Source: an uncultured Chloroflexia bacterium (lineage in GTDB: Bacteria > Chloroflexota > Anaerolineae > Anaerolineales > Villigracilaceae). Taken from it: a stretch of DNA of 40,000 nucleotides. Within the stretch, counting starts at the first letter, position 1, and each line of letters begins with the position of its first letter. Positions 1-40,000 of the stretch are shown here, one piece after another. The DNA lies in the NCBI GenBank assembly GCA_963823985.1, contig CAWGNR010000006.1, forward strand, positions 88,618-128,617, written 5' to 3'. A program made the translations under genes and the position numbers. The notes beneath the pieces were generated by a model. It had not been told where the DNA came from. It was given only the letters and a program-made list of their open reading frames with translations, and made no database searches.

Positions 1-329
1 TTCGCTCCTTTTCCAAGGACGCGCAGATATTTGTTTGTGATGGCAAGCAGATATAAACCTGGAATAGCAAGGCCCATACCAATAACAAGAAAGACGGGTT
101 TAAGTGGTAAAGGCTTCCAACCGACAAGTTCATCTAAATGTGTAAGACCAGGATAAAAAACCAACACAATAAAGGGTATACCAAAACCTGCAAAGAACAG
201 AAAATGGGCGATGCGGCTGTATTTTTCAGCGTTTTCGATGGATGGATGTTTTCGTAACAGTAAACCTAAAATTCCCACACCGAAAACAAAGGCGAAAAGA
301 CCAATTACACCTAAGAAGAGAACAATCAT
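1..329 (-). CDS. membrane protein, cut by window edge (cassette ORF); N-terminal part resembles ICMT/PEMT-type membrane methyltransferases
   Basis: Own minus-strand translation from ATG at 327-329 stays open to position 1 (MIVLFLGVIGLFAFVFGVGILGLLLRKHPSIENAEKYSRIAHFLFFAGFGIPFIVLVFYPGL...NKYLRVLGKGA). It has several hydrophobic helices. The family guess rests on recalled motif order only. Confidence 0.45.
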   Translation of the reverse strand, partial: MIVLFLGVIGLFAFVFGVGILGLLLRKHPSIENAEKYSRIAHFLFFAGFGIPFIVLVFYPGLTHLDELVGWKPLPLKPVFLVIGMGLAIPGLYLLAITNKYLRVLGKGA

Positions 330-377
330 TCTTGAAACTCCTAAAACTCCTTCATTCCTCCAAGTCACAAATGCTCT

Positions 378-497
378 GCCCAACGGCTCGCATTACCGGC
401 GGCGGTGAGAACCAAATGATTTAGCGGTAAAAGGTTTTCGTTCAGAATCGGTCATTTTAGCGGAGCCAGTACCGCCGTCCGCGTGCATGCACTGTTA
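378..497 (-). repeat. attC-like cassette recombination site, subfamily B (B1)
   Basis: Begins GCCCAAC (RYYYAAC) and ends ...GCATGCACTGTTA, where an IS110-family element abuts. Aligns over its full length with the B copies at 9297, 9711, 19030 and 22188. Confidence 0.7.
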
Positions 498-2244
498 CTA
501 GAATGAAACAGGTGGGGCGTGGCGGATGGTATCCTATGGTGTAGCATGACGCATCACCGGGGATGCCATCCGGGGCAGGAGCATCTGGGTAGACCGACGC
601 CGCCCATGAGAGAGAAGTCGCAATTCTCCGCTCGTGTTGTTACTTGGTCGCCTGGTGGATTCTCGTCTGGGACATAGAGCCCGAATTGGTGTGTATCACT
701 CCATGCCCTGAAATCCACGCCCCACCTATCCCGCAGGGATTGCGGGACATTCGAACTAAGGAGAGTGTAGCATGAATGAAGAGTTGCTTGCAAGACTTTC
801 CCGCCGGTATCTGGCGCTGGACATTCACAAGCACTATAGTGTGGTGGCCGGAGTGAACTTTGAAGGCCAGGTGGTGCTAGAGCCAGTGCGGATCGAGCAC
901 GGGGATCTGGAAGTGTGGCAGGTGAAACACATTCAACCCACAGACTACGTGGTAATTGAATCAACGACCAATGCCTGGCATATCTACGACCTGCTGGAGC
1001 CGTTGGCGGAGAAAGTGCTGGTGGCCAACCCGATCAAGGTAAAGCAGATCGCCAGTGCACGGGTGAAAACCGACATCCGAGATACCCTGATCCTGGCGCG
1101 GCTGCTGGCAGCCAACATGGTCCCGGAGGTCTGGGTACCACCGGCACATGTGCGCAACCTGCGCTATCTGCTATCGCAGCGGCGCCATCTGGTAGGGATG
1201 CATACCGCGACGGTCAACCGGATGCACAGTGTGGCCCACCGTCACCATCTGAGCCATGCCAGGGGGAAACGCTTCAACGAGAAGAATACCAAATGGCAGC
1301 AGGATGATGAGCTATCCGACTCAGAGAAATTCCAGCTCGAGTTGGATATGAGCACCAAAAAACACCTGTTGAGCAGACCGAGAAGATCACCAAAAAATTG
1401 AGACGCATGAGCCACCAGAAACCGTGGGCGGAGAGCATGATGTACTTGATGCAGTTGCCTGGGTTCGGTGTGATAACTGGGATGACAGTGCTGGCAGCGA
1501 TCGGAGAGATCAGTCGCTTCGATAGCCCCAAGACACCTGGCAAGCTATTCAGGGTTGACGCCTGGGCTGGAGCAGAGCGGGGTGAAACTGCGCGGCAAGA
1601 AGATCACTAAGGAAGGGCGGAAGGATCTGCGCTGGGCGATGGTAGAAGTGGCGCAACGAGCTGTAAAGTCTGATCCGCTGTGGAAGTATCGTTTCAACGA
1701 ACTCTGCCGTCGGATGCACAAGAACCAGGCGATCGTGGTCGATCGCTCATCGTTTACTTGTACTGGTCTGGTATGTCTTGAGCCGCTGCCAACCCTACCG
1801 GCACTTTTCACACGAACGGATTGCCTACAAATACCTGACCTGGTCGTGGCAGCTAAGTGAGAAGGACCGGGATGGATTGACCCGCCAGCAATTCACACGC
1901 TACTACCTGATGCGGCTGGGGATCGGGCATGATCTGAAACAGATCGCACTCAACCCAAGATACAAGCGCAATCTGGCCAGTGAGGCAGAAGTTCTGGCAT
2001 TGAGACCGGAACTGAAGCGAACAGAGTAGACAATCCTGACATGTTCCGTTTGACCGGCAAACCCTAGCATGAAACTGGTGCGTAGGGCTGTGGAAGGCTG
2101 CCAGTAAACGGGAAATTCGATAAACTTCAGCTTTAAAATCACCCTAAAAAGAAAAGCCCCGATGCCTTTTTCAAGACCCGGAGCCTTCTTCACTCAGTTT
2201 TTGCTTCTACCCTTGACACTGCTGTTTATCGGTGTTTATCGGTG
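498..2244 (+). mobile_element. decayed IS110-family insertion sequence sitting in the GTT core of attC B1
   Basis: Left end cTAGAATG and right end TTGACActgctgtttatcgg parallel the ends of the IS110 copies at 3142 and 5748. The transposase frame is broken into four pieces. A 10-bp tandem duplication gtttatcggt lies at 2224-2243. Boundaries are +/-3 nt. Confidence 0.7.
772..2029 (+). pseudogene. IS110-family transposase with multiple frameshifts
   Basis: Track ORFs 772-1401, 1398-1610, 1555-1860 and 1778-2029 are together colinear with the 415-aa transposase at 3405-4652 but lie in different frames. Shared motifs are LALDIH, ESTTNAW, ARVKTD, PEVWVPP, LPGFG, ITKEGRKDLRWAMVE and NQAIV. Confidence 0.8.
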
Positions 2245-2250
2245 GACGGC

Positions 2251-3090
2251 TCATCCATTGGGTGCTTCCTCTTGGGTAAAGAACTTAATCATATGAGAAA
2301 CAACTATTGCTGGCGCATCCTCCTGTACTAAATGACCTGCATTTGATATTGTTACAAATTTAGATGATGGCATAGAACGATGTAGTTTTCTTCCCTTCTC
2401 AATCGGAATCCATTCATCTTGTTCACCCCACAGGATAAGTACTGGACGGGTTATAGAAGCATATATGGATTTTATCTCATCAGTGAACCGCTGATCTGCT
2501 TGCGCAATCTGACGATAAAATGCACTTTTGCCAGTCTCATTCAGCCAAGGTTTGATAATATCTGACAATGTTTCGCTTGCCAGTGGATGGTAGCTCGCAC
2601 CACGAACATAGGCCAACAACATTGCTTCATGGATATAATCTGGCAAGTCAGAAAAGACTGATTGATTTTCTTTCACATGTTGAAAAAATGTAGAACCCCA
2701 TGGGCCAATTGCTACAGGGTCTATCAGAATTATCTTACGAAAATCTCGTTTTTCCAGGAGATGGGTGCGCAATACAGTTGTTCCACCAAAGTCGTGTCCG
2801 ATCACAAAAGGGGATTTCAACTCCCAATGATCTAAGAGAGCAGCGAGTACTTTATTCTGAATTCCTAGTGAGACATCCTGGTCAGAATACTTCTCGGATT
2901 GACCATAGCCAAGCAAATCATAGTAATATACTGTCCACCAATTTGCCAACGCAGGGATAATATGACGCCAGTTATAGGAAGACCAAGGGGTACCATGAAC
3001 AAGAACAAGTGGAGGCCCATCACCTTCAATATCGTATCTTATTTTCCCAGTTGCGTAAGAGAACTCTTTTCTTAATTTCCAATCATACAA
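2251..3090 (-). CDS. alpha/beta-fold hydrolase (epoxide hydrolase / haloalkane dehalogenase-like, Asp nucleophile)
   Basis: 279-aa ORF with HGTPWSSYNWRHIIP, a GHDFGG nucleophile elbow and a C-terminal GHLVQED. It is the sole ORF of the cassette bounded by attC A1 and B1. Confidence 0.8.
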   Translation of the reverse strand: MYDWKLRKEFSYATGKIRYDIEGDGPPLVLVHGTPWSSYNWRHIIPALANWWTVYYYDLLGYGQSEKYSDQDVSLGIQNKVLAALLDHWELKSPFVIGHDFGGTTVLRTHLLEKRDFRKIILIDPVAIGPWGSTFFQHVKENQSVFSDLPDYIHEAMLLAYVRGASYHPLASETLSDIIKPWLNETGKSAFYRQIAQADQRFTDEIKSIYASITRPVLILWGEQDEWIPIEKGRKLHRSMPSSKFVTISNAGHLVQEDAPAIVVSHMIKFFTQEEAPNG

Positions 3091-3141
3091 TTTTTGTTCC
3101 CTTTCTCAAACTCACATTTTGCCGCCCAACGGCTCGCGTTA

Positions 3142-3404
3142 TTAGAATGTCCTTGTTTGGGACGTGGACTCCGCGTATCCTTAAGGGTGATTGATCGCCG
3201 GGAACGCGGAAGGGACGAGAGCGTTTGGGTTGTCCGCCCGCCGGTATGGGAAGGATCTCATTGAGAGTGAGATCCAAGCCCGCTGCGTTAATTGGACACC
3301 CGGCGGAGACTAATCTGGGACCGGCAAAGTGAAGCCGAGAGCCCGCATCGGTACCTGCAGCTCAAAACCCGAAACCCACGTCCCAAACATAAGAGGAGTT
3401 TAGC
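3142..3404 (+). ncRNA. candidate IS110 bridge (guide) RNA region in the left end
   Basis: A long-range stem TGTTTGGGACGTGG 3154-3167 / CCACGTCCCAAACA 3376-3389 encloses about 210 nt with an internal hairpin at 3253-3275. Blocks match the attC target in antisense (3198-3208, 3237-3246) and in sense (3285-3290, 3299-3306). The RNA ends are unknown. Confidence 0.4.
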
Positions 3405-4652
3405 ATGAAAAAAGGACAAGATACAAGAGGCTACGAAAGGTACATGGCACTGGATATCCACCGGGAATACATCCTGGTGGGAGGGTGGAATGAGGAGAAG
3501 GAGTGGGTTCTCACGCCACGACGAGTAAGCATCGAGAAGTTTGGCGAGTGGGCGAAGAAGAATATTCGTCCGGGGGATATAGTGGTGCTGGAAACGACCA
3601 CGAATGTATGGGCGATCTACGACATTGTGGCGCCGTTGGCGAGCCGGGTCTTGGTGGCGAATGCTGCTGAAGTCTGGGAACTCGCAGGCGCGAGGGTCAA
3701 GACGGACAAGGAAGATATCAAGCGGTTGTTGAAGCTGCTCGTGGGAGGCATCGTGCCCGAAGTGTGGGTGCCGCCGATGGAGGTGAGGGAACTGCGCGCC
3801 TTCATTTCATATCGGAGCCGGTTGGTAAGCACGGCCACAATGATCCGCAATCGCCTGCAGAGCTTGCTGCACAAACACAACTTGCTGCTGCCAGAAGAAG
3901 GCATTCTGGACCAGGGCTGGTGGAATGTGCAATCTTCGATCAGTGGGTTGGAGAAGATGCAGATCCGTCAGGAACTGGCTCTGTTGCAGGAAGTCGAGAA
4001 ACTGAAGATAGCAGTCGATGAAGAGTTGGAGCGCCAAAGCACAGGTCCAATCTGGGGCAAACAAGCCTTGCAGATCATGCAGCTGCCAGGCATAGGGTTC
4101 GTTGTGGCAATGACAGTGCTTTCTGCCATTGGAGACATCTCGCGCTTTGAAAATGCAAAGCAGTTGGTAGGCTATGCAGGCATCGGTGCAGGCGTGCACG
4201 ACAGTGGCAAAACTCACAAGGAAAAGAAGATCACCAAGAAGGGACGCCGGGAATTACGCTGGGCAATGGTAGAAGCAGCTTGGCGGGCAGTGCGGAGTTC
4301 GCCCTTTTGGAAGGCAGAATACGAGAGACACCTGCAGCGCATGCGCAAACCGAACCAGGCGATTGTGGTGGTTGCCCGGAAGTTACTAATCGCCATCTGG
4401 CATGTCCTGAGTAAGGAAGAGACCGATATCCATGCAACTGAGGAAGACCTGGCGTACAAAATGCTATTGCTCTCTTGGAGCTTGAGCGAGGACGTTCGCC
4501 AGGGTTTGACCTACAAACAGTTCGCCAAATACGCGCTGATGAAATTGGGTGTCGAGACGGACATTACGCGCTTTGTACGCAAGAATGTTCCAAGACGATT
4601 GGCGCCGAGAGATGAAGTGTTGGCGCGCATCAAGGAGCTGGGCCTAGCCTGA
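3405..4652 (+). CDS. IS110-family transposase (DEDD RuvC-like N-domain plus C-terminal Ser domain)
   Basis: 415-aa ORF with MALDIH, LETTTNVW, GARVKTDKEDI, VPEVWVPP, LPGIGFVVAMTVLSAIGDISRF, HDSGKTHKEKKITKKGRRELRWAMVEAAW and NQAIVVVARKLL. A GAGGAG RBS-like sequence lies upstream. Confidence 0.9.
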   Translation: MKKGQDTRGYERYMALDIHREYILVGGWNEEKEWVLTPRRVSIEKFGEWAKKNIRPGDIVVLETTTNVWAIYDIVAPLASRVLVANAAEVWELAGARVKTDKEDIKRLLKLLVGGIVPEVWVPPMEVRELRAFISYRSRLVSTATMIRNRLQSLLHKHNLLLPEEGILDQGWWNVQSSISGLEKMQIRQELALLQEVEKLKIAVDEELERQSTGPIWGKQALQIMQLPGIGFVVAMTVLSAIGDISRFENAKQLVGYAGIGAGVHDSGKTHKEKKITKKGRRELRWAMVEAAWRAVRSSPFWKAEYERHLQRMRKPNQAIVVVARKLLIAIWHVLSKEETDIHATEEDLAYKMLLLSWSLSEDVRQGLTYKQFAKYALMKLGVETDITRFVRKNVPRRLAPRDEVLARIKELGLA

Positions 4653-4896
4653 AAAAAGCGAAAGAAAAACCGAATAGAGCGCGAACAACCCCGGCACGAA
4701 GACTTGGATTGAGTTTATCGAAATCCTTGGATTGGACTTATTGAGATCAAAGGCTGACGGGGGTGGCGAAGCGTTCCCTAATAATGAAAGAAACGAACCC
4801 GAATAATAAAAAACTGCCGTGAGAAAAGGATCTCAATCGGCAGATCTTGTTTTAGATGTTTGGTGAAACCCAATTAGAAGGAATTTATCTCAGCAC

Positions 4897-4918
4897 TTGA
4901 CAACTGCAGTAATCGGTA
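4897..4918 (+). promoter_or_regulatory. outward-facing -35 box (TTGACA 4897-4902) at the IS110 right end; it pairs with TAGAAT at 3143-3148 after end-joining
   Basis: Joining the RE to the LE through a single TA core gives TTGACA-actgcagtaatcggtat-TAGAAT, a 17-nt spacer. Copy 2 has the same arrangement (7484-7489 with 5749-5754). Confidence 0.55.
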
Positions 4919-5057
4919 CCGGCGGCTGGAGGGACGAGACTTGCCCACGAAACGGACAAAACCTAAAGCCATGAAAAAGGTCATTTTGGCGGTGCGAATC
5001 CAGCCGTCCGCGTGCACGCCGTGTTGGCACGCCTTTTGACCTTAAGATTTTTATGTT

Positions 5058-5399
5058 TTACGGCTGCTCATGAATTAAGGTGTTTAATTTCTTGATAACT
5101 TCATTGAATTGTTCGGACGGCAATTTACAACTAAATCTGGCTTTCCTTGCTTTCCAATCAAGGCTTTTTACTTGATCAGATAGGATTGCGCCTTGGATTT
5201 CTAAACCTTCAGGCATCAAAACTTCAAATGGATAACCTTTGACCTGGCTTGTTATGGGGCAAAGAAGGGCTAAACCAACTTTCCCGTTATAAGCCTTTGG
5301 AGACAAAACTAAGGCTGGTCTGTGTCCTGCCTGCTCATGTCCTGCTTGTGGATTGAATGCAATCCAAACAATGTCGCCACTTTCGGGAACATATGCCAT
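5058..5399 (-). CDS. mazF: MazF/PemK-type endoribonuclease toxin
   Basis: MAYVPESGDIVWIAFNPQAGHEQAGHRPALVLSPKAYNGKVGLALLCPITSQVKGYPFEV. The internal ATG at 5397-5399 is chosen as the start because it lies 4 nt after the mazE stop. The track ORF extends to 5441. Confidence 0.85.
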   Translation of the reverse strand: MAYVPESGDIVWIAFNPQAGHEQAGHRPALVLSPKAYNGKVGLALLCPITSQVKGYPFEVLMPEGLEIQGAILSDQVKSLDWKARKARFSCKLPSEQFNEVIKKLNTLIHEQP

Positions 5400-5403
5400 A
5401 GTT

Positions 5404-5646
5404 TCACCAAGCTTCATTCCCCAAGGATGTTCCGGTGTCAATTTCGTTGTGAAGATTATCTTTTGTGATCCCTGTTAACAATTCATCAAGCGTCCAACTT
5501 GGCGCTGGGACTGGCGTGATAACAATCCTGCCTTTGACGATACTGATTTCTACCAATGAATCGTTTTCCAGTTGGGCATCAACGGCAAAGGCTTTTGGTA
5601 TTCGCAGGGCAAGGCTGTTGCCCCATTTTTGAACTTTTGTGAGCAT
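5404..5646 (-). CDS. mazE: MazE/AbrB-SpoVT-type antitoxin
   Basis: 80-aa ORF MLTKVQKWGNSLALRIPKAFA..., immediately upstream of mazF. Confidence 0.85.
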   Translation of the reverse strand: MLTKVQKWGNSLALRIPKAFAVDAQLENDSLVEISIVKGRIVITPVPAPSWTLDELLTGITKDNLHNEIDTGTSLGNEAW

Positions 5647-5747
5647 AAGGTTATCTCCTATTTGTTTCTACAATAAAGATACACCTTTTTGTTCAATTAA
5701 TCAAGCCCTTTTCTAATTGTTCAGGGGCGTGCCAACGGCCCGCGTTA

Positions 5748-7505
5748 TTAGAATGTCCTTGTTTGGGACGTGGACTCCGCGTATCCTTAAGGGTGATTGA
5801 TCGCCGGGAACGCGGAAGGGACGAGAGCGTTTGGGTTGTCCGCCCGCCGGTATGGGAAGGATCTCATTGAGAGTGAGATCCAAGCCCGCTGCGTTAATTG
5901 GACACCCGGCGGAGACTAATCTGGGACCGGCAAAGTGAAGCCGAGAGCCCGCATCGGTACCTGCAGCTCAAAACCCGAAACCCACGTCCCAAACATAAGA
6001 GGAGTTTAGCATGAAAAAAGGACAAGATACAAGAGGCTACGAAAGGTACATGGCCTTGATACCCACCGGGAATACATCCTGGTGGGAGGGTGGAATGAGG
6101 AGAAGGAGTGGGTTCTCACGCCACGACGAGTAAGCATCGAGAAGTTTGGCGAGTGGGCGAAGAAGAATATTCGTCCGGGGGATATAGTGGTGCTGGAAAC
6201 GACCACGAATGTATGGGCGATCTACGACATTGTGGCGCCGTTGGCGAGCCGGGTCTTGGTGGCGAATGCTGCTGAAGTCTGGGAACTCGCAGGCGCGAGG
6301 GTCAAGACGGACAAGGAAGATATCAAGCGGTTGTTGAAGCTGCTCGTGGGAGGCATCGTGCCCGAAGTGTGGGTGCCGCCGATGGAGGTGAGGGAACTGC
6401 GCGCCTTCATTTCATATCGGAGCCGGTTGGTAAGCACGGCCACAATGATCCGCAATCGCCTGCAGAGCTTGCTGCACAAACACAACTTGCTGCTGCCAGA
6501 AGAAGGCATTCTGGACCAGGGCTGGTGGAATGTGCAATCTTCGATCAGTGGGTTGGAGAAGATGCAGATCCGTCAGGAACTGGCTCTGTTGCAGGAAGTC
6601 GAGAAACTGAAGATAGCAGTCGATGAAGAGTTGGAGCGCCAAAGCACAGGTCCAATCTGGGGCAAACAAGCCTTGCAGATCATGCAGCTGCCAGGCATAG
6701 GGTTCGTTGTGGCAATGACAGTGCTTTCTGCCATTGGAGACATCTCGCGCTTTGAAAATGCAAAGCAGTTGGTAGGCTATGCAGGCATCGGTGCAGGCGT
6801 GCACGACAGTGGCAAAACTCACAAGGAAAAGAAGATCACCAAGAAGGGACGCCGGGAATTACGCTGGGCAATGGTAGAAGCAGCTTGGCGGGCAGTGCGG
6901 AGTTCGCCCTTTTGGAAGGCAGAATACGAGAGACACCTGCAGCGCATGCGCAAACCGAACCAGGCGATTGTGGTGGTTGCCCGGAAGTTACTAATCGCCA
7001 TCTGGCATGTCCTGAGTAAGGAAGAGACCGATATCCATGCAACTGAGGAAGACCTGGCGTACAAAATGCTATTGCTCTCTTGGAGCTTGAGCGAGGATGT
7101 TCGCCAGGGTTTGACCTACAAACAGTTCGCCAAATATGCGCTGATGAAGTTGGGTGTCGAGAAAGACATCACGCGCTTTGTGCGTAAGAATGTACCAAGG
7201 CGATTAGCGCCGAGAGATGAAGTGCTGGCGCGCATGAAGGAGCTCGGCTTAGCCTGAGAAGTAAGCCCGAAGAACAACTGAATAAAGAATGAACAACCCC
7301 GGCATGAAAACCTTGGATTGAGTTTATCGAAAACAAAGGGCTGACGGGGGTGGCGAAGCCTTCCCTATAAATGAAAAATACTGTCCCAAAAAACAAGAAG
7401 CTGCCGTGAGAGAAGGATCTCGATCGGCAGATTTTGATTTGGATGTCTTGTGAAACTGGATCAGAAAGATTTTATCTCAGCACTTGACAACTGCAGTAAT
7501 CGGTA
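5748..7505 (+). mobile_element. IS110-family insertion sequence, copy 2 (transposase start damaged)
   Basis: The left end 5748-6010 is identical by eye to 3142-3404. The coding region is near-identical. The 3' non-coding region 7258-7505 is clearly more diverged than the rest. Confidence 0.85.
6011..7257 (+). pseudogene. IS110-family transposase, N-terminal frameshift removing the first catalytic Asp motif
   Basis: Copy 1 has ATGGCACTGGATATCCACCGG (MALDIHR). Copy 2 has ATGGCCTTGATACCCACCGG at 6051-6070, which is 1 nt shorter and carries substitutions. The frame from ATG 6011 stops at about 6130. The remaining 391-aa ORF (6082-7257) lacks LDIH. Confidence 0.7.
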
Positions 7506-7624
7506 CCGGCGGCTGGAGGGACGAGACTCGCCCACGAAACGGACAAAACCCAAAGCTACGAATAAAGCCATTTTAGCGGTGTGAATCCAGCCGTCCGCGT
7601 GCACGCCGTGTTAGCCCGCTTGTG

Positions 7625-8308
7625 TTATTGAAGGATCGCATAAATATCCTTCAAAGGTGTTTGCTTTCGATCAGTTATCCAATTTTTTACTACAAGATTT
7701 ATGCATTCCATTAAGACATTTGCAATAGCTAAATCGCCAATCAAACCTTCTCTCGTGTCAGTGTTCGATTCCAACATAAGGCCATGAGCGGTCAGAGACA
7801 TAAAACCATACAATTGTGTGTAAAGTTTGTCTAATCCAACATTTTTCGCTGCATCCTCGATTTTTAATCTGGGACGTATATCTTTTCCCCAGTCCGAATT
7901 GAGTAATTCTTTTGTTTTGTCTTCATTGGTAACTTCATCAACAACCCTGCCATGACCAGTATTAAGTTGTTTTCGAGCTATGCGTTTTAATTCATTCCTT
8001 GTAGCGTCAACAAAAGTTTGGGCATTTTCATTTGACTTTGTAATCCAACAAACCCATATAAGACTTTCCAACAAACCACGAGCTAGAATGTTTAAAGGTG
8101 CTGGTAAGTTAGCTTTGGCGCAAATTACACAACCCTCAGACAATTCTACTGCTCGTCTAAAGCTATAGATTAGTAGATCTTCTCGTTGAGTGTTAAAGTG
8201 CCTGTTGGAGTAATCAGACAATCTGTCCTTTGCGACTTGAATTTCATACTCCAAACCGTCAATTTCAATTTGCAAATCTGAGTCTAAGTCTGACATTCCT
8301 TTTCCCAT
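7625..8308 (-). CDS. hypothetical protein (single-gene cassette)
   Basis: 227-aa ORF with its start 21 nt after attC A3 and its stop 9 nt before attC A2. I recognise no motif with confidence. Confidence 0.6.
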   Translation of the reverse strand: MGKGMSDLDSDLQIEIDGLEYEIQVAKDRLSDYSNRHFNTQREDLLIYSFRRAVELSEGCVICAKANLPAPLNILARGLLESLIWVCWITKSNENAQTFVDATRNELKRIARKQLNTGHGRVVDEVTNEDKTKELLNSDWGKDIRPRLKIEDAAKNVGLDKLYTQLYGFMSLTAHGLMLESNTDTREGLIGDLAIANVLMECINLVVKNWITDRKQTPLKDIYAILQ

Positions 8309-8328
8309 ATTTTATTCTACAAGAAGCG

Positions 8329-8456
8329 GGCTAACGGCTCGCGTTACCGGCGGCTGGAGGACGAGACTCACCCACGAAACGGCCAAACCCCAAGGCCACG
8401 AAAAAGCCCATTTTGGCGGTGAGAATCCAGCCGTCCGCGTGCACGCTGTGTTAGCC
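8329..8456 (-). repeat. attC-like site, subfamily A (A3), intact
   Basis: GGCTAACGGCTCGCGTTACCGGCGGCTGG...CCAGCCGTCCGCGTGCACGCTGTGTTAGCC. Confidence 0.8.
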
Positions 8457-8467
8457 CGTTTTTTGAA

Positions 8468-9244
8468 CTAGAAGACACTATTCCAATCGATGATAGCATG
8501 TAAAAGTGCACCAGTAACTAGATTTTCTGATCGGAGCATAATATAGCCGAATAAAAGACTGATAGGAAGGAGAGCCAAAGAAGATATTAATGCCTCCATT
8601 CCAGCCATATCCATAATCGTTATTCTTTGAATGATGTGTCCAAGAGCCATAATGGTTGATGCTAATACCCAACCCCACGTTTTTCCCAGCCATAGCACAA
8701 GCCGTGTTTGCAAATAACCACGAAACCCAAATTCCTCGCTAACCCCAACGACTAGAAATGTCGCCAGTGCCCAGAATTTGCTAAGGGAGATGATAGAGTG
8801 TAGCTGTCTGATGTCAAGATGTTTTGTAACAATGTTGAAGAACAACATAAAGACTGACAGGATAATGCCCAGAAAGAGTGATTTTCCAAGGTTGCGTTTT
8901 GTTATTCCTGAACTAGACCAGGTTTCATGGCGCACTCTCATCATGATCAAGCATGGACCAAAAAACACTACCGTAACAATAAGTTGACGAATGACATTTG
9001 CAAAATGAAATTCTTGACGACTGCTGCCAGAGAATCCTGTCGCTTTAAAAAGCAGGAATAATCCTGAAATCGCTACCCAACCTACAAAGAGAGTTATCAA
9101 AGCACTGATGGAAGATTTCTTCACATCGGAAAATGGGTATTCTTCATAAGTAAATTTGAACGCTTTGGTAAAAAGGTGAACAAAGCTTCCCATTCCTATA
9201 AACATGACGATCAGGAGGGTGAATTCGATTAGGTCATTGTTCAC
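8468..9244 (-). CDS. CPBP-family (CAAX/Abi-type) intramembrane glutamic protease
   Basis: 258-aa multi-pass membrane ORF with VSEEFGFRGYL (EExxxR), ALGHII (FxxxH-like) and a distal HAIIDW. Confidence 0.8.
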   Translation of the reverse strand: MNNDLIEFTLLIVMFIGMGSFVHLFTKAFKFTYEEYPFSDVKKSSISALITLFVGWVAISGLFLLFKATGFSGSSRQEFHFANVIRQLIVTVVFFGPCLIMMRVRHETWSSSGITKRNLGKSLFLGIILSVFMLFFNIVTKHLDIRQLHSIISLSKFWALATFLVVGVSEEFGFRGYLQTRLVLWLGKTWGWVLASTIMALGHIIQRITIMDMAGMEALISSLALLPISLLFGYIMLRSENLVTGALLHAIIDWNSVF

Positions 9245-9296
9245 AGATGCTTTCCTGAGTATAGACCACCAAGTGACACCACTTTGGATATTGACG

Positions 9297-9419
9297 GGCT
9301 AACGGCTCGCATTACCGGCGGCGGTGAGAACCAACCGATTTAGCGGGAAAAGGTTTTCGTTCAGATTCCGCCAATTTGACGGAGCCAGTACCGCCGTCCG
9401 CGTGCATGCATTGTTAGAA
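9297..9419 (-). repeat. attC-like site, subfamily B (B2), intact
   Basis: GGCTAACGGCTCGCATTACCGGCGGCGGT...ACCGCCGTCCGCGTGCATGCATTGTTAGAA. Confidence 0.8.
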
Positions 9420-9427
9420 AGCACGCC

Positions 9428-9673
9428 TTAACGGAACCAGTTCGAAGAGTAGATAAAAGCTCGGGAGCAGACTCCAACACGGCGGGCAAGGCAATTTGGA
9501 AGTGAAGGTACCGGTACACGGCTAACGCTCTCAACAAACTTGTTCAGGATACCTAGAGAGCGACCCCTTTGAGAAGCAAGACAACATAATTTTTTTAACA
9601 TAACTGATACGCACTGCAATTTAGCAAAGACCACCATCGGCACCGCTGGCAAGAAAAGGGGAGACAACATCAT
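9428..9673 (-). CDS. doubtful small ORF in a ~290-bp cassette
   Basis: 81-aa track ORF with an odd composition. Its last ~20 codons are homologous to a decayed stretch in the next cassette (9842-9905). Confidence 0.2.
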   Translation of the reverse strand: MMLSPLFLPAVPMVVFAKLQCVSVMLKKLCCLASQRGRSLGILNKFVESVSRVPVPSLPNCLARRVGVCSRAFIYSSNWFR

Positions 9674-9710
9674 TTTGCCCGTGCCCCAATTCCAAGAAAA
9701 AAAGCGTGCT

Positions 9711-9833
9711 TTCTAACGGCCCGCATTACCGGCGGCGGTGAGAACCAACAGATTTAGCGGAAAAAGGTTTTCGCTCAGAATCGGTCATTTTAGCGGAGCC
9801 AGTACCGCCGTCCGCGTGCATGCATTGTTAGAA
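9711..9833 (-). repeat. attC-like site, subfamily B (B3), intact
   Basis: TTCTAACGGCCCGCATTACCGGCGGCGGT...ACCGCCGTCCGCGTGCATGCATTGTTAGAA. Confidence 0.8.
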
Positions 9834-10105
9834 CGCACCCTTTAACGGAACCAGGCTGGAGATGAGAAAAAGCTGGGGAGCGATGCTCGAAAGACGGCTT
9901 GCAAGATTCATTACCAAAAACACCTTATTGCCATTGTGACACGATAGCGGGCAAGATTCCATCACCTACCAGTACCCAAGATCAGATTCACCGACCTGCC
10001 GCTCATCTTGTTGCGGACAAAACCAGATGGCAAGCAAGGCCGGTGATACACGACAACGAGAATAAAGCCATTTGCTAGCCGCCTTTTTCTAAAACCCGGG
10101 TGCGG

Positions 10106-10234
10106 TTCTAACGGCTCGCGTTACCGGCGGCTGGAGGGACGAGACTCGCTCCCAAAACGGACAAAACTCAAAGCCACGAATAATGCCAATTTGACGGTAC
10201 GAATCCAGCCGTCCGCGTGCACGCCGTGTTAGGC
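10106..10234 (-). repeat. attC-like site, subfamily A (A4), intact
   Basis: TTCTAACGGCTCGCGTTACCGGCGGCTGG...CCAGCCGTCCGCGTGCACGCCGTGTTAGGC. Confidence 0.8.
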
Positions 10235-10246
10235 GCTGTTTTGCCA

Positions 10247-10942
10247 TTATTGTACCCATTCAAAGGTTGAAATAATACTATCTATATCATCTTGCATGTA
10301 AGGTAACATGTTGCTTGGCTCAGCATCGCCTCGATCAAAATAGTACATGGCGAGACCTGTGAAGAAATGGACGCAAAAATCAGTGCCAGAAACCATATAT
10401 TCGATAGCTTGCAATTCATCTTTATCAAGGTCGGGGGTATAAACTTTGGTGAAAGGGGTCTTCCCCAAAGTAACCTGCTCTACTTTGACTGGACGACCAG
10501 AAGAATTCGTAGGACCTGGATGACAGCTATAAGTACGATTCTCAATCGACACATTAAACCATGTCATAATTTGACCACCATCCGACAAATATTTGGATGG
10601 AAGTTGAGCCGATAGTAATCGGTCATCCGTTGGATTGAAGAATAAAATATCGAAATCGGATGGTAAGGTGATAGCAAACCCATATTGTTCATGGATGAGC
10701 TTTTTTCCATCTTGAGTATCAACAAAGGCAGCAGGAATTGATGTTGTTGTGTGTTCTGGCCTCGGTGTCTTGGTCAATGTAACAATTGGATCAATGGTTG
10801 TATTCGTTGACGTCGGCTTAATTACCTGGGCCGACGTAGGTGGTTCTATTGAGTGGGGCACAACGGTATTACAAGAAGTAAACGCTGTGACCATGAGTGA
10901 AAGCACTAATGCTGTGCTGATTATTTTCACGTTGTGTCTCAC
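10247..10942 (-). CDS. putative secreted lipoprotein, function unknown
   Basis: 231-aa ORF with an N-terminal signal MRHNVKIISTALVLSLMVTAFTSC (lipobox-like FTSC) followed by a Thr/Pro-rich linker. Confidence 0.65.
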   Translation of the reverse strand: MRHNVKIISTALVLSLMVTAFTSCNTVVPHSIEPPTSAQVIKPTSTNTTIDPIVTLTKTPRPEHTTTSIPAAFVDTQDGKKLIHEQYGFAITLPSDFDILFFNPTDDRLLSAQLPSKYLSDGGQIMTWFNVSIENRTYSCHPGPTNSSGRPVKVEQVTLGKTPFTKVYTPDLDKDELQAIEYMVSGTDFCVHFFTGLAMYYFDRGDAEPSNMLPYMQDDIDSIISTFEWVQ

Positions 10943-10966
10943 TTGATTTAATGGTTTTGAACGGCG

Positions 10967-11094
10967 GCCTAACGGCTCGCGTTACCGGCGGCTGGAGGGA
11001 CTGGATTCCTTTGCGAAATGGAAGAACTCAAAGCCAGAACCAACTTATTTTGACGGTACGAATTCCCGCCGTCCGCGTGCACGCCGTGTTAGGC
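10967..11094 (-). repeat. attC-like site, subfamily A (A5), central part diverged
   Basis: GCCTAACGGCTCGCGTTACCGGCGGCTGG...CCCGCCGTCCGCGTGCACGCCGTGTTAGGC. The stop codon of ORF 11089-11736 is the TAA inside GCCTAAC (minus sense). Confidence 0.8.
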
Positions 11095-11736
11095 TGCGTT
11101 TCTGTATCTCTCTGGACCATAGATAATCACACCTGATGTGCTGTCCTCCATTAATGTGTCAGAAGAAAACCGCATAAGCTGAATCACCATGATCAAATCG
11201 CCCGCTGCTCCGGACGCATTGAAGACAACAAAGAATAAAAGGAAAGGCACAAAGGCAGTTGGTACGACCATCATGAGTAGCAGGCCAACAGTGGTGAGTA
11301 ACACAAGAGGGGACAAGCCTACAACGAGGAATTGGTTTCGCGGAAAGTATACGCCGGACGGCGCGGCTGCATAAGGAAAGAGACCCTGAAATCCAAACTT
11401 CGGGCGGTGGTTTGAGAACAGCCAGTAAAACAAGCCGTGTACAAGTTCATGAAAGATAAGCACTGCAATCAGAGCGAGTCCTAGGTTTGGAAACAATGCT
11501 GGAGGAACAACGAGTGAAAATCCGGCGGGGATGGAACGTAGTAAATCGTGAAGTCGCATCCCATCAAGGGCATTTGGTCGAATTGCATTTGCGAATAGCA
11601 CGAGCAGCCAACCAACGATCAGGAGCAACATAATGCCCGTAATCACTGCAACAATCACAAATTTTAGATTCTTTGATGGTTCGAGAACAGTGTATTTGGA
11701 ATAATTGGAAGGAAGAGACTTATTTGCTTTCATCAA
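11089..11736 (-). CDS. membrane protein with HExxH motif (DUF3267-like putative zinc peptidase)
   Basis: 215-aa ORF with several TM helices and LIFHELVHGLFYW. The family name is from memory. Confidence 0.6.
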   Translation of the reverse strand: MMKANKSLPSNYSKYTVLEPSKNLKFVIVAVITGIMLLLIVGWLLVLFANAIRPNALDGMRLHDLLRSIPAGFSLVVPPALFPNLGLALIAVLIFHELVHGLFYWLFSNHRPKFGFQGLFPYAAAPSGVYFPRNQFLVVGLSPLVLLTTVGLLLMMVVPTAFVPFLLFFVVFNASGAAGDLIMVIQLMRFSSDTLMEDSTSGVIIYGPERYRNAA

Positions 11737-11885
11737 GGAATAATAAACCTAACACCATGACTGGACAAGAAGCCTAACGGTTTGCGTTAGTGGTTGGCGG
11801 GCGGGCTTGGATAATGCCTAAGAGCAGGGAAAACCCAAAGCCAGAAAAATGCTTGTAAATCGCGCAGAATCCGGCCAATCCACTG

Positions 11886-13819
11886 GTAGGGTCAGGGAAT
11901 GGCGCCTGGGCATAAGCCTGGTTTCCATTCCCTGCCACCTCGAACCGGACGTGAGGTTTTCCCTCACGCGAAGCGGAGCTCTCCGACAACCTTCTTCCTG
12001 CGGCTTTCAAGGTTAGACTGCACATATTCCGGGTAGGTAGAAGAATTCTAAACCCTGTTGACGTAGTAAGGCTCTAAAGGTAAGTTCATCCCAGTGTCCA
12101 CGCGATCCCAGTTTTGAGCGCAGCCATTGTTCCAGACGATAGCGGACATAGCGGTCAAGTTGCTGGAATTTCAGGGTACTGTTCCCAAGCCGGAAGTAAT
12201 TCCGCCAACCGCGAATGATCCGATTGAGAAACTTTATTACTTCAGATAAGGGATTACTCAACCGCATTCTTTCAGTGATAAGGTGGATTTTACTGCGAAT
12301 GGCTTTCATGGCTTTAGGAGCGGGCCAAATGTAGGGCAGGAGCTTACCACTCTTTCTTGCTTTCTTCTTGTGGAAGTGAAAGCCGAGAAAATCGAAACCA
12401 TCTCGACCCATGTCCACAATTCGGGTTTTCGTGGGATGAAGTGTGAGTTTCAAAATATACATGATTTGCTTGACCTTTTGCAGGGCAGTTTCAGCCTCCC
12501 GTTTTGACCGACAGATGATGACGAAATCATCCGCATATCGAAACAGTTTGCCGAGAGAAGAATATCGTTCTGCCCAATACATATCCAGTACATGCAGGTA
12601 AATGTTAGCTAACAGGGGGCTGATAACACCGCCTTGAGGAGAACCTATTTGGGTAACGTTCTGTACACCATCTTCCATGACACCCGCTTTCAGCCATAGA
12701 CAAATGAGTTTCAGTACTCGCCGGTCACTAATCCGCCTCTTGAGCAGAGACAGGAGCATTGAATGGTCTATTGTGTCGAAGTAACTCTGTATATCGGCAT
12801 CAACCACCCACCAGCCAGCGATGAGAGACTTTTTCACTTCGGATACGGCCTGTTGTGCGCTCCGTTTGGGACGGAACCCATAGGAATTTTCTCGGAAGTT
12901 GGCTTCAAAGATCGGTTCGATCACAAGCTTACATGCCTGTTGCACCACGCGGTCACAAACCGCGGGAATTCCCAGCGGCCTTTGTTTGCCATCAGGCTTC
13001 GGGATGAAGACCCGTAACACTGGCTTCGGGCGATATGTACCTGCTTTCAGGTCTTGCGCAATCAGATAAAGAAACTGTTCTACTCCCTCCCGTTCCACAT
13101 CTTCGATGGAGACACCATCTACTCCGGCGCTGCCACCGTTCCTGCGGACTTCTTCCCAAGCCTGGCTCAGAATGTCAGGCCGGAATATGCGGTCATAGAG
13201 TGCATGGAACCGACGGTTCCTGTTCCTCTTGGCCGTCAGGTATAGTTTGCGCTGGAGTTCTCGTGATTTGTCTTGTGGTGGAATTGGCCTTGCGGCATGC
13301 ACCGTCACTTACTTCCTCGCTGAACCTGGTTGAAGTAGAGACCCTTTCCTCCTGACGAGTTCTGTTGTCTCGTCAATCAACGGTACTATGGTCTCCTCCG
13401 ACTTCTCATCTGGCTAAAATCTTAGGATTTCACCTTGCGGCTTATACCTGCGGTTACACTGTTTCTGTATCAGCGACCAGATGAGACCTCTCCTGTTCCA
13501 TCGCCTGCTTTCACAACATCCCATACTCCCTACACCGGAGAGTTCTTGACGGCTGCTTTTCAGGGTCTTCGCCGCTTCTGTTGCCTTCGCCATGCGTGAC
13601 AGGCTCGGCTCTCTCTTGCTCCCCTTGCGGGGCTAACATGTCGGTGCTGCAAGTTTCACTTTATGTTACGGACTGCTGTTTTGCTTCCCTTTCTCAAGGA
13701 GTTACAACGCTTCGGCACATCCGGTCACCCCGATGCACCGGTTGCCTGCTACCTGACGGCCTGACCCTTATCAGGACTGGACTTTCACCAGCTAGCAGAC
13801 GATGACTTTCAGGACACAC
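11886..13819 (-). mobile_element. group II intron (ORF-containing, no endonuclease domain evident)
   Basis: On the minus strand the 5' end reads GTGTGTCCTGAAAGTC. A domain V-like hairpin CGCGTGAGGGAAAACCTCACGTCCG is followed by a domain VI-like hairpin ending ...CCCTAC. The RT/maturase ORF lies inside. Ends are +/- a few nt. Confidence 0.75.
12013..13308 (-). CDS. group II intron reverse transcriptase/maturase
   Basis: 431-aa ORF with NGGSAGVDGVSIEDV, RPLGIP, SYGFRP, QGGVISPLLANIYL and FRYADDFVIICRS (YADD), plus a C-terminal maturase-like region. No HNH tail is evident. Confidence 0.9.
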   Translation of the reverse strand: MTVHAARPIPPQDKSRELQRKLYLTAKRNRNRRFHALYDRIFRPDILSQAWEEVRRNGGSAGVDGVSIEDVEREGVEQFLYLIAQDLKAGTYRPKPVLRVFIPKPDGKQRPLGIPAVCDRVVQQACKLVIEPIFEANFRENSYGFRPKRSAQQAVSEVKKSLIAGWWVVDADIQSYFDTIDHSMLLSLLKRRISDRRVLKLICLWLKAGVMEDGVQNVTQIGSPQGGVISPLLANIYLHVLDMYWAERYSSLGKLFRYADDFVIICRSKREAETALQKVKQIMYILKLTLHPTKTRIVDMGRDGFDFLGFHFHKKKARKSGKLLPYIWPAPKAMKAIRSKIHLITERMRLSNPLSEVIKFLNRIIRGWRNYFRLGNSTLKFQQLDRYVRYRLEQWLRSKLGSRGHWDELTFRALLRQQGLEFFYLPGICAV

Positions 13820-14425
13820 CACGCTTTGTTCGGCGGCTCTTATTACTGAAAGATTACATTGATAATGCAACCATCAAAAAAGCCAGACGTGCGAACGCAT
13901 TGGCAAGCACATGCAAACTGATACTTAAGCGAATGTCGCGCTTCCACATAACGATATAGCCCAACGCAGTTCCCAATAAAAACACGGTGAGAAAACCAAA
14001 TAGTTGCCAACTATGATAAAGTCCAAAAAATAAGCCACCAACAAGCGGAGTCCAAGCCCCATAGCGTGAAATACGAGGTAGAAGGTAGCCCCTAAAATAT
14101 AATTCTTCAATCCAAGGTAGAACGATTCCCGTTACGACAAGTTGAAATGCGAAGGTAATAACCAAGATATTCTTTGTATAGGCAAGATATTGAGATTGTT
14201 CTTCAAGAAACATCCATTTGGGCAATCCAGAAAAAAGTCGTTCTGTCAAAAAGGCATTGATAGGAGTTATTAGTGTTATTAGCAAGAAAACGATAATAAA
14301 TGCGCCGATAAAAACGAGAGCAAACACGCTCCAAGGCACTTTCTCTCGATAAAGTACAATGCCATTCAGGCTCAATCGCCCATTCAATTTTTTGCCTTCA
14401 TAAAACATAATTCCCAATAAAACTG

Positions 14426-15952
14426 TCTTGGTCAGTATCATTTTGCACATTAACAACATAGTTACATGAGCCAGATTTGCTTGGCGAATTCGTTAGGGGA
14501 CAAGCCTGGAATAGCCAGGCCTTGGTGTGGGCGGTTGTTATACTCTGGCTGGAATTGAAGCAACCAGAGTTGCAAAGCCTTTACGTCATTCCAGGATTTG
14601 TTGCGCAACCAATCTTTGAGCGTGAGCACAAAGCGCTCGGCAATCCCATTACTTTGTGGGCGATGGCGATAGATCGGGACGTGAACGAAATCGGTTTCCA
14701 ACGCCAGATCGGCTAAGGCTTTGGAGCGGAAATGGGTTCCCTGGTCACTGATGAGGAACGCCAATTCTTTTGGTAGGACTGCGCATAAAGCCATCGCCAC
14801 CTCATCGCTGGTGACTTTTGAACCGGTACGGAAGATGGGCAGTCCCAAGCACTGTCGCGTACAGTTGTCTGTGATCACCAGGATGGCAATCCAGGAACGA
14901 GATGGAGAGATGACCGTCCGAGGAACCAGTCTGGATTTCTCGATTGGCTTGATGCCAGGCTTGGTTTTCCAGCTGGCGCTGCTGGAGGGTGGCTTGACGC
15001 GTTTGGCGAACGGTTTTCCAAGCCTGGCGGGCCAACTGATATGTCGCTCGCCGCTCTTTGCGTTCTGCACGGGTCATGGCTTGATAAGCCTGACGCGTGT
15101 GACGCCAGGCGGTTCTTCGCAGCTTTCCAAGAGATATCTTCCTGTTTGCGTTGTTCTCGGACATGATAACGCTCGGTTCGTTCTTCCCATTCTTTGCGCC
15201 AACGGGTCGCTTCCTGGGATACCGGAATGCGTTCAGACTTGCGCCGAACCAGGCGGTCTCGTGTGGCCTGTGCATATTGGTGCATCGCTTCGGCATAATC
15301 CAGATCTGCTTCAGCGAATACTTGACCCGGCCAATGCGCCTCTTCGCCAGGAGGGTGAGAACGTTCGACGATCAGGTGTCCGGAAGAACCACTGACAGCA
15401 GGAAGCTTTTCTTGCGCCATATGTTCCTCTGGAACAAAGCACAGATCAATATTGACTGCTTGACCCGACTGTTCGGCCGTTCGCACTATCACTTCACGGT
15501 TTCTTTTTTCCTCACACCGCGTTCCGGCCACAGTTCTGCATCACGCAGAATGCGTTTCACCGTGTTGGGGCTGAGCAAGGGCACCCAGTTGTTGGCTTTC
15601 GCTATCTCCTGGGCAATGCGTGCTTTACCCCAGTCAGGATGCTCTCGCCGCATATCCGTCACCCGTTGCGCAATCTCTGCACTTTTGTAGTTCAGTTTAT
15701 GCGCAACCCGGCTGGCAAATTCTTCCAATCCGGCATACCCGTACTCATCAAAGCGTGGTTTCCAGTAGTAGAACGTTCTTCGGCTTAAGCGAGCTTTCTG
15801 GCAAGCCTGAGTAATGCTGCCGGTTGCTTCCCACGTTTCAAATAACAGCTTCCGCTGCTGAGACGTGGAAAAACCATAATATGTCCGTTTTGGGCTCATG
15901 TCACTATGTTACCCGATTATCGGGCTTGTGTAAGATGCTCTTGACTAAAACA
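14426..15952 (-). mobile_element. rve-superfamily (IS481-like / possibly IS1202-group) insertion sequence with 17-bp target duplication
   Basis: Flanked by a perfect direct repeat AATTCCCAATAAAACTG (14409-14425 and 15953-15969). It has imperfect terminal inverted repeats, with inner blocks AACATAGTTACATGAGC at 14453-14469 and GCTCATGTCACTATGTT at 15895-15911. Transposase pieces lie inside. Confidence 0.7.
14462..15899 (-). pseudogene. DDE (rve) transposase split over three or more frames
   Basis: ORF 15489-15899 is an IS481-like HTH N-terminus (ARLSRRTFYYWKPRFDEYGYAGL, HPDWGKARIAQEI). The 14875-15531 frame carries AVNIDLCFVP. ORF 14462-15070 carries VITDNCTRQ...SDQGTHF...PQSNGIAERF. The frames overlap, so at least two frameshifts are present. 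Confidence 0.65.
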
Positions 15953-16210
15953 AATTCCCAATAAAACTGGTAAGTCTATGAAAAGAATTGCCAGAAGAAA
16001 TGCAAACAACGGCGGATAACCAACTGAGTTGAGTATTGACTTTAGCGCAATAAATGCTACCGTTGCGAGTGCGCCAGGCATTATGTGTAGAAGAAATGAT
16101 TGTAAGAGCGTGTGCTGAGATGCCGTAGAGGAACTTTCGTATTTATTCATTAACAATTCCCTTCAGCCTAACCGAGTTGTTCTTGATTTTACCTTGTTGT
16201 GCCGAGTGCC

Positions 16211-16339
16211 GCCGAACGGCCCGCGTTACCGGCGGCTGGAGGGACGAGACTCGCCCACGAAACGGACAAAATCCAAAGCTACGAAAAAGCCTGATTTGAC
16301 GGTGAGAATCCAGCCGTCCGCGTGCACGCCGTGTTAGGC
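16211..16339 (-). repeat. attC-like site, subfamily A (A7), intact
   Basis: GCCGAACGGCCCGCGTTACCGGCGGCTGG...CCAGCCGTCCGCGTGCACGCCGTGTTAGGC. Confidence 0.8.
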
Positions 16340-16364
16340 GTTTTTAAGATGCATAAACTCCTCC

Positions 16365-16901
16365 CTAAGCGTCAACATAGCGAAGGATTTCTTCCACGAC
16401 GCTGACAAGTGGCTGTATTGCATCTATGACAATTCCGTTGCTGGGTATGTCTTCTTTCGTTCGATGCAATCGCGTAACGAGTTCCTTTTCTTCTGGTTTT
16501 CCGCCCCAGTCAGTCGGATCTCGCGCCACGCGCTCATCAAGCCGCCGATACAATGTGTCAAGGTCGTTGACCTCAAGAACAAAAACGCCATCCAATAAAT
16601 CTATGAATTTTGAAAAATTCCTCGAACCACCACAAAAGAAAGAGATTGCTTGGCTGTGATCAGCGATCACGGATTTAACTTTGTCTATATCCCAAAGATG
16701 ATGTTCCTGTTGCCATACGGCTTTGTCCCTCTCGCTCTTATGGACAGGTTCATTTACCGGTTCTCCTGTCTTTGGGTCGCCCCGATATTTCAACTCTCGG
16801 TCACCGTGGATGACGTGATAACCGCGTCGCTGCAATTCTTCAGCCACCGCGGTTTTGCCCGTGCCAGAGACTCCCTCGATAAGATAATTTCTCTTACCCA
16901 T
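16365..16901 (-). CDS. P-loop NTPase, nucleoside/nucleotide kinase-like
   Basis: 178-aa ORF with a Walker A motif GVSGTGKT near the N-terminus, of small kinase-like size. Confidence 0.65.
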   Translation of the reverse strand: MGKRNYLIEGVSGTGKTAVAEELQRRGYHVIHGDRELKYRGDPKTGEPVNEPVHKSERDKAVWQQEHHLWDIDKVKSVIADHSQAISFFCGGSRNFSKFIDLLDGVFVLEVNDLDTLYRRLDERVARDPTDWGGKPEEKELVTRLHRTKEDIPSNGIVIDAIQPLVSVVEEILRYVDA

Positions 16902-16996
16902 TGTCTCTTAACTTTTTGGTTGACGTACAAATCTTGCCTTTCGATAGATTTCGCTAACAGAGGGTAAGGGAGAGGGGCGACCTCTCCCTCCCCGTT

Positions 16997-18968
16997 GTCG
17001 CAATGGGGTTGATTCCCCATATTATACCGGCGTGCGGCTTTCCCGCGCCGGGCGACCCCCGCTGCCTTGCCCTGAATGAGGGAACACGACCTTACTCTAA
17101 GTCAGTTGCCCATATAAAGACACCAAGCCCATGCGGGAAAGGTGTTTGATCAGCCAGCGCCGGTTGTCGCCGCGCGAGATACGTTTGAACTTCATAGAAC
17201 GCAGGCGAGCCCGGATCCAATTGTCGAGAAGCGTGAATTGATCTTTGACCGAGGCAAAATGTGTAGCAAAGTAACGGGCAAACCCAATGAGAACGCGGTT
17301 GAGCTTTTGAATAGCTTCCAGGCCGAAGTTATGGTGGCGAACGGTGAGGGAGCGCACCCGTTCCTTGAATTTCTCTATGGACTTTTGGCGGACAGAAACG
17401 CGACGGCGCGAGAGATGGAACCCCAGGAAGTCGAACCCTTCGACAAAGTTGGTGATCTTTGTTTTAGTGGGGGACAAGCTGAGGCCCAAGTCCTGCCGGA
17501 TGATATTGTCCACGAAAATCAGAGCTTGTTTGGCTTGGGCGTGGCTGCGGCACAAGACCACGAAATCGTCGGCGTAGCGCACGAAGCGGTAGCCAGCTTG
17601 TGTCAATCGTTGGTCGAGGACATCCAGGACGATGTTCGCCAGCAGGGGCGAAATCACACCGCCTTGGGGAGTGCCGGAAAGCGTAGGGAGGAAAGAACGA
17701 TCTTCCATTACGCCCGCCGAGAGAAACTCGCGGAGGATGCATAGGATATTACCGTCGGCAACCCGTTCAGCCACCTGGTTCAGGATAAGGATGTGGGGTA
17801 TATTATCGAAGAAGGCTTGGATGTCAGCATCCACGACCCATTTGTAACCAGCTCTATGGGCAGTAATAACAGCTTGAACTGCCTGATGAGCATTACGACC
17901 AGGGCGGAAACCAAACGAGCGCTCAGAGAAGTGTGGCTCGAAGATGGGTTCAAGGAGCGAACGCACAACTTCTTGAGCCACGCGGTCTCTGACAGTGGGG
18001 ATGCCCAACGGGCGTAGTTTGCCTTGCCCTTTGGGGATATAGGCACGGCGGAGGGGAGCGGCGTGGTAGGACCCCTTGTGTTTGAGGTCGAACATCAGGG
18101 CGGCAAGGTTGTCGTCCAGGTTGGCTTCAAACGAGCGGATGTCTACCTTGTCGACTCCGGCTGCTCCGCGATTGCGCTTAACGGCCTGGAAGGCACGGCG
18201 CATACGAGCCATGTTGATTTGTCCGGTCAGGGAATGGGATTTACGGCGTTGGTCGGGCAACAGACTCTCCTTGCAGAGAGGATGTGTTGTGAAGTAACAG
18301 AGGTTGAACCAGCGGGGCATTCTCACTTCGAGCGGCGTCTTTTCCGGTCAGCAGGATTACCCGCCTGCCCTGGCGGGCTAGGCCAGGGAAACAAGCCAGG
18401 CGGATGAGAAATGGCATCTCCATGCTGGGAAACATACCAGAACGAGAGAGTATCAGCCTTTTCTGGAAACTCCTGTTGCCTCACGGCAGACAGGTACAGC
18501 CCTTCGTTACTCTGAATGAGCAGTAACTACTATAGCTGTGCTGACTACCCCAAACTGACCGGCCAGCAGGAGTGACCGGACAGACCGCAGCATAGGGAGG
18601 TCACTTCGCACAGCTTACATCGTCCCGATGTCCTTCGGGATAGACCTCCGTTACCCAAGCCTCTGACTGACACTGTCCAGGGCAAGGGACTGCGTGGGTT
18701 CTCAGTTGGTTAGCACACTATCCTTTTATGACCGTGAAGACACCAAGCACGCTCCAGGTAGGACGACCCTAACTGCGTGTGGGAAGTCCTGGCAATTGTC
18801 GGTTACCAATGCTTCAGCCTTAGGCGCAGCCTGGCATACCTGGACCCGCCGAAACGGCCTGCCCTGAGCTTGTCGAAGGGTGCCTCCCCAGTCACCCTGT
18901 GGCTTGCCCACTTCGCGACTACTCCTTGCGGGGTAGCCCTGGGAACTATGTGGCCAGCAGTTCCGCAC
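16997..18968 (-). mobile_element. group II intron (second, different copy)
   Basis: On the minus strand the 5' end reads GTGCGGAACTGCTGGCC. A domain V-like hairpin CCGGCGCGGGAAAGCCGCACGCCGG has a 2-nt bulge. A domain VI-like hairpin ends ...TTGCGAC. The RT ORF lies inside. Ends are approximate. Confidence 0.7.
17097..18326 (-). CDS. group II intron reverse transcriptase/maturase
   Basis: 409-aa track ORF with NRGAAGVDKVDI, RPLGIP, SFGFRP, QGGVISPLLANIVL and VRYADDFVVLCRS. The true start is probably the internal MARMRRAF at 18212. Confidence 0.9.
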   Translation of the reverse strand: MRMPRWFNLCYFTTHPLCKESLLPDQRRKSHSLTGQINMARMRRAFQAVKRNRGAAGVDKVDIRSFEANLDDNLAALMFDLKHKGSYHAAPLRRAYIPKGQGKLRPLGIPTVRDRVAQEVVRSLLEPIFEPHFSERSFGFRPGRNAHQAVQAVITAHRAGYKWVVDADIQAFFDNIPHILILNQVAERVADGNILCILREFLSAGVMEDRSFLPTLSGTPQGGVISPLLANIVLDVLDQRLTQAGYRFVRYADDFVVLCRSHAQAKQALIFVDNIIRQDLGLSLSPTKTKITNFVEGFDFLGFHLSRRRVSVRQKSIEKFKERVRSLTVRHHNFGLEAIQKLNRVLIGFARYFATHFASVKDQFTLLDNWIRARLRSMKFKRISRGDNRRWLIKHLSRMGLVSLYGQLT

Positions 18969-19029
18969 CGCCGCAGAGCAGCACGGATCAGACTTTCACT
19001 GATTGGATAATGTACCGTTCAACTCACGC

Positions 19030-19151
19030 GCCTAACGGCCCGCATTACCGGCGGCGGTGAGAACCAAACGATTTATCGGAAAAGGTTCTCGCTCAGAATC
19101 AGCCATTTTAACGGAGCCAGTACCGCCGTCCGCGTGCATGCATTGTTAGCC
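19030..19151 (-). repeat. attC-like site, subfamily B (B4), intact
   Basis: GCCTAACGGCCCGCATTACCGGCGGCGGT...ACCGCCGTCCGCGTGCATGCATTGTTAGCC. Confidence 0.8.
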
Positions 19152-19222
19152 ACCGCCAAGCCTTTAAGGGACATCGCCTATGCTTTGAGCCTCTGACAGA
19201 GCAGATGAGATGATCTCATCCT

Positions 19223-19462
19223 TCACGCCTTGCTTTCGGAGACTTCAATGAGAGTTGAAATCTCGACGCTACCTTCAAGTCTTTCCATATCTGCGCGCAG
19301 ACCTTGTCCGATATATGCCTTGATCAAAGCTTGATATCCTGTAAAGCCAAGCAGGGGCGCAATTCGCTTTAAGTCTTCTACCACATCTTCGGGAATACGC
19401 AAGCTGACCATTTTCATCGGACGATTTTTCTGCAAACGTTGGGAAAGTTTATTGATTTTCAT
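19223..19462 (-). CDS. brnA: BrnA-like antitoxin
   Basis: 79-aa ORF with VSLRIPEDVVEDLKRIA, downstream of and overlapping the BrnT-like gene. Confidence 0.7.
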   Translation of the reverse strand: MKINKLSQRLQKNRPMKMVSLRIPEDVVEDLKRIAPLLGFTGYQALIKAYIGQGLRADMERLEGSVEISTLIEVSESKA

Positions 19463-19745
19463 AAGCTTCTCTTTCTACTTTTGTTACCAATCGGGCGGAA
19501 ATAATACGGATAATGTCATCACGCAAAACATAAACCACAAACAACAATTGCCAGGTCGTGGATAGGCCAATGATCGTTTCGCGGAGTTCACCATCAATGG
19601 TTTCGTCTTCAAGGTAATAAACGAACGGGTCGAAAAATGCTTCACAAGCCAGCTCGAAGGAAACATTGTGCTTGCGGAAGTTGGCGGCGGCTTTGAGACG
19701 ATCCCATTCGAAGGCAATGTTATGAAGGGAATATCTGACATTCAT
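19449..19745 (-). CDS. brnT: BrnT-like (DUF497) ribonuclease toxin
   Basis: 98-aa ORF with FEWDRLKAAANFRKHNVSFELACEAFFDP...IIRIISAR. The toxin-first order is typical of brnTA. Confidence 0.75.
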   Translation of the reverse strand: MNVRYSLHNIAFEWDRLKAAANFRKHNVSFELACEAFFDPFVYYLEDETIDGELRETIIGLSTTWQLLFVVYVLRDDIIRIISARLVTKVEREAYENQ

Positions 19746-19807
19746 CGTTGCAAAGTATATTGCTTCGTATATCTCTTGTCAATACGTTTGGACAAAAAGA
19801 AGAAGGT

Positions 19808-19937
19808 GGCTAACGGCTCGCGTTACCGGCGGCTGGAGGGACGAGACTTGCTCACGAAACGGAACAAAATCCAAAGCCACGAAAAAGGTCATTTTAGCGG
19901 TGAGAATCCAGCCGTCCGCGTGCACGCCGTGTTAGGC
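19808..19937 (-). repeat. attC-like site, subfamily A (A8), intact
   Basis: GGCTAACGGCTCGCGTTACCGGCGGCTGG...CCAGCCGTCCGCGTGCACGCCGTGTTAGGC. The stop of ORF 19932-20330 is the TAA inside GCCTAAC (minus sense). Confidence 0.8.
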
Positions 19938-20330
19938 TGAGCCCGCCATTCTTGTTTTTTGCAGTCCAGCGATTCCCATTGTGATGCACATCATAGATAG
20001 AATCAAAACAGGCCAATGGTTATTCAGAAAAGTTACCGCTGCTTCAAGAAAAATAACCAATTGCGAAAACTTGATAAGAGCATAGGCGACCATTACCACC
20101 AAGAGCAACCCTTCAAAGGCTTTCTGGTAACTCTGCCTAAGTTGTAGCCGTTCCCATTCCTCGTAACTGTTGTTTCCAGCGGCTAGGCTGCCTAGAACCG
20201 CGACCGTCAGCATAAAAGATAGGAGTTCGAAATCTGGGATGAATAGAAATGCAATGCCGATGATCCCGACAACAAGTGTCAGAATAACCATGAAACGGTA
20301 GCTCACTCTAGCCCTACTTTTTGTGTTCAT
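19932..20330 (-). CDS. small multi-pass membrane protein, unknown function
   Basis: 132-aa ORF with four hydrophobic segments. It is a single-gene cassette. Confidence 0.6.
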   Translation of the reverse strand: MNTKSRARVSYRFMVILTLVVGIIGIAFLFIPDFELLSFMLTVAVLGSLAAGNNSYEEWERLQLRQSYQKAFEGLLLVVMVAYALIKFSQLVIFLEAAVTFLNNHWPVLILSMMCITMGIAGLQKTRMAGSA

Positions 20331-20487
20331 GACCCAGATCTTCTCCTTTCAGAGATTCGTCACTCGGCGAATCCCAATCATCTAGATCAACCATCACTCG
20401 TGCCTTTCCATGTTTTTTGCTTGACGATGATGCCCTGTTCACAAGGTACTAATCGTAACAGTTGACCAAGCCTTTGCTCAGCCCAAC

Positions 20488-22187
20488 GAGACTGTCGAAA
20501 AAGTGTTTTTTCAAGAGCAAACCCCGGCCGGGCGATGACTGGAAGCGCAGTTTCCTGGCCGGAAGGCAAGGAGACTGGGGATTTGATCCCCCATGGGGCT
20601 AGTGGAGCGCCCCAAAAGAGTGGATTTTGCCGATATTATGTACTATAGCGAATAACCTCCATTGTACATCCACCTTAGATTTGGAACGTAGCGTGAATTG
20701 ATTCATGCGTTTTTGGACGCAGATATTGGCAAAGACCGGTTCAACGATCCCCAGTCGCCTGCCATAAATGCGCTTGCCCTCATCACTATCGATCTTGGCT
20801 TTCATCGCATCGATCAGGTTGGGGGATTGCCTCTCAACTTGAATGGAAAGATTGCGGCGTACAGTATTTGCCTTCTTCAAGCAACGTGCCCTCAAAGGAC
20901 AGGCAGCGCAATCTTCAGGGCGAGCATGGTAGAGATCATAGGTGCGATGGCGGTTGACCTGGTTGCGAGCATAGCAGGTCAATTCCTTCCCTTGCGGACA
21001 ACGATACGCCTGTTTGTCTGGATCGAACGAGAAGTCAGAAACAGTGAAGAGACTCGGCTTGGCGTCTGGACGCTGCCGGCCGTGGATGCCGTCCTTGAAA
21101 CGTTCTTGCTCGGCAAAGCGTGGATCGCGTGTGCGGTATTGGATGTCGGGGATGTAAGCATCGATCTTTTCATCTTTGCAGATCTTCAAGCTGTTGAGCG
21201 AGTGATAGTTGGGATCGGCGGTCAATTGCTTGCCTTGAAAATAGGTTTCATCTTTTCCGATGGCGACGGCGTTTTTTTTTGCGCTATCCAACATGGGCTT
21301 AAGATTTTCGTGATCCTGGCTGGCGAAGGCTTCCGCAGCGAGAATGACCTGATGCTTGGAATCGACCAGCGCCTGCGCGTTGTAGCCCTGGATGACCCCA
21401 TGAGAAGAAGGCATCTTCACCGATTCGTTGTCGATCACATTGCTTTGGATCTCCTTACCTTCGCTGCCGCGCTTCGGTTCCCGATCCTTTAGAAATTCAT
21501 TGAGCCGCTCGACCTGCCGCTGGAAGCGTTGTTCGCGCTTCTTTTGACGTTCGATTTCAACTTGAGGATGTTGATCTGCCTGGGCATGTTCTTCCATCAC
21601 GCGCTGGAGTTTTTCCTGCAGCTTATCACGCTTGTGTTTGAGTTCATCGAGCGTGCCGCTCCATTCTTTGGAGACATTGGCAGAGAGTTTGACGCCATCG
21701 AGAGAAAAGTGCGTGCCGCCCAGCAAATCCAATTCATCGCAGACCGTGAGAATATCGCTGAAGATGGAAGAGATCTCTTTTTGCATGGAAGACACAAAGG
21801 CGGCAATCGTGCTGTGATCAGGAGCATACCCATAAGAGAGCGCAATGAAGAGGATGTTTTCGTGGCAGGCGCGTTCGATCTGGCGGGAACTGATCATGCC
21901 TTTGGCGTAGGCTAGCAGGATGACCTTGAGCAGGATCTTGGGATGGATGGCGGTTGCGCCGGTCTCGTCGTTGTTGTAGCGCGCATCAAAGACCGACAGG
22001 TCGATATGTTTCTCCACCAATTGGCTGATGGTGTGCTCTAGCGTACCTGGGACAAGTTGGTCCTGCAGGGAAATCGGGAGCATGACCAATTGATCTTCAT
22101 TGCATGGTTTGAATTTTGCCATAGGTTCCTCTATCTCATAGAACCCCCTAGCTTTGCACTAGATTCTCCCACTTTTTCGACAGGCTC
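20488..22187 (-). mobile_element. IS1182-family insertion sequence
   Basis: 18-bp terminal inverted repeats GAGACTGTCGAAAAAGTG (20488-20505) and CACTTTTTCGACAGGCTC (22170-22187), 17/18 matching. It is flanked by AAC/AAC and contains a single 507-aa transposase ORF. Confidence 0.8.
20599..22122 (-). CDS. IS1182-family DDE transposase
   Basis: 507-aa ORF. The N-terminus MAKFKPCNEDQLVMLPISLQDQLVPGTLEH...HPKILLKVILLAYAKGMISSRQIERACHENILFIAL matches the family pattern as I recall it. Confidence 0.8.
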   Translation of the reverse strand: MAKFKPCNEDQLVMLPISLQDQLVPGTLEHTISQLVEKHIDLSVFDARYNNDETGATAIHPKILLKVILLAYAKGMISSRQIERACHENILFIALSYGYAPDHSTIAAFVSSMQKEISSIFSDILTVCDELDLLGGTHFSLDGVKLSANVSKEWSGTLDELKHKRDKLQEKLQRVMEEHAQADQHPQVEIERQKKREQRFQRQVERLNEFLKDREPKRGSEGKEIQSNVIDNESVKMPSSHGVIQGYNAQALVDSKHQVILAAEAFASQDHENLKPMLDSAKKNAVAIGKDETYFQGKQLTADPNYHSLNSLKICKDEKIDAYIPDIQYRTRDPRFAEQERFKDGIHGRQRPDAKPSLFTVSDFSFDPDKQAYRCPQGKELTCYARNQVNRHRTYDLYHARPEDCAACPLRARCLKKANTVRRNLSIQVERQSPNLIDAMKAKIDSDEGKRIYGRRLGIVEPVFANICVQKRMNQFTLRSKSKVDVQWRLFAIVHNIGKIHSFGALH

Positions 22188-22327
22188 AACGGCTCGCATT
22201 ACCGGCGGCGGTGAGAACCAACCGATTTATCGGGAAAGGTTTTCGCTCAGAACCAGCCATTTTAACGGAGCCAGTACCGCCGTCCGCGTGCATGCATTGT
22301 TAGCTGGCGCTTTGACCGAAAAACACT

Positions 22328-22657
22328 CTATTGATCTTGAAGCGCTGTTTCCAAAACTTCTGTAACCCAACCATTAAGGCTTTTATCTTTCAACTTGGCT
22401 TGAATATAGGCTTTCCGATGTAACTCGGCAGGCAAACGGAGGACGAATTTTCCCGAAAATGGCTTTTCTGGGGACTTACCACGCTGAGCGCAGAAATCAA
22501 GATAATCATCAACTGACTCCCGAAATGCCTGTTGAACTTCTTCAACCGTTGTGCCTTCAAACGTAATGACATCGCGGACATTGATCACTTCCCCGAATAA
22601 AATGCCCGCTTCCTCATCAATTTCAACCTTACCGATATACCCTTTATATTCCATCAT
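22328..22657 (-). CDS. hicB: HicB-family antitoxin
   Basis: 109-aa ORF with YKGYIGKVEIDEEAGILFGEV and a C-terminal RHH-like LRLPAELHRKA. It overlaps hicA by 4 nt. Confidence 0.8.
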   Translation of the reverse strand: MMEYKGYIGKVEIDEEAGILFGEVINVRDVITFEGTTVEEVQQAFRESVDDYLDFCAQRGKSPEKPFSGKFVLRLPAELHRKAYIQAKLKDKSLNGWVTEVLETALQDQ

Positions 22658-22908
22658 GGCTTTACTCCTGCCGCTTCAAGAAACCTGCGAATGGACTTCA
22701 CTGCACCTTTATTGATTTCTTTACGCGGATGAGGACGATGAAACACGGCCCTCACATCTTTCAAAGCAACACGAACGCGTGAACCGCTGCCTTCTGAAAT
22801 TTCAGCGCCTAGAGCAACAAAGAGAGCTTCGACATCCCGCCAAGCAATGTTGGCTCGCTCAGGCTTTTCGAATATGGCTTGTAACGTTTTGCGGTGTTTT
22901 CGGTCCAC
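22654..22908 (-). CDS. hicA: HicA-family mRNA interferase toxin
   Basis: 84-aa ORF with RKTLQAIFEKPERANIAWRDVEALFVALGAEISEGSGSRVRV. Confidence 0.8.
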   Translation of the reverse strand: MDRKHRKTLQAIFEKPERANIAWRDVEALFVALGAEISEGSGSRVRVALKDVRAVFHRPHPRKEINKGAVKSIRRFLEAAGVKP

Positions 22909-22987
22909 GGCGAAATAATATCAGAAAATGATACTGCAATCAAGGGTTTTTATACCCCATTTTTGGAGCTGTATTTCCAAAGAAGCC

Positions 22988-23079
22988 AGCTAACGAATAA
23001 CGAATTAAGGATTGATGCGGCGGAAGGGAACAAGGGAAAGCAAGGGGTCCGGGTGCCGCCGCATCAATCCGAGTTGGAC
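22988..23079 (-). repeat. attC-like site, short variant (C1)
   Basis: AGCTAAC...GTTGGAC ends with a perfect 15-bp stem GGATTGATGCGGCGG (23009-23023) / CCGCCGCATCAATCC (23056-23070). The lower flank is complementary to the B5 upper flank. Confidence 0.65.
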
Positions 23080-23198
23080 TAAGCCGGACGAGGAAGGGGA
23101 CTTGCCTTAGATTTGGAAATTAAAGCCACATTCTCTTCCTGAGAATCATACGATATTGCTCTCCACCAATATACAGGAATATTGTACATGAAAAAATT

Positions 23199-24388
23199 CT
23201 AGCGACCAGACAGTTTTAGAAATAGGCACAAAGAGAGACGCGAATTGAAAAAGCGTTGACAAGACATCTCTCGGTAAAACGCAAACCGATCTGAAAGATA
23301 CTCAGATCGCGACGATCTTTACGGTCCACGAGATGACGCAAACCTTGATGGATAGTGCGACCGCCAGATGAAACCAGCCAGACGTACAGAAAGGCTACTG
23401 CCAGGGTCAATCTCGATAGCCGCAAAAAGCTGTGAAGCATGGAACACTCCAGATCAAAACCATGTTTTTTCATATCACCGAACATTTCTTCAATCCACAT
23501 CCGGCGTTTATAAAAGCGGAGAGCGGTTTGCAAATCAGGCAAATTGGTCGCCAGGCACCAGGGTTCTTTTTCACCAGATTTCCAATGCACCAGCAAGTTA
23601 GCCGGATAAATGTGTGTCTGTGACAATTCTCTTTTTCCAAGCCATACGCTCTGACCGGCTTTTTGGACGTAACTTCCAAAGGGCACCCACTGGTTTTCAG
23701 TCTGTGACCAGACCAACGTATCTGATTTTTGGCGTAAAACGTAGTACCAATGCCATTTGTCCAGTTGTTTTAGCACTTTGACAGCTCCAAATTCGGTATC
23801 ACCGACCAGAAAAACGGCGGCTCCACGCGGAATGAGCGTTTTTACATAAGCAAGTAACGCGATCTGTTTGCTGCCTGTGCTATGTCCGCGCACATACTTG
23901 ACCCAGGTCCAGGCGATCGGGATGGCACGTTTGCGATAGGCCAGGCTGACCATCAATAATTGATGACCAAAACCAATTTTGGTACCATCTACGATCAGAT
24001 GGATTTCTCCAAGGCTCGCCAGCTGTTCTGCAAGCCATTGAAGAGCGACCGGCTTATACCAGTCACGAACACGAATGGCTGGATTGTCGAGAAAACGCTC
24101 AAACCGTTTCACCGTACTTTGCAACTTTGCTTTCCCAGGTATTTTTCCAGCGATCCGGCTCAGGTAAACCGAACGGCTCTGGTAGATCCCGTACATGAGC
24201 AAAACAAAATTCCGGACTTGGGTAACTCTTTGCTCTGGACGCAATTCACGAATTCGCTGAATCCATGTATGATACAGTTGGTTGGTCGGCATGGTTTTCT
24301 CCTGGCAATCTGTTTTCTCGCAAAAACAACTTTACCCGGTTTTGCCTGCCGATCAACCTTTTCATTTGCTAAAGTGTCTGGTCGCTAG
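23199..24388 (-). mobile_element. IS4-family insertion sequence
   Basis: Terminal inverted repeats CTAGCGACCAGACAGTTTTAG (23199-) and CTAAAGTGTCTGGTCGCTAG (-24388). It contains a single transposase ORF. I see no clear target duplication. Confidence 0.8.
23216..24292 (-). CDS. IS4-family DDE transposase
   Basis: 358-aa ORF with LIVDGT, FLVGDTEFG and YKRRMWIEEMFGDMK (the Y-2-R-3-E-6-K signature). Confidence 0.85.
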   Translation of the reverse strand: MPTNQLYHTWIQRIRELRPEQRVTQVRNFVLLMYGIYQSRSVYLSRIAGKIPGKAKLQSTVKRFERFLDNPAIRVRDWYKPVALQWLAEQLASLGEIHLIVDGTKIGFGHQLLMVSLAYRKRAIPIAWTWVKYVRGHSTGSKQIALLAYVKTLIPRGAAVFLVGDTEFGAVKVLKQLDKWHWYYVLRQKSDTLVWSQTENQWVPFGSYVQKAGQSVWLGKRELSQTHIYPANLLVHWKSGEKEPWCLATNLPDLQTALRFYKRRMWIEEMFGDMKKHGFDLECSMLHSFLRLSRLTLAVAFLYVWLVSSGGRTIHQGLRHLVDRKDRRDLSIFQIGLRFTERCLVNAFSIRVSLCAYF

Positions 24389-25213
24389 TATAGAATAAGA
24401 GATTAATATACTTCAGCCGTTCAATGGTTTCATACATTGGATGCAAGATGATGGTGTTATCGCTTTACGACTACTGCTCACGCCTTCGCGAATAGTGTGT
24501 TTATCAAATACTGGGGAATAATGACTGAGAATGTCGTCGTCACATGATTTTGCACAATTTTAGAACTCAAAACCAGGGAATAAACGTAAATAGAACCGAA
24601 AACAGGATAATCTCAGCAGTATCAAAGTTTTCAACACATCTTTCATTCAAAATATTGTGCATTGTATAGGTAAAAATGTTTTCCCAAGGCTGGGTGAACT
24701 AGCCATACTGATAGCGCTGACACCAGTGATATGCCCGCGCCGATAAGTTGAGCTGCATCATCGACACCGCCATGAGACAGGATACTGGCGTGGATCGAGT
24801 AACGCCTCGCCGGCTCTTGGACACAGACCGTCAGTATGTTATGGACAAAAAACCATACACTCATTTATAAAAAAATGGTTGCAATGCATTTTATAGTAAC
24901 AAAAGATTGTTTTAATCCCCCGAATTTTGTATCTTTAACTCCTTTTACCCTTGGATCCTCTTTAAACGAGTGCAAAACTAACTCTTTGTCAAATAAAGGC
25001 TGGGGCAATTATGTGATGACTTTTGTAAAGGTGTTCACGTTATTTCTTTATCGAGTTTATCGATACTGCTTACTCTGATTTTAATATAGACTTTCAAGTT
25101 TATCCTATTGCTTTTGAAAGAACTAGAAGAAATTGTTCGATTGTGTACATCCCTGCCCCCAAATATTCATAGCGGCCATTTTTCTCTAATCACCCCATAC
25201 TTTGGCCTAGCGA

Positions 25214-25462
25214 TTAGGGAAGTAAGTGGTCATAGCCATTTTGCCTCAAAAAATCAATTATTGCTTTTTCTGGAATGCGATACGTCCGATTCCCAAGTCG
25301 AATAGCGGGAATTTTATTATCTGAAATCCATCGATAAATGGTCTTTGTACTGACCTTAGCCCAATCAGCAACCTCCTGGATGGTTAGCAAATTGATTTGG
25401 TGAAGCTCGCTCGTTTGGAATTTTTGAGTGACCATAAAATACTCCCGACCAGTTAAACGCAA
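25214..25462 (-). CDS. small helix-turn-helix DNA-binding protein, excisionase/MerR-like family
   Basis: LLTIQEVADWAKVSTKTIYRWISDNKIPAIRLGNRTYRIPEKAIIDFL. The start is either 25462 or the internal ATG at 25435. Confidence 0.7.
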   Translation of the reverse strand: MRLTGREYFMVTQKFQTSELHQINLLTIQEVADWAKVSTKTIYRWISDNKIPAIRLGNRTYRIPEKAIIDFLRQNGYDHLLP

Positions 25463-25740
25463 CTGGCGCTCAATGAGATTTCATCGAGCGCCAGTCAGTT
25501 ACTTGGGGGGCAACTAGTTACGCGTTGCGGCCCCGACGGGTTTCGAGCCCGCACTTATTCAAAATTTTGATGCTAAGCAAGGATGTTATGCGGGCACTCA
25601 TTTTTAGATCTTATCGTATCCAAATGATGATATAATAGAACATACGTACTGATTAGGTTAAAAACGGTCGTTGATTAACTAACCTAAACTCTCAAGGCTC
25701 TATTGAACCAAAGACCGTAAGGCTACCCTATAATCGGTGG

Positions 25741-25775
25741 CCTGGAGGTCGCAGGTTCGAGTCCTGCCCCCGCTA
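25741..25775 (+). other. tRNA-like 3' fragment (T-arm plus 3' acceptor strand), possible displaced att half-site
   Basis: GCAGG-TTCGAGT-CCTGC T-arm at 25751-25767, then CCCCGCT-A. I find no matching 5' acceptor strand (AGCGGGG) within 400 nt upstream. A terminator follows. Confidence 0.4.
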
Positions 25776-25781
25776 TATGAA

Positions 25782-25808
25782 AGGCACTCAAAGAGTGCCT
25801 TTTTTTGT
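25782..25808 (+). terminator. rho-independent terminator
   Basis: AGGCACTC-AAA-GAGTGCCT followed by TTTTTTT. Confidence 0.7.
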
Positions 25809-26044
25809 TAAGTTAAGTTGTGAGCGCGCGTACGCGGGACTCACAACTCAATTTTCGGGCATCTATCCCGCTAAAAACGGGAGAACCAAATTTTATTGTG
25901 TATGAGTAGGAAATCACCGCTCCTAGGCTCGCAAAAAATATTCTAATAATTTGGCACCCTCCGGGGGAAGCGATTTGCGGACCTCGTTTGGTGGGGGCAT
26001 AAACATTTTCTATAGCCAGCCATAGAAAAGAGTGCATATCGGTT

Positions 26045-26058
26045 GTGATAATTATCAC
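26045..26058. promoter_or_regulatory. perfect 14-bp palindrome GTGATAATTATCAC upstream of the arsR-tusA locus (candidate operator)
   Basis: Seen directly, about 90 nt upstream of the ATG at 26150. The binding protein is unknown. Confidence 0.3.
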
Positions 26059-26149
26059 TTGTTGAAATACTCGGTACACGGCATAGTTAAGTCGGCTCTT
26101 AATTAAGCGTTTCTGCAATTAGCTGCATGAAAGAGTTAGGATACGCAAG

Positions 26150-26455
26150 ATGAATTTAGATTACAAAGAGTTAGCCGAGGAACACGCAGAAGTATGCAAA
26201 TTATTCGGAAATGTATCTCGGATTTTGATTTTGTGGAGTTTTTCCGACCGGGAGGTTCCCGTCAGTGAAATCGCTGATGAAGTCGGCACCTCTTTGCAAA
26301 ATGTTTCTCAACATCTCGCGTTATTGAAAAAACATGGCATTGTAACTGCACGGCGTGACAAACAGACGATCTATTACCGGATCGCCGACGTTGAATGGAT
26401 CAGAGAGTGTCCTCTTCTGGTAAAAGCTCCCGTGCATAATGTAGCTAAAAGATAA
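26150..26455 (+). CDS. ArsR/SmtB-family transcriptional regulator
   Basis: 101-aa ORF with FGNVSRILILWSF...VSEIADEVGTSLQNVSQHLALLKKHGIVTARRDKQTIYYRI. Confidence 0.85.
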   Translation: MNLDYKELAEEHAEVCKLFGNVSRILILWSFSDREVPVSEIADEVGTSLQNVSQHLALLKKHGIVTARRDKQTIYYRIADVEWIRECPLLVKAPVHNVAKR

Positions 26456-26482
26456 CCTATATAAACCTGAAGGAGATTTCCC

Positions 26483-26737
26483 ATGACCACCCCTGAACTA
26501 ACGAAGATCGAAGCTGCCAAAGTTGTTGACGCACGCGCTATGTCTTGCCCAGGCCCGCTCCTGGAGGCCAAGAAAGGCATCGCCACTGTAAAGGTGGGCG
26601 AAGTCCTGGAGATTTGGTCAGGCGATTCCAACACCAAAAACGATATGCCCCGCTGGTGTGAAAAGGTAGGGCATGAATTTTTAGGCGTGTTGCCCGGCGA
26701 AGGCTACGAACGGCTCTTCATCCGCCGCATGAAATAA
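26483..26737 (+). CDS. tusA: TusA-family sulfurtransferase / sulfur carrier
   Basis: 84-aa ORF with DARAMSCPGPLLEAKKGI (the CPxP motif). Confidence 0.85.
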   Translation: MTTPELTKIEAAKVVDARAMSCPGPLLEAKKGIATVKVGEVLEIWSGDSNTKNDMPRWCEKVGHEFLGVLPGEGYERLFIRRMK

Positions 26738-26839
26738 GATTGAGAATAAAACCACAAAGACACAAAGTCACAAACCAATTAACTTTCGTGCCTGTGTATC
26801 TTTGTGGTAAGTGACTTGACGGTTCAAAAAGGATACGTT

Positions 26840-27277
26840 ATGGCCCAACCAAAGATCCTGATCCTGGCCACGCTGGCAGGCGGCTATGCTGGCGCCGATT
26901 CCACCGGCCAGTCCCACCTGGATTACCCGGCTAACACATATATCTTGCCTGTCATGTCGCCTGTCATGTTCCCGCCTGGGTTTTTCGTACGCGCATTCGA
27001 GCGCGGCATCGACGGCATCATCGTCATGTATAGCGGCACCGATAGCCCGTATAAAGTCGAAGCCGATGGAACCGCAAAGTTGATCAACAGTGCCTACGGG
27101 TTGATGAAGGAACGCGGCATCGACATCCGTCGCCTGCGCTTGGCGGCGATCTGCACGGTCTGTGTCAAGCCCTTCCTGAAAGAAGTCAACCAGATGAATG
27201 AGCTGCTCAAAGGGATCGGCTTTGTCAAAGACGAACTCAGTCAACCCGCCGCTTCCTTGAAAGGAGCGCAGATATGA
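26840..27277 (+). CDS. MvhD/FlpD-like domain protein lacking the usual cluster-binding cysteines
   Basis: MAQPKILILATLAGGYAGADSTGQSHLDYPANTYILPVMSPVMFPPGFFVRAFERGIDGIIVMYSGTDSPYK is colinear with the MvhD pattern (..CNWC.Y.GAD...YP......V.C.G......AF..GADGV.V.GC..GDCHY), but the Cys positions are A/G/S/T. The start is chosen after an AAGGA RBS-like sequence. Confidence 0.65.
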   Translation: MAQPKILILATLAGGYAGADSTGQSHLDYPANTYILPVMSPVMFPPGFFVRAFERGIDGIIVMYSGTDSPYKVEADGTAKLINSAYGLMKERGIDIRRLRLAAICTVCVKPFLKEVNQMNELLKGIGFVKDELSQPAASLKGAQI

Positions 27278-28584
27278 ACACGCTGCATGTAGATGCGCTT
27301 GTGGTCGGCGGCGGAATTGCCGGCATGCAAGCGGCGCTCGATCTGGGGGATCAGGGATTTCAGGTGGCGTTGGTCGAGCGCGAACCCAGCATCGGTGGGA
27401 AGATGATCACACTCAGCAAAGTCTTTCCCACGCTCGACTGTTGCTCCTGCATCACCACCCCCAAGATGTCCGCCGTGGCGCACCATCCCAACATCCGCCT
27501 GTGGACTTACTGCGAAGTGCAGTCGGTGGATGAGAGTAATACAGGTTTCGATGTCGCCGTGGTGAAAAAGCCGCGCTACGTGGACGAGAGCAAATGCACC
27601 GGCTGCCGCCAGTGCGAATACGAATGCCCGATCACCATGCCCAGCCCGTTCGATCGTGGGCTTGGCTCGTATCGCGCCATCCGCGTGCCCTTCTCCACCG
27701 CCGTGCCCCAGACCGCCGTGCTTGATATCGACAACTGTCTGATCTGCGGCAAATGCGAGAAGGTCTGCCCGGTCGAAGCGGTCGATTTCACCCAGCAGCC
27801 CGAACCCTTCACCATCCACGCCACTGCGGTCGTGCTGGCGACCGGTTTCGAACTGACCGGCCTGAGTGTAAAGAAAGAATACGGCGGTGGAAAATTACAA
27901 AACGTGATCGATCCGCTTATGATGGAACGTTTCCTGGCGCCTACCGGTCCCTACGGACGCGTGCTGCGTCCCGGCGACGGTATGGAACCGACCACGATTG
28001 CTTACGTCCAGTGCGCTGGTTCGCGTGACCAGACCCTGGGCGTCGAGTACTGCTCGCGGGTGTGCTGCATGTATGCCATCAAACAGGCTATGCTCATCAG
28101 CGGCGCGTTGCCCCTGGCAGAGATCACCATCTACTACATGGACATCCGCACGTTTGGCAAGGGCTATGAACAGTTCTACCAGAACGCCCAGGCCATGGGT
28201 GTCGAATTCGTGCGCGGCAAAGTGGCCTCCATCCGCGAGGACGAGAACCATAACCCGATTGTCAAATTGGAATTGACGGAAGAAGGCCGCATCATCGAGC
28301 GGACGCATGACCTGGTTGTGCTCTCCCTGGGGATGGTTCCTGCCGTTTCTCCTTCAACCTTCAACCTGCTCCCGTCAACGGACGGATTTATCTCGCTCCC
28401 GGCGTTGAACGCTTCCCCCTGCGCTACCGCACGGCCCGGGATCTTTGTCACCGGTGCCGCCGGTGGACCGATGGACATCGTTGACAGCATCGTCACCGCC
28501 AGCGCAGTCGCTTCAGAAGCCTCGGCTTACATCCGTACTAAACAAGGCTTGCACGTCGAACAGCAGGAGGTCGTTTATGCCTGA
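27274..28584 (+). CDS. HdrA-like FAD/FeS oxidoreductase (QmoA-like)
   Basis: 436-aa ORF with VVGGGIAGMQAALDL, EREPSIGGKM, two CxxCxxCxxxCP ferredoxin motifs and CAGSRD...YCSRVCCMYA. Confidence 0.8.
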   Translation: MNTLHVDALVVGGGIAGMQAALDLGDQGFQVALVEREPSIGGKMITLSKVFPTLDCCSCITTPKMSAVAHHPNIRLWTYCEVQSVDESNTGFDVAVVKKPRYVDESKCTGCRQCEYECPITMPSPFDRGLGSYRAIRVPFSTAVPQTAVLDIDNCLICGKCEKVCPVEAVDFTQQPEPFTIHATAVVLATGFELTGLSVKKEYGGGKLQNVIDPLMMERFLAPTGPYGRVLRPGDGMEPTTIAYVQCAGSRDQTLGVEYCSRVCCMYAIKQAMLISGALPLAEITIYYMDIRTFGKGYEQFYQNAQAMGVEFVRGKVASIREDENHNPIVKLELTEEGRIIERTHDLVVLSLGMVPAVSPSTFNLLPSTDGFISLPALNASPCATARPGIFVTGAAGGPMDIVDSIVTASAVASEASAYIRTKQGLHVEQQEVVYA

Positions 28585-30588
28585 CGAAACCGTGAAGATC
28601 GGCGTTTACACCTGCTATTGCGGCGGGAACATCAGCCATGTGGTCGAGTGTGAAAAAGTCGCAAAAGCATTGGAACGACTGCCCAATGTCACCGTCTCTC
28701 ACACCAATATGTCGTTTTGTTCCGATGCCGGCCAATCCATCATCGAGAACGACATCAAGGAACTGGGCCTCAACCGTGTAGTGGTCGGCGCCTGCGCTCC
28801 TTCGCTGCATGAGGGACCTTCCGCGGGACGGTCATGCGCGCCGGACTGAATCCCTATCTGTATTACCACGTAGGTCTTCGTGAGCAGGATTCGTGGGTGC
28901 ACGGGGATGACAGTGTCGGCGCGACCAGCAAAGCCATCCGTCTGATGGCGGCGGGAGTTGCTAAAGCCCGCCTGCTCCAGCCGCTCGAGCCGATCCGGCT
29001 GGGGGCGGAGAAGCAGGCCATGGTCATCGGGGGAGGCGTAGCCGGGTTGCGCGCTACGCTGGACATTGCCTGTCAAGGCTTATCTGTCGTGCTGGTCGAA
29101 AAGTCTCCCTTCCTGGGTGGACGGATGGCCCAGCTCGAAACGGTCTTCCCAACTGGTGAGGAAGCACGCACCTTGTTACATGAGCTGATAGAGCAGGTGC
29201 TCAGGCATCGAAACATCAACGTTTACACCCAATCCGAGGTAACTGCGGTTTCGGGCTTCGTCGGCAACTACAGAATCCGGTTGCTCCAACATTCGCGCGG
29301 CGTGAGGGAAGAAGAGTCCGACCTGATGATCGACGCCTGCCAGCGCGTGGTGCCCGACGAGTTCAATTATGGTATGTCACAGCGTAAGGTGATTTACCGG
29401 GCGTATCCCGGCTGCTATCCCAATGCGGCGGCCGTGGATTGGGAATATTATTTTGACCATCCCCTCCAGGTGGACGGGAAACAAGTCGTTCTCAAAGATG
29501 AACCGAAAACCATCGAAGTCAATGCAGGCGCGATTGTGGTGGCGACTGGTTTCGACCCGTATGAGCCTCGTCATGGAGAGTACAGGTATGGCGAAATACC
29601 AGAAGTCATCACCTTACCGCAGTTGATTCGCCGCCTGGCGTTGACGAAGGAAGATAAAGTTTTCCAGTGGCAAGGTCGCCCAATTCGTGATGTGGCTTTG
29701 ATCCACTGCGTGGGAAGTCGTGAGATCGAAGGCCTGGACGAGCCGCACGAAGACGGACAGGTCAACAATTACTGCTCACGTGTGTGCTGCACCGCAGCCC
29801 TGCACTTGACTGAGGAACTGCACCTGCGTTTCCCGGGACTGAACATCTATGATTTGTATCAGGATATCCGGACGTATGGGCGCGGCCATGAGGAGTATTA
29901 CCGCCATGCGATGGAAAATGGCGTGCGCTTCGTACGCTATCACGGAACCGAGCGTCCCGAAGTGAGCGCGGCGCAAGATGGGGATACGCATCCGGTGATA
30001 GTTCAAGTCAAAGACTCGCTGACCTACAACGAAGAACTCGAGATCCCGGTTGACCTGGTGGTGCTGGCGGTGGGTATGAAACCGCGCACTATCGACGATC
30101 TGGTACAGATGCTCAAGGTCTCGCGCGGAAACGACCGCTTCCTGCTGGAAGTGCATCCCAAGCTGCGCCCGGTCGAGACGGCGGTCAACGGGGTGGTGCT
30201 GGCCGGCACGGCGCAGGGACCGATGAATATCCAGGAGAGTCTGTCAGCGGCCTCGGCAGCCGCAGCCAAAGTCGTGTCCCTGCTCGGACAGGGCAAGGTA
30301 CAGTTGCAGCCCTTCGTGGCAGCGGTGGATGCCGAAAAATGCGACGGCAGCGGCGCTTGCGTGGAAGTCTGCGTTTATGAAGGCGCAATCGCTTTGCAGA
30401 CGCTTGAACTTGATGGTAAGCAAGTGCAACGCGCGGTAGTCGCGCCCGCCAATTGCGTTGGATGCGGTGCGTGTGTCAGCGCCTGTCCGAATCGCGCGAT
30501 CGACGTGCAAGGCTGGACCCTGGCGCAATACGAAGCCATGGTGGATGCCATTGCGATGGACAGCCTGGATCTGGTGGAGGCGGCATGA
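28577..30588 (+). CDS. HdrA-like FAD/FeS oxidoreductase with C-terminal 2x[4Fe-4S] ferredoxin domain (QmoB-like); apparent frameshift at 28813-28815
   Basis: The N-terminal part MPDETVKIGVYTCYCGGNISHV...ACAPSLHE (frame of track ORF 28445-28849) continues as GTFRGTVMRAGLNPYLYYHVGLREQDSWVH in the frame of ORF 28834-30588. One base appears to be missing in a GGG run. Confidence 0.7.
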
Positions 30589-30893
30589 TGGTCACTCAGA
30601 GCGTTCAAAAAGAAGGCCTTTCCCGTGGCGAGATGCTCAAACAATTGCGAGCACAGCACGCCGACACGGTGAAACGTACCCAGGAACTGCTGAAAGAGCA
30701 AAAACGGGTGCAGCAGGAGATTTGTAAGGCGATCCGCGAGAATCCGAAGACTGTGCCTGAAATTGCGGAGGCGACGGGCATGCCAACGCATGAAGTGCTA
30801 TGGTATCTGGCTTCCTTCAAGAAATACGGGATTGTTGTCGAGAAAGGGATGTGTGGGGATTATCCACTCTACCAGAAAGTTGAGGAGAAGTGA
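30585..30893 (+). CDS. small winged-helix-like protein
   Basis: 102 aa from ATG 30585, overlapping the upstream stop (ATGA). It contains KTVPEIAEATGMPTHEVLWYLASFKKYGIVVE. Confidence 0.6.
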   Translation: MMVTQSVQKEGLSRGEMLKQLRAQHADTVKRTQELLKEQKRVQQEICKAIRENPKTVPEIAEATGMPTHEVLWYLASFKKYGIVVEKGMCGDYPLYQKVEEK

Positions 30894-30894
30894 G

Positions 30895-32064
30895 ATGAGT
30901 ACCAGATTGGATCCACACCTCCTGCGCGAGTTCAAAGCATACGGCGCCGTTGGCGTTGAGAAATGCTTCAATTGCGGTAACTGCACGGCTATTTGTCCGT
31001 TGGCGAGCGATGAGTACAACTTTCCCCGTGACGTCATTCGGAGAGTGCAAATTGGGCAGAGAGAACGCCTGACGGAAGGGCTCGATCCCTGGCTGTGTTA
31101 CTACTGCGGTGACTGCTCCATCACCTGCCCCAAAGGCGCGGAACCCGGCGAGACCATGATGGCTGCCCGCCGCTGGCTAACCGCCCAGTACGACTGGACT
31201 GGCCTGGCGCGCAAGTTCTACACCTCCCTGACCTGGGAATTAGGCTCGATCGCCCTGCTCGGATTGCTGGTAGTTTGGATTATTACCATGTTCCATGGGC
31301 CGCTGGTGACCGACCGGGTGGAATTGAACACCTTTGCTCCCCTCCACATCGTCCACTTAGCGGATTGGATCATGGCAGGCATGCTGGTCTTCTTCATCGC
31401 CACGAATGTACTCAGAATGTATTGGCTTACGATGCGGAAAATTGGTCAGCCAATCCCGCTCAAGTTATATTTCACCGAGGCCTGGCAATTGCTCCTGCAC
31501 GCCGTCACCCAGAAACGCTGGAGCGAATGCGCTGGAGAGGAGGCTGATGAGAAGGGGCGAAAATCCAAACGCACCTCCTGGATCATCCACATGCTACTGG
31601 CCAGTGGCTACGGCTTGATGCTGGTGCTGATCGTCTTCTTCCTATCCTGGTTCCAGACGGATAACCTTTATCCGCTTTACCATCCACAGCGTTGGTTGGG
31701 ATATTATGCCACGATCGTGCTGCTGCTCGGCGCAGGCTGGGCCTTATGGGGGCGCATCAAGAAAGAAGCCGAAATGCACCGCTTCTCGCATCCCAGTGAC
31801 TGGATCTTCCCCATTTTGCTGCTGGTTGTCACATTGACCGGCATATTACAGCATGCCTTTCGTTACTGGGGTTGGCCGTTGGCAACCTATTACACCTATG
31901 TGATTCACCTGTCTTTTACGGCTCCCATGTTGATCCTGGAAGTGCCGTTCGGCAAGTGGGCGCACCTGTACTATCGTCCCCTGGCAATTTACTTCCAGGC
32001 CGTAAAAGTAAAGGCGAAAAAACAGGCAGAAACCGTTGCGGGCGCGTTCGCCCCGGCGGATTAA
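30895..32064 (+). CDS. HdrC-like 2x[4Fe-4S] domain fused to multi-pass membrane (cytochrome b-like) domain (QmoC/HdrE-like)
   Basis: 389 aa from MSTRLDPHLL. It has CFNCGNCTAICP and CYYCGDCSITCP followed by about six hydrophobic helices with conserved-looking His residues. Confidence 0.7.
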   Translation: MSTRLDPHLLREFKAYGAVGVEKCFNCGNCTAICPLASDEYNFPRDVIRRVQIGQRERLTEGLDPWLCYYCGDCSITCPKGAEPGETMMAARRWLTAQYDWTGLARKFYTSLTWELGSIALLGLLVVWIITMFHGPLVTDRVELNTFAPLHIVHLADWIMAGMLVFFIATNVLRMYWLTMRKIGQPIPLKLYFTEAWQLLLHAVTQKRWSECAGEEADEKGRKSKRTSWIIHMLLASGYGLMLVLIVFFLSWFQTDNLYPLYHPQRWLGYYATIVLLLGAGWALWGRIKKEAEMHRFSHPSDWIFPILLLVVTLTGILQHAFRYWGWPLATYYTYVIHLSFTAPMLILEVPFGKWAHLYYRPLAIYFQAVKVKAKKQAETVAGAFAPAD

Positions 32065-32100
32065 CGAAACCATCATTTTGAACGACAAAAGGAGATTCTC

Positions 32101-32463
32101 ATGACTGAAAAAATGGCTGTCGTCTGCAATGGCGACACACCGGCGAACATCATGCCGACGTTGATCTTCTCGACCTCGGGCCTGTCCCTGGATTATGAGG
32201 TGCACGTCTTCGTCTGCCCGGCAGGCGCGCGCTGGTTCTTGAAGGGTGAGCTCGAGAAACTGGGCACGCCTAAGGGCATGCCCAATCCCGTCAAGCTCTT
32301 CAACGACATCCTCGACCTGGGCGGCGAAATCGTATTCTGTGAGCTGGCGCTCGAGAACAAGGACATCAAGCCGGAAGACCTGCGCGACCCGCGCATCAAG
32401 ATCAAGAAGGCTCCCCCGTACTTGATGGATGTGGAAGGCGCCAGCCAGACATACGTTTTCTAA
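32101..32463 (+). CDS. DsrE/DsrF-like family protein
   Basis: 120-aa ORF with the pattern MAVVCNGDTP...IFSTSG...VHVFVCPAG... Confidence 0.6.
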   Translation: MTEKMAVVCNGDTPANIMPTLIFSTSGLSLDYEVHVFVCPAGARWFLKGELEKLGTPKGMPNPVKLFNDILDLGGEIVFCELALENKDIKPEDLRDPRIKIKKAPPYLMDVEGASQTYVF

Positions 32464-32502
32464 ACCCTGGTAAGTTGGGCTTGCGTCCTTCGTGAAAGAA
32501 TT

Positions 32503-32547
32503 CCGAAAATAAGGGTCGCGTGCGTAGCACGCGACCCTTATTTTCGG
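32503..32547. terminator. bidirectional hairpin terminator between convergent operons
   Basis: CCGAAAATAAGGGTCGCGTGC-GTAG-CACGCGACCCTTATTTTCGG. Confidence 0.7.
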
Positions 32548-32553
32548 ACCATT

Positions 32554-32925
32554 TTACCCGTGCCCGTGCGCCACGCTTTCGTCACAGGGCGCGGCCTCGC
32601 TCAACTTGCCGCCGAAATAATTCTCCAACGCATGGCGGACAGTTCCGGCAGCGCCGGTGGCAGTCTTGATCCCATATTGTTCGAAGAACTGGATGGCGCG
32701 CCCGCCCATGCCGCCGCTTAGCATCACGTCGGCGTTTTGTTCCTTGATAAAAGCGGGGATTTGTCCCGGCTGGTGGTTTTCAGCGAACGGATTGGCGATG
32801 GCCTGTGTGGTCGTCACTTCATCGTTCTCCACCTCTACCAGCATGAAATAGGGGGCGTGCCCGAAGTGCTGGGCGACCATGCTTTCGAGACCATTGTTAC
32901 TTTCGGCGGTTACTGCGATTTTCAT
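32554..32925 (-). CDS. NifX/NifB-C-terminal-like (dinitrogenase FeMo-cofactor-binding fold) protein
   Basis: 123-aa ORF with MKIAVTAESNNGLESMVAQHFGHAPYFMLVEVEN. Confidence 0.7.
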   Translation of the reverse strand: MKIAVTAESNNGLESMVAQHFGHAPYFMLVEVENDEVTTTQAIANPFAENHQPGQIPAFIKEQNADVMLSGGMGGRAIQFFEQYGIKTATGAAGTVRHALENYFGGKLSEAAPCDESVAHGHG

Positions 32926-33220
32926 ACGAAATCTCCTGATTGATGAGTTTTTCTAGATCCGCTGCGGCCAAATAGCCTTCCACAGCGATTTCTTGTGATG
33001 TGACGCCGGGCACTGCGGCCACGGCTTTCTTGACCTCCATTGCCAGCGATACGGCAATCGGGCACACGAACGAAGATGGACGGAACGTATAACGTACCTT
33101 GCCGAGCGCGTCGACCCACAGATTTTCCACCAGGCGCATGCGAAGAACGTCTGTGTTGGTCTCAGGATCGATCACGCCCCGCAGTCGATCCAACACGGCT
33201 TCTTCCAAATTGTGGCTCAT
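32897..33220 (-). CDS. DUF59/MIP18-family (SufT-like) Fe-S assembly domain protein
   Basis: The internal start MSHNLEEAVLDRLRGVIDPETNTDVLRM at 33218-33220 overlaps the upstream stop (ATGA). The longer track ORF N-terminus looks like non-coding translation. Confidence 0.65.
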   Translation of the reverse strand: MSHNLEEAVLDRLRGVIDPETNTDVLRMRLVENLWVDALGKVRYTFRPSSFVCPIAVSLAMEVKKAVAAVPGVTSQEIAVEGYLAAADLEKLINQEISYENRSNRRK

Positions 33221-34146
33221 GATTCGCTTTCCCACAGGGACTCGAGCACCTGTTCCCAGATCCGGGAGATGGCAACGCTGGCAGGCGCTTCGGGACGAAA
33301 GGCCGTCACCGCTTCGCCCTGCACCATCGCGCTTGTTACCGTCAAATCGAACGGGATCCTGCCCGCAAGCGGGATTCCGTTTTCTCTGCAAAACGCTTTG
33401 ATCTGCTCGGCACCGGCGGGATACAAGTCGGCCTTGTTGATGCACACCAGCGCCCGCACGCCGAAGTGCCGGACGGTTTGCAGCGCACGCTGCATATCGT
33501 GCACCCCCGCCACGGTCGGCTCGGCGACGATCAGGGCCAGGTCCACGCCGGAAGTCGCGGAAATGACCGGGCAGCCAATGCCGGGTGGCCCGTCCACCAG
33601 GACCATCTGCCGGTTTTCGTCCAGGGCTTGCAGCCGGGCGCGTTGCTTGACCAGCGTGACCAGCTTGCCGGAGTTCTCCTGGCCGGGGAACAGGTTCGCG
33701 TGATAGAGCGGACCGTAGCGGCTATCAGATGCATAAAACTTGCCGACCACTTGCTCGTGCATGCTGATGCTCTCGGTAGGGCACTGGTAGACGCAGGCGG
33801 CGCAACCGTCGCAGGCGATGGGATCGATGTAATAGCCCTCACCCCCGGCCCCTCTCCCCCAGGAAGAGGGGTGAGGGAGAATCGCATCGAAACGGCAGAC
33901 AGCCAGGCAGTCCCCGCAGGAAGCGCAGGTAGCCTGGTCGATGACCGCTACCTGGCCGCCTTTGAAGTCCTGCTCCTCCAGCAAGCGTGGCTGGAGCACA
34001 AGTTCCAGGTTGGCGGCATCCACGTCGGCGTCCGCCAGGATCACCTGACCGGCGTAGTGTCCCTGCGAAGCGAGATGGGCAAACGCCGCTGTCAGGCTGG
34101 TCTTGCCGGTGCCGCCCTTGCCGCTGAGCACGACCAGCTGTTTCAT
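33217..34146 (-). CDS. MinD/ParA-type P-loop ATPase with inserted 4Fe-4S ferredoxin domain
   Basis: 309-aa ORF with VLSGKGGTGKTS, CASCGDCLAVC and CDGCAACVYQCP. Confidence 0.8.
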   Translation of the reverse strand: MKQLVVLSGKGGTGKTSLTAAFAHLASQGHYAGQVILADADVDAANLELVLQPRLLEEQDFKGGQVAVIDQATCASCGDCLAVCRFDAILPHPSSWGRGAGGEGYYIDPIACDGCAACVYQCPTESISMHEQVVGKFYASDSRYGPLYHANLFPGQENSGKLVTLVKQRARLQALDENRQMVLVDGPPGIGCPVISATSGVDLALIVAEPTVAGVHDMQRALQTVRHFGVRALVCINKADLYPAGAEQIKAFCRENGIPLAGRIPFDLTVTSAMVQGEAVTAFRPEAPASVAISRIWEQVLESLWESES

Positions 34147-34997
34147 ACGCCCGCCCTCGCCGTGATCGTTTCGAGCAGGCTTTGGAACGCCGGTCGGTAC
34201 TCGGGTGCGGCTTCCACCAGCAACTTACCAGCGGCGACGGCCTCAGCGATGCGCCGCTCCATCGGGATGCGCATCAGGACCGGCAGGCTGCTTTCGGCGC
34301 AGTATGCAGCCAGAGCATTGTCGCCAATTCCATCACGGTTGACCACCACCCCCGCCGGGATGCCCAACATGCGGGTAATCTCGACCACTTGTTTCAGGTC
34401 GTGCAGGCCAAAGGGAGTCGGCTCGGTCACCAGCAGGGCGAAATCGGCTCCTCGAAGGGTTTCCACCACCGGGCAGGACGCGCCGGGGGGCGCATCCCGG
34501 ATCTCGACTTCGGGGGAAGCGACGGGTGCCCACTTTTTGAGTTCGCGAATGATGGGAACAGCCATCGGCTCGCCCACGTTCATTTTGCCCTGTGCAAAAT
34601 CGATTTGCCCACCAGCCGGACCCGCCTCCAGCACGCCCATCACATCGAGGCGCTCACTGATGGCGCCCTCAGGACAGACCAGCGTGCAACTGCCGCAGCC
34701 ATGGCATAGTTGCGGAAAGACCAGCGTCTTTTTGCCGATGATTGCAATGGCATGGAACTGGCAGACTTCTGCGCACTTGCCGCAAAACGTACAGGTACCC
34801 TCATCTATCTGGGGGATCAGGAGGCCGACTTCCTTGCGCGTCTCCAGGTCCGGATCGAGAAACAAGCCTGCATTGGGTGCTTCCACATCACAATCCAGGA
34901 AACGCACCTGCGCTTGTTCCGAAGCGACGAGCGCCAAGCTGGTGGCCACAGTGGTCTTGCCGGTGCCGCCTTTCCCGCTGGCAACGACGATTCGCAT
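34143..34997 (-). CDS. MinD/ParA-type P-loop ATPase with inserted 4Fe-4S ferredoxin domain (paralog)
   Basis: 284-aa ORF with VASGKGGTGKTT, CTFCGKCAEVC and CHGCGSCTLVCP. Confidence 0.8.
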   Translation of the reverse strand: MRIVVASGKGGTGKTTVATSLALVASEQAQVRFLDCDVEAPNAGLFLDPDLETRKEVGLLIPQIDEGTCTFCGKCAEVCQFHAIAIIGKKTLVFPQLCHGCGSCTLVCPEGAISERLDVMGVLEAGPAGGQIDFAQGKMNVGEPMAVPIIRELKKWAPVASPEVEIRDAPPGASCPVVETLRGADFALLVTEPTPFGLHDLKQVVEITRMLGIPAGVVVNRDGIGDNALAAYCAESSLPVLMRIPMERRIAEAVAAGKLLVEAAPEYRPAFQSLLETITARAGV

Positions 34998-35374
34998 CAG
35001 TGATGGGCTCCGTGATGACCCTCGTGCGTGACAGCTGCAGCCCGGTTCAACGCACCGGCCTTAAACATCGTCAATATTTCGGCGGCGGAATACCTTTTGT
35101 TTTCGGGAGCAAGATACAATTCAACCCCGGCTGCGGCCAGCGTGTCGAAGGCGTTCGGTCCAAATGCGCCGCTGACGACCGCAGCCACGCCCTGCCTGGC
35201 GACAAATTGTGCTGCCTGCACGCCCGCTCCGCCGGAGGCAGTGAGAGCCGGGTTGTCGAAAACCTGACCTTGCCCGGTATCCATGTCAACAATGTAAAAG
35301 GCAGTTGCACGTCCAAAGCGGGCATCGAAAGGGGAATCCGGTGTGTTCCCGGAAATAGAGATTGCGATTTTCAT
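34997..35374 (-). CDS. NifX/NifB-C-terminal-like protein (second copy)
   Basis: 125-aa ORF with MKIAISISGNTPDSPFDARFGRATAFYIVD. Confidence 0.7.
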   Translation of the reverse strand: MKIAISISGNTPDSPFDARFGRATAFYIVDMDTGQGQVFDNPALTASGGAGVQAAQFVARQGVAAVVSGAFGPNAFDTLAAAGVELYLAPENKRYSAAEILTMFKAGALNRAAAVTHEGHHGAHH

Positions 35375-35463
35375 GCAGATTCCTTGGTTGTGAGAGATTT
35401 GAGATCAGGGATCAGAGAGTAGTGAGTGAATCGCCTGCGAACTACTCGCTGATGATCTACTCT

Positions 35464-35715
35464 CTAACTATCTTGCTTTTTCAACGCATCCAGGCGTTCT
35501 GTGATGCTTTGCAGGGCGGATTGCAGGGATTGGATCTGCTGTTCCAGCCAGGAACTGTCCTGTGGCTGGGCAAACCCTAAACCTCGCCCAAAGCCAAGAC
35601 CTCGTCCACCGCGACCGCCGAAGCGTCCAACGCCTGCTTGCCCGGCGCAATTGCCTGCGCCGCGTCCCGTGCGTGGACCCGTTCCGGTTGGGCCGGTCCC
35701 GTCTCGATTTGGCAT
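35464..35715 (-). CDS. DUF5320-like small Gly/Arg-rich protein with C-terminal coiled coil
   Basis: MPNRDGTGPTGTGPRTGRGAGNC...LEQQIQSLQSALQSITERLDALKK. Confidence 0.6.
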   Translation of the reverse strand: MPNRDGTGPTGTGPRTGRGAGNCAGQAGVGRFGGRGGRGLGFGRGLGFAQPQDSSWLEQQIQSLQSALQSITERLDALKKQDS

Positions 35716-35763
35716 GCTGTCACCTCCTTTCGGGTGCCTTACAGGTGCATTCTAGTTATACAA

Positions 35764-36129
35764 CTAAGAACTTTTCTTGACGTCATCATAAGCCGCCTCC
35801 AGCGCCTCGATCTCTTTGCGTCTCTGGCGCAAATTTTCGATCCAACCCGCGAGCACTTCTTCGCCCTGCGGGGTGATGGTGTAGACCCGCCGTTGAGGGC
35901 CCAGGCTGTTCTCGTCCCAGGTATCGCTGATCATCCCCTCGGCTTCCAGGTTACGCAAGGCGCGATAGATAATGCTGATATCCATGTGTTCAGGTTGAAA
36001 GCCGAACTCTTTCAAGTCATTCATTAAGCTATAGCCATATCCTGGCTTGCGGTGCAGTAACACCAATAAACACGATTGCAGGAAAAACATTTTGCGGCGG
36101 CCCCCGCCGCGGCCACGTCCACCGGGCAT
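35764..36129 (-). CDS. PadR-family transcriptional regulator
   Basis: 121-aa ORF with LLVLLHRKPGYGYSLMNDLKEFG...ISIIYRALRNLEAEGMI...RRVYTITPQGEEVL. Confidence 0.85.
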   Translation of the reverse strand: MPGGRGRGGGRRKMFFLQSCLLVLLHRKPGYGYSLMNDLKEFGFQPEHMDISIIYRALRNLEAEGMISDTWDENSLGPQRRVYTITPQGEEVLAGWIENLRQRRKEIEALEAAYDDVKKSS

Positions 36130-36201
36130 TGAAACTCCTTCAGGACTTACGCAATGGATGAGAGATAGCTTTCGCGAACCAGGAAAACCTGATTCTTGAT
36201 A

Positions 36202-36236
36202 AATTTGTCTATAGTATATACAACTATAGACAAATT
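36202..36236. promoter_or_regulatory. 14-7-14 perfect inverted repeat upstream of padR (candidate PadR operator)
   Basis: AATTTGTCTATAGT-atataca-ACTATAGACAAATT, about 75 nt upstream of the padR start at 36129. Confidence 0.5.
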
Positions 36237-36282
36237 GTCAATAGATAGCGGAGAATAAATCTGACTCCTTTCAATCAGGCTT

Positions 36283-37205
36283 TCAGGCGGCCATGTGAAG
36301 CAAATCTGAGTTCGAACGATCGTGAATAAAACTCCAGAAGGCGTCCCTAGGCCGGTGAGGAGAGCTGATTCGTTTCCGCACCATATACACTTTCCTTTGT
36401 AAATCCAGGTCATTGACGGGGAGATCGACGATATTTCCACGCTCCAGCGGGCAGGCGCAGGCCAGGGAAGAGACGAAAGAGATGCCGTAGCCCGCCGCAA
36501 CAGTCCGGACAATCGCTTCGGCATTGCCCAGTTCCATGAAAACATCCAGGTCATCCAGGCTGATGTCGTGTTTGGCCAGTTCGGTCAACACCACCCTGCG
36601 CGTGCCCGAAGTTTCCTCGCGCATGATGATCCTTTCTTCCAGGACCTCCGCTGGTTCGATCACTTTGCGCATTGCCCAGCGGTGGTTGGCTGGTACGATC
36701 AGGGCAATCGTATCTCGAAAGAACTCTTGCGAACTCGAGGCCTAGACTATCAATTTCGGAACTGACCACACCAATATGTGCTTCTCCCTCCAGCAGCTCC
36801 AATGCGGCCTGTTCCGGGCCACAGGCCAGGATCCGGACCCTGATGCCTGGATATCGTTGACAAAACCTGGCAGCCATTTGCGGGAGAATATATTTTCCGG
36901 CAGTCGTGCTGCAAGCAATCCGCAACTCCCCCACCACATCCTCCTGTAACGAGGACATCATCTCTTTCAAACTGCTGGTGTCGTGCAACAGGCGGCGCGC
37001 CCAGGGCAACAACAATCTGCCTGCTTCCGTTATCTGCAATCCCGATGTTCGTTCGGATGAACAGGGTAACGTCCAGGTCTTGTTCTAAACCCTTAATTTG
37101 ATGGCTTACCGTGGGCTGGCTGAGATGAAGCCGTTTGGCTGCTTCAGAGAAGCTCAAGTTTTCAGCCGCTGCTAAAAACGTTTCGATTTTTTGAATGTCA
37201 ATCAT
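36283..37205 (-). pseudogene. LysR-family transcriptional regulator with two apparent frameshifts
   Basis: The HTH part is in frame 36750-37205 (FSEAAKRLHLSQPTVSHQIKGLE). The middle is in frame 36551-37039 (LQITEAGRLL...GELRIACSTTAGKYILP). The C-terminus is in frame 36283-36672 (FFRDTIALIVPANHRWA...). The shifts lie near 37041-37043 (a CCC run) and about 36721-36730. Confidence 0.7.
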
Positions 37206-37206
37206 T

Positions 37207-38343
37207 TCATACTCTGTTTCGCATCCTTCTTCGATGCGGTGAAGTGGGAATCAATTTGAATAGCGCCTGTTTGGCAGCCCCTGCTGATAGCAACATCAAC
37301 AGGGTCATCAATACGGCAGAGGTCAAGCACCAGGCGCACGTGGCGCCGATGACAAAAGGCTCCAGGAATGTTAAATAGACCGAGAAGAGCGCGCCAAAGA
37401 CTGTCATCAAGAGCAGGATAATGACCGCGATATCGGCCTGTTGGCTGGGGGCATAACGGGCAAAGAACCAGGCAGCCAGGATAACCAGGTATCCAACCAA
37501 CCCCAGCAGGCCGATCGGCAAGATCCCGAACAGGCGCGCATATTCGCTTTGTTGCACGGTGTTGCAATCGCCCACAGGGCCGCAGACGGCAGTGGTCTGT
37601 GTGGTTTCCACATAGGCCAGGTAGCCAGCCACCCCCATCCCAATGAGGCACAAAACAGGGATGACCCAGGTTAATTTTGTTCTTGAAGGGACGCCGCGAT
37701 TCCTTTGAAAAAGAAGAACGACCCACCCAAGTGACACGAGCATGCTGGCCAGCACCAGCACGGCCAGCGTGTTGCCGGACGGATCATTGGCAAACCGATC
37801 CATCCAATTGAGCGAAAGACTGCCTGCTGGCAGGACGTCCGGTAAACCTGACGGGGAGGATGACGATGGAGAAACGGTGGCAGGCTCAGGCGTCGCTTGA
37901 AGCATTTCCGATTCGGCCTGTGCAGCCAGCATCTCATGCAAGCCGGGAATGTCGGGCCAGTCGACACCGCCTTGGCCCAGGTAGGCCTCGATCAACCCCG
38001 GGAATTGTTCGGGGATGTCCAGCGATCCTACCAGGTAGAGGTCATCGATCACCAGGAACGGAACGCCGCCGCCTTCCAGGCCGAATTTCTGTAAGGCTGC
38101 CAGGAAGAGCGTCTGTCCCTGCGCTTGGGTCACATCGACGGCAATGATCTGGAGTTGTTCCCCATACTTTTCAAGCAGGGGAGGCAAGGTTTCGGTCATC
38201 ACATAGTGACAATGACCGCAAGACGGCGAGTAGAACAGCACGGCGTGCACGATTGCCCTGGAATCTTGCGCTTCAGCAGGAGAGCATGTGCTAAAAATGA
38301 CGAGCAGGACAATGACAAGGAGAAACATATGGCGTGGTCTCAT
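37207..38343 (-). CDS. thioredoxin-like (CGHC) domain fused to VKOR (vitamin K epoxide reductase-family) membrane domain
   Basis: 378-aa ORF with a signal sequence, FYSPSCGHCHY, a Pro/Ser-rich linker, then CGPVGDC...ATCAWC within TM helices. Confidence 0.75.
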   Translation of the reverse strand: MRPRHMFLLVIVLLVIFSTCSPAEAQDSRAIVHAVLFYSPSCGHCHYVMTETLPPLLEKYGEQLQIIAVDVTQAQGQTLFLAALQKFGLEGGGVPFLVIDDLYLVGSLDIPEQFPGLIEAYLGQGGVDWPDIPGLHEMLAAQAESEMLQATPEPATVSPSSSSPSGLPDVLPAGSLSLNWMDRFANDPSGNTLAVLVLASMLVSLGWVVLLFQRNRGVPSRTKLTWVIPVLCLIGMGVAGYLAYVETTQTTAVCGPVGDCNTVQQSEYARLFGILPIGLLGLVGYLVILAAWFFARYAPSQQADIAVIILLLMTVFGALFSVYLTFLEPFVIGATCAWCLTSAVLMTLLMLLSAGAAKQALFKLIPTSPHRRRMRNRV

Positions 38344-38783
38344 GGTTTGCTCCGCGTTTCATACCAACCGGTGCGGACGTCTGTGCGCTGATCAAAATCT
38401 GGAACATACGGTTTGATATCAAGCAGAGGTGTGCCGTCCAGCACATCGATGCCTTCGACGGTGAGCGCGTTTTCCCGGCGGGATACGAGCCGCACGATCG
38501 AGATGCCAAGCGGGTTTGGACGGCGCGGATAGCGCGTGGTAAACAGGCCGTGTTCCTGTTCATCCAAAAAAGGCTTGACCCGCAAATCGTAGCCATTTGA
38601 TCGGTGAAATGCATAAAAAAGGTAAATGTGAGAGAACCCCTCGATATCCATCAGCCCATCAGCAAACTCTGGTTGGACTTCCACAAGTCCAATAGCCTGC
38701 GAGCGCGAAGCCTGGATGGGGGTTTGGCCTTTCTCCGTGAACGGCGAGTGGATCACGCCGATGGGATGCATCACGATTTCCAT
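38340..38783 (-). CDS. trmO: TsaA/YaeB-family tRNA m6t6A37 methyltransferase
   Basis: 147-aa ORF with PIGVIHSPF, GFSHIYLFYAFH, RRPNPLGISIVRL and VLDGTPLLDIKPYVP. Confidence 0.85.
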   Translation of the reverse strand: MEIVMHPIGVIHSPFTEKGQTPIQASRSQAIGLVEVQPEFADGLMDIEGFSHIYLFYAFHRSNGYDLRVKPFLDEQEHGLFTTRYPRRPNPLGISIVRLVSRRENALTVEGIDVLDGTPLLDIKPYVPDFDQRTDVRTGWYETRSKP

Positions 38784-38787
38784 AGAC

Positions 38788-39522
38788 TTATTTCTTTTCC
38801 CTTTCGCGTGTGAAGGTCAGCAACTTTGTCCCCTGCACCTGACGAAAGACCGCGCCTTGACCTATAGTGCGCAGAGCTGCTGCCTCGTCCACGACCAAAG
38901 TGCCGGAAAGGATGTCCACGCCATAATCGAACAGGATCGGGGACAGCGGCGTGCTGGGACCGATCAACATGACGGTTGCTTTCGGCGGGCAGAGTGTTAA
39001 GCAGATTATCCAAACTGTGATTGACAAATGTGCTGCTGGTAATGGCCACCACGTCTGCCTGGGGCAGCAGGTCGGCGGCTGCTTCTGCCGGATATTCTTC
39101 CTCTGTCGGATGTTGTTCGATGACCCACAGTTGACCGGCAGCTTCACGCAATTGGGGGATAAAGGGAAATGGCCGACGAGAGCAACGTTCTTTCCTCGCC
39201 CGCGGCTTGCCAGCACGTCCGATGCGTTGAGCTCCACTGCCAGGGATTCGTCCACTTCTAAAAGCGAGTTGATCGCAGCCACGCCAATGCTGGCTTCGAG
39301 TAAATCCGTCGAGCGGGCATATTCGGCCAGCTCGCGAGTCCCTTTTTCATGTAAACGGCCTGCATCGCGCACCTGGACGTGTCCGTGCGGATGATTCGAC
39401 ATGAGCGTAGCCGCCAGCCCACACCGCGAGCTGGAAACGGCCGTCCAGTGTGCGCCAACCAGAACCGAGCGTACGGGAACATCTTCAGGAAGGTTTTCAA
39501 GAAGAGCGTCGATGAGTTTCAT
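38788..39522 (-). CDS. DUF4213/DUF364-type Rossmann-like protein; two compensating apparent frameshifts
   Basis: From MKLIDALLENL (ATG 39520-39522, ATGA overlap with arsR). The middle segment FIPQLREAAGQLWVIEQHPTEEEYPAEAAADLLPQADVVAITSSTFVNHSLDNLL is in the frame of track ORF 38771-39151. The shifts lie in an AAA run at 39161-39163 and a TTT run at 38980-38982. Confidence 0.6.
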   Translation of the reverse strand: MKLIDALLENLPEDVPVRSVLVGAHWTAVSSSRCGLAATLMSNHPHGHVQVRDAGRLHEKGTRELAEYARSTDLLEASIGVAAINSLLEVDESLAVELNASDVLASRGRGKNVALVGHFPLSPNCVKLPVNCGSSNNIRQRKNIRQKQPPTCCPRQTWWPLPAAHLSITVWIICLTLCPPKATVMLIGPSTPLSPILFDYGVDILSGTLVVDEAAALRTIGQGAVFRQVQGTKLLTFTREREKK

Positions 39523-39845
39523 TCTTCGTTCAAGTCCAAGAGTTTGGAACGTTGATCGCTTTGTTCGATCAGCACCTCGCGCATCAGGTCGCACACATCC
39601 ACCAGTTTTGGATCTGCAATCTGATAAACCATATTGTTGCCATCTCGTTCGGTAACAACGATCCCAGCGTTGCGCAAGATCGTTAAATTTCGCGAGACCG
39701 TCGCCTGGTGTTGTTCTACAGCGGAGGCAATGTCATTGACATTCAAAGGCCCGCTCCGCAGCAGATGCACGATCTCCATCCGCAGTGGATTTCCCATTGC
39801 CCGGCACAGCTCGGCTTGAATTTCGAATATTTTTTCGTGGCTCAT
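39519..39845 (-). CDS. ArsR/SmtB-family transcriptional regulator
   Basis: 108-aa ORF with LCRAMGNPLRMEIVHLL...VNDIASAVEQHQATVSRNLTILRNAGIVVTERDGNNMVYQI. Confidence 0.85.
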   Translation of the reverse strand: MSHEKIFEIQAELCRAMGNPLRMEIVHLLRSGPLNVNDIASAVEQHQATVSRNLTILRNAGIVVTERDGNNMVYQIADPKLVDVCDLMREVLIEQSDQRSKLLDLNEE

Positions 39846-39875
39846 GAGATTTCTCCGGGGTGTGATTGGATATTC

Positions 39876-40000
39876 TTAATCGTTGATATAAGCATCATGT
39901 AGCGCTTTCATCAAACGTGCTTTTACTTCTACCTCAGTGAGTTTTCCGGACGCATAGGTACAGGCTTCTTTCATCAGTTGTTTTGCCTCTTCTTCGGGCA
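39876..40000 (-). CDS. C-terminal end of an unidentified ORF running in from beyond the window
   Basis: Own minus-strand translation reads ...PEEEAKQLMKEACTYASGKLTEVEVKARLMKALHDAYIND-stop (TAA at 39876-39878). Confidence 0.35.
   Translation of the reverse strand, partial: PEEEAKQLMKEACTYASGKLTEVEVKARLMKALHDAYIND

Follow-up and report, generated by a model that had tools for sequence, protein, structure and literature searches.

What kind of element is the palindrome that recurs between short genes in the left part of this locus, and does it mark a genuine array of integron cassettes? We analyzed the whole 40,000-nt stretch of DNA, hereafter the window, and conclude with a probability of about 93% that positions 378 to 23079 are an integron-type cassette array read on the minus strand. 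The array is most likely chromosomal, belongs to a member of the Chloroflexota (Anaerolineae-like), and within the window has the form of a CALIN, that is, at least two attC sites without a nearby integrase gene (intI). It is a known, well-described kind of element; integrons are already known in Chloroflexi, and CALINs are common (PMC4889954, PMC2426708).

The repeat family and its anatomy

Using repeat finding, exact-motif mapping, and three covariance models (R1, R2, and R3), we identified 13 copies of a single imperfect-palindrome family, each 122 to 130 nt long, between 378 and 22305. All 13 lie on the minus strand, with no plus-strand copy in the window, and the covariance models placed no copy to the right of 22308 in the 40 kb, core genes at 26 to 40 kb included. 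Two attC subfamilies are present, which share conserved arms and differ in their central ~60 nt. Of the 13, ten are intact; IS110-family elements split two others, and a group II intron splits the remaining one. With mobile elements subtracted, site-to-site intervals range from 272 to 920 nt. The sites are given below from R'' to R' heptamer in plus coordinates; a4 to a8 and a10 to a13 were located by motif mapping and the covariance models.

378..500, minus, attC a1 (subfamily 2), R'' core disrupted by an IS110-type insertion after 497
3124..3141 (R'-side fragment, left of the IS) and 4917..5029 (main part), minus, attC a2, split by an IS110 element
5730..5747 (R'-side fragment) and 7504..7616 (main part), minus, attC a3, split by IS110 element no. 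3
8329..8456, minus, attC a4
9297..9419, minus, attC a5
9711..9833, minus, attC a6
10106..10234, minus, attC a7
10967..11094, minus, attC a8
11772..11885 (3' part) and 13820..13834 (5', R'' part), minus, attC a9, with a group II intron between
16211..16339, minus, attC a10
19030..19151, minus, attC a11
19808..19937, minus, attC a12
22184..22305, minus, attC a13
22988..23079, minus, unvalidated attC-like 14th site, 92 nt, with GTCCAAC and GTTAGCT cores

The original R'' core of a1 appears to have been GTCCAAC, restored by 2243-2246. An earlier note on this DNA had described 14 attC-like sites of 92 to 130 bp, all in one orientation, with RYYYAAC-like and GTTRRRY-like core heptamers and intervals of 0.3 to 0.9 kb net of mobile elements. 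Its orientation, cores, and spacing all hold, and 13 of its sites are real copies of the repeat, with the correction that 3 of these 13 are interrupted by mobile elements. The 14th, which is also the 92-nt copy, falls outside the family. It is a different, bulge-free hairpin with AAC/GTT cores, a perfect 15-bp stem, and spacers of 2 and 14 nt, and it was recognized by none of the three models.

One of those models, R3, was trained solely on the attC sites of L015, a public array linked to intI. It recovered all 13 window sites, each on the minus strand, with E values from 5e-10 to 4e-24. Because an independent model gives such values per site, a chance origin of the sites is excluded. The three models belong to this attC family, resemblance to attC in general being outside their reach, and Rfam holds no attC family.

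An alignment of 53 sequences, comprising window and public copies, revealed the anatomy of the site. The top-strand core consensus is GCCTAAC ... GTT[A/G]G[G/C]C (GTTRGSC). The outer R'' and R' cores are complementary, with R-box pairs paired in 90% of cases, and the palindrome is built of the R box, a central spacer left unpaired, the L-box stem, and a variable center, as in attC sites, whose range of ~57 to 141 nt includes the 122 to 130 nt seen here. Across the 21 pairs of the stem, pairing holds in 95.2% of cells, and compensatory changes are seen in 15 pairs; when the partner was slid by 1 to 3 columns, pairing dropped to 38% or less, and none of 500 shuffles reached the observed values. 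The alignment was fitted to the model and so somewhat favors the structure, but a MAFFT-only alignment (A2) already contained three covarying pairs. Paired changes also separate the two window subfamilies (GCGT/ACGC versus GCAT/ATGC and CTGG/CCAG versus CGGT/ACCG).

Bulges are confined to the 5' arm of the minus strand, equivalent to the 3' arm of the plus strand, and are nearly invariant. A top-strand A (bottom-strand T) is conserved in 52 of 53 sequences, a GC opposite A in all 53, and a G in 40 of 53. Counted by hand, the G/C bulge lies ~6 nt from the T bulge, a spacing that we take to be that of attC-aadA7. Conserved bulges on one strand are the feature that marks the recombinogenic bottom strand of attC, and on this pattern of conservation the window plus strand would be that strand.

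Three public loci connect the family to integron integrases. At L015, an IntI (TIGR02249, 470 bits against a cut-off of 265) is encoded divergently from six attC sites of the window family. Two others, L095 and L127, carry 10 and 2 such sites, respectively, each with an intI fragment and with the same polarity as the window. By the polarity at all three, coding in the window runs on the minus strand. L015 itself comes from a contig assigned to an archaeal MAG, an assignment that may be mistaken. Near-identical attC sites occur in MAGs of several phyla.

Cassettes and their genes

All plausible cassette ORFs in the window lie on the minus strand, as the earlier note had stated.

2251..3090, minus, alpha/beta hydrolase (Pfam Abhydrolase_1, 1.8e-27)
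5058..5646, minus, toxin-antitoxin cassette, mazE (5404-5646) and mazF (5058-5441) (Pfam MazE_antitoxin, 9.6e-9; PemK_toxin, 1.4e-26)
7625..8308, minus, DUF5677 ORF (Pfam)
8468..9244, minus, CAAX (Rce1-like) protease, 3' end and attC 95% identical to public locus L010
9428..9673, minus, short ORF of 81 aa, no family
9834..10105, minus, 272-nt cassette, sole ORF of 45 aa with its stop in the core
10247..10942, minus, ORF of 231 aa, no family
11089..11736, minus, DUF3267 zincin-like ORF, stop formed by the core TAA
13854..16156, minus, CAAX-protease ORF split into 13854-14459 and 15917-16156 (Pfam Rce1-like)
16365..16901, minus, P-loop kinase-like ORF (Pfam AAA_18)
19223..19745, minus, brnT (19449-19745) and brnA (19223-19462) (Pfam BrnT_toxin, 2e-21)
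19932..20330, minus, ORF of 132 aa with hydrophobic stretches, no family, stop inside the core
22328..22908, minus, hicA (22654-22908) and hicB (22328-22657) (Pfam)

Three of the 13 cassettes (MazEF, BrnTA, and HicAB) are thus toxin-antitoxin pairs. The brnA gene has no family match of its own, and we presume its identity from its adjacency to brnT and from the label in the earlier note. By our own reading, the 231-aa ORF may begin with a lipoprotein-like signal.

ORFs stop about 0 to 70 nt upstream of their own attC or inside its core. Measured from where the model match begins, 3 nt before R'', the stops fall between -69 and +8 nt. Distances of 6 to 26 nt in most cassettes agree with the 0 to 30 nt previously proposed, whereas the brnA stop lies 69 to 71 nt before its attC and not 75. 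At 11089-11091 and 19932-19934, the stop codon is the TAA of the core, in keeping with the earlier reading of both positions. At most sites of the window and of the public loci alike, an ORF on the same strand ends just before or inside the core.

Whole cassettes recur in different order in other Chloroflexota MAGs. The DUF3267 cassette is 90.8% identical to its counterpart at L017 over its entire length, with homology stopping at the GTTA of R'. The HicAB cassette is 83% identical to a copy at L010, where it occupies another array position; the CAAX and HicAB cassettes both occur in L010, in reversed order. Judged by these homology boundaries and the altered order, each cassette would act as a separate mobile unit that ends at the R' core. 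Taken together, the data support the presence of every testable feature that defines attC sites and cassette arrays. The integron-type reading of the earlier note is borne out by the cores, the covarying stem, the one-strand bulges, the order of ORF then attC, and the shared cassettes.

A short, structured, multicopy palindrome between genes could also be a REP- or MITE-like extragenic element that spreads on its own and is unrelated to integrons, and some public loci do have just one copy in 8 kb. We find this reading scarcely credible. Orientation is strictly single in the window and at each multicopy locus, copies keep a fixed placement behind the 3' ends of ORFs on their own strand, integron integrases lie next to the repeat in the canonical polarity, blocks of homology the size of a cassette stop at the R' core, and no copy occurs among the core genes of the rightmost 17 kb. 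Dispersal in both orientations among ordinary intergenic regions was not observed, which largely refutes the idea. We also consider it very unlikely that the hairpins act as RNA, as terminators, processing sites, or stabilizers of a long minus-strand operon. On the coding strand they do come directly after ORFs, and the top strand folds too, but the stem is not followed by a T-run, conservation of the bulges falls on the plus-strand 3' arm, the pattern of recombinogenic bottom strands of attC, and folding energies of single copies are unexceptional (z of -0.4 to -2.2). A role in RNA would also explain neither cassette shuffling nor the association with IntI.

On this reading of the locus as a cassette array, each unit is an ORF, for the most part lacking a promoter, or a toxin-antitoxin pair, with an attC of 122 to 130 nt behind it. 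When single stranded, the plus strand of the window, which is the bottom strand of attC, would fold in vivo into a hairpin composed of the R box (CTAAC/GTTAG), a short unpaired spacer, the L-box stem, and the conserved bulged bases. An integron integrase would recognize the shape of this hairpin. Recombination between two attC sites would then excise a cassette as a circle, and recombination between attC and attI would insert one.

Integrase absence and the status of the array

Searches with tblastn, using IntI1 and the L015 IntI (the latter at E ≤ 100), detected no intI, intI pseudogene, or remnant anywhere in the 40 kb, including the 17 kb on the proximal (right) side. Likewise, a six-frame Pfam search detected no integrase at 22850-26200, and no recognizable attI was found in the window. 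The earlier note had reported that a tyrosine recombinase and attI were missing from 23.1 to 26.1 kb and had called the array a CALIN within the window; the absence of an integrase extends to all 40 kb. With 13 sites and no intI in 40 kb, the window qualifies as a CALIN, and the cassettes could move only via an integrase supplied in trans. For comparison, Cury et al. clustered sites at a distance of 4 kb and repeated the analysis at 10 kb (PMC4889954). The array resembles the CALINs of that study (Cury et al. 2016, PMC4889954) in that its cassettes are mostly unknown or accessory, antibiotic-resistance genes are lacking, and IS are present. It is larger than most of them (PMC4889954), and its left end is out of view.

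There are also similarities to sedentary chromosomal integrons such as the Vibrio superintegron with its VCR-type attC. The sites are long and homogeneous, many cassettes are small and of unknown function, several encode toxin-antitoxin systems, and the flanks look like chromosomal core genes. Unlike those integrons, the window has no intI, attI, or Pc in view, and its attC sequence family is different. In further contrast to the Vibrio superintegron, the host is probably a member of the Chloroflexota, and mobile elements make up more than half of the array. The flanking genes are of Hdr/DsrE/TusA type and the closest DNA matches are Chloroflexota MAGs, from which we infer both the taxon and a chromosomal location.

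These similarities raise a serious alternative, to which we give somewhat less than even odds: the array could be no orphan but the distal portion of a complete chromosomal integron of the sedentary type, with cassettes that are still actively shuffled. The intI/attI platform would then have been split off by an IS-mediated rearrangement or would lie outside the window or at another place in the genome, a scenario that we rate the same. The attC sites are homogeneous (two subfamilies), and toxin-antitoxin pairs account for 3 of 13 cassettes, a feature also of large chromosomal integrons. The proximal end, where attI and intI would be expected, is precisely where an IS4 element is found, and intI is present in relatives that have this attC family. 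Furthermore, half of CALINs lie in replicons that encode IntI, and rearrangement is a listed origin (Cury et al., PMC4889954). Against this, no intI fragment occurs within 17 kb to the right, and the left side, being distal, is not where intI should lie. The proximal end also shows no similarity to the intI-proximal regions of L015, L095, and L127, which is weak evidence, as attI sequences are not conserved.

Mobile elements in the array

Seven mobile elements, together ~12.5 kb of the 22.7 kb, have colonized the cassette array, several of them at fixed attC positions. They are listed first below, followed by the IS4-family element at the proximal end.

498..2242, plus, IS110-family element no. 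1 in the R'' core of a1 (Pfam DEDD_Tnp_IS110/Transposase_20)
3142..4916, plus, IS110-family element no. 2, transposase 3405-4652 (NCBIfam NF033542, 189.7 bits)
5748..7503, plus, IS110-family element no. 3, 99-100% identical to no. 2
11886..13819, minus, group II intron 1, RT/maturase 12013-13308 (Rfam RF02003, 87.4 bits; TIGR04416, 435.9 bits)
14455-15910, IS481-like element splitting the CAAX-protease ORF (Pfam HTH_32, rve; IRs)
16997..19027 (boundaries approximate), minus, group II intron 2, RT/maturase 17097-18326 (TIGR04416, 384 bits)
20488..22187, minus, IS1182-family element abutting the R' end of a13, transposase 20599-22122 (NF033551, 286 bits; IRs)
23196..24391, minus, IS4-family element at the proximal array end (NF033591, 178.6 bits; IRs)

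The transposase of IS110 element no. 1 is frameshifted (772-1401, 1398-1610, and 1555-1860), and the element is 85% identical to a copy at public locus L003 that occupies the same attC position. Element no. 2 has TA on both flanks, and its upstream noncoding region (3142-3404) contains sequences that match both target flanks. Element no. 3 is inserted at the same position in another attC. IS110 elements occupy identical attC positions in two window sites and also at L012 and L003. In having a DEDD-transposase IS at one fixed attC position and orientation, the array recalls the attC-targeting IS1111 family (ISPst6, ISKpn4, and the IS1111-attC group), for which a seekRNA has been described (PMC11187229). 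A noncoding region with short matches to both target strands is likewise shared with the IS1111-attC group. However, the guide-like matches here lie upstream of the transposase gene, an IS110-type layout, whereas in the IS1111 family they are usually downstream, and two IS lineages use two different attC positions.

Both introns have the orientation of the cassettes. Intron 1 is inserted in a9 between GCGTG and CAGTGG, and intron 2 begins 2 nt past the R' of a11. We compare them with the group IIC-attC introns (S.ma.I2 and relatives, PMC3001079), with which they share an RT/maturase that lacks an endonuclease domain and a location in or directly after attC. Known IIC-attC introns differ in that they enter the bottom strand, opposite to the cassettes (PMC3001079), and cassette-oriented introns at attC have rarely been reported (PMC7923331).

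Tentatively, and with the odds against it, we suggest that the array displays two attC-directed behaviors that have not been clearly described, namely, RNA-guided IS110-type elements and group II introns in cassette (top-strand) orientation. From their sequence matches, the IS110-type elements may carry a guide upstream of the transposase gene, with two lineages programmed for two attC positions, which may be GCGT-TA-CCGG in the L arm and CTGT-TG-GACGG in the R'' core. If true, and given the near-identical attC sites in MAGs of several phyla, this attC family would serve three unrelated types of mobile element as a common landing site, beyond the Proteobacteria in which such elements were defined.

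A single attC family in the window

The earlier note described 14 attC-like sites in one orientation and interpreted them as an integron-type cassette array. This observation and its interpretation were correct, except for the rightmost site (22988-23079). In the exact-motif mapping of the window, TACCGGCGGC followed 69-77 nt on by GCCGTCCGCGTGCA had 12 occurrences on the plus strand and none on the minus strand; a repeat search split the same element into several overlapping families. A covariance model built from 10 intact copies (R1) and run with filters off gave 12 strong matches, all on the minus strand, with no attC match to the right of 22308. A weaker match (11769-11900) and two short ones (3121-3150 and 5727-5756) were obtained as well. 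Reading the junctions showed that these matches are partial because the attCs are split by IS110-family elements or a group II intron.

attC sites split by insertions
3124-3141 and 4917-5029, minus strand: attC split by an IS110-family element
5730-5747 and 7504-7616, minus strand: attC split by an IS110-family element near-identical to the one in the 3124-5029 attC
13820-13834 and 11772-11885, minus strand: attC split by a group II intron

Counting these, the family has 13 members in the window, each 122-130 nt long and all in one orientation, as proposed. As the nearest substitute for an IntegronFinder test, we used a model (R3) trained solely on the six attCs of L015, a public contig that also carries an integrase gene. 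It recovered 13 of 13 sites on the minus strand, with E values from 5e-10 to 4e-24, and found nothing credible elsewhere in the window. Rfam at gathering threshold matched only a group II intron domain; it has no attC family and thus provided no test. A strict RYYYAAC/GTTRRRY scan that required ungapped arm complementarity had no match, which is not counterevidence since the arms are bulged.

Read on the minus (coding) strand, each attC consists of GCCTAAC, a 3-nt spacer, a bulged stem, a variable center of about 60 nt, the return stem, a 5-nt spacer, and GTTAGGC, bearing out the RYYYAAC-like and GTTRRRY-like heptamers with paired arms that had been noted. Two subfamilies in the window differ by paired substitutions (GCGT/ACGC versus GCAT/ATGC and CTGG/CCAG versus CGGT/ACCG). 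We aligned 53 attCs from the window and 22 public loci by fitting them to the model, which favors the structure somewhat, and found standard pairs in 95.2% of cells. Both sides had changed in 15 of 21 pairs, no shuffle reached the observed pairing values, and sliding the partner by 1-3 columns reduced pairing to 38% or less. A plain MAFFT alignment had already shown the covariation. Bulged bases were confined to one arm of the 53 attCs and nearly invariant: an A in 52 of 53, GC opposite a single A in 53 of 53, and a G in 40 of 53. On the plus strand of the window, the same bulges read T, G/C, and C and lie in the 3' arm. They are comparable with those of attC-aadA7. In a recombinogenic attC bottom strand, the 3' arm is likewise where the extrahelical bases sit (Bouvier et al., 2009; PMC2727003).

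Three subfamily-2 attCs (380-538, 9299-9457, and 9713-9871; repeat family D5) share about 38 nt of extra similarity past the outer core heptamer R'' into the 3' ends of their cassettes. This pattern suggests that subfamily-2 cassettes, or their attC-proximal ends, may share a recent origin.

The 14th site is built differently: AAC/GTT cores and asymmetric spacers of 2 and 14 nt accompany a perfect, bulge-free 15-bp hairpin. None of the attC-family models matched it, and its stem sequence was absent from the 22 genome loci searched. It is unrelated to the attC family of the window and stands as an attC-like candidate, which could be a heterologous attC, a degenerate attC, or something else.

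Cassettes, their relatives, and the integrase

If the plus strand is the attC bottom strand, the minus strand should encode the cassettes, and each ORF should end shortly ahead of the attC that belongs to it. The minus-strand ORFs of the window end as this polarity requires. Stops lie 6-26 nt upstream of the attC in most cassettes and 69-71 nt upstream for brnA, confirming the proximity of stops to the next element described in the earlier note. At 11089-11091 and 19932-19934, the stop is the TAA within the CTAAC core, also as described, and the stop of a 45-aa ORF in a 272-nt cassette (9834-10105) likewise falls inside the core. With mobile elements subtracted, attC-to-attC intervals measured 272-920 nt, in keeping with the proposed 0.3-0.9 kb. 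Pfam identified three toxin-antitoxin cassettes (MazEF, BrnT with its partner BrnA, and HicAB), along with an alpha/beta hydrolase, DUF5677, a DUF3267 zincin-like protein, two CAAX proteases, and a P-loop kinase-like protein; several small cassette proteins had no Pfam family. Such cargo is typical of cassettes.

Some cassettes recur elsewhere. The DUF3267 cassette with its attC (10970-11749) is 90.8% identical to a public locus (L017), where homology stops exactly at the GTTA of the outer core heptamer R' and the sequences are unrelated beyond. The 3' end of the first CAAX cassette with its attC is 95% identical to a second locus (L010), which also carries the HicAB cassette (83% identity) in reversed order relative to the CAAX cassette. 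Judged from these comparisons of sequence, shared and reordered cassettes are what integron recombination would be expected to produce.

A scan of species-representative genomes found 22 loci with the attC pattern, most of them in Chloroflexota metagenome-assembled genomes (MAGs; Anaerolineae, Caldilinea, and Ardenticatenaceae). L015 encodes a protein of 327 aa with a score of 470 bits for TIGR02249, "integron integrase" (cutoff, 265); the protein is 49.5% identical to IntI1. This intI diverges from six attCs of the window's family, each preceded by a same-strand ORF. A metagenome scan added at least 120 contigs with the family. Among the matches listed, two contigs with 10 and 2 attCs (L095 and L127) carry an intI fragment at the contig end, divergent from the array, and three others (L033, L057, and L067) have 13-15 attCs on one strand each.

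Near-identical attCs were also seen on L014, L015, L018, L019, and L020, binned to Abawacabacteria, Hadarchaeota, Babeliaceae, Nitrospirota, and Desulfobulbaceae. Four of the five are short, at 1.2-7.6 kb, and could be mis-binned; the one assigned to Desulfobulbaceae measures 112 kb. Earlier work has described attCs shared between phyla and between domains (PMC9668308).

The proximal end of the array

The polarity of L015, L095, and L127 predicts a plus-strand intI gene immediately to the right of 23.1 kb. An IS4-family element (23196-24391) occupies this place. A six-frame Pfam search of 22850-26200 found no tyrosine recombinase or remnant, and tblastn of the whole window found no IntI match, either with IntI1 or, at an E value of ≤100, with the closer L015 IntI. 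The claim that no tyrosine recombinase lies between 23.1 and 26.1 kb therefore held. With 13 attCs and no integrase found, the window contains a CALIN (attC cluster lacking an integron integrase) sensu Cury et al., as had been proposed. A search for attI found no similarity between the proximal end and the intI-proximal regions of L015, L095, and L127, and a promoter/terminator scan around this end was not above shuffled expectation.

An AT-rich stretch (24392-26150; ~43% G+C) separates the IS4 element from the core genes.

Features of the AT-rich stretch
25214-25462, minus strand: excisionase-like HTH_17 ORF
~25527-25555 and ~25737-25775: tRNA-like T-arm/acceptor (3') fragments
25779-25803: terminator-like hairpin

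ARAGORN found no tRNA or tmRNA, and Rfam at an E value of ≤1 on 22900-26200 gave only a chance miRNA match. One possibility is that the tRNA-like fragments are what is left of the att site of an integrated element; the whole array could then lie within a larger island. From ~26.1 kb there are ArsR-like and TusA-like ORFs, assigned by reading their sequences, followed by core-type Hdr-like, DsrE, VKOR, and TrmO genes with higher G+C. The longest ORF of this region (33466-35031, plus strand, 521 aa) looks spurious; opposite it, a P-loop-like motif is repeated (34066-34134 and 34920-34988; repeat family D11). The repetition suggests two putative paralogous minus-strand ATPase genes between two Nitro_FeMo-Co-domain genes.

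Mobile elements at attC sites

Mobile DNA accounts for about 12.5 of the 22.7 kb of the array and comprises three IS110-family elements, two group II introns, one IS1182, and one IS481-like element.

Mobile elements of the array
498-2242: IS110 no. 1, at the first attC
3142-4916: IS110 no. 2, in the second attC
5748-7503: IS110 no. 3, in the third attC
11886-13819, minus strand: group II intron 1
14455-15910: IS481-like element, 1456 nt, inverted repeats 14455-14472 and 15893-15910, own transposase frameshifted
16997-19027 (approximate boundaries), minus strand: group II intron 2
IS1182 element: abuts the 13th attC (a13)

The IS481-like element splits a CAAX-protease cassette gene (13854-16156). 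IS110 nos. 2 and 3 are 99-100% identical and occupy the same position (GCGT-TA / IS / TA-CCGG) in two different attCs; a relative in L012 (1236-3108; ~80% identical) occupies this attC position next to a different cassette. The divergent no. 1 interrupts the R'' core (CTGT-TA / IS / TG-GACGG), a position shared by its relative in L003 (7-1737). In nos. 2 and 3, the noncoding region upstream of the transposase (3142-3404 in no. 2) contains CCGCCGGTA, the reverse complement of the right flank, as well as GCGTTA ... CCGGCGG, matching the left and right flanks. At aligned positions, no. 1 (498-771) has GTGTTG and GCCGCCCA, matching its own site. The upstream segments thus covary with the two different attC targets. 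By their sequence, these regions look like a bridge RNA or seekRNA programmed for attC, as that mechanism predicts. Insertion sequences of the IS1111 family that target attC are known (PMC11187229); here, in contrast, the guide-like segments precede the transposase gene, an arrangement typical of IS110 and not of IS1111.

Both introns encode a reverse transcriptase/maturase without an endonuclease domain (TIGR04416), and Rfam RF02003 matches one of the two. Intron 1 splits its attC between GCGTG and CAGTGG, and intron 2 starts 2 nt past the R' of the 11th attC (a11). The two introns run in the cassette orientation, whereas described group IIC-attC introns insert in the bottom strand, opposing the cassettes (PMC3001079); same-orientation attC introns are reported to be rare (PMC7923331). 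Directly after intron 2, at 16952-16996, there is a short hairpin, GGGGAGGGAGAGG..CCTCTCCCTTACCC, followed by GTTAGCG. With the intron removed, it reads GCGCAAC-stem-GTTAGCG. The attC-family models did not recognize this hairpin, possibly a miniature attC-like site joined to a11.

Chloroflexi/Chloroflexota are already known to carry integrons and CALINs (PMC4889954, PMC2426708, and PMC9668308), so the array is a further example of a well-known kind of element, and knowledge of how integrons work is unchanged. Its interest is modest and lies chiefly in the IS110 elements and introns directed to attC. Few cassette arrays have been described outside Proteobacteria, and this one, with its 13 attCs, three toxin-antitoxin cassettes, and two cassettes for CAAX proteases, is a well-resolved addition. 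It also reveals one attC family that is widespread in Chloroflexota-type MAGs and environmental metagenomes (at least 120 contigs), and it could serve as a natural test bed in which to study how IS110 elements are guided by RNA to structured DNA sites.

Follow-up and report, generated by a model that had tools for sequence, protein, structure and literature searches.

The 40,000-nt window (the whole stretch of DNA that was analysed) carries an array of attC sites, in repeat families of 117-131 nt, between which lie single ORFs or toxin-antitoxin pairs. Two of these sites, A1 and A2, are each split by a copy of an insertion sequence (IS), and others carry the same target in empty form:

3124-3141, no strand assigned: left part of attC A1, with R-box GCCCAAC (3124-3130), spacer, left target GCGT (3136-3139) and core TA (3140-3141)
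3142-4916, + strand: IS copy 1, 1775 bp without the core, with intact transposase gene, ends and predicted guide RNA
3405-4652, + strand: transposase (recombinase) gene, 415 aa, with ALDIH, LETT and KTDKED motifs and the serine motif HDSGK
4917-5035, no strand assigned: right part of attC A1, core TA (4917-4918), then CCGGCGGCTGG...CCAGCCGTCCGCGTGCACGCCGTGTTGGCA
5730-5747, no strand assigned: left part of attC A2, with TGCCAAC, GCGT (5742-5745) and core TA (5746-5747)
5748-7503, + strand: IS copy 2, 1756 bp, transposase inactivated
6054-6062, + strand: three-change patch in copy 2 (a 1-nt deletion and two substitutions), which shifts the frame at codon 17, with loss of the D in ALDIH
7504-7622, no strand assigned: right part of attC A2, beginning with core TA (7504-7505)
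8341-8353, + strand: empty cognate target GCGTTACCGGCGG, with further exact copies at 10118, 10979, 16223 and 19820
9309-9321, + strand: empty near-cognate B-type target GCATTACCGGCGG, with others at 390, 9723, 19042 and 22196 (five B-type sites in all)

Direct reading and pairwise alignment give the junctions (slashes mark the IS ends) as ...CCCAACGGCTCGCGT-TA(3140-3141)/TTAGAATG...AATCGG/TA(4917-4918)-CCGGCGGCTGG for copy 1 and ...GCCAACGGCCCGCGT-TA(5746-5747)/TTAGAATG...AATCGG/TA(7504-7505)-CCGGCGGCTGG for copy 2. Both copies thus lie on the + strand between GCGT-TA and TA-CCGGCGG flanks, at the identical TA of two different attC sites, as the original prediction held. The bases adjoining the TA are T..C in the target and G..T at the IS ends, and the common core is therefore exactly the dinucleotide TA, present in both target and donor, with no conventional target-site duplication. 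No inverted repeats, terminal or subterminal, were found in the element; the best subterminal match is 6 nt, which was equalled by 389 of 500 shuffles. Site-specific insertion at a short core common to target and donor, free of inverted repeats and of real duplication, is a trait of the IS110 family.

The repeats have the hallmarks of attC sites, namely an imperfect palindrome, RYYYAAC...GTTRRRY boxes, extrahelical bases on one arm and one site per cassette, and a conserved right-arm word CCGTCCGCGTGCAYGC is common to 12 of them. Neither an integron integrase domain nor an adjacent integrase gene with attI was found in the window, and the array ends at ~22.9 kb, where it adjoins a DDE transposase. 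Minimum-free-energy DNA folds place the TA where a short GCG/CGC helix meets the long helix of CCGGCGGCTGG. The location in an unpaired spacer that had been proposed for it is therefore roughly right as to the helix junction, but only the T of the + strand is unpaired, the A being paired. Manual pairing leaves the 5′ arm of the + strand fully paired and T, C and C unpaired on the 3′ arm, and the fold energies of the attC DNA are not significantly better than those of shuffles (z -0.3 to -2.1). Two group II introns also lie in the array, as does a DDE-type IS at the crossover triplet of an attC, so that its attC sites are landing pads for several unrelated mobile elements. Group IIC-attC introns are another attC-specialised class (PMC3001079), composed of retroelements with an unrelated mechanism.

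Searching the window for the target word with up to two mismatches returned 14 matches, where 1.75 were expected by chance. Six uninterrupted A copies had been said to retain the empty target; the exact word is present at five only. The attC at 11775 reads GCGTTA followed by GTGGTTGG and is thus not a target of the IS studied here. The filled and empty sites of the window, which had been proposed as a means of defining target rules, do not by themselves define discrimination between A and B sites (with seven A and five B sites, both insertions fall in A by chance with p = 0.32).

The transposase bears out the predicted IS110/IS1111-family identity. Its C-terminal part matches Transposase_20 (PF02371; E 1.3e-24, 86.8 bits), and its N-terminal match to DEDD_Tnp_IS110 (PF01548), at 27.3 bits, is under the Pfam cut-off of 29; most homologues of 86-91% identity have a precomputed PF01548 match. 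The solved IS621 and ISCro4 recombinases give weak but specific matches (27-34 bits) that include the serine SG motif, HDSGK being aligned to the YESGS motif of ISCro4.

The following features lie in the two non-coding ends of the element, of which the left likely encodes a bridge RNA of ~230 nt:

3143-3148, + strand: TAGAAT, -10 half of a predicted circle-junction promoter, conserved in relatives
3159-3384, + strand: predicted bridge RNA core, with long-range closing stem GGGACGTGG (3159-3167) / CCACGTCCC (3376-3384)
3227-3301, + strand: target-binding loop, with outer stem 3227-3236/3293-3301 and inner stem TGGG/CCCG bearing a variable hairpin
3237-3246, + strand: 5′ target guide CCCGCCGGTA, complement of TA+CCGGCGG(G), the right target top strand
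3283-3292, + strand: 3′ target guide CTGCGTTAAT, which holds GCGTTA (left target plus core), with predicted bottom-strand pairing
3303-3358, + strand: donor-binding loop, matching both IS ends
3306-3315, + strand: 5′ side of the donor loop, GAGACTAATC, including CTAAT, complement of A+TTAG at the left IS end
3346-3355, + strand: 3′ side of the donor loop, CATCGGTACC, including ATCGGTA (right IS end ATCGG plus core)
4752-4781, + strand: conserved motif GGCTGACGGGGGTGGCGAAGCGTTCCCTAA in the right non-coding region
4897-4902, + strand: TTGACA, predicted -35 half of the same promoter as TAGAAT

Folding gives z = -5.2 for the left non-coding region, and the right non-coding regions are not significantly structured (z -0.9 and -1.2). 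A long structured upstream non-coding region of this kind is a trait of the strict IS110 group (IS621/ISEc21-type). In 33 relatives, RNAalifold and pair counts found 94.3% of cells paired, compared with 26-46% when partners were slid, and double-sided changes in 27 of 46 pairs, compared with 7-11 when slid. None of 500 shuffles reached the observed values, although the sequences of relatives are not independent, so that this count and the permutation count given below overstate significance. No Rfam family matches the predicted RNA.

In RNA letters, the first internal loop presents CCCGCCGGUA, the complement of TA+CCGGCGG, and GCGUUA, which is the same as GCGT+TA. These guides offer nine contiguous complementary bases to the right target and six (plus a U·G) to the left. 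Among relatives the guides vary in step with the flanks: the right-target guide and right flank read CGCCGG/CCGGCG in the window, AGCAAG/CTTGCT in the relative L042 and GCGGG/CCCGC in L003, and the left-target guide follows the left flank through GCGTTA, GGTGTTA, GGTTTTA, GGGGTTA and TTGTTA. For either guide, the observed complementarity was reached in 0 of 20,000 permutations of 32-33 unique pairs. Many relatives match the right target only in part (3-7 of 9 non-core positions), which suggests either a mismatch-tolerant guide or further determinants such as attC structure or protein. The donor loop shows compensatory changes as well, with CTAC accompanying left end GTAG in L009, TTAG accompanying CTAA in L054, ATCAGTA accompanying right end ATCAG in L041, and similar compensation in a distant CTAG clade. 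By computation, then, the loops are complementary to both strands of target and donor junction and covary with them, as bridge RNAs (seekRNAs) do.

The two promoter halves are conserved at fixed distances from the IS ends, as expected of the IS110-family promoter that is split across circle ends; TTGAC is invariant, at a fixed distance from the IS end, in 22 relatives. Joining the ends would set TTGACA 17 nt from TAGAAT (14 nt of IS, TA and 1 nt). In the integrated state TAGAAT is partnered only by a weak flank-derived TTGCCG at 18-nt spacing. The circle-junction word is absent from 74 of 74 loci.

About 35 relatives of 62-94% protein identity occur in metagenome-assembled genomes labelled almost entirely Chloroflexota/Anaerolineales. 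In ~33 of these 35, from other assemblies, the left flank is ..YAACGGnnnGCGTTA/ in the same orientation, the exceptions being L015 and L023. This agrees with the earlier suggestion of an attC specialist, which scattered copies in unrelated sequence would have spoken against. Whether B-type sites are ever occupied had been left as a question, and they are: L073, whose guides are identical to those of the window element, and L071 lie at attC-type GCATTA left junctions. L073 occupies GCATTA/../TACCGGCGGCGG, which fits a G·T wobble at the differing position, and four more GCATTA junctions occur in other contexts. Close relatives are found at the L′ box (GCGT-TA-CC), and relatives of ~50% identity at the opposite end of attC, in the terminal R box (GGGT-TA-GG); in L006 a single attC holds both element types.

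Copy 1 looks autonomous. The two copies are identical over IS positions 1-1351 except for the three-change patch and differ at 81 places over positions 1352-1775. Copy 2 reads as a frameshifted mosaic pseudogene whose 3′ 424 nt come from a different lineage, the nearest relatives of this part being different (L039 is 89% identical to copy 2 and 79% to copy 1). In its left end and predicted guide RNA it does not differ from copy 1; with its recombinase gene broken and its ends and RNA kept, it could move only in trans.

The near-identity of the first 1351 bp points to recent sequence exchange between the copies and might reflect a single insertion, the IS-bearing attC having later been duplicated or copied by recombination inside the array. 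We give this history only a slender chance, since the neighbouring cassettes differ (alpha/beta hydrolase and MazEF versus MazEF and DUF5677), the attC halves of A1 and A2 are unlike on both sides, and the 81 differences of the 3′ part go with different nearest relatives. Two separate insertions, with the 5′ part later homogenised by gene conversion, would fit these observations.

Insertion into attC in one orientation recalls the IS1111-attC group (ISKpn4, ISPst6 and ISPa25; Tetu & Holmes 2008; Post & Hall 2009; Siddiquee et al. 2024, PMC11187229), whose seekRNA lies downstream of the transposase gene. A guide order with the top-strand complement first, as reported for IS1111 seekRNAs, and a long right non-coding region (264 nt) with a conserved motif would also suit membership of that group. 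We nevertheless hold membership to be extremely improbable. The element lacks the subterminal inverted repeats of IS1111 elements (7-17 bp, usually 11-13, with 7-bp and 3-bp terminal extensions); its right non-coding region is not significantly structured and is ~25% diverged between two copies that have the same target; the four predicted guide segments are all found on the upstream side of the transposase gene; and its transposase has 415 aa, compared with 330-350 aa for IS1111. The target reported for ISKpn4, CGGCTTGAA*CGAATTGTTAG, is a different attC position from GCGT-TA-CCGG in the R′/L′ arm. Judging by attC(aadA7), the ISKpn4 position probably corresponds to the L′′/R′′ arm. The absence of subterminal repeats, the upstream position of the predicted guide RNA and the length of the transposase together indicate an IS110-type architecture outside the described IS1111-attC group. 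The two have in common an orientation-specific insertion that splits attC, and would also share a DEDD-type transposase and RNA-guided site choice; their hosts differ, the present lineage occurring in Chloroflexota-labelled assemblies and the IS1111-attC group in Gammaproteobacteria.

The left-end RNA might alternatively be merely a leader or regulatory RNA with incidental guide matches, the recombinase itself reading the attC hairpin or sequence. An attC is a structured target, a hairpin requirement has been reported for ISPpu10, and the loose right-target complementarity in many relatives would be in keeping with recognition by protein. We consider this quite unlikely, because guides and flanks covary, even through the switch of the distant clade to a different attC position, and donor-loop segments compensate changes at the IS ends. 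Moreover, the non-attC site of L023 resembles the guides (6 of 7 and 6 of 9 non-core positions, plus the common TA core), and RNA dependence is experimentally established for IS110 and IS1111 types. ISPpu10 is a structure-gated bridge recombinase that is reported to tolerate a G-U wobble at the left-target interface (bioRxiv 10.64898/2026.03.19.712850). It resembles the window element in being of IS110 type and in having repeated, hairpin-forming, intergenic natural targets, which are REP sequences rather than attC.

A close parallel in RNA layout is offered by the bridge (seek) RNA systems of IS621 and ISEc21 in the IS110 group (Durrant et al. 2024, PMC11208160; Hiraizumi et al. 2024). There too a left-end RNA upstream of the recombinase gene has a target loop and then a donor loop, each reading both strands with overlap at a 2-nt core; a long guide on the 5′ side abuts a UGG(G/A) stem, and the promoter is split between the ends. 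The strict IS110-group order, with the left (bottom-strand) guide 5′ of the right (top-strand) guide, is reversed in the window element. In the IS621 copy L075 the left flank ATCAGGCCT is matched in the sense direction by the 5′ strand ATCGGGCCT, and CTACGCA in antisense by the 3′ strand TGCGTAG, an order that agrees with the literature. The window element has the opposite arrangement, with right-flank antisense on its 5′ strand and left-flank sense on its 3′ strand. With the guides so swapped, the RNA-proximal IS end would be read by the 5′ donor guide. The window element also differs from IS621 in its core (TA rather than CT), its long-range closing stem, its different 5′ domain and its 264-nt right non-coding region, and the protein similarity is marginal (27-34 bits).

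Judged from the sequences, the element is very probably an IS110-type IS with a DEDD/serine recombinase whose site is chosen by its own left-end bridge (seek) RNA; its two copies would lie at the same TA in two attC sites because this RNA base-pairs with that attC sequence. The RNA (about 3155-3390) would fold into two similar internal-loop modules. The guides of the first would together read, by RNA-DNA pairing, the 13-bp word GCGTTACCGGCGG in the L′ box of the lineage's attC sites, and the second would likewise read the abutted IS ends (..ATCGG-TA-TTAG..). Recombination at the common TA core would then integrate the element with a fixed orientation, antisense to the cassettes, and split attC between the R′/L′ arm and the remainder, presumably with loss of attC function. 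On excision as a circle, TTGACA-17-TAGAAT across the joined ends would be predicted to drive transcription of the RNA and the recombinase.

Insertion sequences that target attC fuse and immobilise cassettes. To our knowledge, the only ones on record belong to a single IS1111 subgroup, found mainly in clinical Gammaproteobacteria. RNA-guided insertion and the choice of attC are known kinds of behaviour, and the lineage in Chloroflexota assemblies is distinct from that group. It is plausible, if somewhat short of probable, that it represents an undescribed IS110-type lineage, abundant in metagenomes and here almost only Chloroflexota-labelled, that became an attC specialist independently of IS1111-attC, combines the upstream bridge RNA of IS110 with the guide order of IS1111, and has come, by natural reprogramming, to use two or more positions of the same attC. 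If so, the attC habit has a second, separate origin within an IS110-type lineage from environmental bacteria, and the target rule would be directly readable from the element's own RNA. The family would then be a natural reprogramming series, in which a single scaffold and a single TA core go with numerous right-target guides and with two or more attC positions. It would also show that the order of the guides and the location of the RNA can be combined otherwise than in the two characterised types, which would bear on models of bridge recombinase evolution and on the choice of new scaffolds.

The repeats that surround the two IS110-type insertions are imperfect palindromes of 117-131 nt with ..YAAC and GTT.. 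boxes at their borders, and the right-arm word CCGTCCGCGTGCAYGC is common to 12 of them in the window. Single ORFs or toxin-antitoxin pairs, all on the minus strand, separate these repeats, which are attC-like. Neither an integron integrase gene nor a recognisable attI was found in the window; the last cassette of the array encodes HicAB (22328-22908) and is followed by a DDE transposase (23216-24292), and the array may be detached from its integrase. As the RYYYAAC/GTTRRRY consensus alone leaves the attC strand ambiguous, we relied instead on ORF orientation and on the arm that carries unpaired bases. By these two features the plus strand is the attC bottom strand, so that the insertion point falls within the L′ box and 9 nt separate it from the R′-box AAC. 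The IS lies antisense to the cassettes. The positions of the two copies were taken from direct reading of 2800-8000 and pairwise alignment.

3142-4916, plus strand: IS copy 1
5748-7503, plus strand: IS copy 2

Both approaches confirmed the original prediction that the two copies sit in the same orientation between GCGT-TA and TA at attC sites, with flanks reading ...AACGG(C/T)(C/T)CGCGT-TA on the left and TA-CCGGCGGCTGG... on the right. Because the bases adjoining TA differ between the target (GCGT-TA-CCGG) and the IS ends (ATCGG-TA-TTAG), the sequence common to both is exactly the dinucleotide TA, which we interpret as the short core expected in IS110-family recombination and not as a duplication. 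An exact search found the uninterrupted A-type word GCGTTACCGGCGG five times in the window (8341, 10118, 10979, 16223 and 19820), one fewer than the six intact copies originally counted. Five occurrences were likewise counted for GCATTACCGGCGG, the B variant, and a third attC type (C-type, GCGTTAGTGG) at 11775 has GCGTTA followed by GTGGTTGG.

In Pfam, the 415-aa ORF of the element (3405-4652) matches the C-terminal domain of the IS110 family at E 1e-24 and a DEDD domain below threshold. The protein gave weak matches, serine motif included, to the solved IS621 and ISCro4 recombinases, and an exact-protein look-up returned no record. Inverted repeats, whether terminal or subterminal, did not exceed chance in the element. 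Its left and right non-coding regions each span ~264 nt, and only the left one is significantly structured (fold z = -5.2, versus ~-1 for the right ones). Rfam gave no match to the left end even at E <= 10. The right region was rejected as the seat of a guide RNA, as its fold is not significant, it holds no guide matches, and it diverges by 25% between two copies that use the same target. A motif in this right region, GGCTGACGGGGGTGGCGAAGCrTTCCCTAA (4752-4781 in copy 1, and the corresponding stretch in copy 2), is kept down to ~60% protein identity while the surrounding sequence is not. A CTGCCG..CGGCAG hairpin followed by TTGTTTT lies 3′ of the transposase gene and did not satisfy the scanner criteria for an intrinsic terminator.

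RNAalifold analysis of 33 left ends yielded eight helices. Pairing holds in 94.3% of cells under this structure, compared with 26-46% when partners are slid, and 27 of 46 pairs show double-sided changes, compared with 7-11 when slid; none of 500 shuffles reached the observed pairing values. A CCGCGT/ACGCGG hairpin first proposed for the 5′ domain was supplanted by an AACGC/GCGTT helix with covariation support. Mapped onto the window, the predicted guide RNA consists of a closing stem, a 5′ domain and two similar modules, each ordered as outer stem, 5′ guide, UGGG, variable hairpin, CCCG, 3′ guide and outer stem.

3159-3167 with 3376-3384, plus strand: closing stem of the predicted guide RNA (RNAalifold structure mapped onto the window)

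In module 1, the predicted target loop, the 5′ guide CCCGCCGGUA is the complement of TA+CCGGCGG (9 nt), and the 3′ guide GCGUUA is identical to GCGT+TA and is thus predicted to pair with the bottom strand. Together these two guides cover exactly the 13-mer target noticed in the original prediction. Module 2, the predicted donor loop, holds CUAAU, the complement of A+TTAG at the left IS end, and AUCGGUA, which corresponds to the right IS end plus core.

Among relatives the guides change with the flanks. The right guide tracks the flank (AGCAAG/CTTGCT in L042, GCGGG/CCCGC in L003, and CGCCGG/CCGGCG in the window and L039), and the left guides GCGTTA, GGTGTTA, GGTTTTA, GGGGTTA and TTGTTA each lie beside a matching flank. 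When flanks were permuted among 32-33 unique pairs, the observed complementarity was reached in 0 of 20,000 trials for either guide, a figure inflated by relatedness, but the switches in individual elements are clear. Where the IS ends have changed, the donor guides show compensating changes, for example in L009 (GTAG with CUAC), L054 (CTAA with UUAG), L041 (AUCAGUA facing the right end ATCAG) and the CTAG clade (CUAG/CAAG).

A 27-nt hairpin insertion, CCCAGCACCTGCGGTACTGGGCAGGTG, directly follows the left-target guide in L001, L007, L014 and L056, with a variant in L011; its carriers come from different sublineages and share this one spot of the target-binding loop. In L070 (~977-1130) the left end stops directly after its own left-target guide (GCTGCATTA, then CCCGG...), and in the E. 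coli locus L075 (~1575-1660) a full IS621 interrupts a partial copy within the DNA of its left-target guide (ATCGGGCCT). Guide-coding DNA mimics the target and seems to attract self-insertion or recombination.

A protein search returned thousands of homologues, the best 120 of which share 86-91% identity and lie mostly on IS-sized metagenome contigs; the named ones among these 120 are Anaerolineales. Scanning one genome per species gave 68 loci, most labelled Chloroflexota/Anaerolineales and a few otherwise. These labels, with an attC right arm in L039 that by eye is nearly identical to that of the window, suggest Chloroflexota as the probable host phylum of the window. Of 35 close relatives (62-94% identity), ~33 carry the IS in the same orientation and directly after the final A of ..YAACGGnnnGCGTTA, which upholds the view of this element as an attC specialist over one in which copies occupy unrelated sequence. 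Right flanks vary (TACCGGCGG, TACCCGCTGG, TACTTGCT and TAGYGG..). The exceptions to the common left flank are the truncated L015 and L023, a non-attC site that nevertheless agrees at non-core positions with the left guide (6 of 7) and the right guide (6 of 9) and shares the TA core. Some arrays are heavily colonised: the Chloroflexota assembly JABFGC010000002.1 (L011, L013, L016, L021, L046, L049 and L051) has at least nine copies, four of them within 35 kb (1.79-1.83 Mb).

Relatives at ~50% identity retain the RNA scaffold and TA core. In these elements, left guides of the GGGGTTA kind correspond to the flank immediately before the element, such as ..GGTGGAGCGGGGGTTA, and the sequence after it resumes as TAGGY.., which indicates insertion in the terminal GTTAGGY box, at the opposite end of attC. 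A single attC in L006 holds a close-type element at its left end (2246-4080) and a distant-type element (4196 onward), co-oriented and 115 nt apart; in L008 (5235 onward) the two types occupy neighbouring attC sites.

The attC specialists described previously are IS1111-type elements (ISKpn4, ISPst6 and ISPa25) with subterminal repeats, transposases of 330-350 aa and a downstream seekRNA. The window element has no such repeats, a 415-aa protein and a predicted upstream RNA, and it therefore very probably falls outside that group, whose exact insertion point is taken here from a secondary table and from attC(aadA7). Its upstream RNA is the IS110-type architecture, yet its guide order is that of IS1111: the 5′ strand is antisense to the right target in one loop and to the left IS end in the other. 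In the IS621 copy at L075, by comparison, the 5′ strand ATCGGGCCT reads in the same sense as ATCAGGCCT on the left, and TGCGTAG, on the 3′ strand, is antisense to CTACGCA on the right, in agreement with published work (Durrant et al., PMC11208160; Siddiquee et al., PMC11187229). In the window element the 5′ donor guide would read the RNA-proximal IS end, the opposite of IS621. Besides unnamed exceptions, the literature consulted describes no more than two standard combinations of guide order and RNA position.

B-type sites differ from A-type sites at one left-target position (G to A), where the base opposite the guide G would form a G·T wobble; tolerance of such a wobble has been reported for ISPpu10 (bioRxiv 10.64898/2026.03.19.712850). 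With seven A and five B sites, two insertions both in A have p = 0.32, so the window alone cannot show discrimination. A metagenome scan for GCATTA followed by TTAGAATG.. found six junctions. L073, whose target guides are both those of the window element, has the IS between ..CCCAACGGCTTGCATTA and TACCGGCGGCGGGGGAGAAC in a B-type site, and L071 is a second attC example at a GCATTA junction. The question whether B sites are ever occupied is thereby answered, and they are usable.

The first 1351 bp of the two copies are identical outside 6054-6062 of copy 2, where a one-base deletion and two substitutions fall within 9 bp, cause a frameshift at codon 17 and delete the D from the ALDIH motif. Such clustering suggests a single complex mutation by which copy 2 lost its recombinase. 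Over the final 424 bp there are 81 differences, and the copies resemble different relatives, with copy 2 at 89% and copy 1 at 79% identity to L039. Flanking cassettes and attC halves also differ between the copies. Most simply, diverged elements inserted twice, independently, and conversion of the 5′ part came later.

Joining the ends would set TTGACA (4897-4902) and TAGAAT (3143-3148) 17 nt apart as a predicted promoter, and both hexamers lie at fixed distances from the IS ends in all relatives examined. The circle-junction word ATCRGTATTAGAATG (predicted junction ..AATCGG-TA-TTAGAATG..) was absent from 74 of 74 loci. Integrated copy 1 has only a weak, flank-derived -35: attC supplies TTGCCG 18 nt upstream of TAGAAT (3119-3148; 9/12 promoter matches). 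No comparable hexamer is seen by eye upstream of copy 2, and resident expression could therefore differ between the two sites.

Other mobile elements also interrupt the array. A DDE-type IS (DDE_Tnp_1_6 + DUF772; 20489-22188, ORF 20599-22122 on the minus strand) whose inverted repeats read GAGACTGTCGAAAAAGTG / GAGCCTGTCGAAAAAGTG interrupts a B-type attC precisely at the AAC triplet of its R′ box (cccAAC, the IS, then AACggctcgcatta). The same IS end and then CAACGG adjoin the IS110-type element on the left in nine other assemblies (L002, L005, L006, L018, L040, L044, L050, L056 and L071), which suggests another IS family, unrelated to the first, that is specific for attC. Two group II introns (~11893-13821 and ~17000-18900) lie within the cassette array.

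12013-13308, minus strand: RT ORF of the first group II intron
17097-18326, minus strand: RT ORF of the second group II intron

The sole gathering-level Rfam match in the window, RF02003 at 13661-13794, is a group II intron. The first intron splits the third attC type (11775..., GCGTTAGTGGTTGG) between ..CCACTGG and CACGCTTTGTTCGG, and it has its sense strand on the coding strand of the cassettes. Insertion into the bottom strand has been described for group IIC-attC introns.

With the R′/L′ arm parted from the rest of attC by 1.8 kb, folding of an occupied site should fail. Neighbouring cassettes would then be fused as one unit, as has been proposed for IS1111-attC elements.

Follow-up and report, generated by a model that had tools for sequence, protein, structure and literature searches.

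The window, that is, the whole stretch of 40,000 nucleotides that was analyzed, carries in its first 22 kb a cassette array with minus-strand genes, between which stand attC repeats of ~130 nt. An integron integrase gene was looked for in the window, and none was found. Five uninterrupted attC copies carry the sequence ..AACGGCTCGCGTTACCGGCGGCTGGAGGGACGAGAC.. and confirm the intact target of the element described below, while one-mismatch versions of this target occur at five further sites in the window. The same array also contains one group II intron RNA domain and two ORFs for group II intron reverse transcriptases/maturases.

One attC site of the array is interrupted at 3141|3142 and 4918|4919 by an IS110-family element with the termini TTAGAATG...AATCGGTA (copy 1, Table 1). 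Comparison with the five intact attC sites gives the insertion as GCGT-TA|CCGGCGG, with a TA at both junctions, 11–13 nt from the R′ box and with the transposase gene antisense to the cassettes. No exact inverted repeat of at least 6 nt was found between the first and last 70 nt of the element. Its transposase matches the NCBIfam model NF033542 with 189.7 bits (cutoff 140), and the D/E/D/D and SG catalytic columns are conserved in the protein alignment. The left end of copy 2 is identical to that of copy 1, but its transposase gene is frameshifted after MAL and has therefore lost the first catalytic Asp. A putative promoter, TTGACA-17-TAGAAT by consensus match, arises only once the two ends of the element are joined in a circle.

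Table 1 Features of the IS110 element, its sister copies, and their targets in the window.
Feature	Position	Strand	Basis or remark
Decayed relative at the other attC end (CTGT-TA|)	498 to ~2234	+	transposase 38–43% identical, multiple frameshifts
Bridge-RNA core of the decayed relative	572–710		guides TGTTGTTAC and GCCGCCCA
Left target GCGT	3136–3139	+	junctions against five intact attC sites
Left core dinucleotide TA, target-derived	3140–3141	+	junctions against five intact attC sites GCGTTACCGGCGG
IS110-family element copy 1, 1777 bp, TTAGAATG...AATCGG+TA, in an attC site	3142–4918	+	junction analysis; same boundaries in >60 related metagenome loci
Putative −10 hexamer TAGAAT	3143–3148	+	conserved at the ends of relatives; consensus match
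Bracket stem, 5′ arm, 14 bp	3154–3167	+	starts approximately at the predicted transcription start
Conserved 5′ hairpin, 3′ arm carrying CGGGAACGC (3199–3207)	3168–3211	+	MFE fold
Bridge-RNA core: junction helix, target-binding loop, donor-binding loop	3212–3372	+	covariance model R1, 122 bits, E 2e-33
Target loop, 5′ guide CCCGCCGGTA	3237–3246	+	complementary to the top strand of core and right target (TA+CCGGCGG)
Target-loop inner stem TGGG/CCCG with variable hairpin (3253–3275)	3247–3282	+	GC to AU compensatory changes; hairpin fully covarying
Target loop, 3′ guide GCGTTA (3285–3290; left target GCGT and core TA), then AT	3285–3292	+
Donor loop, 5′ guide GAGACTAATC	3306–3315	+	CTAAT (3311–3315) complementary to core A and TTAG at the left-end start
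Donor loop, 3′ guide CATCGGTACC	3346–3355	+	right-end tip ATCGG, core TA, and CC (RT+1,+2)
Bracket stem, 3′ arm, 14 bp	3376–3389	+	just before the ribosome-binding site
Ribosome-binding site AAGAGGAG	3391–3398		directly after the 3′ arm of the bracket stem
IS110-family DEDD/Ser transposase (recombinase), 415 aa	3405–4652	+	Pfam PF01548 and PF02371
Right end, 266 nt, terminus AATCGG and core TA	4653–4918	+	A+T-rich, variable in relatives
−35 hexamer TTGACA, half of the putative junction promoter	4897–4902	+	conserved at the ends of relatives
Second IS copy (copy 2), at the matching position of the following attC	5748–7505	+	identical bridge-RNA core at 5818–5978
Unoccupied perfect target GCGTTACCGGCGG	8341–8353	+	example; others at 10118, 10979, 16223, 19820
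Joined-end donor sequence ..CAGTAATCGG-TA-TTAGAATG..
Target sequence ..GGCTCGCGT-TA-CCGGCGGCTGG..

To place this element among its relatives, two collections were used. The recombinase has more than 3500 homologs, the closest of which, found in Anaerolineales and in metagenomes of soil and sediment, are 86–91% identical. As close relatives, 80 metagenome loci with 76–90% identity were fetched, bearing in mind that metagenome contigs of repeated elements may be chimeric. The distant relatives are 80 genome loci, mostly from Chloroflexota, with 43–79% identity to a distant representative; they were obtained in a genome scan based on an alignment of four protein sequences and contribute many lineages with unrelated targets.

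Nearly all of the ~60 close relatives with a readable left junction sit at ..AACGGnnnGCGT-TA|..|TA-C[CT][GCT]GC in the same orientation, the wider left context being ..YYAACGGnnnGCGT-TA and the right flank starting with C[CT][GCT]GC... Position and orientation of insertion are thus fixed across the relatives by site comparison. The left target GCGTTA is nearly constant, with GCATTA, GCGGTA, GTGTTA, and ACGTTA in a few deviating loci, and the right target varies (CCGGCGG, CCCGC, CTGGCG, CCTGCG); one member of the clade, L009, has a non-attC right flank.

A covarying RNA structure upstream of the transposase gene

The left end folds more stably than its shuffled versions (z = −5.06), as does that of the decayed relative (z = −5.25). 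The 14-bp stem that had been predicted to bracket the region is perfect, and the corresponding stem of the decayed relative is real as well, at coordinates (509–522 and 715–727) shifted by one from those first given. A bracket stem was found in most of the related lineages, both of its arms differing in sequence from one lineage to another.

The plan of the structure inside the bracket stem was derived from an alignment of 27 diverse cores. The RNAalifold consensus on the alignment A3 was only partly sensible, pairing CCCG 93–96 with TGGG 112–115 and GCC with GGT, and its pairings were replaced by those suggested by the analogy between the two loop modules, which were then tested for covariation. 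The MFE pairing GGGTTGTCC/GGACACCC was also dropped in favor of GGGTT/AACCC and GTCCG/TGGAC because columns 21–166 and 22–165 covary strongly. In the plan shared by the 27 cores, the bracket stem encloses the whole and the 5′ hairpin precedes the core, whose first half reads GGGry..GAGCrTy-TGGG(N2)-stem-CG-(~10 variable nt)-TGGGA-hairpin-AGCCCG-(~9 variable nt)-TTGG-stem-CCCG-nyGG. After nyGG, the second half continues with a variable segment, TGGGA-hairpin-AGCCCG, a segment of the form N-ATCGG-T-N.., and, at its end, (N2)CCC.

The tested structure was made up of the junction helix, one hairpin, and, for each loop, its outer and inner stem. In the alignment, 92.8% of its cells are paired, against 80.2% in shuffles, and its covariation of 0.377 (0.160 in shuffles) was reached by none of 500 shuffles, while controls with a slid register gave 0.04–0.07. 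Changes on both sides of a pair were seen in 19 of the 30 pairs. An additional candidate pseudoknot between GAGC (3219–3222) and GCTC (3360–3363), ~85% paired and with some covariation, would compete with the outer stem of the donor loop.

R1, the covariance model made from the core alignment, finds three matches in the window (3212–3372, 5818–5978, and 572–710). It also matches 75 of the 80 genome loci and more than 70 of the 80 metagenome loci, nearly all directly upstream of a transposase gene, and many of the matched sequences were outside the seed. A search of the window against Rfam 15, run both with the gathering threshold and with E values up to 10, gave no match to a bridge-RNA family; its sole match was a group II intron at another place in the window. 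Taken from sequence comparison, the identification of the left end as a structured non-coding RNA of the bridge-RNA kind is strongly supported.

Guide segments, target sites, and element ends

To compare the loops with the insertion sites, the segments were extracted by covariance-model alignment, and the element ends were set by motifs that do not involve the guides, namely the −10 hexamer and TTGACN..ATCGG. In permutation tests over ~50–70 lineages, with one sequence per distinct guide and without regard to the tree that relates these sequences, all four guides beat the permuted pairings, with no permutation scoring as high. This was the check asked for by the original prediction, namely whether guide positions vary with insertion targets across homologous copies.

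The 5′ segment of the target loop, as its reverse complement, agrees with the core and right flank over 10 nt with a mean of 5.9 matches per pair (3.8 permuted; 0/20,000). Within it, CCGCCGGTA (3238–3246) is the reverse complement of the core and right target, and pairing of these nine bases with TA and the right target predicts exactly what was found among close relatives, where position 3242 and RT+3 form the top mutual-information pair of any left-end column with any flank position (81% complementarity). Over RT+1 to RT+8, the real pairing beats 9999 of 10,000 permutations within the clade. The 3′ segment agrees with the left flank over 10 nt with a mean of 7.5 matches per pair (5.3 permuted; 0/20,000).

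The donor loop, which had been missed before, behaves similarly towards the ends of the element. Its 3′ segment follows the right-end tip (mean local-alignment score 6.67, 5.28 permuted; 0/3000): ATCGGTA (3349–3355) equals tip and core in the window copy, and the forms ATCGG, ATTGG, and ATCTG shift in step with the tip across relatives. The reverse complement of its 5′ segment follows the core and left-end start (local score 4.67, 3.90 permuted; 0/3000), with a pairing that is partial and discontinuous and covers five contiguous nucleotides in the window copy. A control pairing of the target-loop 3′ guide with the right-end tip was null.

In both 3′ guides, the dinucleotide after the core tends to agree with the non-cognate partner. 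Indeed, the 2-nt extension of the donor 3′ guide tracks the right target at RT+1,+2 (0.955 against 0.545; 0/20,000), and the base that follows a GCGTTA-type guide equals the first base of the left end in most relatives. This cross-loop signal, read from the alignments, resembles the handshake guides of IS621.

Individual lineages illustrate the agreement between guides and flanks. In L154, left flank and guide are both TCATAGTGTT, and the right flank TATCTTAC.. stands opposite the guide TATCTTAC; L102 agrees in TCCTTGT and TGCCATAT, L107 in AAATTATT and TATAGCAC, and L155 and L157 match their flanks at 10 of 10 positions.

These data make it very probable that 3142–3404 is the left end of an IS110 element in which ~3155–3389 encodes a bridge RNA of ~235 nt directing the element into attC. 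The proposed reading, a bispecific guide RNA of the IS110 type with attC as its programmed target, is strongly supported by the covarying structure, by the R1 matches upstream of ~150 related genes, and by the covariation between guides and flanks. By analogy with IS621, the element would excise as a circle, and its joined ends would create the promoter TTGACA-17-TAGAAT, from which the RNA and the transposase gene would be transcribed from a start near 3155, as suggested by IS621, ISEc11, and ISEc21. The RNA would then fold into the bracket stem, the 5′ hairpin, and the junction helix with two similar internal-loop modules, of which the first would read the attC target and the second the circle junction, i.e., the right-end tip ATCGG+TA and the left-end start. 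Again by analogy, the recombinase would assemble on the two loop modules and exchange strands through its DEDD/Ser chemistry at the TA core, and the element would land in the R′-proximal arm of attC at one fixed position and in one orientation. As the guide order is unlike that of the only systems with solved structures, this step-by-step mechanism is an extrapolation.

The RNA might also guide recombination by reading a folded, single-stranded attC, or need the attC hairpin as a second structural gate. The target core lies at the boundary between the internal loop and the main stem of folded single-stranded attC, nearly all natural insertions are in attC although only ~13 bp are specified, and ISPpu10 offers a precedent. 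Nevertheless, the guides read opposite strands, which points to a duplex or melted duplex as in IS621, L009 sits beside a right flank that is not attC-like, and the restriction to attC may simply reflect where the 13-mer occurs; we hold a role for the folded site to be rather unlikely.

With the bridge RNA as the preferred reading, there remains the matter of which left-end blocks act as its guides. The window contains all strings listed in the original prediction, none of them more than 1 nt from where it had placed them, and two of the six blocks it proposed are guides: CCCGCCGGTA, whose reverse complement TACCGGCGGG matches TACCGGCGGC at 9 of 10 positions, and GCGTTA at 3285–3290, both identified as such by their covariation with the flanks. 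The other four, CCGGGAACGCG (3198–3208), AGGGACGAGA (3211–3220), GCGTTTGGGTTGTCCG (3221–3236), and CCCGGCGG (3299–3306), had been read as further guides or as attC-like blocks that extend recognition of the folded site or were captured from attC.

Such a mirroring or capture of attC by the left end, through the blocks at 3198–3236 and 3299–3306, has some similarity in its favor. AGGGACGAGA is an exact 10-mer of attC at 4930–4939 (p ~0.03 against dinucleotide shuffles), and the antisense match to the target around CCGGGAACGCG covers 11 of 13 positions at 3195–3207, where ~0.006 such matches would be expected in 263 nt after scaling. L002 and L003 share GGGATGAGA between their left end and their own attC, and hairpin targets potentiate another IS110 element, ISPpu10. 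For GCGTTTGGGTTGTCCG, the resemblance to the attC center requires a 2-nt gap and mismatches.

However, the same blocks recur in lineages with unrelated targets, where they are structural. The MFE fold places CCGGGAACGCG, with the motif CGGGRAYGC, in the conserved 5′ hairpin as its 3′ arm, and the block shows no mutual-information signal with the flank within the clade; the motif [CG]GGGRAYGC is found in 61 of 72 loci with a GCGTTA target and in 42 of 72 with other targets. CCCGGCGG belongs to the family-wide CCCGnyGG linker between the two loops. Both are kept in relatives that target AATTA|T, CTCGTTGT|, AGGATGT|, AGCTTGTT|, or CATAGTGT|, which the original prediction itself had named as a sign that such matches are not guides.

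AGGGACGAGA and GCGTTTGGGTTGTCCG together are the form that the family-wide GGGry..GAGCrTy-TGGG-stem takes in this clade. Its TGGG-stem part, which forms the junction helix and the outer helix of the target loop, lies in helices supported by covariation, whereas the CGGGRAYGC arm is drawn from the MFE fold; the GGG/GAGC part is conserved, with a weaker GAGC/GCTC pairing. Members of the clade carry variants of the block (GGGACGAGA, GGGATGTGA, GGGGTG-GA) that do not follow the attC (permutation p = 0.13), and the block may have a clade-specific auxiliary role. Hence, being family-wide and present next to unrelated targets, the four blocks are neither guides nor attC mimicry, and we consider capture of attC very unlikely.

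Raw similarity alone could not have selected the relevant blocks, and comparison with relatives was needed: the 9-mer antisense match CCGCCGGTA has a p of only ~0.12 against dinucleotide shuffles and owes its significance to its covariation with the flank. A raw resemblance of an IS end to its target can therefore mislead, with two of six blocks being guides and four conserved scaffold.

That the left end is just a structured 5′ UTR controlling translation or stability of the transposase, with the protein choosing the target and the flank resemblance incidental, is exceedingly improbable: the bracket stem does end right before the ribosome-binding site, so that the fold could affect translation, but four separate loop segments change together with the two flanks, the start of the left end, and the tip of the right end over dozens of lineages, control pairings do not, and a segment for each strand, with overlap at the core, is what defines bridge RNAs and seekRNAs.

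Relation to known RNA-guided elements

The reading of the element as a naturally reprogrammed bridge-RNA system of an uncharacterized subfamily is well supported by these comparisons. The subfamily is very abundant (>3500 homologs, with transposases of ~400–430 aa), and the present work gives a base-resolved guide map for it, along with dozens of target and donor pairs reprogrammed in nature, which would be useful raw material for bridge-recombinase engineering. Environmental cassette arrays, here in a window without an integrase gene, are very probably invaded by IS elements that an RNA guides to one or the other end of attC, and insertions of this kind would split the attC site.

It is possible, and we suggest it tentatively, that this mostly Chloroflexota subfamily is a third architectural class of RNA-guided IS110 recombinase, several lineages of which specialized independently on both ends of attC. 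If true, the class would have its left-end RNA within a bracket stem and two loops of IS1111-type strand polarity, and this would make the insertion polarity of the element, relative to the RNA-DNA synapse, the reverse of that of IS621. Such a class would be expected if the programmable donor site switched sides of the RNA gene during the IS110/IS1111 split. The attC-specialized lineages could then shape, or be gated by, folded attC and could act as major remodelers of chromosomal cassette arrays.

Diverse bridge RNAs have been predicted in 85.7% of the ISfinder IS110 elements (Durrant et al.). Like IS621 and ISCro4, the element would take its RNA from the left end upstream of a DEDD/Ser recombinase (Durrant 2024, Hiraizumi 2024), and it shares with them two internal loops, one for the target and one for the donor, in which both DNA strands are read with overlap at a 2-nt core, a long and a short guide in every loop, and handshake-like extensions. 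Its joined ends may also form a junction promoter, as theirs do. The guide order is nonetheless reversed: in IS621, the sense left target and core lie on the 5′ side of the loop and the reverse complement of the core and right target on the 3′ side, as in the E. coli copy with ATCGGGCCT and GTAG, respectively. The core is TA here and CT in IS621, and the RNA of ~235 nt with its 14-bp bracket stem and junction helix is unlike that of IS621. The recombinase, with 415 aa against ~326 aa in IS621/ISCro4, is only distantly related to theirs (E 1e-5 to 1e-7, in the C-terminal domain).

The ISEc21 seekRNA (Siddiquee 2024) likewise comes from a non-coding region upstream of the transposase gene, in an element without subterminal inverted repeats, and has short matches to both target strands that overlap at the insertion point; there, however, the bottom-strand match lies 5′ of the top-strand match, in the order of IS621, whereas here the top-strand complement is 5′. 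ISPpu10, an IS110-family element targeting REP hairpins (bioRxiv 2026), resembles the present case in that its natural target can form a hairpin and its guides pair with a stem arm, but its RNA lacks the 5′ stem-loop that the family described here keeps. Group IIC-attC introns are also mobile elements homing to attC; as retroelements with a ribozyme and a reverse transcriptase, they are mechanistically unrelated.

Targeting of attC was already known for the IS1111-attC group (ISKpn4, ISPst6, ISPa25), whose members likewise occupy a fixed position at one end of the integron attC. For ISKpn4, the insertion point is GAA|CGAATTGTTAG, and the IS top strand runs in cassette orientation. The position taken by ISKpn4 and ISPst6 differs from that of our element, and their orientation is the opposite. 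The group also has subterminal inverted repeats (7–17 bp in IS1111) and transposases of 330–350 aa, against no such repeats and 415 aa here, and its RNA is placed differently, lying here upstream of the transposase gene in the window and at nearly all related loci. The strand polarity is nevertheless that of the IS1111-type seekRNAs, with the top-strand complement 5′ of the bottom-strand match. This suggests that upstream, left-end bridge RNAs can have a polarity so far tied to IS1111-type seekRNAs, which bears on the divergence of IS110 and IS1111 and on which strand exchanges first. As judged from the aligned loci, the combination of an IS1111-type guide order, an upstream RNA, and the absence of subterminal inverted repeats is different from that of the characterized IS110-type systems.

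Variation among relatives of the IS

Copy 1 is the IS110-family IS inserted in an attC at window 3142-4918. L009, a metagenome locus of the same clade, has a normal left junction, immediately after AAAGCGTTA, and a right flank, CCAAACCAAACG, that is not attC-like and agrees with the guide only at CC. This locus may represent an off-target insertion or a subsequent deletion. In the lineage targeting GTGTTA/GGC (slash, junction), whose guide reads ..CCCA, several copies (L140, L134, L156 and window 2233-2234) carry TA at the left junction versus TG at the right. Therefore, the two core copies can differ, as expected if the second base of the donor core does not match that of the target core (attC variants GTTAGGC versus GTTGGGC).

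Some relatives (genome loci L144, L147 and L121) carry an extra hairpin of ~25-30 nt (CCCAGCACCTGCGGTACTGGGCAGGTGT) immediately 3' of the GCGTTA guide; it extends their left ends to 286-314 nt and leaves the flanking helices undisturbed. A conserved arm of the 5' hairpin (window 3195-3207, minus strand) matches the 13-bp target in antisense at 11 of 13 positions, which is nominally rare. Because this motif is family-wide, we treat the match as a coincidence, though it is not fully explained.

In the decayed relative, an IS110-type element at the other end of an attC, the right terminus (window 2223-2244) occurs as a tandem duplicate, TGTTTATCGG TGTTTATCGG. Its donor 3' guide contains ATTGG versus ATCGG at the right end, a mismatch consistent with decay.

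Second IS copies and neighbouring lineages

Copy 2, the same IS in the next attC (window 5748-7505), is identical to copy 1 in its left end and bridge-RNA region but only ~87% identical in its right end, and a frameshift follows residue 16 of its transposase (MAL/IPTG..). Copy 2 is non-autonomous and could supply or use the bridge RNA in trans. The cassette separating the two copies encodes a MazF/PemK-like toxin, and a small upstream ORF overlapping the toxin gene is probably the antitoxin.

In four metagenome contigs, the covariance model matched a second time 3' of the first IS. These second matches belong to another lineage, whose guide, CTCGGGTGTT, agrees with its own left flank, ..GTCGGGTGT/T; therefore, distinct bridge-RNA IS lineages are closely spaced there.

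Coordinates of annotated features and second covariance-model matches
Feature	Location	Strand	Family
Cassette encoding the MazF/PemK-like toxin	window 5058-5646	-	Pfam PF02452
Reverse transcriptase/maturase ORF adjoining the intron domain	window 12013-13308	-	
Group II intron domain D1-D4	window 13661-13794	-	Rfam RF02003, 87 bits
Second reverse transcriptase/maturase ORF	window 17097-18326	-	
DDE transposase gene	window 20599-22122	-	
DDE transposase gene	window 23216-24292	-	
Second covariance-model match	L031:1808-1964		
Second covariance-model match	L048:2269-2425		
Second covariance-model match	L028:3163-3307		
Second covariance-model match	L046:3108-3237		

The attC array and its possible group IIC-attC introns

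No integron integrase gene was found in the window, where the attC array extends to about 22.3 kb and stops next to two DDE transposase genes. The array may be an integrase-less attC cluster, or its integrase may lie outside the window.

The group II intron domain with its adjoining reverse transcriptase/maturase ORF (12013-13794) and the second such ORF both lie within the cassette array. Both loci are possibly group IIC-attC introns, which would constitute a second class of attC-homing element in the window.

Follow-up and report, generated by a model that had tools for sequence, protein, structure and literature searches.

The definitions of integron gene cassettes and of attC sites (59-base elements) come from class 1 integrons and from the work of Hall, Stokes and colleagues (PMC2674596, PMC3053210, PMC5027507). 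In the recombinogenic bottom strand, the extrahelical bases of an attC site (G16, T23/24) are placed on the arm opposite 5'-AAC-3' (PMC5027507). The superintegron of Vibrio cholerae, a sedentary chromosomal integron, is a long array with homogeneous attC sites, the VCR repeats, of about 120 nt. Two kinds of mobile elements, the IS1111-attC elements and the group IIC-attC introns, target attC sites. Clusters of attC sites lacking an integron integrase are reportedly called CALIN, following Cury and colleagues in 2016. An IntI encoded elsewhere in the genome could act in trans on the cassettes of a CALIN.

The window, that is the whole 40-kb stretch of DNA that was analyzed, is probably of Chloroflexota origin and very probably holds a further array of a known kind: positions 1 to 22994 form an integron gene-cassette array of the sedentary type, with cassettes that were inserted as circles, are read on the minus strand and have their crossover at AA|C. 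The array comprises 13 complete cassettes and a further one truncated at the window start (Table 1). Each is made up of a short 5' leader, in most cases a single gene or toxin-antitoxin module, and, on the low-coordinate side that is its 3' end, an attC of its own. The cassette genes with a Pfam or NCBIfam domain are all on the minus strand with the attC 3' of them, which is the arrangement of gene cassettes, with a single gene or none in a common orientation and the attC downstream. The toxin-antitoxin cassettes encode MazEF, BrnTA and HicAB, and no resistance genes were found among the array cassettes.

The 13 attC sites belong to a single sequence family, are 114–122 nt long from AAC to GTT, and have conserved triplets. 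Each has RYYYAAC at one end and GTTRRRY at the other, forms an imperfect inverted repeat of a length within the 57–141 bp described for integron attC sites, and folds as a hairpin; eight are intact and five are interrupted. The family matches Chloroflexota MAGs at 81–94%. Rfam returned only one intron domain in the window and no match for the attC repeats.

Table 1. Cassettes, inserted elements and array end, in coordinates of the window
Feature	Coordinates	Strand	Own attC	Content	R'' flank vs R' flank	Match
Partial cassette, 3' part	1..383	-		Partial minus-strand ORF; array runs on past window start		
Cassette 1	384..3129	-	382-496	Alpha/beta-hydrolase 2251-3090	494-496 plus 2244-2250 vs 3121-3130	9/10 after removing insert 497-2243
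IS110-like insert	497-2243			After GTT of cassette 1 attC		
Cassette 2	3130..5735	-	3128-3141 plus 4919-5025	MazE/MazF 5058-5646	5023-5033 vs 5726-5736	11/11
IS110-family copy	3142-4918			Splits cassette 2 attC		
Cassette 3	5736..8334	-	5734-5747 plus 7506-7612	DUF5677 protein 7625-8308	7610-7621 vs 8324-8335	12/12
IS110-family copy	5748-7505			Splits cassette 3 attC		
Cassette 4	8335..9302	-	8333-8452	Rce1/CPBP-like membrane protease 8468-9244	8450-8459 vs 9294-9303	10/10
Cassette 5	9303..9716	-	9301-9415	No ORF	9413-9426 vs 9704-9717	14/14
Cassette 6	9717..10111	-	9715-9829	No ORF; paralogue of cassette 5	9827-9840 vs 10098-10112	14 bp with one 1-nt bulge
Cassette 7	10112..10972	-	10110-10230	ORF 10247-10942	From 10228 vs to 10973	7 bp, then one indel
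Cassette 8	10973..11777	-	10971-11090	DUF3267 protein 11089-11736	11088-11095 vs 11771-11778	8/8
Cassette 9	11778..16216	-	11776-11885 plus 13820-13830 (divergent copy)	Rce1/CPBP-like gene (-) from 13854, disrupted by IS3/IS481-like element (about 14460-15900)	13828-13837 vs 16208-16217	10/10, non-consensus CGAAC included
Group II intron	11886-13819			Splits cassette 9 attC		
Cassette 10	16217..19035	-	16215-16335	AAA_18 kinase-like protein 16365-16901	16333-16340 vs 19029-19036	8/8
Second group II intron	about 16958-19027			In 5' leader of cassette 10		
Cassette 11	19036..19813	-	19034-19147	BrnT/BrnA 19223-19745	19145-19154 vs 19805-19814	10/10
Cassette 12	19814..20486	-	19812-19933	132-aa membrane ORF 19932-20330	19931-19942 vs 20476-20487	11/12, A/C mismatch at position 4
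Cassette 13, closest to array end	20487..22993	-	20485-20487 plus 22191-22301	HicA/HicB 22328-22908	22299-22308 vs 22985-22994	10/10
IS1182-family element, 1700 bp	20488-22187			Splits cassette 13 attC; NF033551, 286 bits		
Array terminus, candidate attI	22992..23135	-		Conserved sequence GAATTAAGGATTGATGCGGCG... directly against AAC		
IS4-family element, just past array end	23196..24391	-		Transposase 23216-24292; inverted repeats 23196-23223 / 24364-24391; NF033591, 178.6 bits		

The sequence-only reading had listed nine pairs in which the flank of one repeat is complementary to that of the next repeat rather than to its own other side. All nine were recovered with the positions and scores given there, that at 7610/8335 extends to 12/12, and the matches persisted when coordinates and alignments were recomputed. 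Four further cassettes that were absent from the list (1, 7, 8 and 10) pair likewise, and nine of the 13 pairs show no mismatch over at least 10 bp. Perfect runs add up to 116 for own-cassette pairs and to 65 when the flanks on either side of one attC are compared; 200,000 random re-pairings had a mean of 61.6 and a maximum of 105, and 116 was never reached. In the own-cassette pairing 80% of the cells are paired, 38 cells are compensatory and the covariation score is 0.46, which none of 500 shuffles reached, while same-attC pairing has 66.7% of the cells paired, which 79 of 500 shuffles reached, and a covariation score of 0.20. Chance is excluded as the source of the own-cassette complementarity. 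The R'' of a cassette's own attC is complementary to the outer R' at the cassette start and that of the neighbour is not, both here and in the 28 further cassettes described below. The claim that the flanks do not pair with the adjacent site holds in relative terms only: own pairing is far stronger, but adjacent flanks share 3–9 bp, because the core consensus GTTAGSC recurs in many cassettes.

This offset is the textbook signature of cassettes inserted as circles, and thus ordinary biology. An integron integrase would cut the plus strand within the low-coordinate 5'-AAC-3' triplet of each attC, after its second A, and an arriving circular cassette would be opened at this AA|C point. Since a circle opened inside the triplet strands the outer R box at the cassette 5' end, the outer half of the box (TTRRRY plus 3–7 more bases) would land one attC away from its partner R''. 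An attC of the linear array would then be a hybrid, with R'' from its own cassette and the outer R' from the neighbour, and only circularization would restore the full stem of 10–14 bp. The expectation that sites circularized in silico fold better than linear adjacent ones was borne out (−31.1 vs −26.0 kcal/mol, Wilcoxon p=0.003), a gain of about 5 kcal/mol, which is equal under both orientations, the test being blind to strand and crossover end. Non-cognate flanks gave −25.3 kcal/mol. Circularized sites have 10.5 terminal pairs vs 4.8 in linear ones (a stem of 10–11 bp vs 4–5 bp), and reconstituted sites reach z-scores of −3.7 and −3.9, compared with −0.2 and −1.8 when the sites are linear. 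Pairing, statistics and folds together support the earlier proposal that the extended R''/R' pairing is specific to each cassette and displaced by one site through a crossover within the triplet.

The orientation is a point that the first reading did not contain: the minus strand is the one on which the cassettes are read, and the recombinogenic bottom strand is the plus strand. The crossover therefore falls at AA|C, on the low-coordinate side of each attC. The strand of the cassette genes and, as described below, the place of intI in related loci, the two settings of one cassette end and the array end at 22994 all speak for this orientation. All plus-strand folds place an unpaired T (position 23 from the outer R'' end) and a GT bulge opposite the 5'-AAC-3' arm. 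Position 16 is a G, but the minimum-energy folds do not clearly show it as extrahelical, and pairing of the L box is poor and non-canonical. The paralogous cassettes 5 and 6 have in common the attC on their low-coordinate side together with the adjoining 60 nt, and not the attC on the other side. The earlier wording, which placed the partner flank at the next element upstream and the pairing core downstream, is correct for the minus-strand reading, which was shown independently, and fails for a plus-strand one. Purine enrichment of the plus strand (GC skew 0.01, AT skew 0.13) was dropped as an indicator of strand, the signal being too weak.

The related loci include two complete integrons, both close relatives. 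In L102 an integron integrase (TIGR02249, 443 bits vs a cutoff of 265) lies beside a homologous attC, and in L230 four attC sites are followed by the same integrase; in both loci intI is a plus-strand gene on the right-hand side of the array. One cassette end (...GCGCCCAAC) occurs in two settings, against an attC in L102 and against the attI side in L230. Its two copies are 100% identical over the 43 nt available for comparison before the contig of L102 starts, and homology ends exactly after AAC, as for a discrete mobile unit bounded by the triplet and found in several contexts. Among the listed matches of a 17-mer contig scan, in which chance matches are frequent in GC-rich genomes, true attC homologues occur in 4 of 117 loci (L051, L092, L097 and L102). 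Among 28 independent metagenome cassettes of this attC family, the mean run is 8.7 between the ends of one cassette and 4.8 between the flanks of one attC; none of 20,000 permutations reached the observed value, and one cassette of a Chloroflexia MAG pairs 13/13.

At its right end the array stops at a candidate attI. The junction lies within a tandem duplication of 7 bp (TAACGAA twice), and a perfect 15-bp hairpin is present at 23009–23070. The GAATTAAGGATTGATGCGGCG sequence follows AAC beside different cassettes in L235 and L146, that is in three contigs and with three cassettes when the window is included. It does not resemble the attI regions found in L102 and L230, and no intI is seen beside it. 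The stretch 22992–23087 (AAC...GTTGGAC around the hairpin) was considered as another kind of attC and rejected, because its arms are grossly asymmetric, it has no downstream partner flank GTCCAAC and it behaves as a conserved terminus; no attC motif was found to the right of the terminus. No intI or remnant of one was detected by a six-frame Pfam scan of 22995–26200, by tblastn of the L102 IntI against the window with E up to 10, or among the annotated right-flank genes. An intI adjacent to attI and array is thus present in L102 and L230 and not in the 40-kb window. With 13 attC sites, where at least two define the class, and no integrase gene, the array is a CALIN within the window, and an integrase, if any, would need to act in trans.

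Three of the interrupted attC sites contain IS110-family elements, which sit at fixed positions after GTT, one contains a group II intron and one an IS1182-family element. The latter has 18-bp inverted repeats and AAC on both sides (the repeat is at 22188–22190). The suggestion that the true lower end of this attC lies beyond the IS1182 element proved correct, the outer end with the cassette-matching flank being 20476–20487. The motif cgctaac at 16951–16957 was rejected as a cassette end, as 16333–16340 pairs with 19029–19036, beyond the second intron. Both group II introns have the same sense as the cassettes, a counter-point on orientation, since published IIC-attC introns are in the bottom strand. 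The sense-oriented intron pair and the attC-targeting IS110-family elements are by-products of more use to specialists than the offset pairing itself.

The array could in principle be read in the opposite orientation, with the plus strand as top strand, a G|TT crossover at the high-coordinate attC end and each attC owned by the cassette on its low-coordinate side. Flank complementarity and fold gain, being exactly symmetrical, fit this arrangement equally well, and both introns would then be in the bottom strand, as published. It is nevertheless very improbable, as five independent lines already contradict it. Every cassette gene would be antisense, the putative extrahelical bases would be on the wrong arm, the attC common to cassettes 5 and 6 would be the wrong one, the last cassette would be left without an attC, and intI in L102 and L230 would be at the other end. 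The GCGCCCAAC cassette end, which adjoins either an attC or the attI side, also counts against it. A non-integron hairpin family (REP/BIME-like, MITE or bidirectional terminator), with the flank matches as a by-product of a shared consensus, would account for GC-rich intergenic repeats with A-rich and T-rich tails and for the consensus bases common to adjacent flanks. Yet positions 4–10 vary between cassettes and are complementary, by compensatory change, in the offset pairing only, and the flanks of the same repeat give no signal. Moreover, the flanks are inverted, not direct, and covary with the flank of the next repeat, and the AAC and GTT ends lack direct target duplications. As a true integron integrase also flanks homologous repeats in L102 and L230, this reading is refuted and retains practically no probability; the earlier judgment that such repeats are a poor fit stands.

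More credible, although still unlikely, is that the attC sites are real but belong to a dead array, a relic CALIN whose extended complementarity was inherited from insertion and is no longer used. The lack of intI in 40 kb, the 5 of 13 attC sites broken by IS elements or an intron, the IS-disrupted cassette gene and the IS4 element at the attI-like end all agree with this. Against it, decay since insertion would be expected to leave more mismatches than are seen, given the eight intact attC sites and the nine pairs perfect over at least 10 bp, and the recombinase could be supplied in trans by an IntI gene at another genomic site. On the reading of a gene-cassette array preferred here, these particular cassettes were probably inserted by an IntI and may still be excisable.

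The offset pairing provides a proof from sequence alone that the repeats are attC sites, and it fixes every cassette boundary, including those at the five broken attC sites. It makes correct annotation of the 23-kb array possible, in a phylum whose integrons have been little studied. Knowledge of integron recombination is unchanged, because the position of the crossover accounts, in textbook fashion, for the offset of R'/R'' pairing; the array is a further example of an established principle. The cassette-specific R box of this Chloroflexota attC family is about 10 bp (up to 14) instead of 7, and compensatory change may have preserved it in 41 cassettes, among them those of the present array, where the 17 kb next to the attI-like end lack an integrase. 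It is tempting, if rather doubtful, to see in this a sign that the array is still shuffled in trans, and that the additional 3–7 bp, together with the A-rich and T-rich tails, are needed by this integrase clade or also serve as a terminator-like insulator between cassettes.

Compared with class 1 integrons, the attC sites have the same RYYYAAC...GTTRRRY ends, an imperfect hairpin and an unpaired T opposite the AAC arm. The cassettes likewise start at the first T of R', with the crossover inside the conserved triplet, and R'/R'' pairing is restored only in the circle. The array differs from class 1 in having long attC sites (114–122 nt) from a single sequence family, a cassette-specific stem of about 10 bp (up to 14) vs a 7-bp core, an L box that is non-canonical in the predicted folds, and no resistance genes. 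The array shares with the V. cholerae superintegron its length, homogeneous attC sites of similar size, many cassettes of unknown function, toxin-antitoxin cassettes and cassettes without an ORF. It differs in belonging to another phylum, with a Chloroflexota-type attC, in having no intI beside it in the window and in being heavily colonized by IS110-family elements and group II introns. While the number of attC sites and the absence of intI within 17 kb of the attI-like end are those of a CALIN, the array keeps an attI-like terminus common to other contigs and has complete integrons, L102 and L230, as relatives. The IS110-family elements resemble IS1111-attC elements in their fixed attC position after GTT. 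The group II introns resemble group IIC-attC introns in lying in or beside attC sites, but unlike the published ones, which occupy the bottom strand, they are in sense orientation.

Motif searches reveal 12 right-hand and 10 left-hand arms of a single repeat family between 382 and 22301, where none or fewer than one would be expected by chance. Five of the repeats are split by insertions and, once these are mapped, the array proves to contain 13 attC-like sites; its complete inter-site units likewise number 13. The sequence-only reading had listed nine units, between 5023 and 22994, in which the flank on the GTT side (R'') is complementary to that on the AAC side (R') of the same unit. The stretch 4800-10400 and the other junctions were inspected directly and every listed pair was recomputed, which reproduced the position and score of all nine; pair 7610/8335 is longer than had been listed (12/12), and pair 9827/10112 consists of 14 bp with one bulged base. 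The four remaining units pair too: the flanks of the unit with the IS110-like insert 497-2243 match at 9/10 after removal of the insert, 10228/10973 over 7 bp plus an indel, 11088/11778 at 8/8, and 16333/19036 at 8/8 across an intron.

The pairing was compared with chance by scoring all GTT-side flanks against all AAC-side flanks. The own partner is the row maximum for 11 of the 13 cassettes, and the run lengths of own pairs sum to 116, whereas pairing the two flanks of one repeat gives 65; a sum of 116 was never attained in 200,000 random re-pairings, which averaged 61.6 and peaked at 105. In aligned mini-hairpins, 80% of the cells are paired in own pairs, with 38 cells changed on both sides and a covariation score of 0.46, matched by 0/500 shuffles, versus 66.7% paired cells in same-repeat pairs, matched by 79/500. 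The claim that a cassette end matches its own partner beyond the same-repeat flank is upheld. Positions 1-10, counted outwards from the triplet, are paired in at least 10 of the 13 cassettes, so the stem is effectively ~10 bp long. Where an own pair has a single mismatch, this recurs at position 4 (GTTA versus GTTG, giving A/C on the bottom strand), being present in cassette 12 (19934 versus 20484) and in two metagenome cassettes (L139 and L125). The L139 cassette appears to recur in a further contig, L156, without this mismatch, the 863-bp spacing being the same and the listed flanks identical.

In-silico circularization, proposed in the sequence-only reading, gave the better fold expected there. 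With the five insertions removed and each site rebuilt as in the circular cassette, the mean DNA folding energy changes from -26.0 kcal/mol (linear) to -31.1 kcal/mol (Wilcoxon p=0.003) and the terminal stem grows from 4.8 to 10.5 base pairs, while non-cognate flanks yield -25.3 kcal/mol. For two sites, z-scores are -3.7 and -3.9 after reconstitution, compared with -0.2 and -1.8 when linear, where the terminal stem fails to form. The gain is identical whichever neighboring repeat is assigned to the cassette, so this test confirms the pairing and is silent on orientation.

The repeat has homologs (81-94% identity) in four Chloroflexota MAG contigs among the matches listed, and in at least 120 metagenome contigs. 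One of the related contigs, L102, encodes an integron integrase as a 325-aa ORF (TIGR02249, 443 bits; cutoff 265) ~800 bp from a homologous repeat, and in another, L230, four repeats are followed by the same integrase. In 28 metagenome units lying between two repeats, runs average 8.7 with the own end versus 4.8 for same-repeat flanks, the observed own-end sum being reached by 0/20,000 permutations; in a Chloroflexia MAG, one cassette has a 13/13 pair. We identify the repeats as attC sites and the units as gene cassettes, and our confidence in the integron reading of the array is high. The L102 and L230 integrases are 98% identical over residues 8-199, where the L230 contig ends, while the DNA of the first ~20 intI codons and the whole attI region is unrelated (L102 770-1000 versus L230 8417-8700), attributable either to recombination with a breakpoint within intI or to an assembly chimera. 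Same-family attC sites in L051 (2584-3454, reverse complement) contain extra 20-30-nt GC-rich hairpins in both arms, such as ACATCGTCCCCGTCAGGGGA after GGCTCGCG, which may be a tiny insert, either mobile or produced by slippage.

Five independent lines concur in placing the cassette reading direction on the minus strand and in identifying the plus strand as the recombinogenic bottom strand, in agreement with the earlier use of "upstream" and "downstream". All ORFs with a family match (hydrolase, MazEF, DUF5677, two Rce1-like proteases, DUF3267, AAA_18, BrnTA and HicAB) are on the minus strand. Plus-strand folds leave a T at position 23 (counted from the R'' outer end) unpaired and place it, with a GT bulge, on the arm opposite 5'-AAC-3', the location of extrahelical bases being the published criterion for the bottom strand (PMC5027507). 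The ORF-less paralogous cassettes 5 and 6, which may carry a small RNA or promoter, have in common the low-coordinate attC and the next 60 nt, while the attCs at their opposite ends are not shared. The integrase of L102 and of L230 is located rightward of attCs in the same orientation and points away from them. In L102 the cassette end ...GCGCCCAAC adjoins an attC, in L230 the attI side, with 100% identity over the 43 comparable nt (the L102 contig starts there) and homology stopping exactly after AAC. It follows that crossover takes place at AA|C of the plus strand, where each attC has its low-coordinate end, and that every attC is part of the cassette lying at higher coordinates.

To the right of 22301, motif searches found no attC motif. 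The last cassette adjoins GAATTAAGGATTGATGCGGCG... at 22994, and a 7-bp tandem duplication (TAACGAA twice) spans this junction. The same sequence follows AAC beside different cassettes in two related loci, L235 (1641-1669) and L146 (1600-1800), three cassettes including that of the window, and is therefore a candidate attI. No integrase was seen beside it in the window, L235 or L146. Since no intI or remnant is detectable in the window, the array qualifies there as a CALIN; an integrase may be present elsewhere in the genome.

Features of the array and its right-hand border
Feature	Coordinates	Location and properties
Degenerate IS110-family relative	497-2243	After R'' GTT of the first attC
IS110-family copies (95% identical)	3142-4918; 5748-7505	After GCGTT, at an identical point in two neighboring attCs
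ORF-less cassettes 5 and 6	9416-9714; 9830-10109	Adjacent; divergent outside attC and ~60 nt
Group II intron (RF02003, TIGR04416)	11886-13819	Splits one attC, 8 nt after R'' AAC
Rce1/CPBP-like cassette gene	13854-16156	Interrupted by IS3/IS481-like element
IS3/IS481-like element	14462-15899	rve and HTH ORFs; own reading frame fragmented
Second group II intron, unrelated to the first	~16958-19027	Within the next cassette, 8 nt from its 5' end (after G|TT)
IS1182-family element	20488-22187	Splits last-but-one attC; flanked by AAC at either end, with 18-bp inverted repeats
Candidate attI	22991-23135	Perfect 15-bp hairpin, 23009-23023/23056-23070
IS4-family element	23196-24391	Next after array end
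HTH_17, ArsR-like and redox genes		Beyond the IS4-family element

In the 1990s, Hall, Stokes and colleagues reportedly described offset complementarity in class 1 cassettes; it is a known property, correctly recognized, in an undescribed array. By the published definition a cassette starts at the first T of R', and GTTRRRY sequences bound cassettes (PMC2674596; PMC3053210), from which offset complementarity follows directly. The array departs from what is known only by a somewhat longer cassette-specific stem and by the absence of an integrase in cis.

The IS110 elements, which target attC, and the introns, which are sense-oriented, are more unusual than the offset pairing. The mapping confirms the earlier deduction that the IS1182-family element splits an attC. 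The IS110-family elements ("RNA-guided transposase", NF033542) occupy fixed points of attC, each directly after a GTT, and an 85% homolog is found at the position of the degenerate relative in another Chloroflexia contig (L097, 7-1737); in this they resemble the IS1111-attC group. Both group II introns, which have homologs in L197 and L129, are oriented like the cassette genes (top strand), whereas the published IIC-attC introns (PMC3001079) occupy the bottom strand and run antisense to the cassettes.

Follow-up and report, generated by a model that had tools for sequence, protein, structure and literature searches.

Our analysis suggests that one attC site of the integron cassette array in the window (the whole stretch of 40,000 nucleotides that was analysed) has been invaded by an endonuclease-less, IIB-like group II intron. 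The lineage to which this intron belongs probably homes into the top, cassette-sense strand of attC sites by base pairing, and the copy in the window is most likely dead. Targeting of attC by group II introns is usually ascribed to a single sublineage of class C, which reads a hairpin of bottom-strand DNA. Here, a different intron class would reach the same attC on the other strand by ordinary EBS-IBS pairing, with the R'' core as its handle. The features on which this reading is based are listed in Table 1.

Table 1. Coordinates of the intron, its target-recognition elements and the split attC in the window.
Feature	Position	Strand	Remarks
Cassette ORF immediately upstream of the split attC, Rce1-like CAAX protease family	13854..14459	minus	Pfam PF02517, E 1e-16
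R'' inverse core GCCGAAC of the split attC	13828..13834	minus	complement of 16208-16217, the 5' boundary of the same cassette
IBS2 candidate CGAACA (CTAACA in most relatives)	13827..13832	minus	pairs with EBS2 TGTTAG, one mismatch in the window copy
IBS1 GCGTG, last 5 nt of the 5' exon	13820..13824	minus	complementary to EBS1 CACGC
Full-length group II intron, 1,934 nt	11886..13819	minus	5' GTGTG at 13819 ... CCCTAC 3' at 11886; sequence
Domain I segment matching Rfam RF02003 (group-II-D1D4-4)	13661..13794	minus	87.4 bits, E 5e-18
EBS2 candidate TGTTAG, unpaired stretch 5' of a small hairpin, intron positions 182-187	13633..13638	minus	complementary to CTAACA
EBS1 CACGC, domain I hairpin loop, intron positions 222-226	13594..13598	minus	pairs with IBS1
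EBS3 candidate G, intron position 290	13530	minus	predicted partner is C at 11885, the first base of the 3' exon
Intron-encoded RT/maturase ORF, 431 aa, intact	12013..13308	minus	YADD present, endonuclease domain absent; Pfam RVT_1 E 9e-38, GIIM E 2e-15
Domain V, damaged	11942..11981	minus	lower helix cannot form; no RF00029 match
Insertion of TCCGCTT (7 nt) after GAGC, 5' strand of domain V	11971..11977	minus	unique to the window copy
[quoted passage not shown]
3' part of the split attC: L'' side, loop, L', R'	11772..11885	minus	R' GTTAGGC at 11778-11772

An attC site split by an intron

The original prediction placed a group II intron inside an attC-like site, and our results show that the target is a true attC. 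As predicted, removal of the intron joins GCCGAACAAAGCGTG to CAGTGGATTGG...GTTAGGC and rebuilds a site that aligns with the other attCs of the array. The rejoined site of 129 nt shares 94-102 identical positions with each of six other array attCs over 120-132 aligned positions (76-79%). With GCCGAAC...GTTAGGC at the ends of an imperfect inverted repeat after a cassette ORF, it conforms to the attC consensus RYYYAAC...GTTRRRY. When reverse-complemented, the outer flank GTTCGGCGGC (13828-13837) is identical to 16208-16217, in line with the predicted pairing with the next cassette boundary. The R'' begins 20 nt past the stop codon of the cassette ORF, and the intron junction lies 8 nt after R'', that is, inside the arm and not at the core, as had been proposed.

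The array comprises ~14 repeats with GCCTAAC...GTTAGGC ends, from position 383 to 22312. The cassette ORFs lie on the minus strand, with stop codons that abut the attC repeats or R'', and the intron has the same orientation, as the original prediction had it. No intI gene lies within the 40-kb window. Elsewhere in the genome, an integron integrase is encoded on contig C7 (TIGR02249, 448 bits; cut-off 265), flanked by attCs of the same family at positions 147525, 152123 and 153239 of that contig, all on the plus strand and pointing away from the integrase gene. From the orientation of these attCs relative to the integrase, it follows that the minus strand of the window is the top strand of its attCs.

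The attC status of sites was judged by motif, position and arm alignments. Pairwise arm-to-arm alignment of the rejoined window site revealed that the R''-side arm carries two additional bases at a spacing of 6-7 nt. Two such bases were also found by pairwise alignment in one intact attC of the array and in the rejoined sites of three relatives (L125, L100 and L130). Judged by these alignments, the extra R''-side bases are the polarity expected of an attC. Minimum free energy folds of whole attCs were uninformative on both strands, with z-scores of -0.5 to -1.5 and unpaired R boxes, and the inverted-repeat z-score of rejoined sites was weak for many true attCs (1.8 for the window site).

The intron and its reverse transcriptase

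The inserted element carries the hallmarks of a group II intron, including a GUGYG-type start and an AY end (GTGTG...CTAC) and a conserved domain I fold. Relatives align with it from intron position 1 through to an identical CCCTAC terminus, and the domain I consensus fold of these relatives shows compensatory changes in 52 of 83 pairs. A chance resemblance is contradicted by the Rfam match (87 bits, E 5e-18) together with ~80 relatives at the same kind of site. For a second intron, Rfam gave neither D5/D6 nor any D1D4 family above threshold.

Domain IV contains an ORF with reverse transcriptase (RT) and maturase (X) domains, as in mobile group II introns. The predicted lack of an endonuclease domain in this 431-aa protein was borne out: RVT_1 and GIIM were found, an endonuclease domain was not. 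The RT is 94% identical to that of the relative at locus L004.

Site preference of the relatives

Scans of genome and metagenome contigs yielded 160 loci with RTs that were 42-94% identical, from which ~80 non-redundant insertion sites, mostly of Chloroflexota and metagenomes, formed the survey set. The usual 5' exon of these relatives reads GCCTAAC-ANN-GCGTG up to the junction. In 54 of the 80 sites AAC ends 8-9 nt before the junction, and YAAC was found in 61 of 80. On the 3' side, a strict L'-R' motif (AACGY...GTTRRRY) was present in 11 of the 55 sites with enough 3' flank, while GTT occurred at +106 to +109 in ~18 of these 55. Of the sites for which both flanks are present, only roughly one in three has a clear R' partner; the others may be decayed attCs or other targets. 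Besides the window, full attCs could be read by eye at eight genome loci (L004, L008, L009, L010, L013, L014, L017 and L078). The longest upstream ORF was on the strand of the intron at 33 of 56 loci and on the opposite strand at 6, in a tally that includes four rows whose upstream windows are meaningless, as the intron there begins at the locus edge; two of these four count among the same-strand cases. The survey shows that insertion into the sense strand close to R'' of attC is a trait of the lineage.

A few relatives are located at non-attC sites (L037, L149, L154, L169, L026 and twintrons of Firmicutes). Hence, the lineage seems to be guided by sequence and is not strictly bound to attC. 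At the Firmicutes loci (L032, L034, L035 and L056), a GC hairpin upstream of the intron was initially taken for the class C signature of insertion after a stem-loop. This hairpin proved to be part of D1 of an outer class C intron of the E. rectale type, so these are nested introns, and the class C signature was dropped.

Target recognition by base pairing

The original prediction called for folding of the intron to identify its EBS/IBS pairs. In the domain I consensus fold, EBS1, the candidate EBS2 and EBS3 are all placed in unpaired positions. EBS1 and IBS1 are paired at five of five positions (G-U included) at 70 of 80 sites, over 21 different IBS1 words. They covary, for example as GAGCC-GGCTC, CAGCG-CGCTG, GACTT-AAGTC and CATCC-GGATG, and this pattern firmly supports the assignment of EBS1.

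For EBS3, a first ranking of alignment columns was dominated by invariant T columns, and re-ranking gave intron position 290. This column pairs in 65 of 71 relatives, with T-A, C-G and A-T cases included, which makes its assignment as EBS3 reasonably well supported.

The assignment of EBS2 is plausible. Its partner CTAACA consists of the R'' core plus one base. Introns with GTTGA or GTTGG at this position were found with CCAAC exons in 6 of 7 cases, versus 15 of 49 for introns with GTTAG (Fisher p 0.009, with kinship ignored), and further matching partners were AGGTTAG with CTAACCT and CTTAG with TTAAG. The pairing is imperfect, with many single mismatches: the 15 of 49 GTTAG introns at CCAAC have an A-C mismatch, and the site in the window (CGAACA) has one mismatch.

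An alternative explanation might be that the folded attC hairpin is recognised as a structure, in a manner similar to class C introns, and that base pairing does no more than adjust the exact point of insertion. In favour of this, insertion occurs at a constant place relative to R'' while EBS1 and IBS1 vary (GGCTC, CGCTG, GCGTT, GGATG and others), and the junction, between GCGTG and C, falls on the first base of the R''-side arm that lacks a match in the other arm. However, the fixed positions of EBS2 and EBS1 in the intron RNA account equally well for the constant spacing. Furthermore, because the 5' exon by itself comprises no more than R'' and 8 nt, such a hairpin would need sequence from both sides of the insertion point, and relatives with a matching EBS1 (in L047 also a matching EBS2) occur at non-attC targets, including D1 of class C introns. 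We therefore consider recognition of the hairpin rather improbable, and favour recognition by base pairing.

Intron class

The original prediction read the insertion as a possible case of the IIC-attC introns, a monophyletic subset of class C that inserts into the bottom strand of attC, opposite to cassette transcription (PMC3001079, PMC4424553). It was correct about this orientation (PMC3001079), but the class assignment does not hold for the window intron. We compared the intron with two IIC-attC references, both antisense to their arrays: L088, located after blaIMP-4 in K. pneumoniae pIMP-1495, and L090, located in a class 1 integron with the gene order intI1-arr-2-intron-aac(6')-Ib. Both are inserted between TTGT and T within the complement of R'', past the complete hairpin.

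Phylogeny of the RT, one of the checks that had been proposed, placed the window RT outside class C. In a tree of 61 RTs, it falls in a separate clade of 22 rows (support 99), within a larger clade of 46 rows (support 80), and this clade contains no reference of class C, class D (RmInt1) or class B (pXO1). Conversely, both IIC-attC references group with the class C RT of the E. rectale type (support 99), which matches PDB 7UIM at 768 bits. The tree was built quickly, has long branches and includes only a few labelled references (classes B, C, D and g1), and its deep nodes are weak. The ribozymes point in the same direction: with the Rfam D1D4 family as a proxy for ribozyme class, all class C references match RF02001 (D1D4-3, 71-144 bits), whereas RF02003 is the family matched by the window intron and its relatives, as well as by the g1 reference Rh.js.I1. 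Based on the RT tree, the Rfam families and an identity of 35% between the window RT and the RT of L090, we regard the intron as IIB-like, endonuclease-less and outside class C; its inclusion among the IIC-attC introns is not supported.

Could the intron still belong to the known IIC-attC introns of the S.ma.I2 type and simply be oriented unusually? The two share several traits: both lack the endonuclease, have attC as their natural target, insert at its ORF-proximal R'' end and thereby part the cassette gene from most of its attC. Moreover, the top matches of the window RT among solved structures are of class C (GsI-IIC 223 bits and E.r. 220 bits, versus 181 for LtrA and 174 for TeI4h). The margin is small, however, and true class C RTs score 365-768 bits among themselves, so that assignment to class C by best PDB matches was rejected. 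In addition to the RT tree and the ribozyme families, the insertion itself differs. IIC-attC introns enter the bottom strand in antisense, between GT and T of the R'' complement, after the whole stem-loop, and have no EBS2 (PMC3001079). In contrast, the window intron lies in sense on the top strand, before the stem-loop and 8 nt past R'', and appears to be guided by EBS1, EBS3 and a candidate EBS2. Membership of the IIC-attC lineage is thus largely refuted, and we consider it very improbable.

Comparison with other integron-associated and endonuclease-less introns

Introns other than IIC-attC have been reported from integrons before. Sonbol and Siam (2021) described the integron-associated IIB introns UHB.I2 (CL1) and H.ha.F1/F2 (class E), and cited a top-strand IIC intron of Enterobacter cloacae (PMC7923331). 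Like the window intron, their introns are located in cassette arrays in sense orientation. However, they lie just downstream of attC or beside attC-like structures, and the authors reported neither a conserved exon motif nor a pattern across the lineage (PMC7923331). The lineage of the window intron differs in its location inside attC, at a fixed position, with covariation of EBS and IBS over ~80 sites.

The lack of a D/En region in the RT/maturase is shared with the endonuclease-less varieties 'class F / g1-g4' (Toro and Martinez-Abarca, 2013; PMC3552965). The g1 reference Rh.js.I1 (pRHL1, L093) has the same ribozyme type (RF02003, 102 bits), and its RT, the sole g1-g4 reference in our tree, branches near but not inside the clade of the window RT. 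We know of no attC targeting by class F / g1-g4 varieties. Our full-text literature searches found no paper describing the present lineage or its R''-proximal position.

Proposed mechanism and its implications

In the mechanism that we propose from these comparisons, EBS2 (TGTTAG) would pair with the conserved inverse core of R'' and the next base (CTAACA), EBS1 (CACGC) with GCGTG at the start of the L'' side, and G290, as EBS3, with the first base of the 3' exon. These three pairings together would direct insertion to the position 8 nt after R''. The target would be compact and predictable, consisting of IBS2, a 3-nt spacer, IBS1 and IBS3. The intron probably enters by reverse splicing into single-stranded DNA, with priming by the replication fork as in other endonuclease-less introns. 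Endonuclease-less introns rely on replication forks (PMC4424553), and because of this dependence attCs, which are single-stranded, repeated and conserved, could be attractive targets.

In the DNA, the 1.9-kb insert parts R'' from L'', L' and R', which should block recombination at this site. The cassette that ends at 13834 should therefore not be excisable at the split site. Conversely, an active copy in sense to the array could splice out of the array transcripts. A spliceable insertion in this orientation would freeze a cassette in the DNA without silencing the array.

A wider reading of these results, which we regard as evenly poised between holding and failing, is that a widespread and apparently undescribed lineage of IIB-like, endonuclease-less introns uses as its IBS2 the R'' core, which is the most conserved stretch of any attC. 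Retuning of EBS1 alone would then allow it to colonise the attC families of many integrons from different phyla, on the other strand from IIC-attC introns. Its insertions would lock cassettes at the level of DNA while remaining invisible in the RNA, and could be a general, overlooked force on sedentary arrays. Apart from this wider reading, the use of attC by a second intron class on the other strand represents convergent exploitation of integrons by retroelements. For annotation, it implies that an intron located in attC should not be labelled IIC-attC by default.

State of the window copy and its surroundings

In the window copy, the RT gene and domain I are both intact, but domain V is damaged. 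Other readable copies have a canonical domain V of the form GAGCCGGAUGAGG-GAAAA-CCUCAYGUCCGGUUC, with compensatory variants, and the canonical counterpart of the stretch that bears TCCGCTT in the window is GAGCCGGA. The insertion is absent from all other readable D5s (30 by pattern match and ~ten by eye). Owing to this insertion and two substitutions, the lower helix of domain V cannot form in the window copy. Hence, a canonical 34-nt domain V with the catalytic-triad helix is missing here but present in the relatives, and RF00029, which scores 47 bits on L004 and 45 bits on L013, gives no match to the window copy. From its sequence, the window copy is most likely unable to splice or move. Alternatively, the insertion in domain V could be an assembly error in the MAG.

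The search for other genomic copies that the original prediction had suggested returned one full copy and two decayed 5' fragments, all after YTAAC-N3-GCGTG. The reading that the original prediction had itself named as its possible refutation, a one-off ectopic insertion at an attC that merely resembles a normal homing site elsewhere, would suit the single full copy and the mismatched IBS2 of the window, but it is hardly credible in view of our survey, in which dozens of independent insertions from different genomes and metagenomes share this attC position and many are followed by a full attC, and of the two genomic fragments, which follow the same motif.

We counted at least 30 attC sites with the motif YAAC-N3-GCGTGC that are empty in this genome; nine belong to the window array. 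This abundance of empty matching sites next to a single full copy fits an element that is immobile.

Relatives of the RT1 intron nested in class C introns

In genomes of Clostridia/Lachnospiraceae, four relatives of RT1, the reverse transcriptase (RT)/maturase of the window's first group II intron (loci L032, L034, L035 and L056; 55–58% identity), lie within E. rectale-type class C introns. They enter the outer intron ~37 nt into its domain I (D1), at the junction GGGTGAAAGTC|C, and their EBS1 (GACTTTC) fits this target. The outer class C intron is located downstream of a terminator and encodes an RT of its own, which scored 768 bits against PDB 7UIM. These nested pairs are natural twintrons that combine two different classes.

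Shortened and extended forms of the intron

At locus L013, an ORF-less derivative of the RT1 intron family has lost the RT but retained D1–D3 and D5–D6. A full copy lies 1.7 kb upstream of it; the derivative is inserted at a second attC-like site (GCCCAACACCGGCTC|), and its EBS1 is altered to GAGCC, which matches GGCTC. Two decayed fragments elsewhere in the window's own genome (L002 and L003) are 5′ remnants of related introns, each immediately 3′ of GCCTAAC-AAT-GCGTG or AGCTAAC-ACA-GCGTG. Both are cut off after ~100–150 nt, and one of them lacks ~30 nt of its 5′ end. Many of the relatives at L006–L017 and L104–L174 carry an extra structured insert of ~80 nt (...GAGGCACTCTCAGAAGAAATGGAGAGC...) in the loop of domain VI, which is missing in the window copy and in L004.

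A second group II intron in the window array

The window array contains a second group II intron, which is distinct from the RT1 intron and likewise lies in the sense of the cassettes. Its RT (409 aa) shares 42% identity with RT1 and, in the RT tree, grouped with the class C references on a long branch. All Rfam D5/D6 and D1D4 models remained below threshold for this intron. It starts ~60 nt past the R′ end (GTTAGGC, 19040–19034) of an attC. Judging from its sequence, the stretch between this attC and the GTGCG start of the intron (GCGTGAG...CAGTGAAAGTCTGATCC) looks like the 5′ end of a further intron.

Array context

Further mobile elements inside the array comprise two IS110-family transposase genes, which sit in 100%-identical repeats, one rve-type integrase ORF and two DDE transposases. 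No intI was found in the window array within 40 kb; the array is therefore a CALIN, unless it forms the distal portion of a large array. The only integron integrase of this genome above the cut-off is located on contig C7 (143176–144120). The attCs of the window family are clustered at several places in the genome, spread over at least eight contigs, including C6, C7, C15, C20, C21 and C26.

Locations of introns, intron remnants and other mobile elements
Feature	Location	Strand
Region with second group II intron	window 16968–19034	minus
RT ORF of second intron	window 17097–18326	
Further mobile elements inside array	window 3405–4652, 6082–7257, 14462–15070, 20599–22122, 23216–24292	
Decayed 5′ intron fragment L002	own genome C16:27650–27775	
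Decayed 5′ intron fragment L003	own genome C20:312656–312734	
ORF-less derivative, RT1 intron family (~830 nt)	L013:7166–7997	
Nested introns, example	L035:3417–7200
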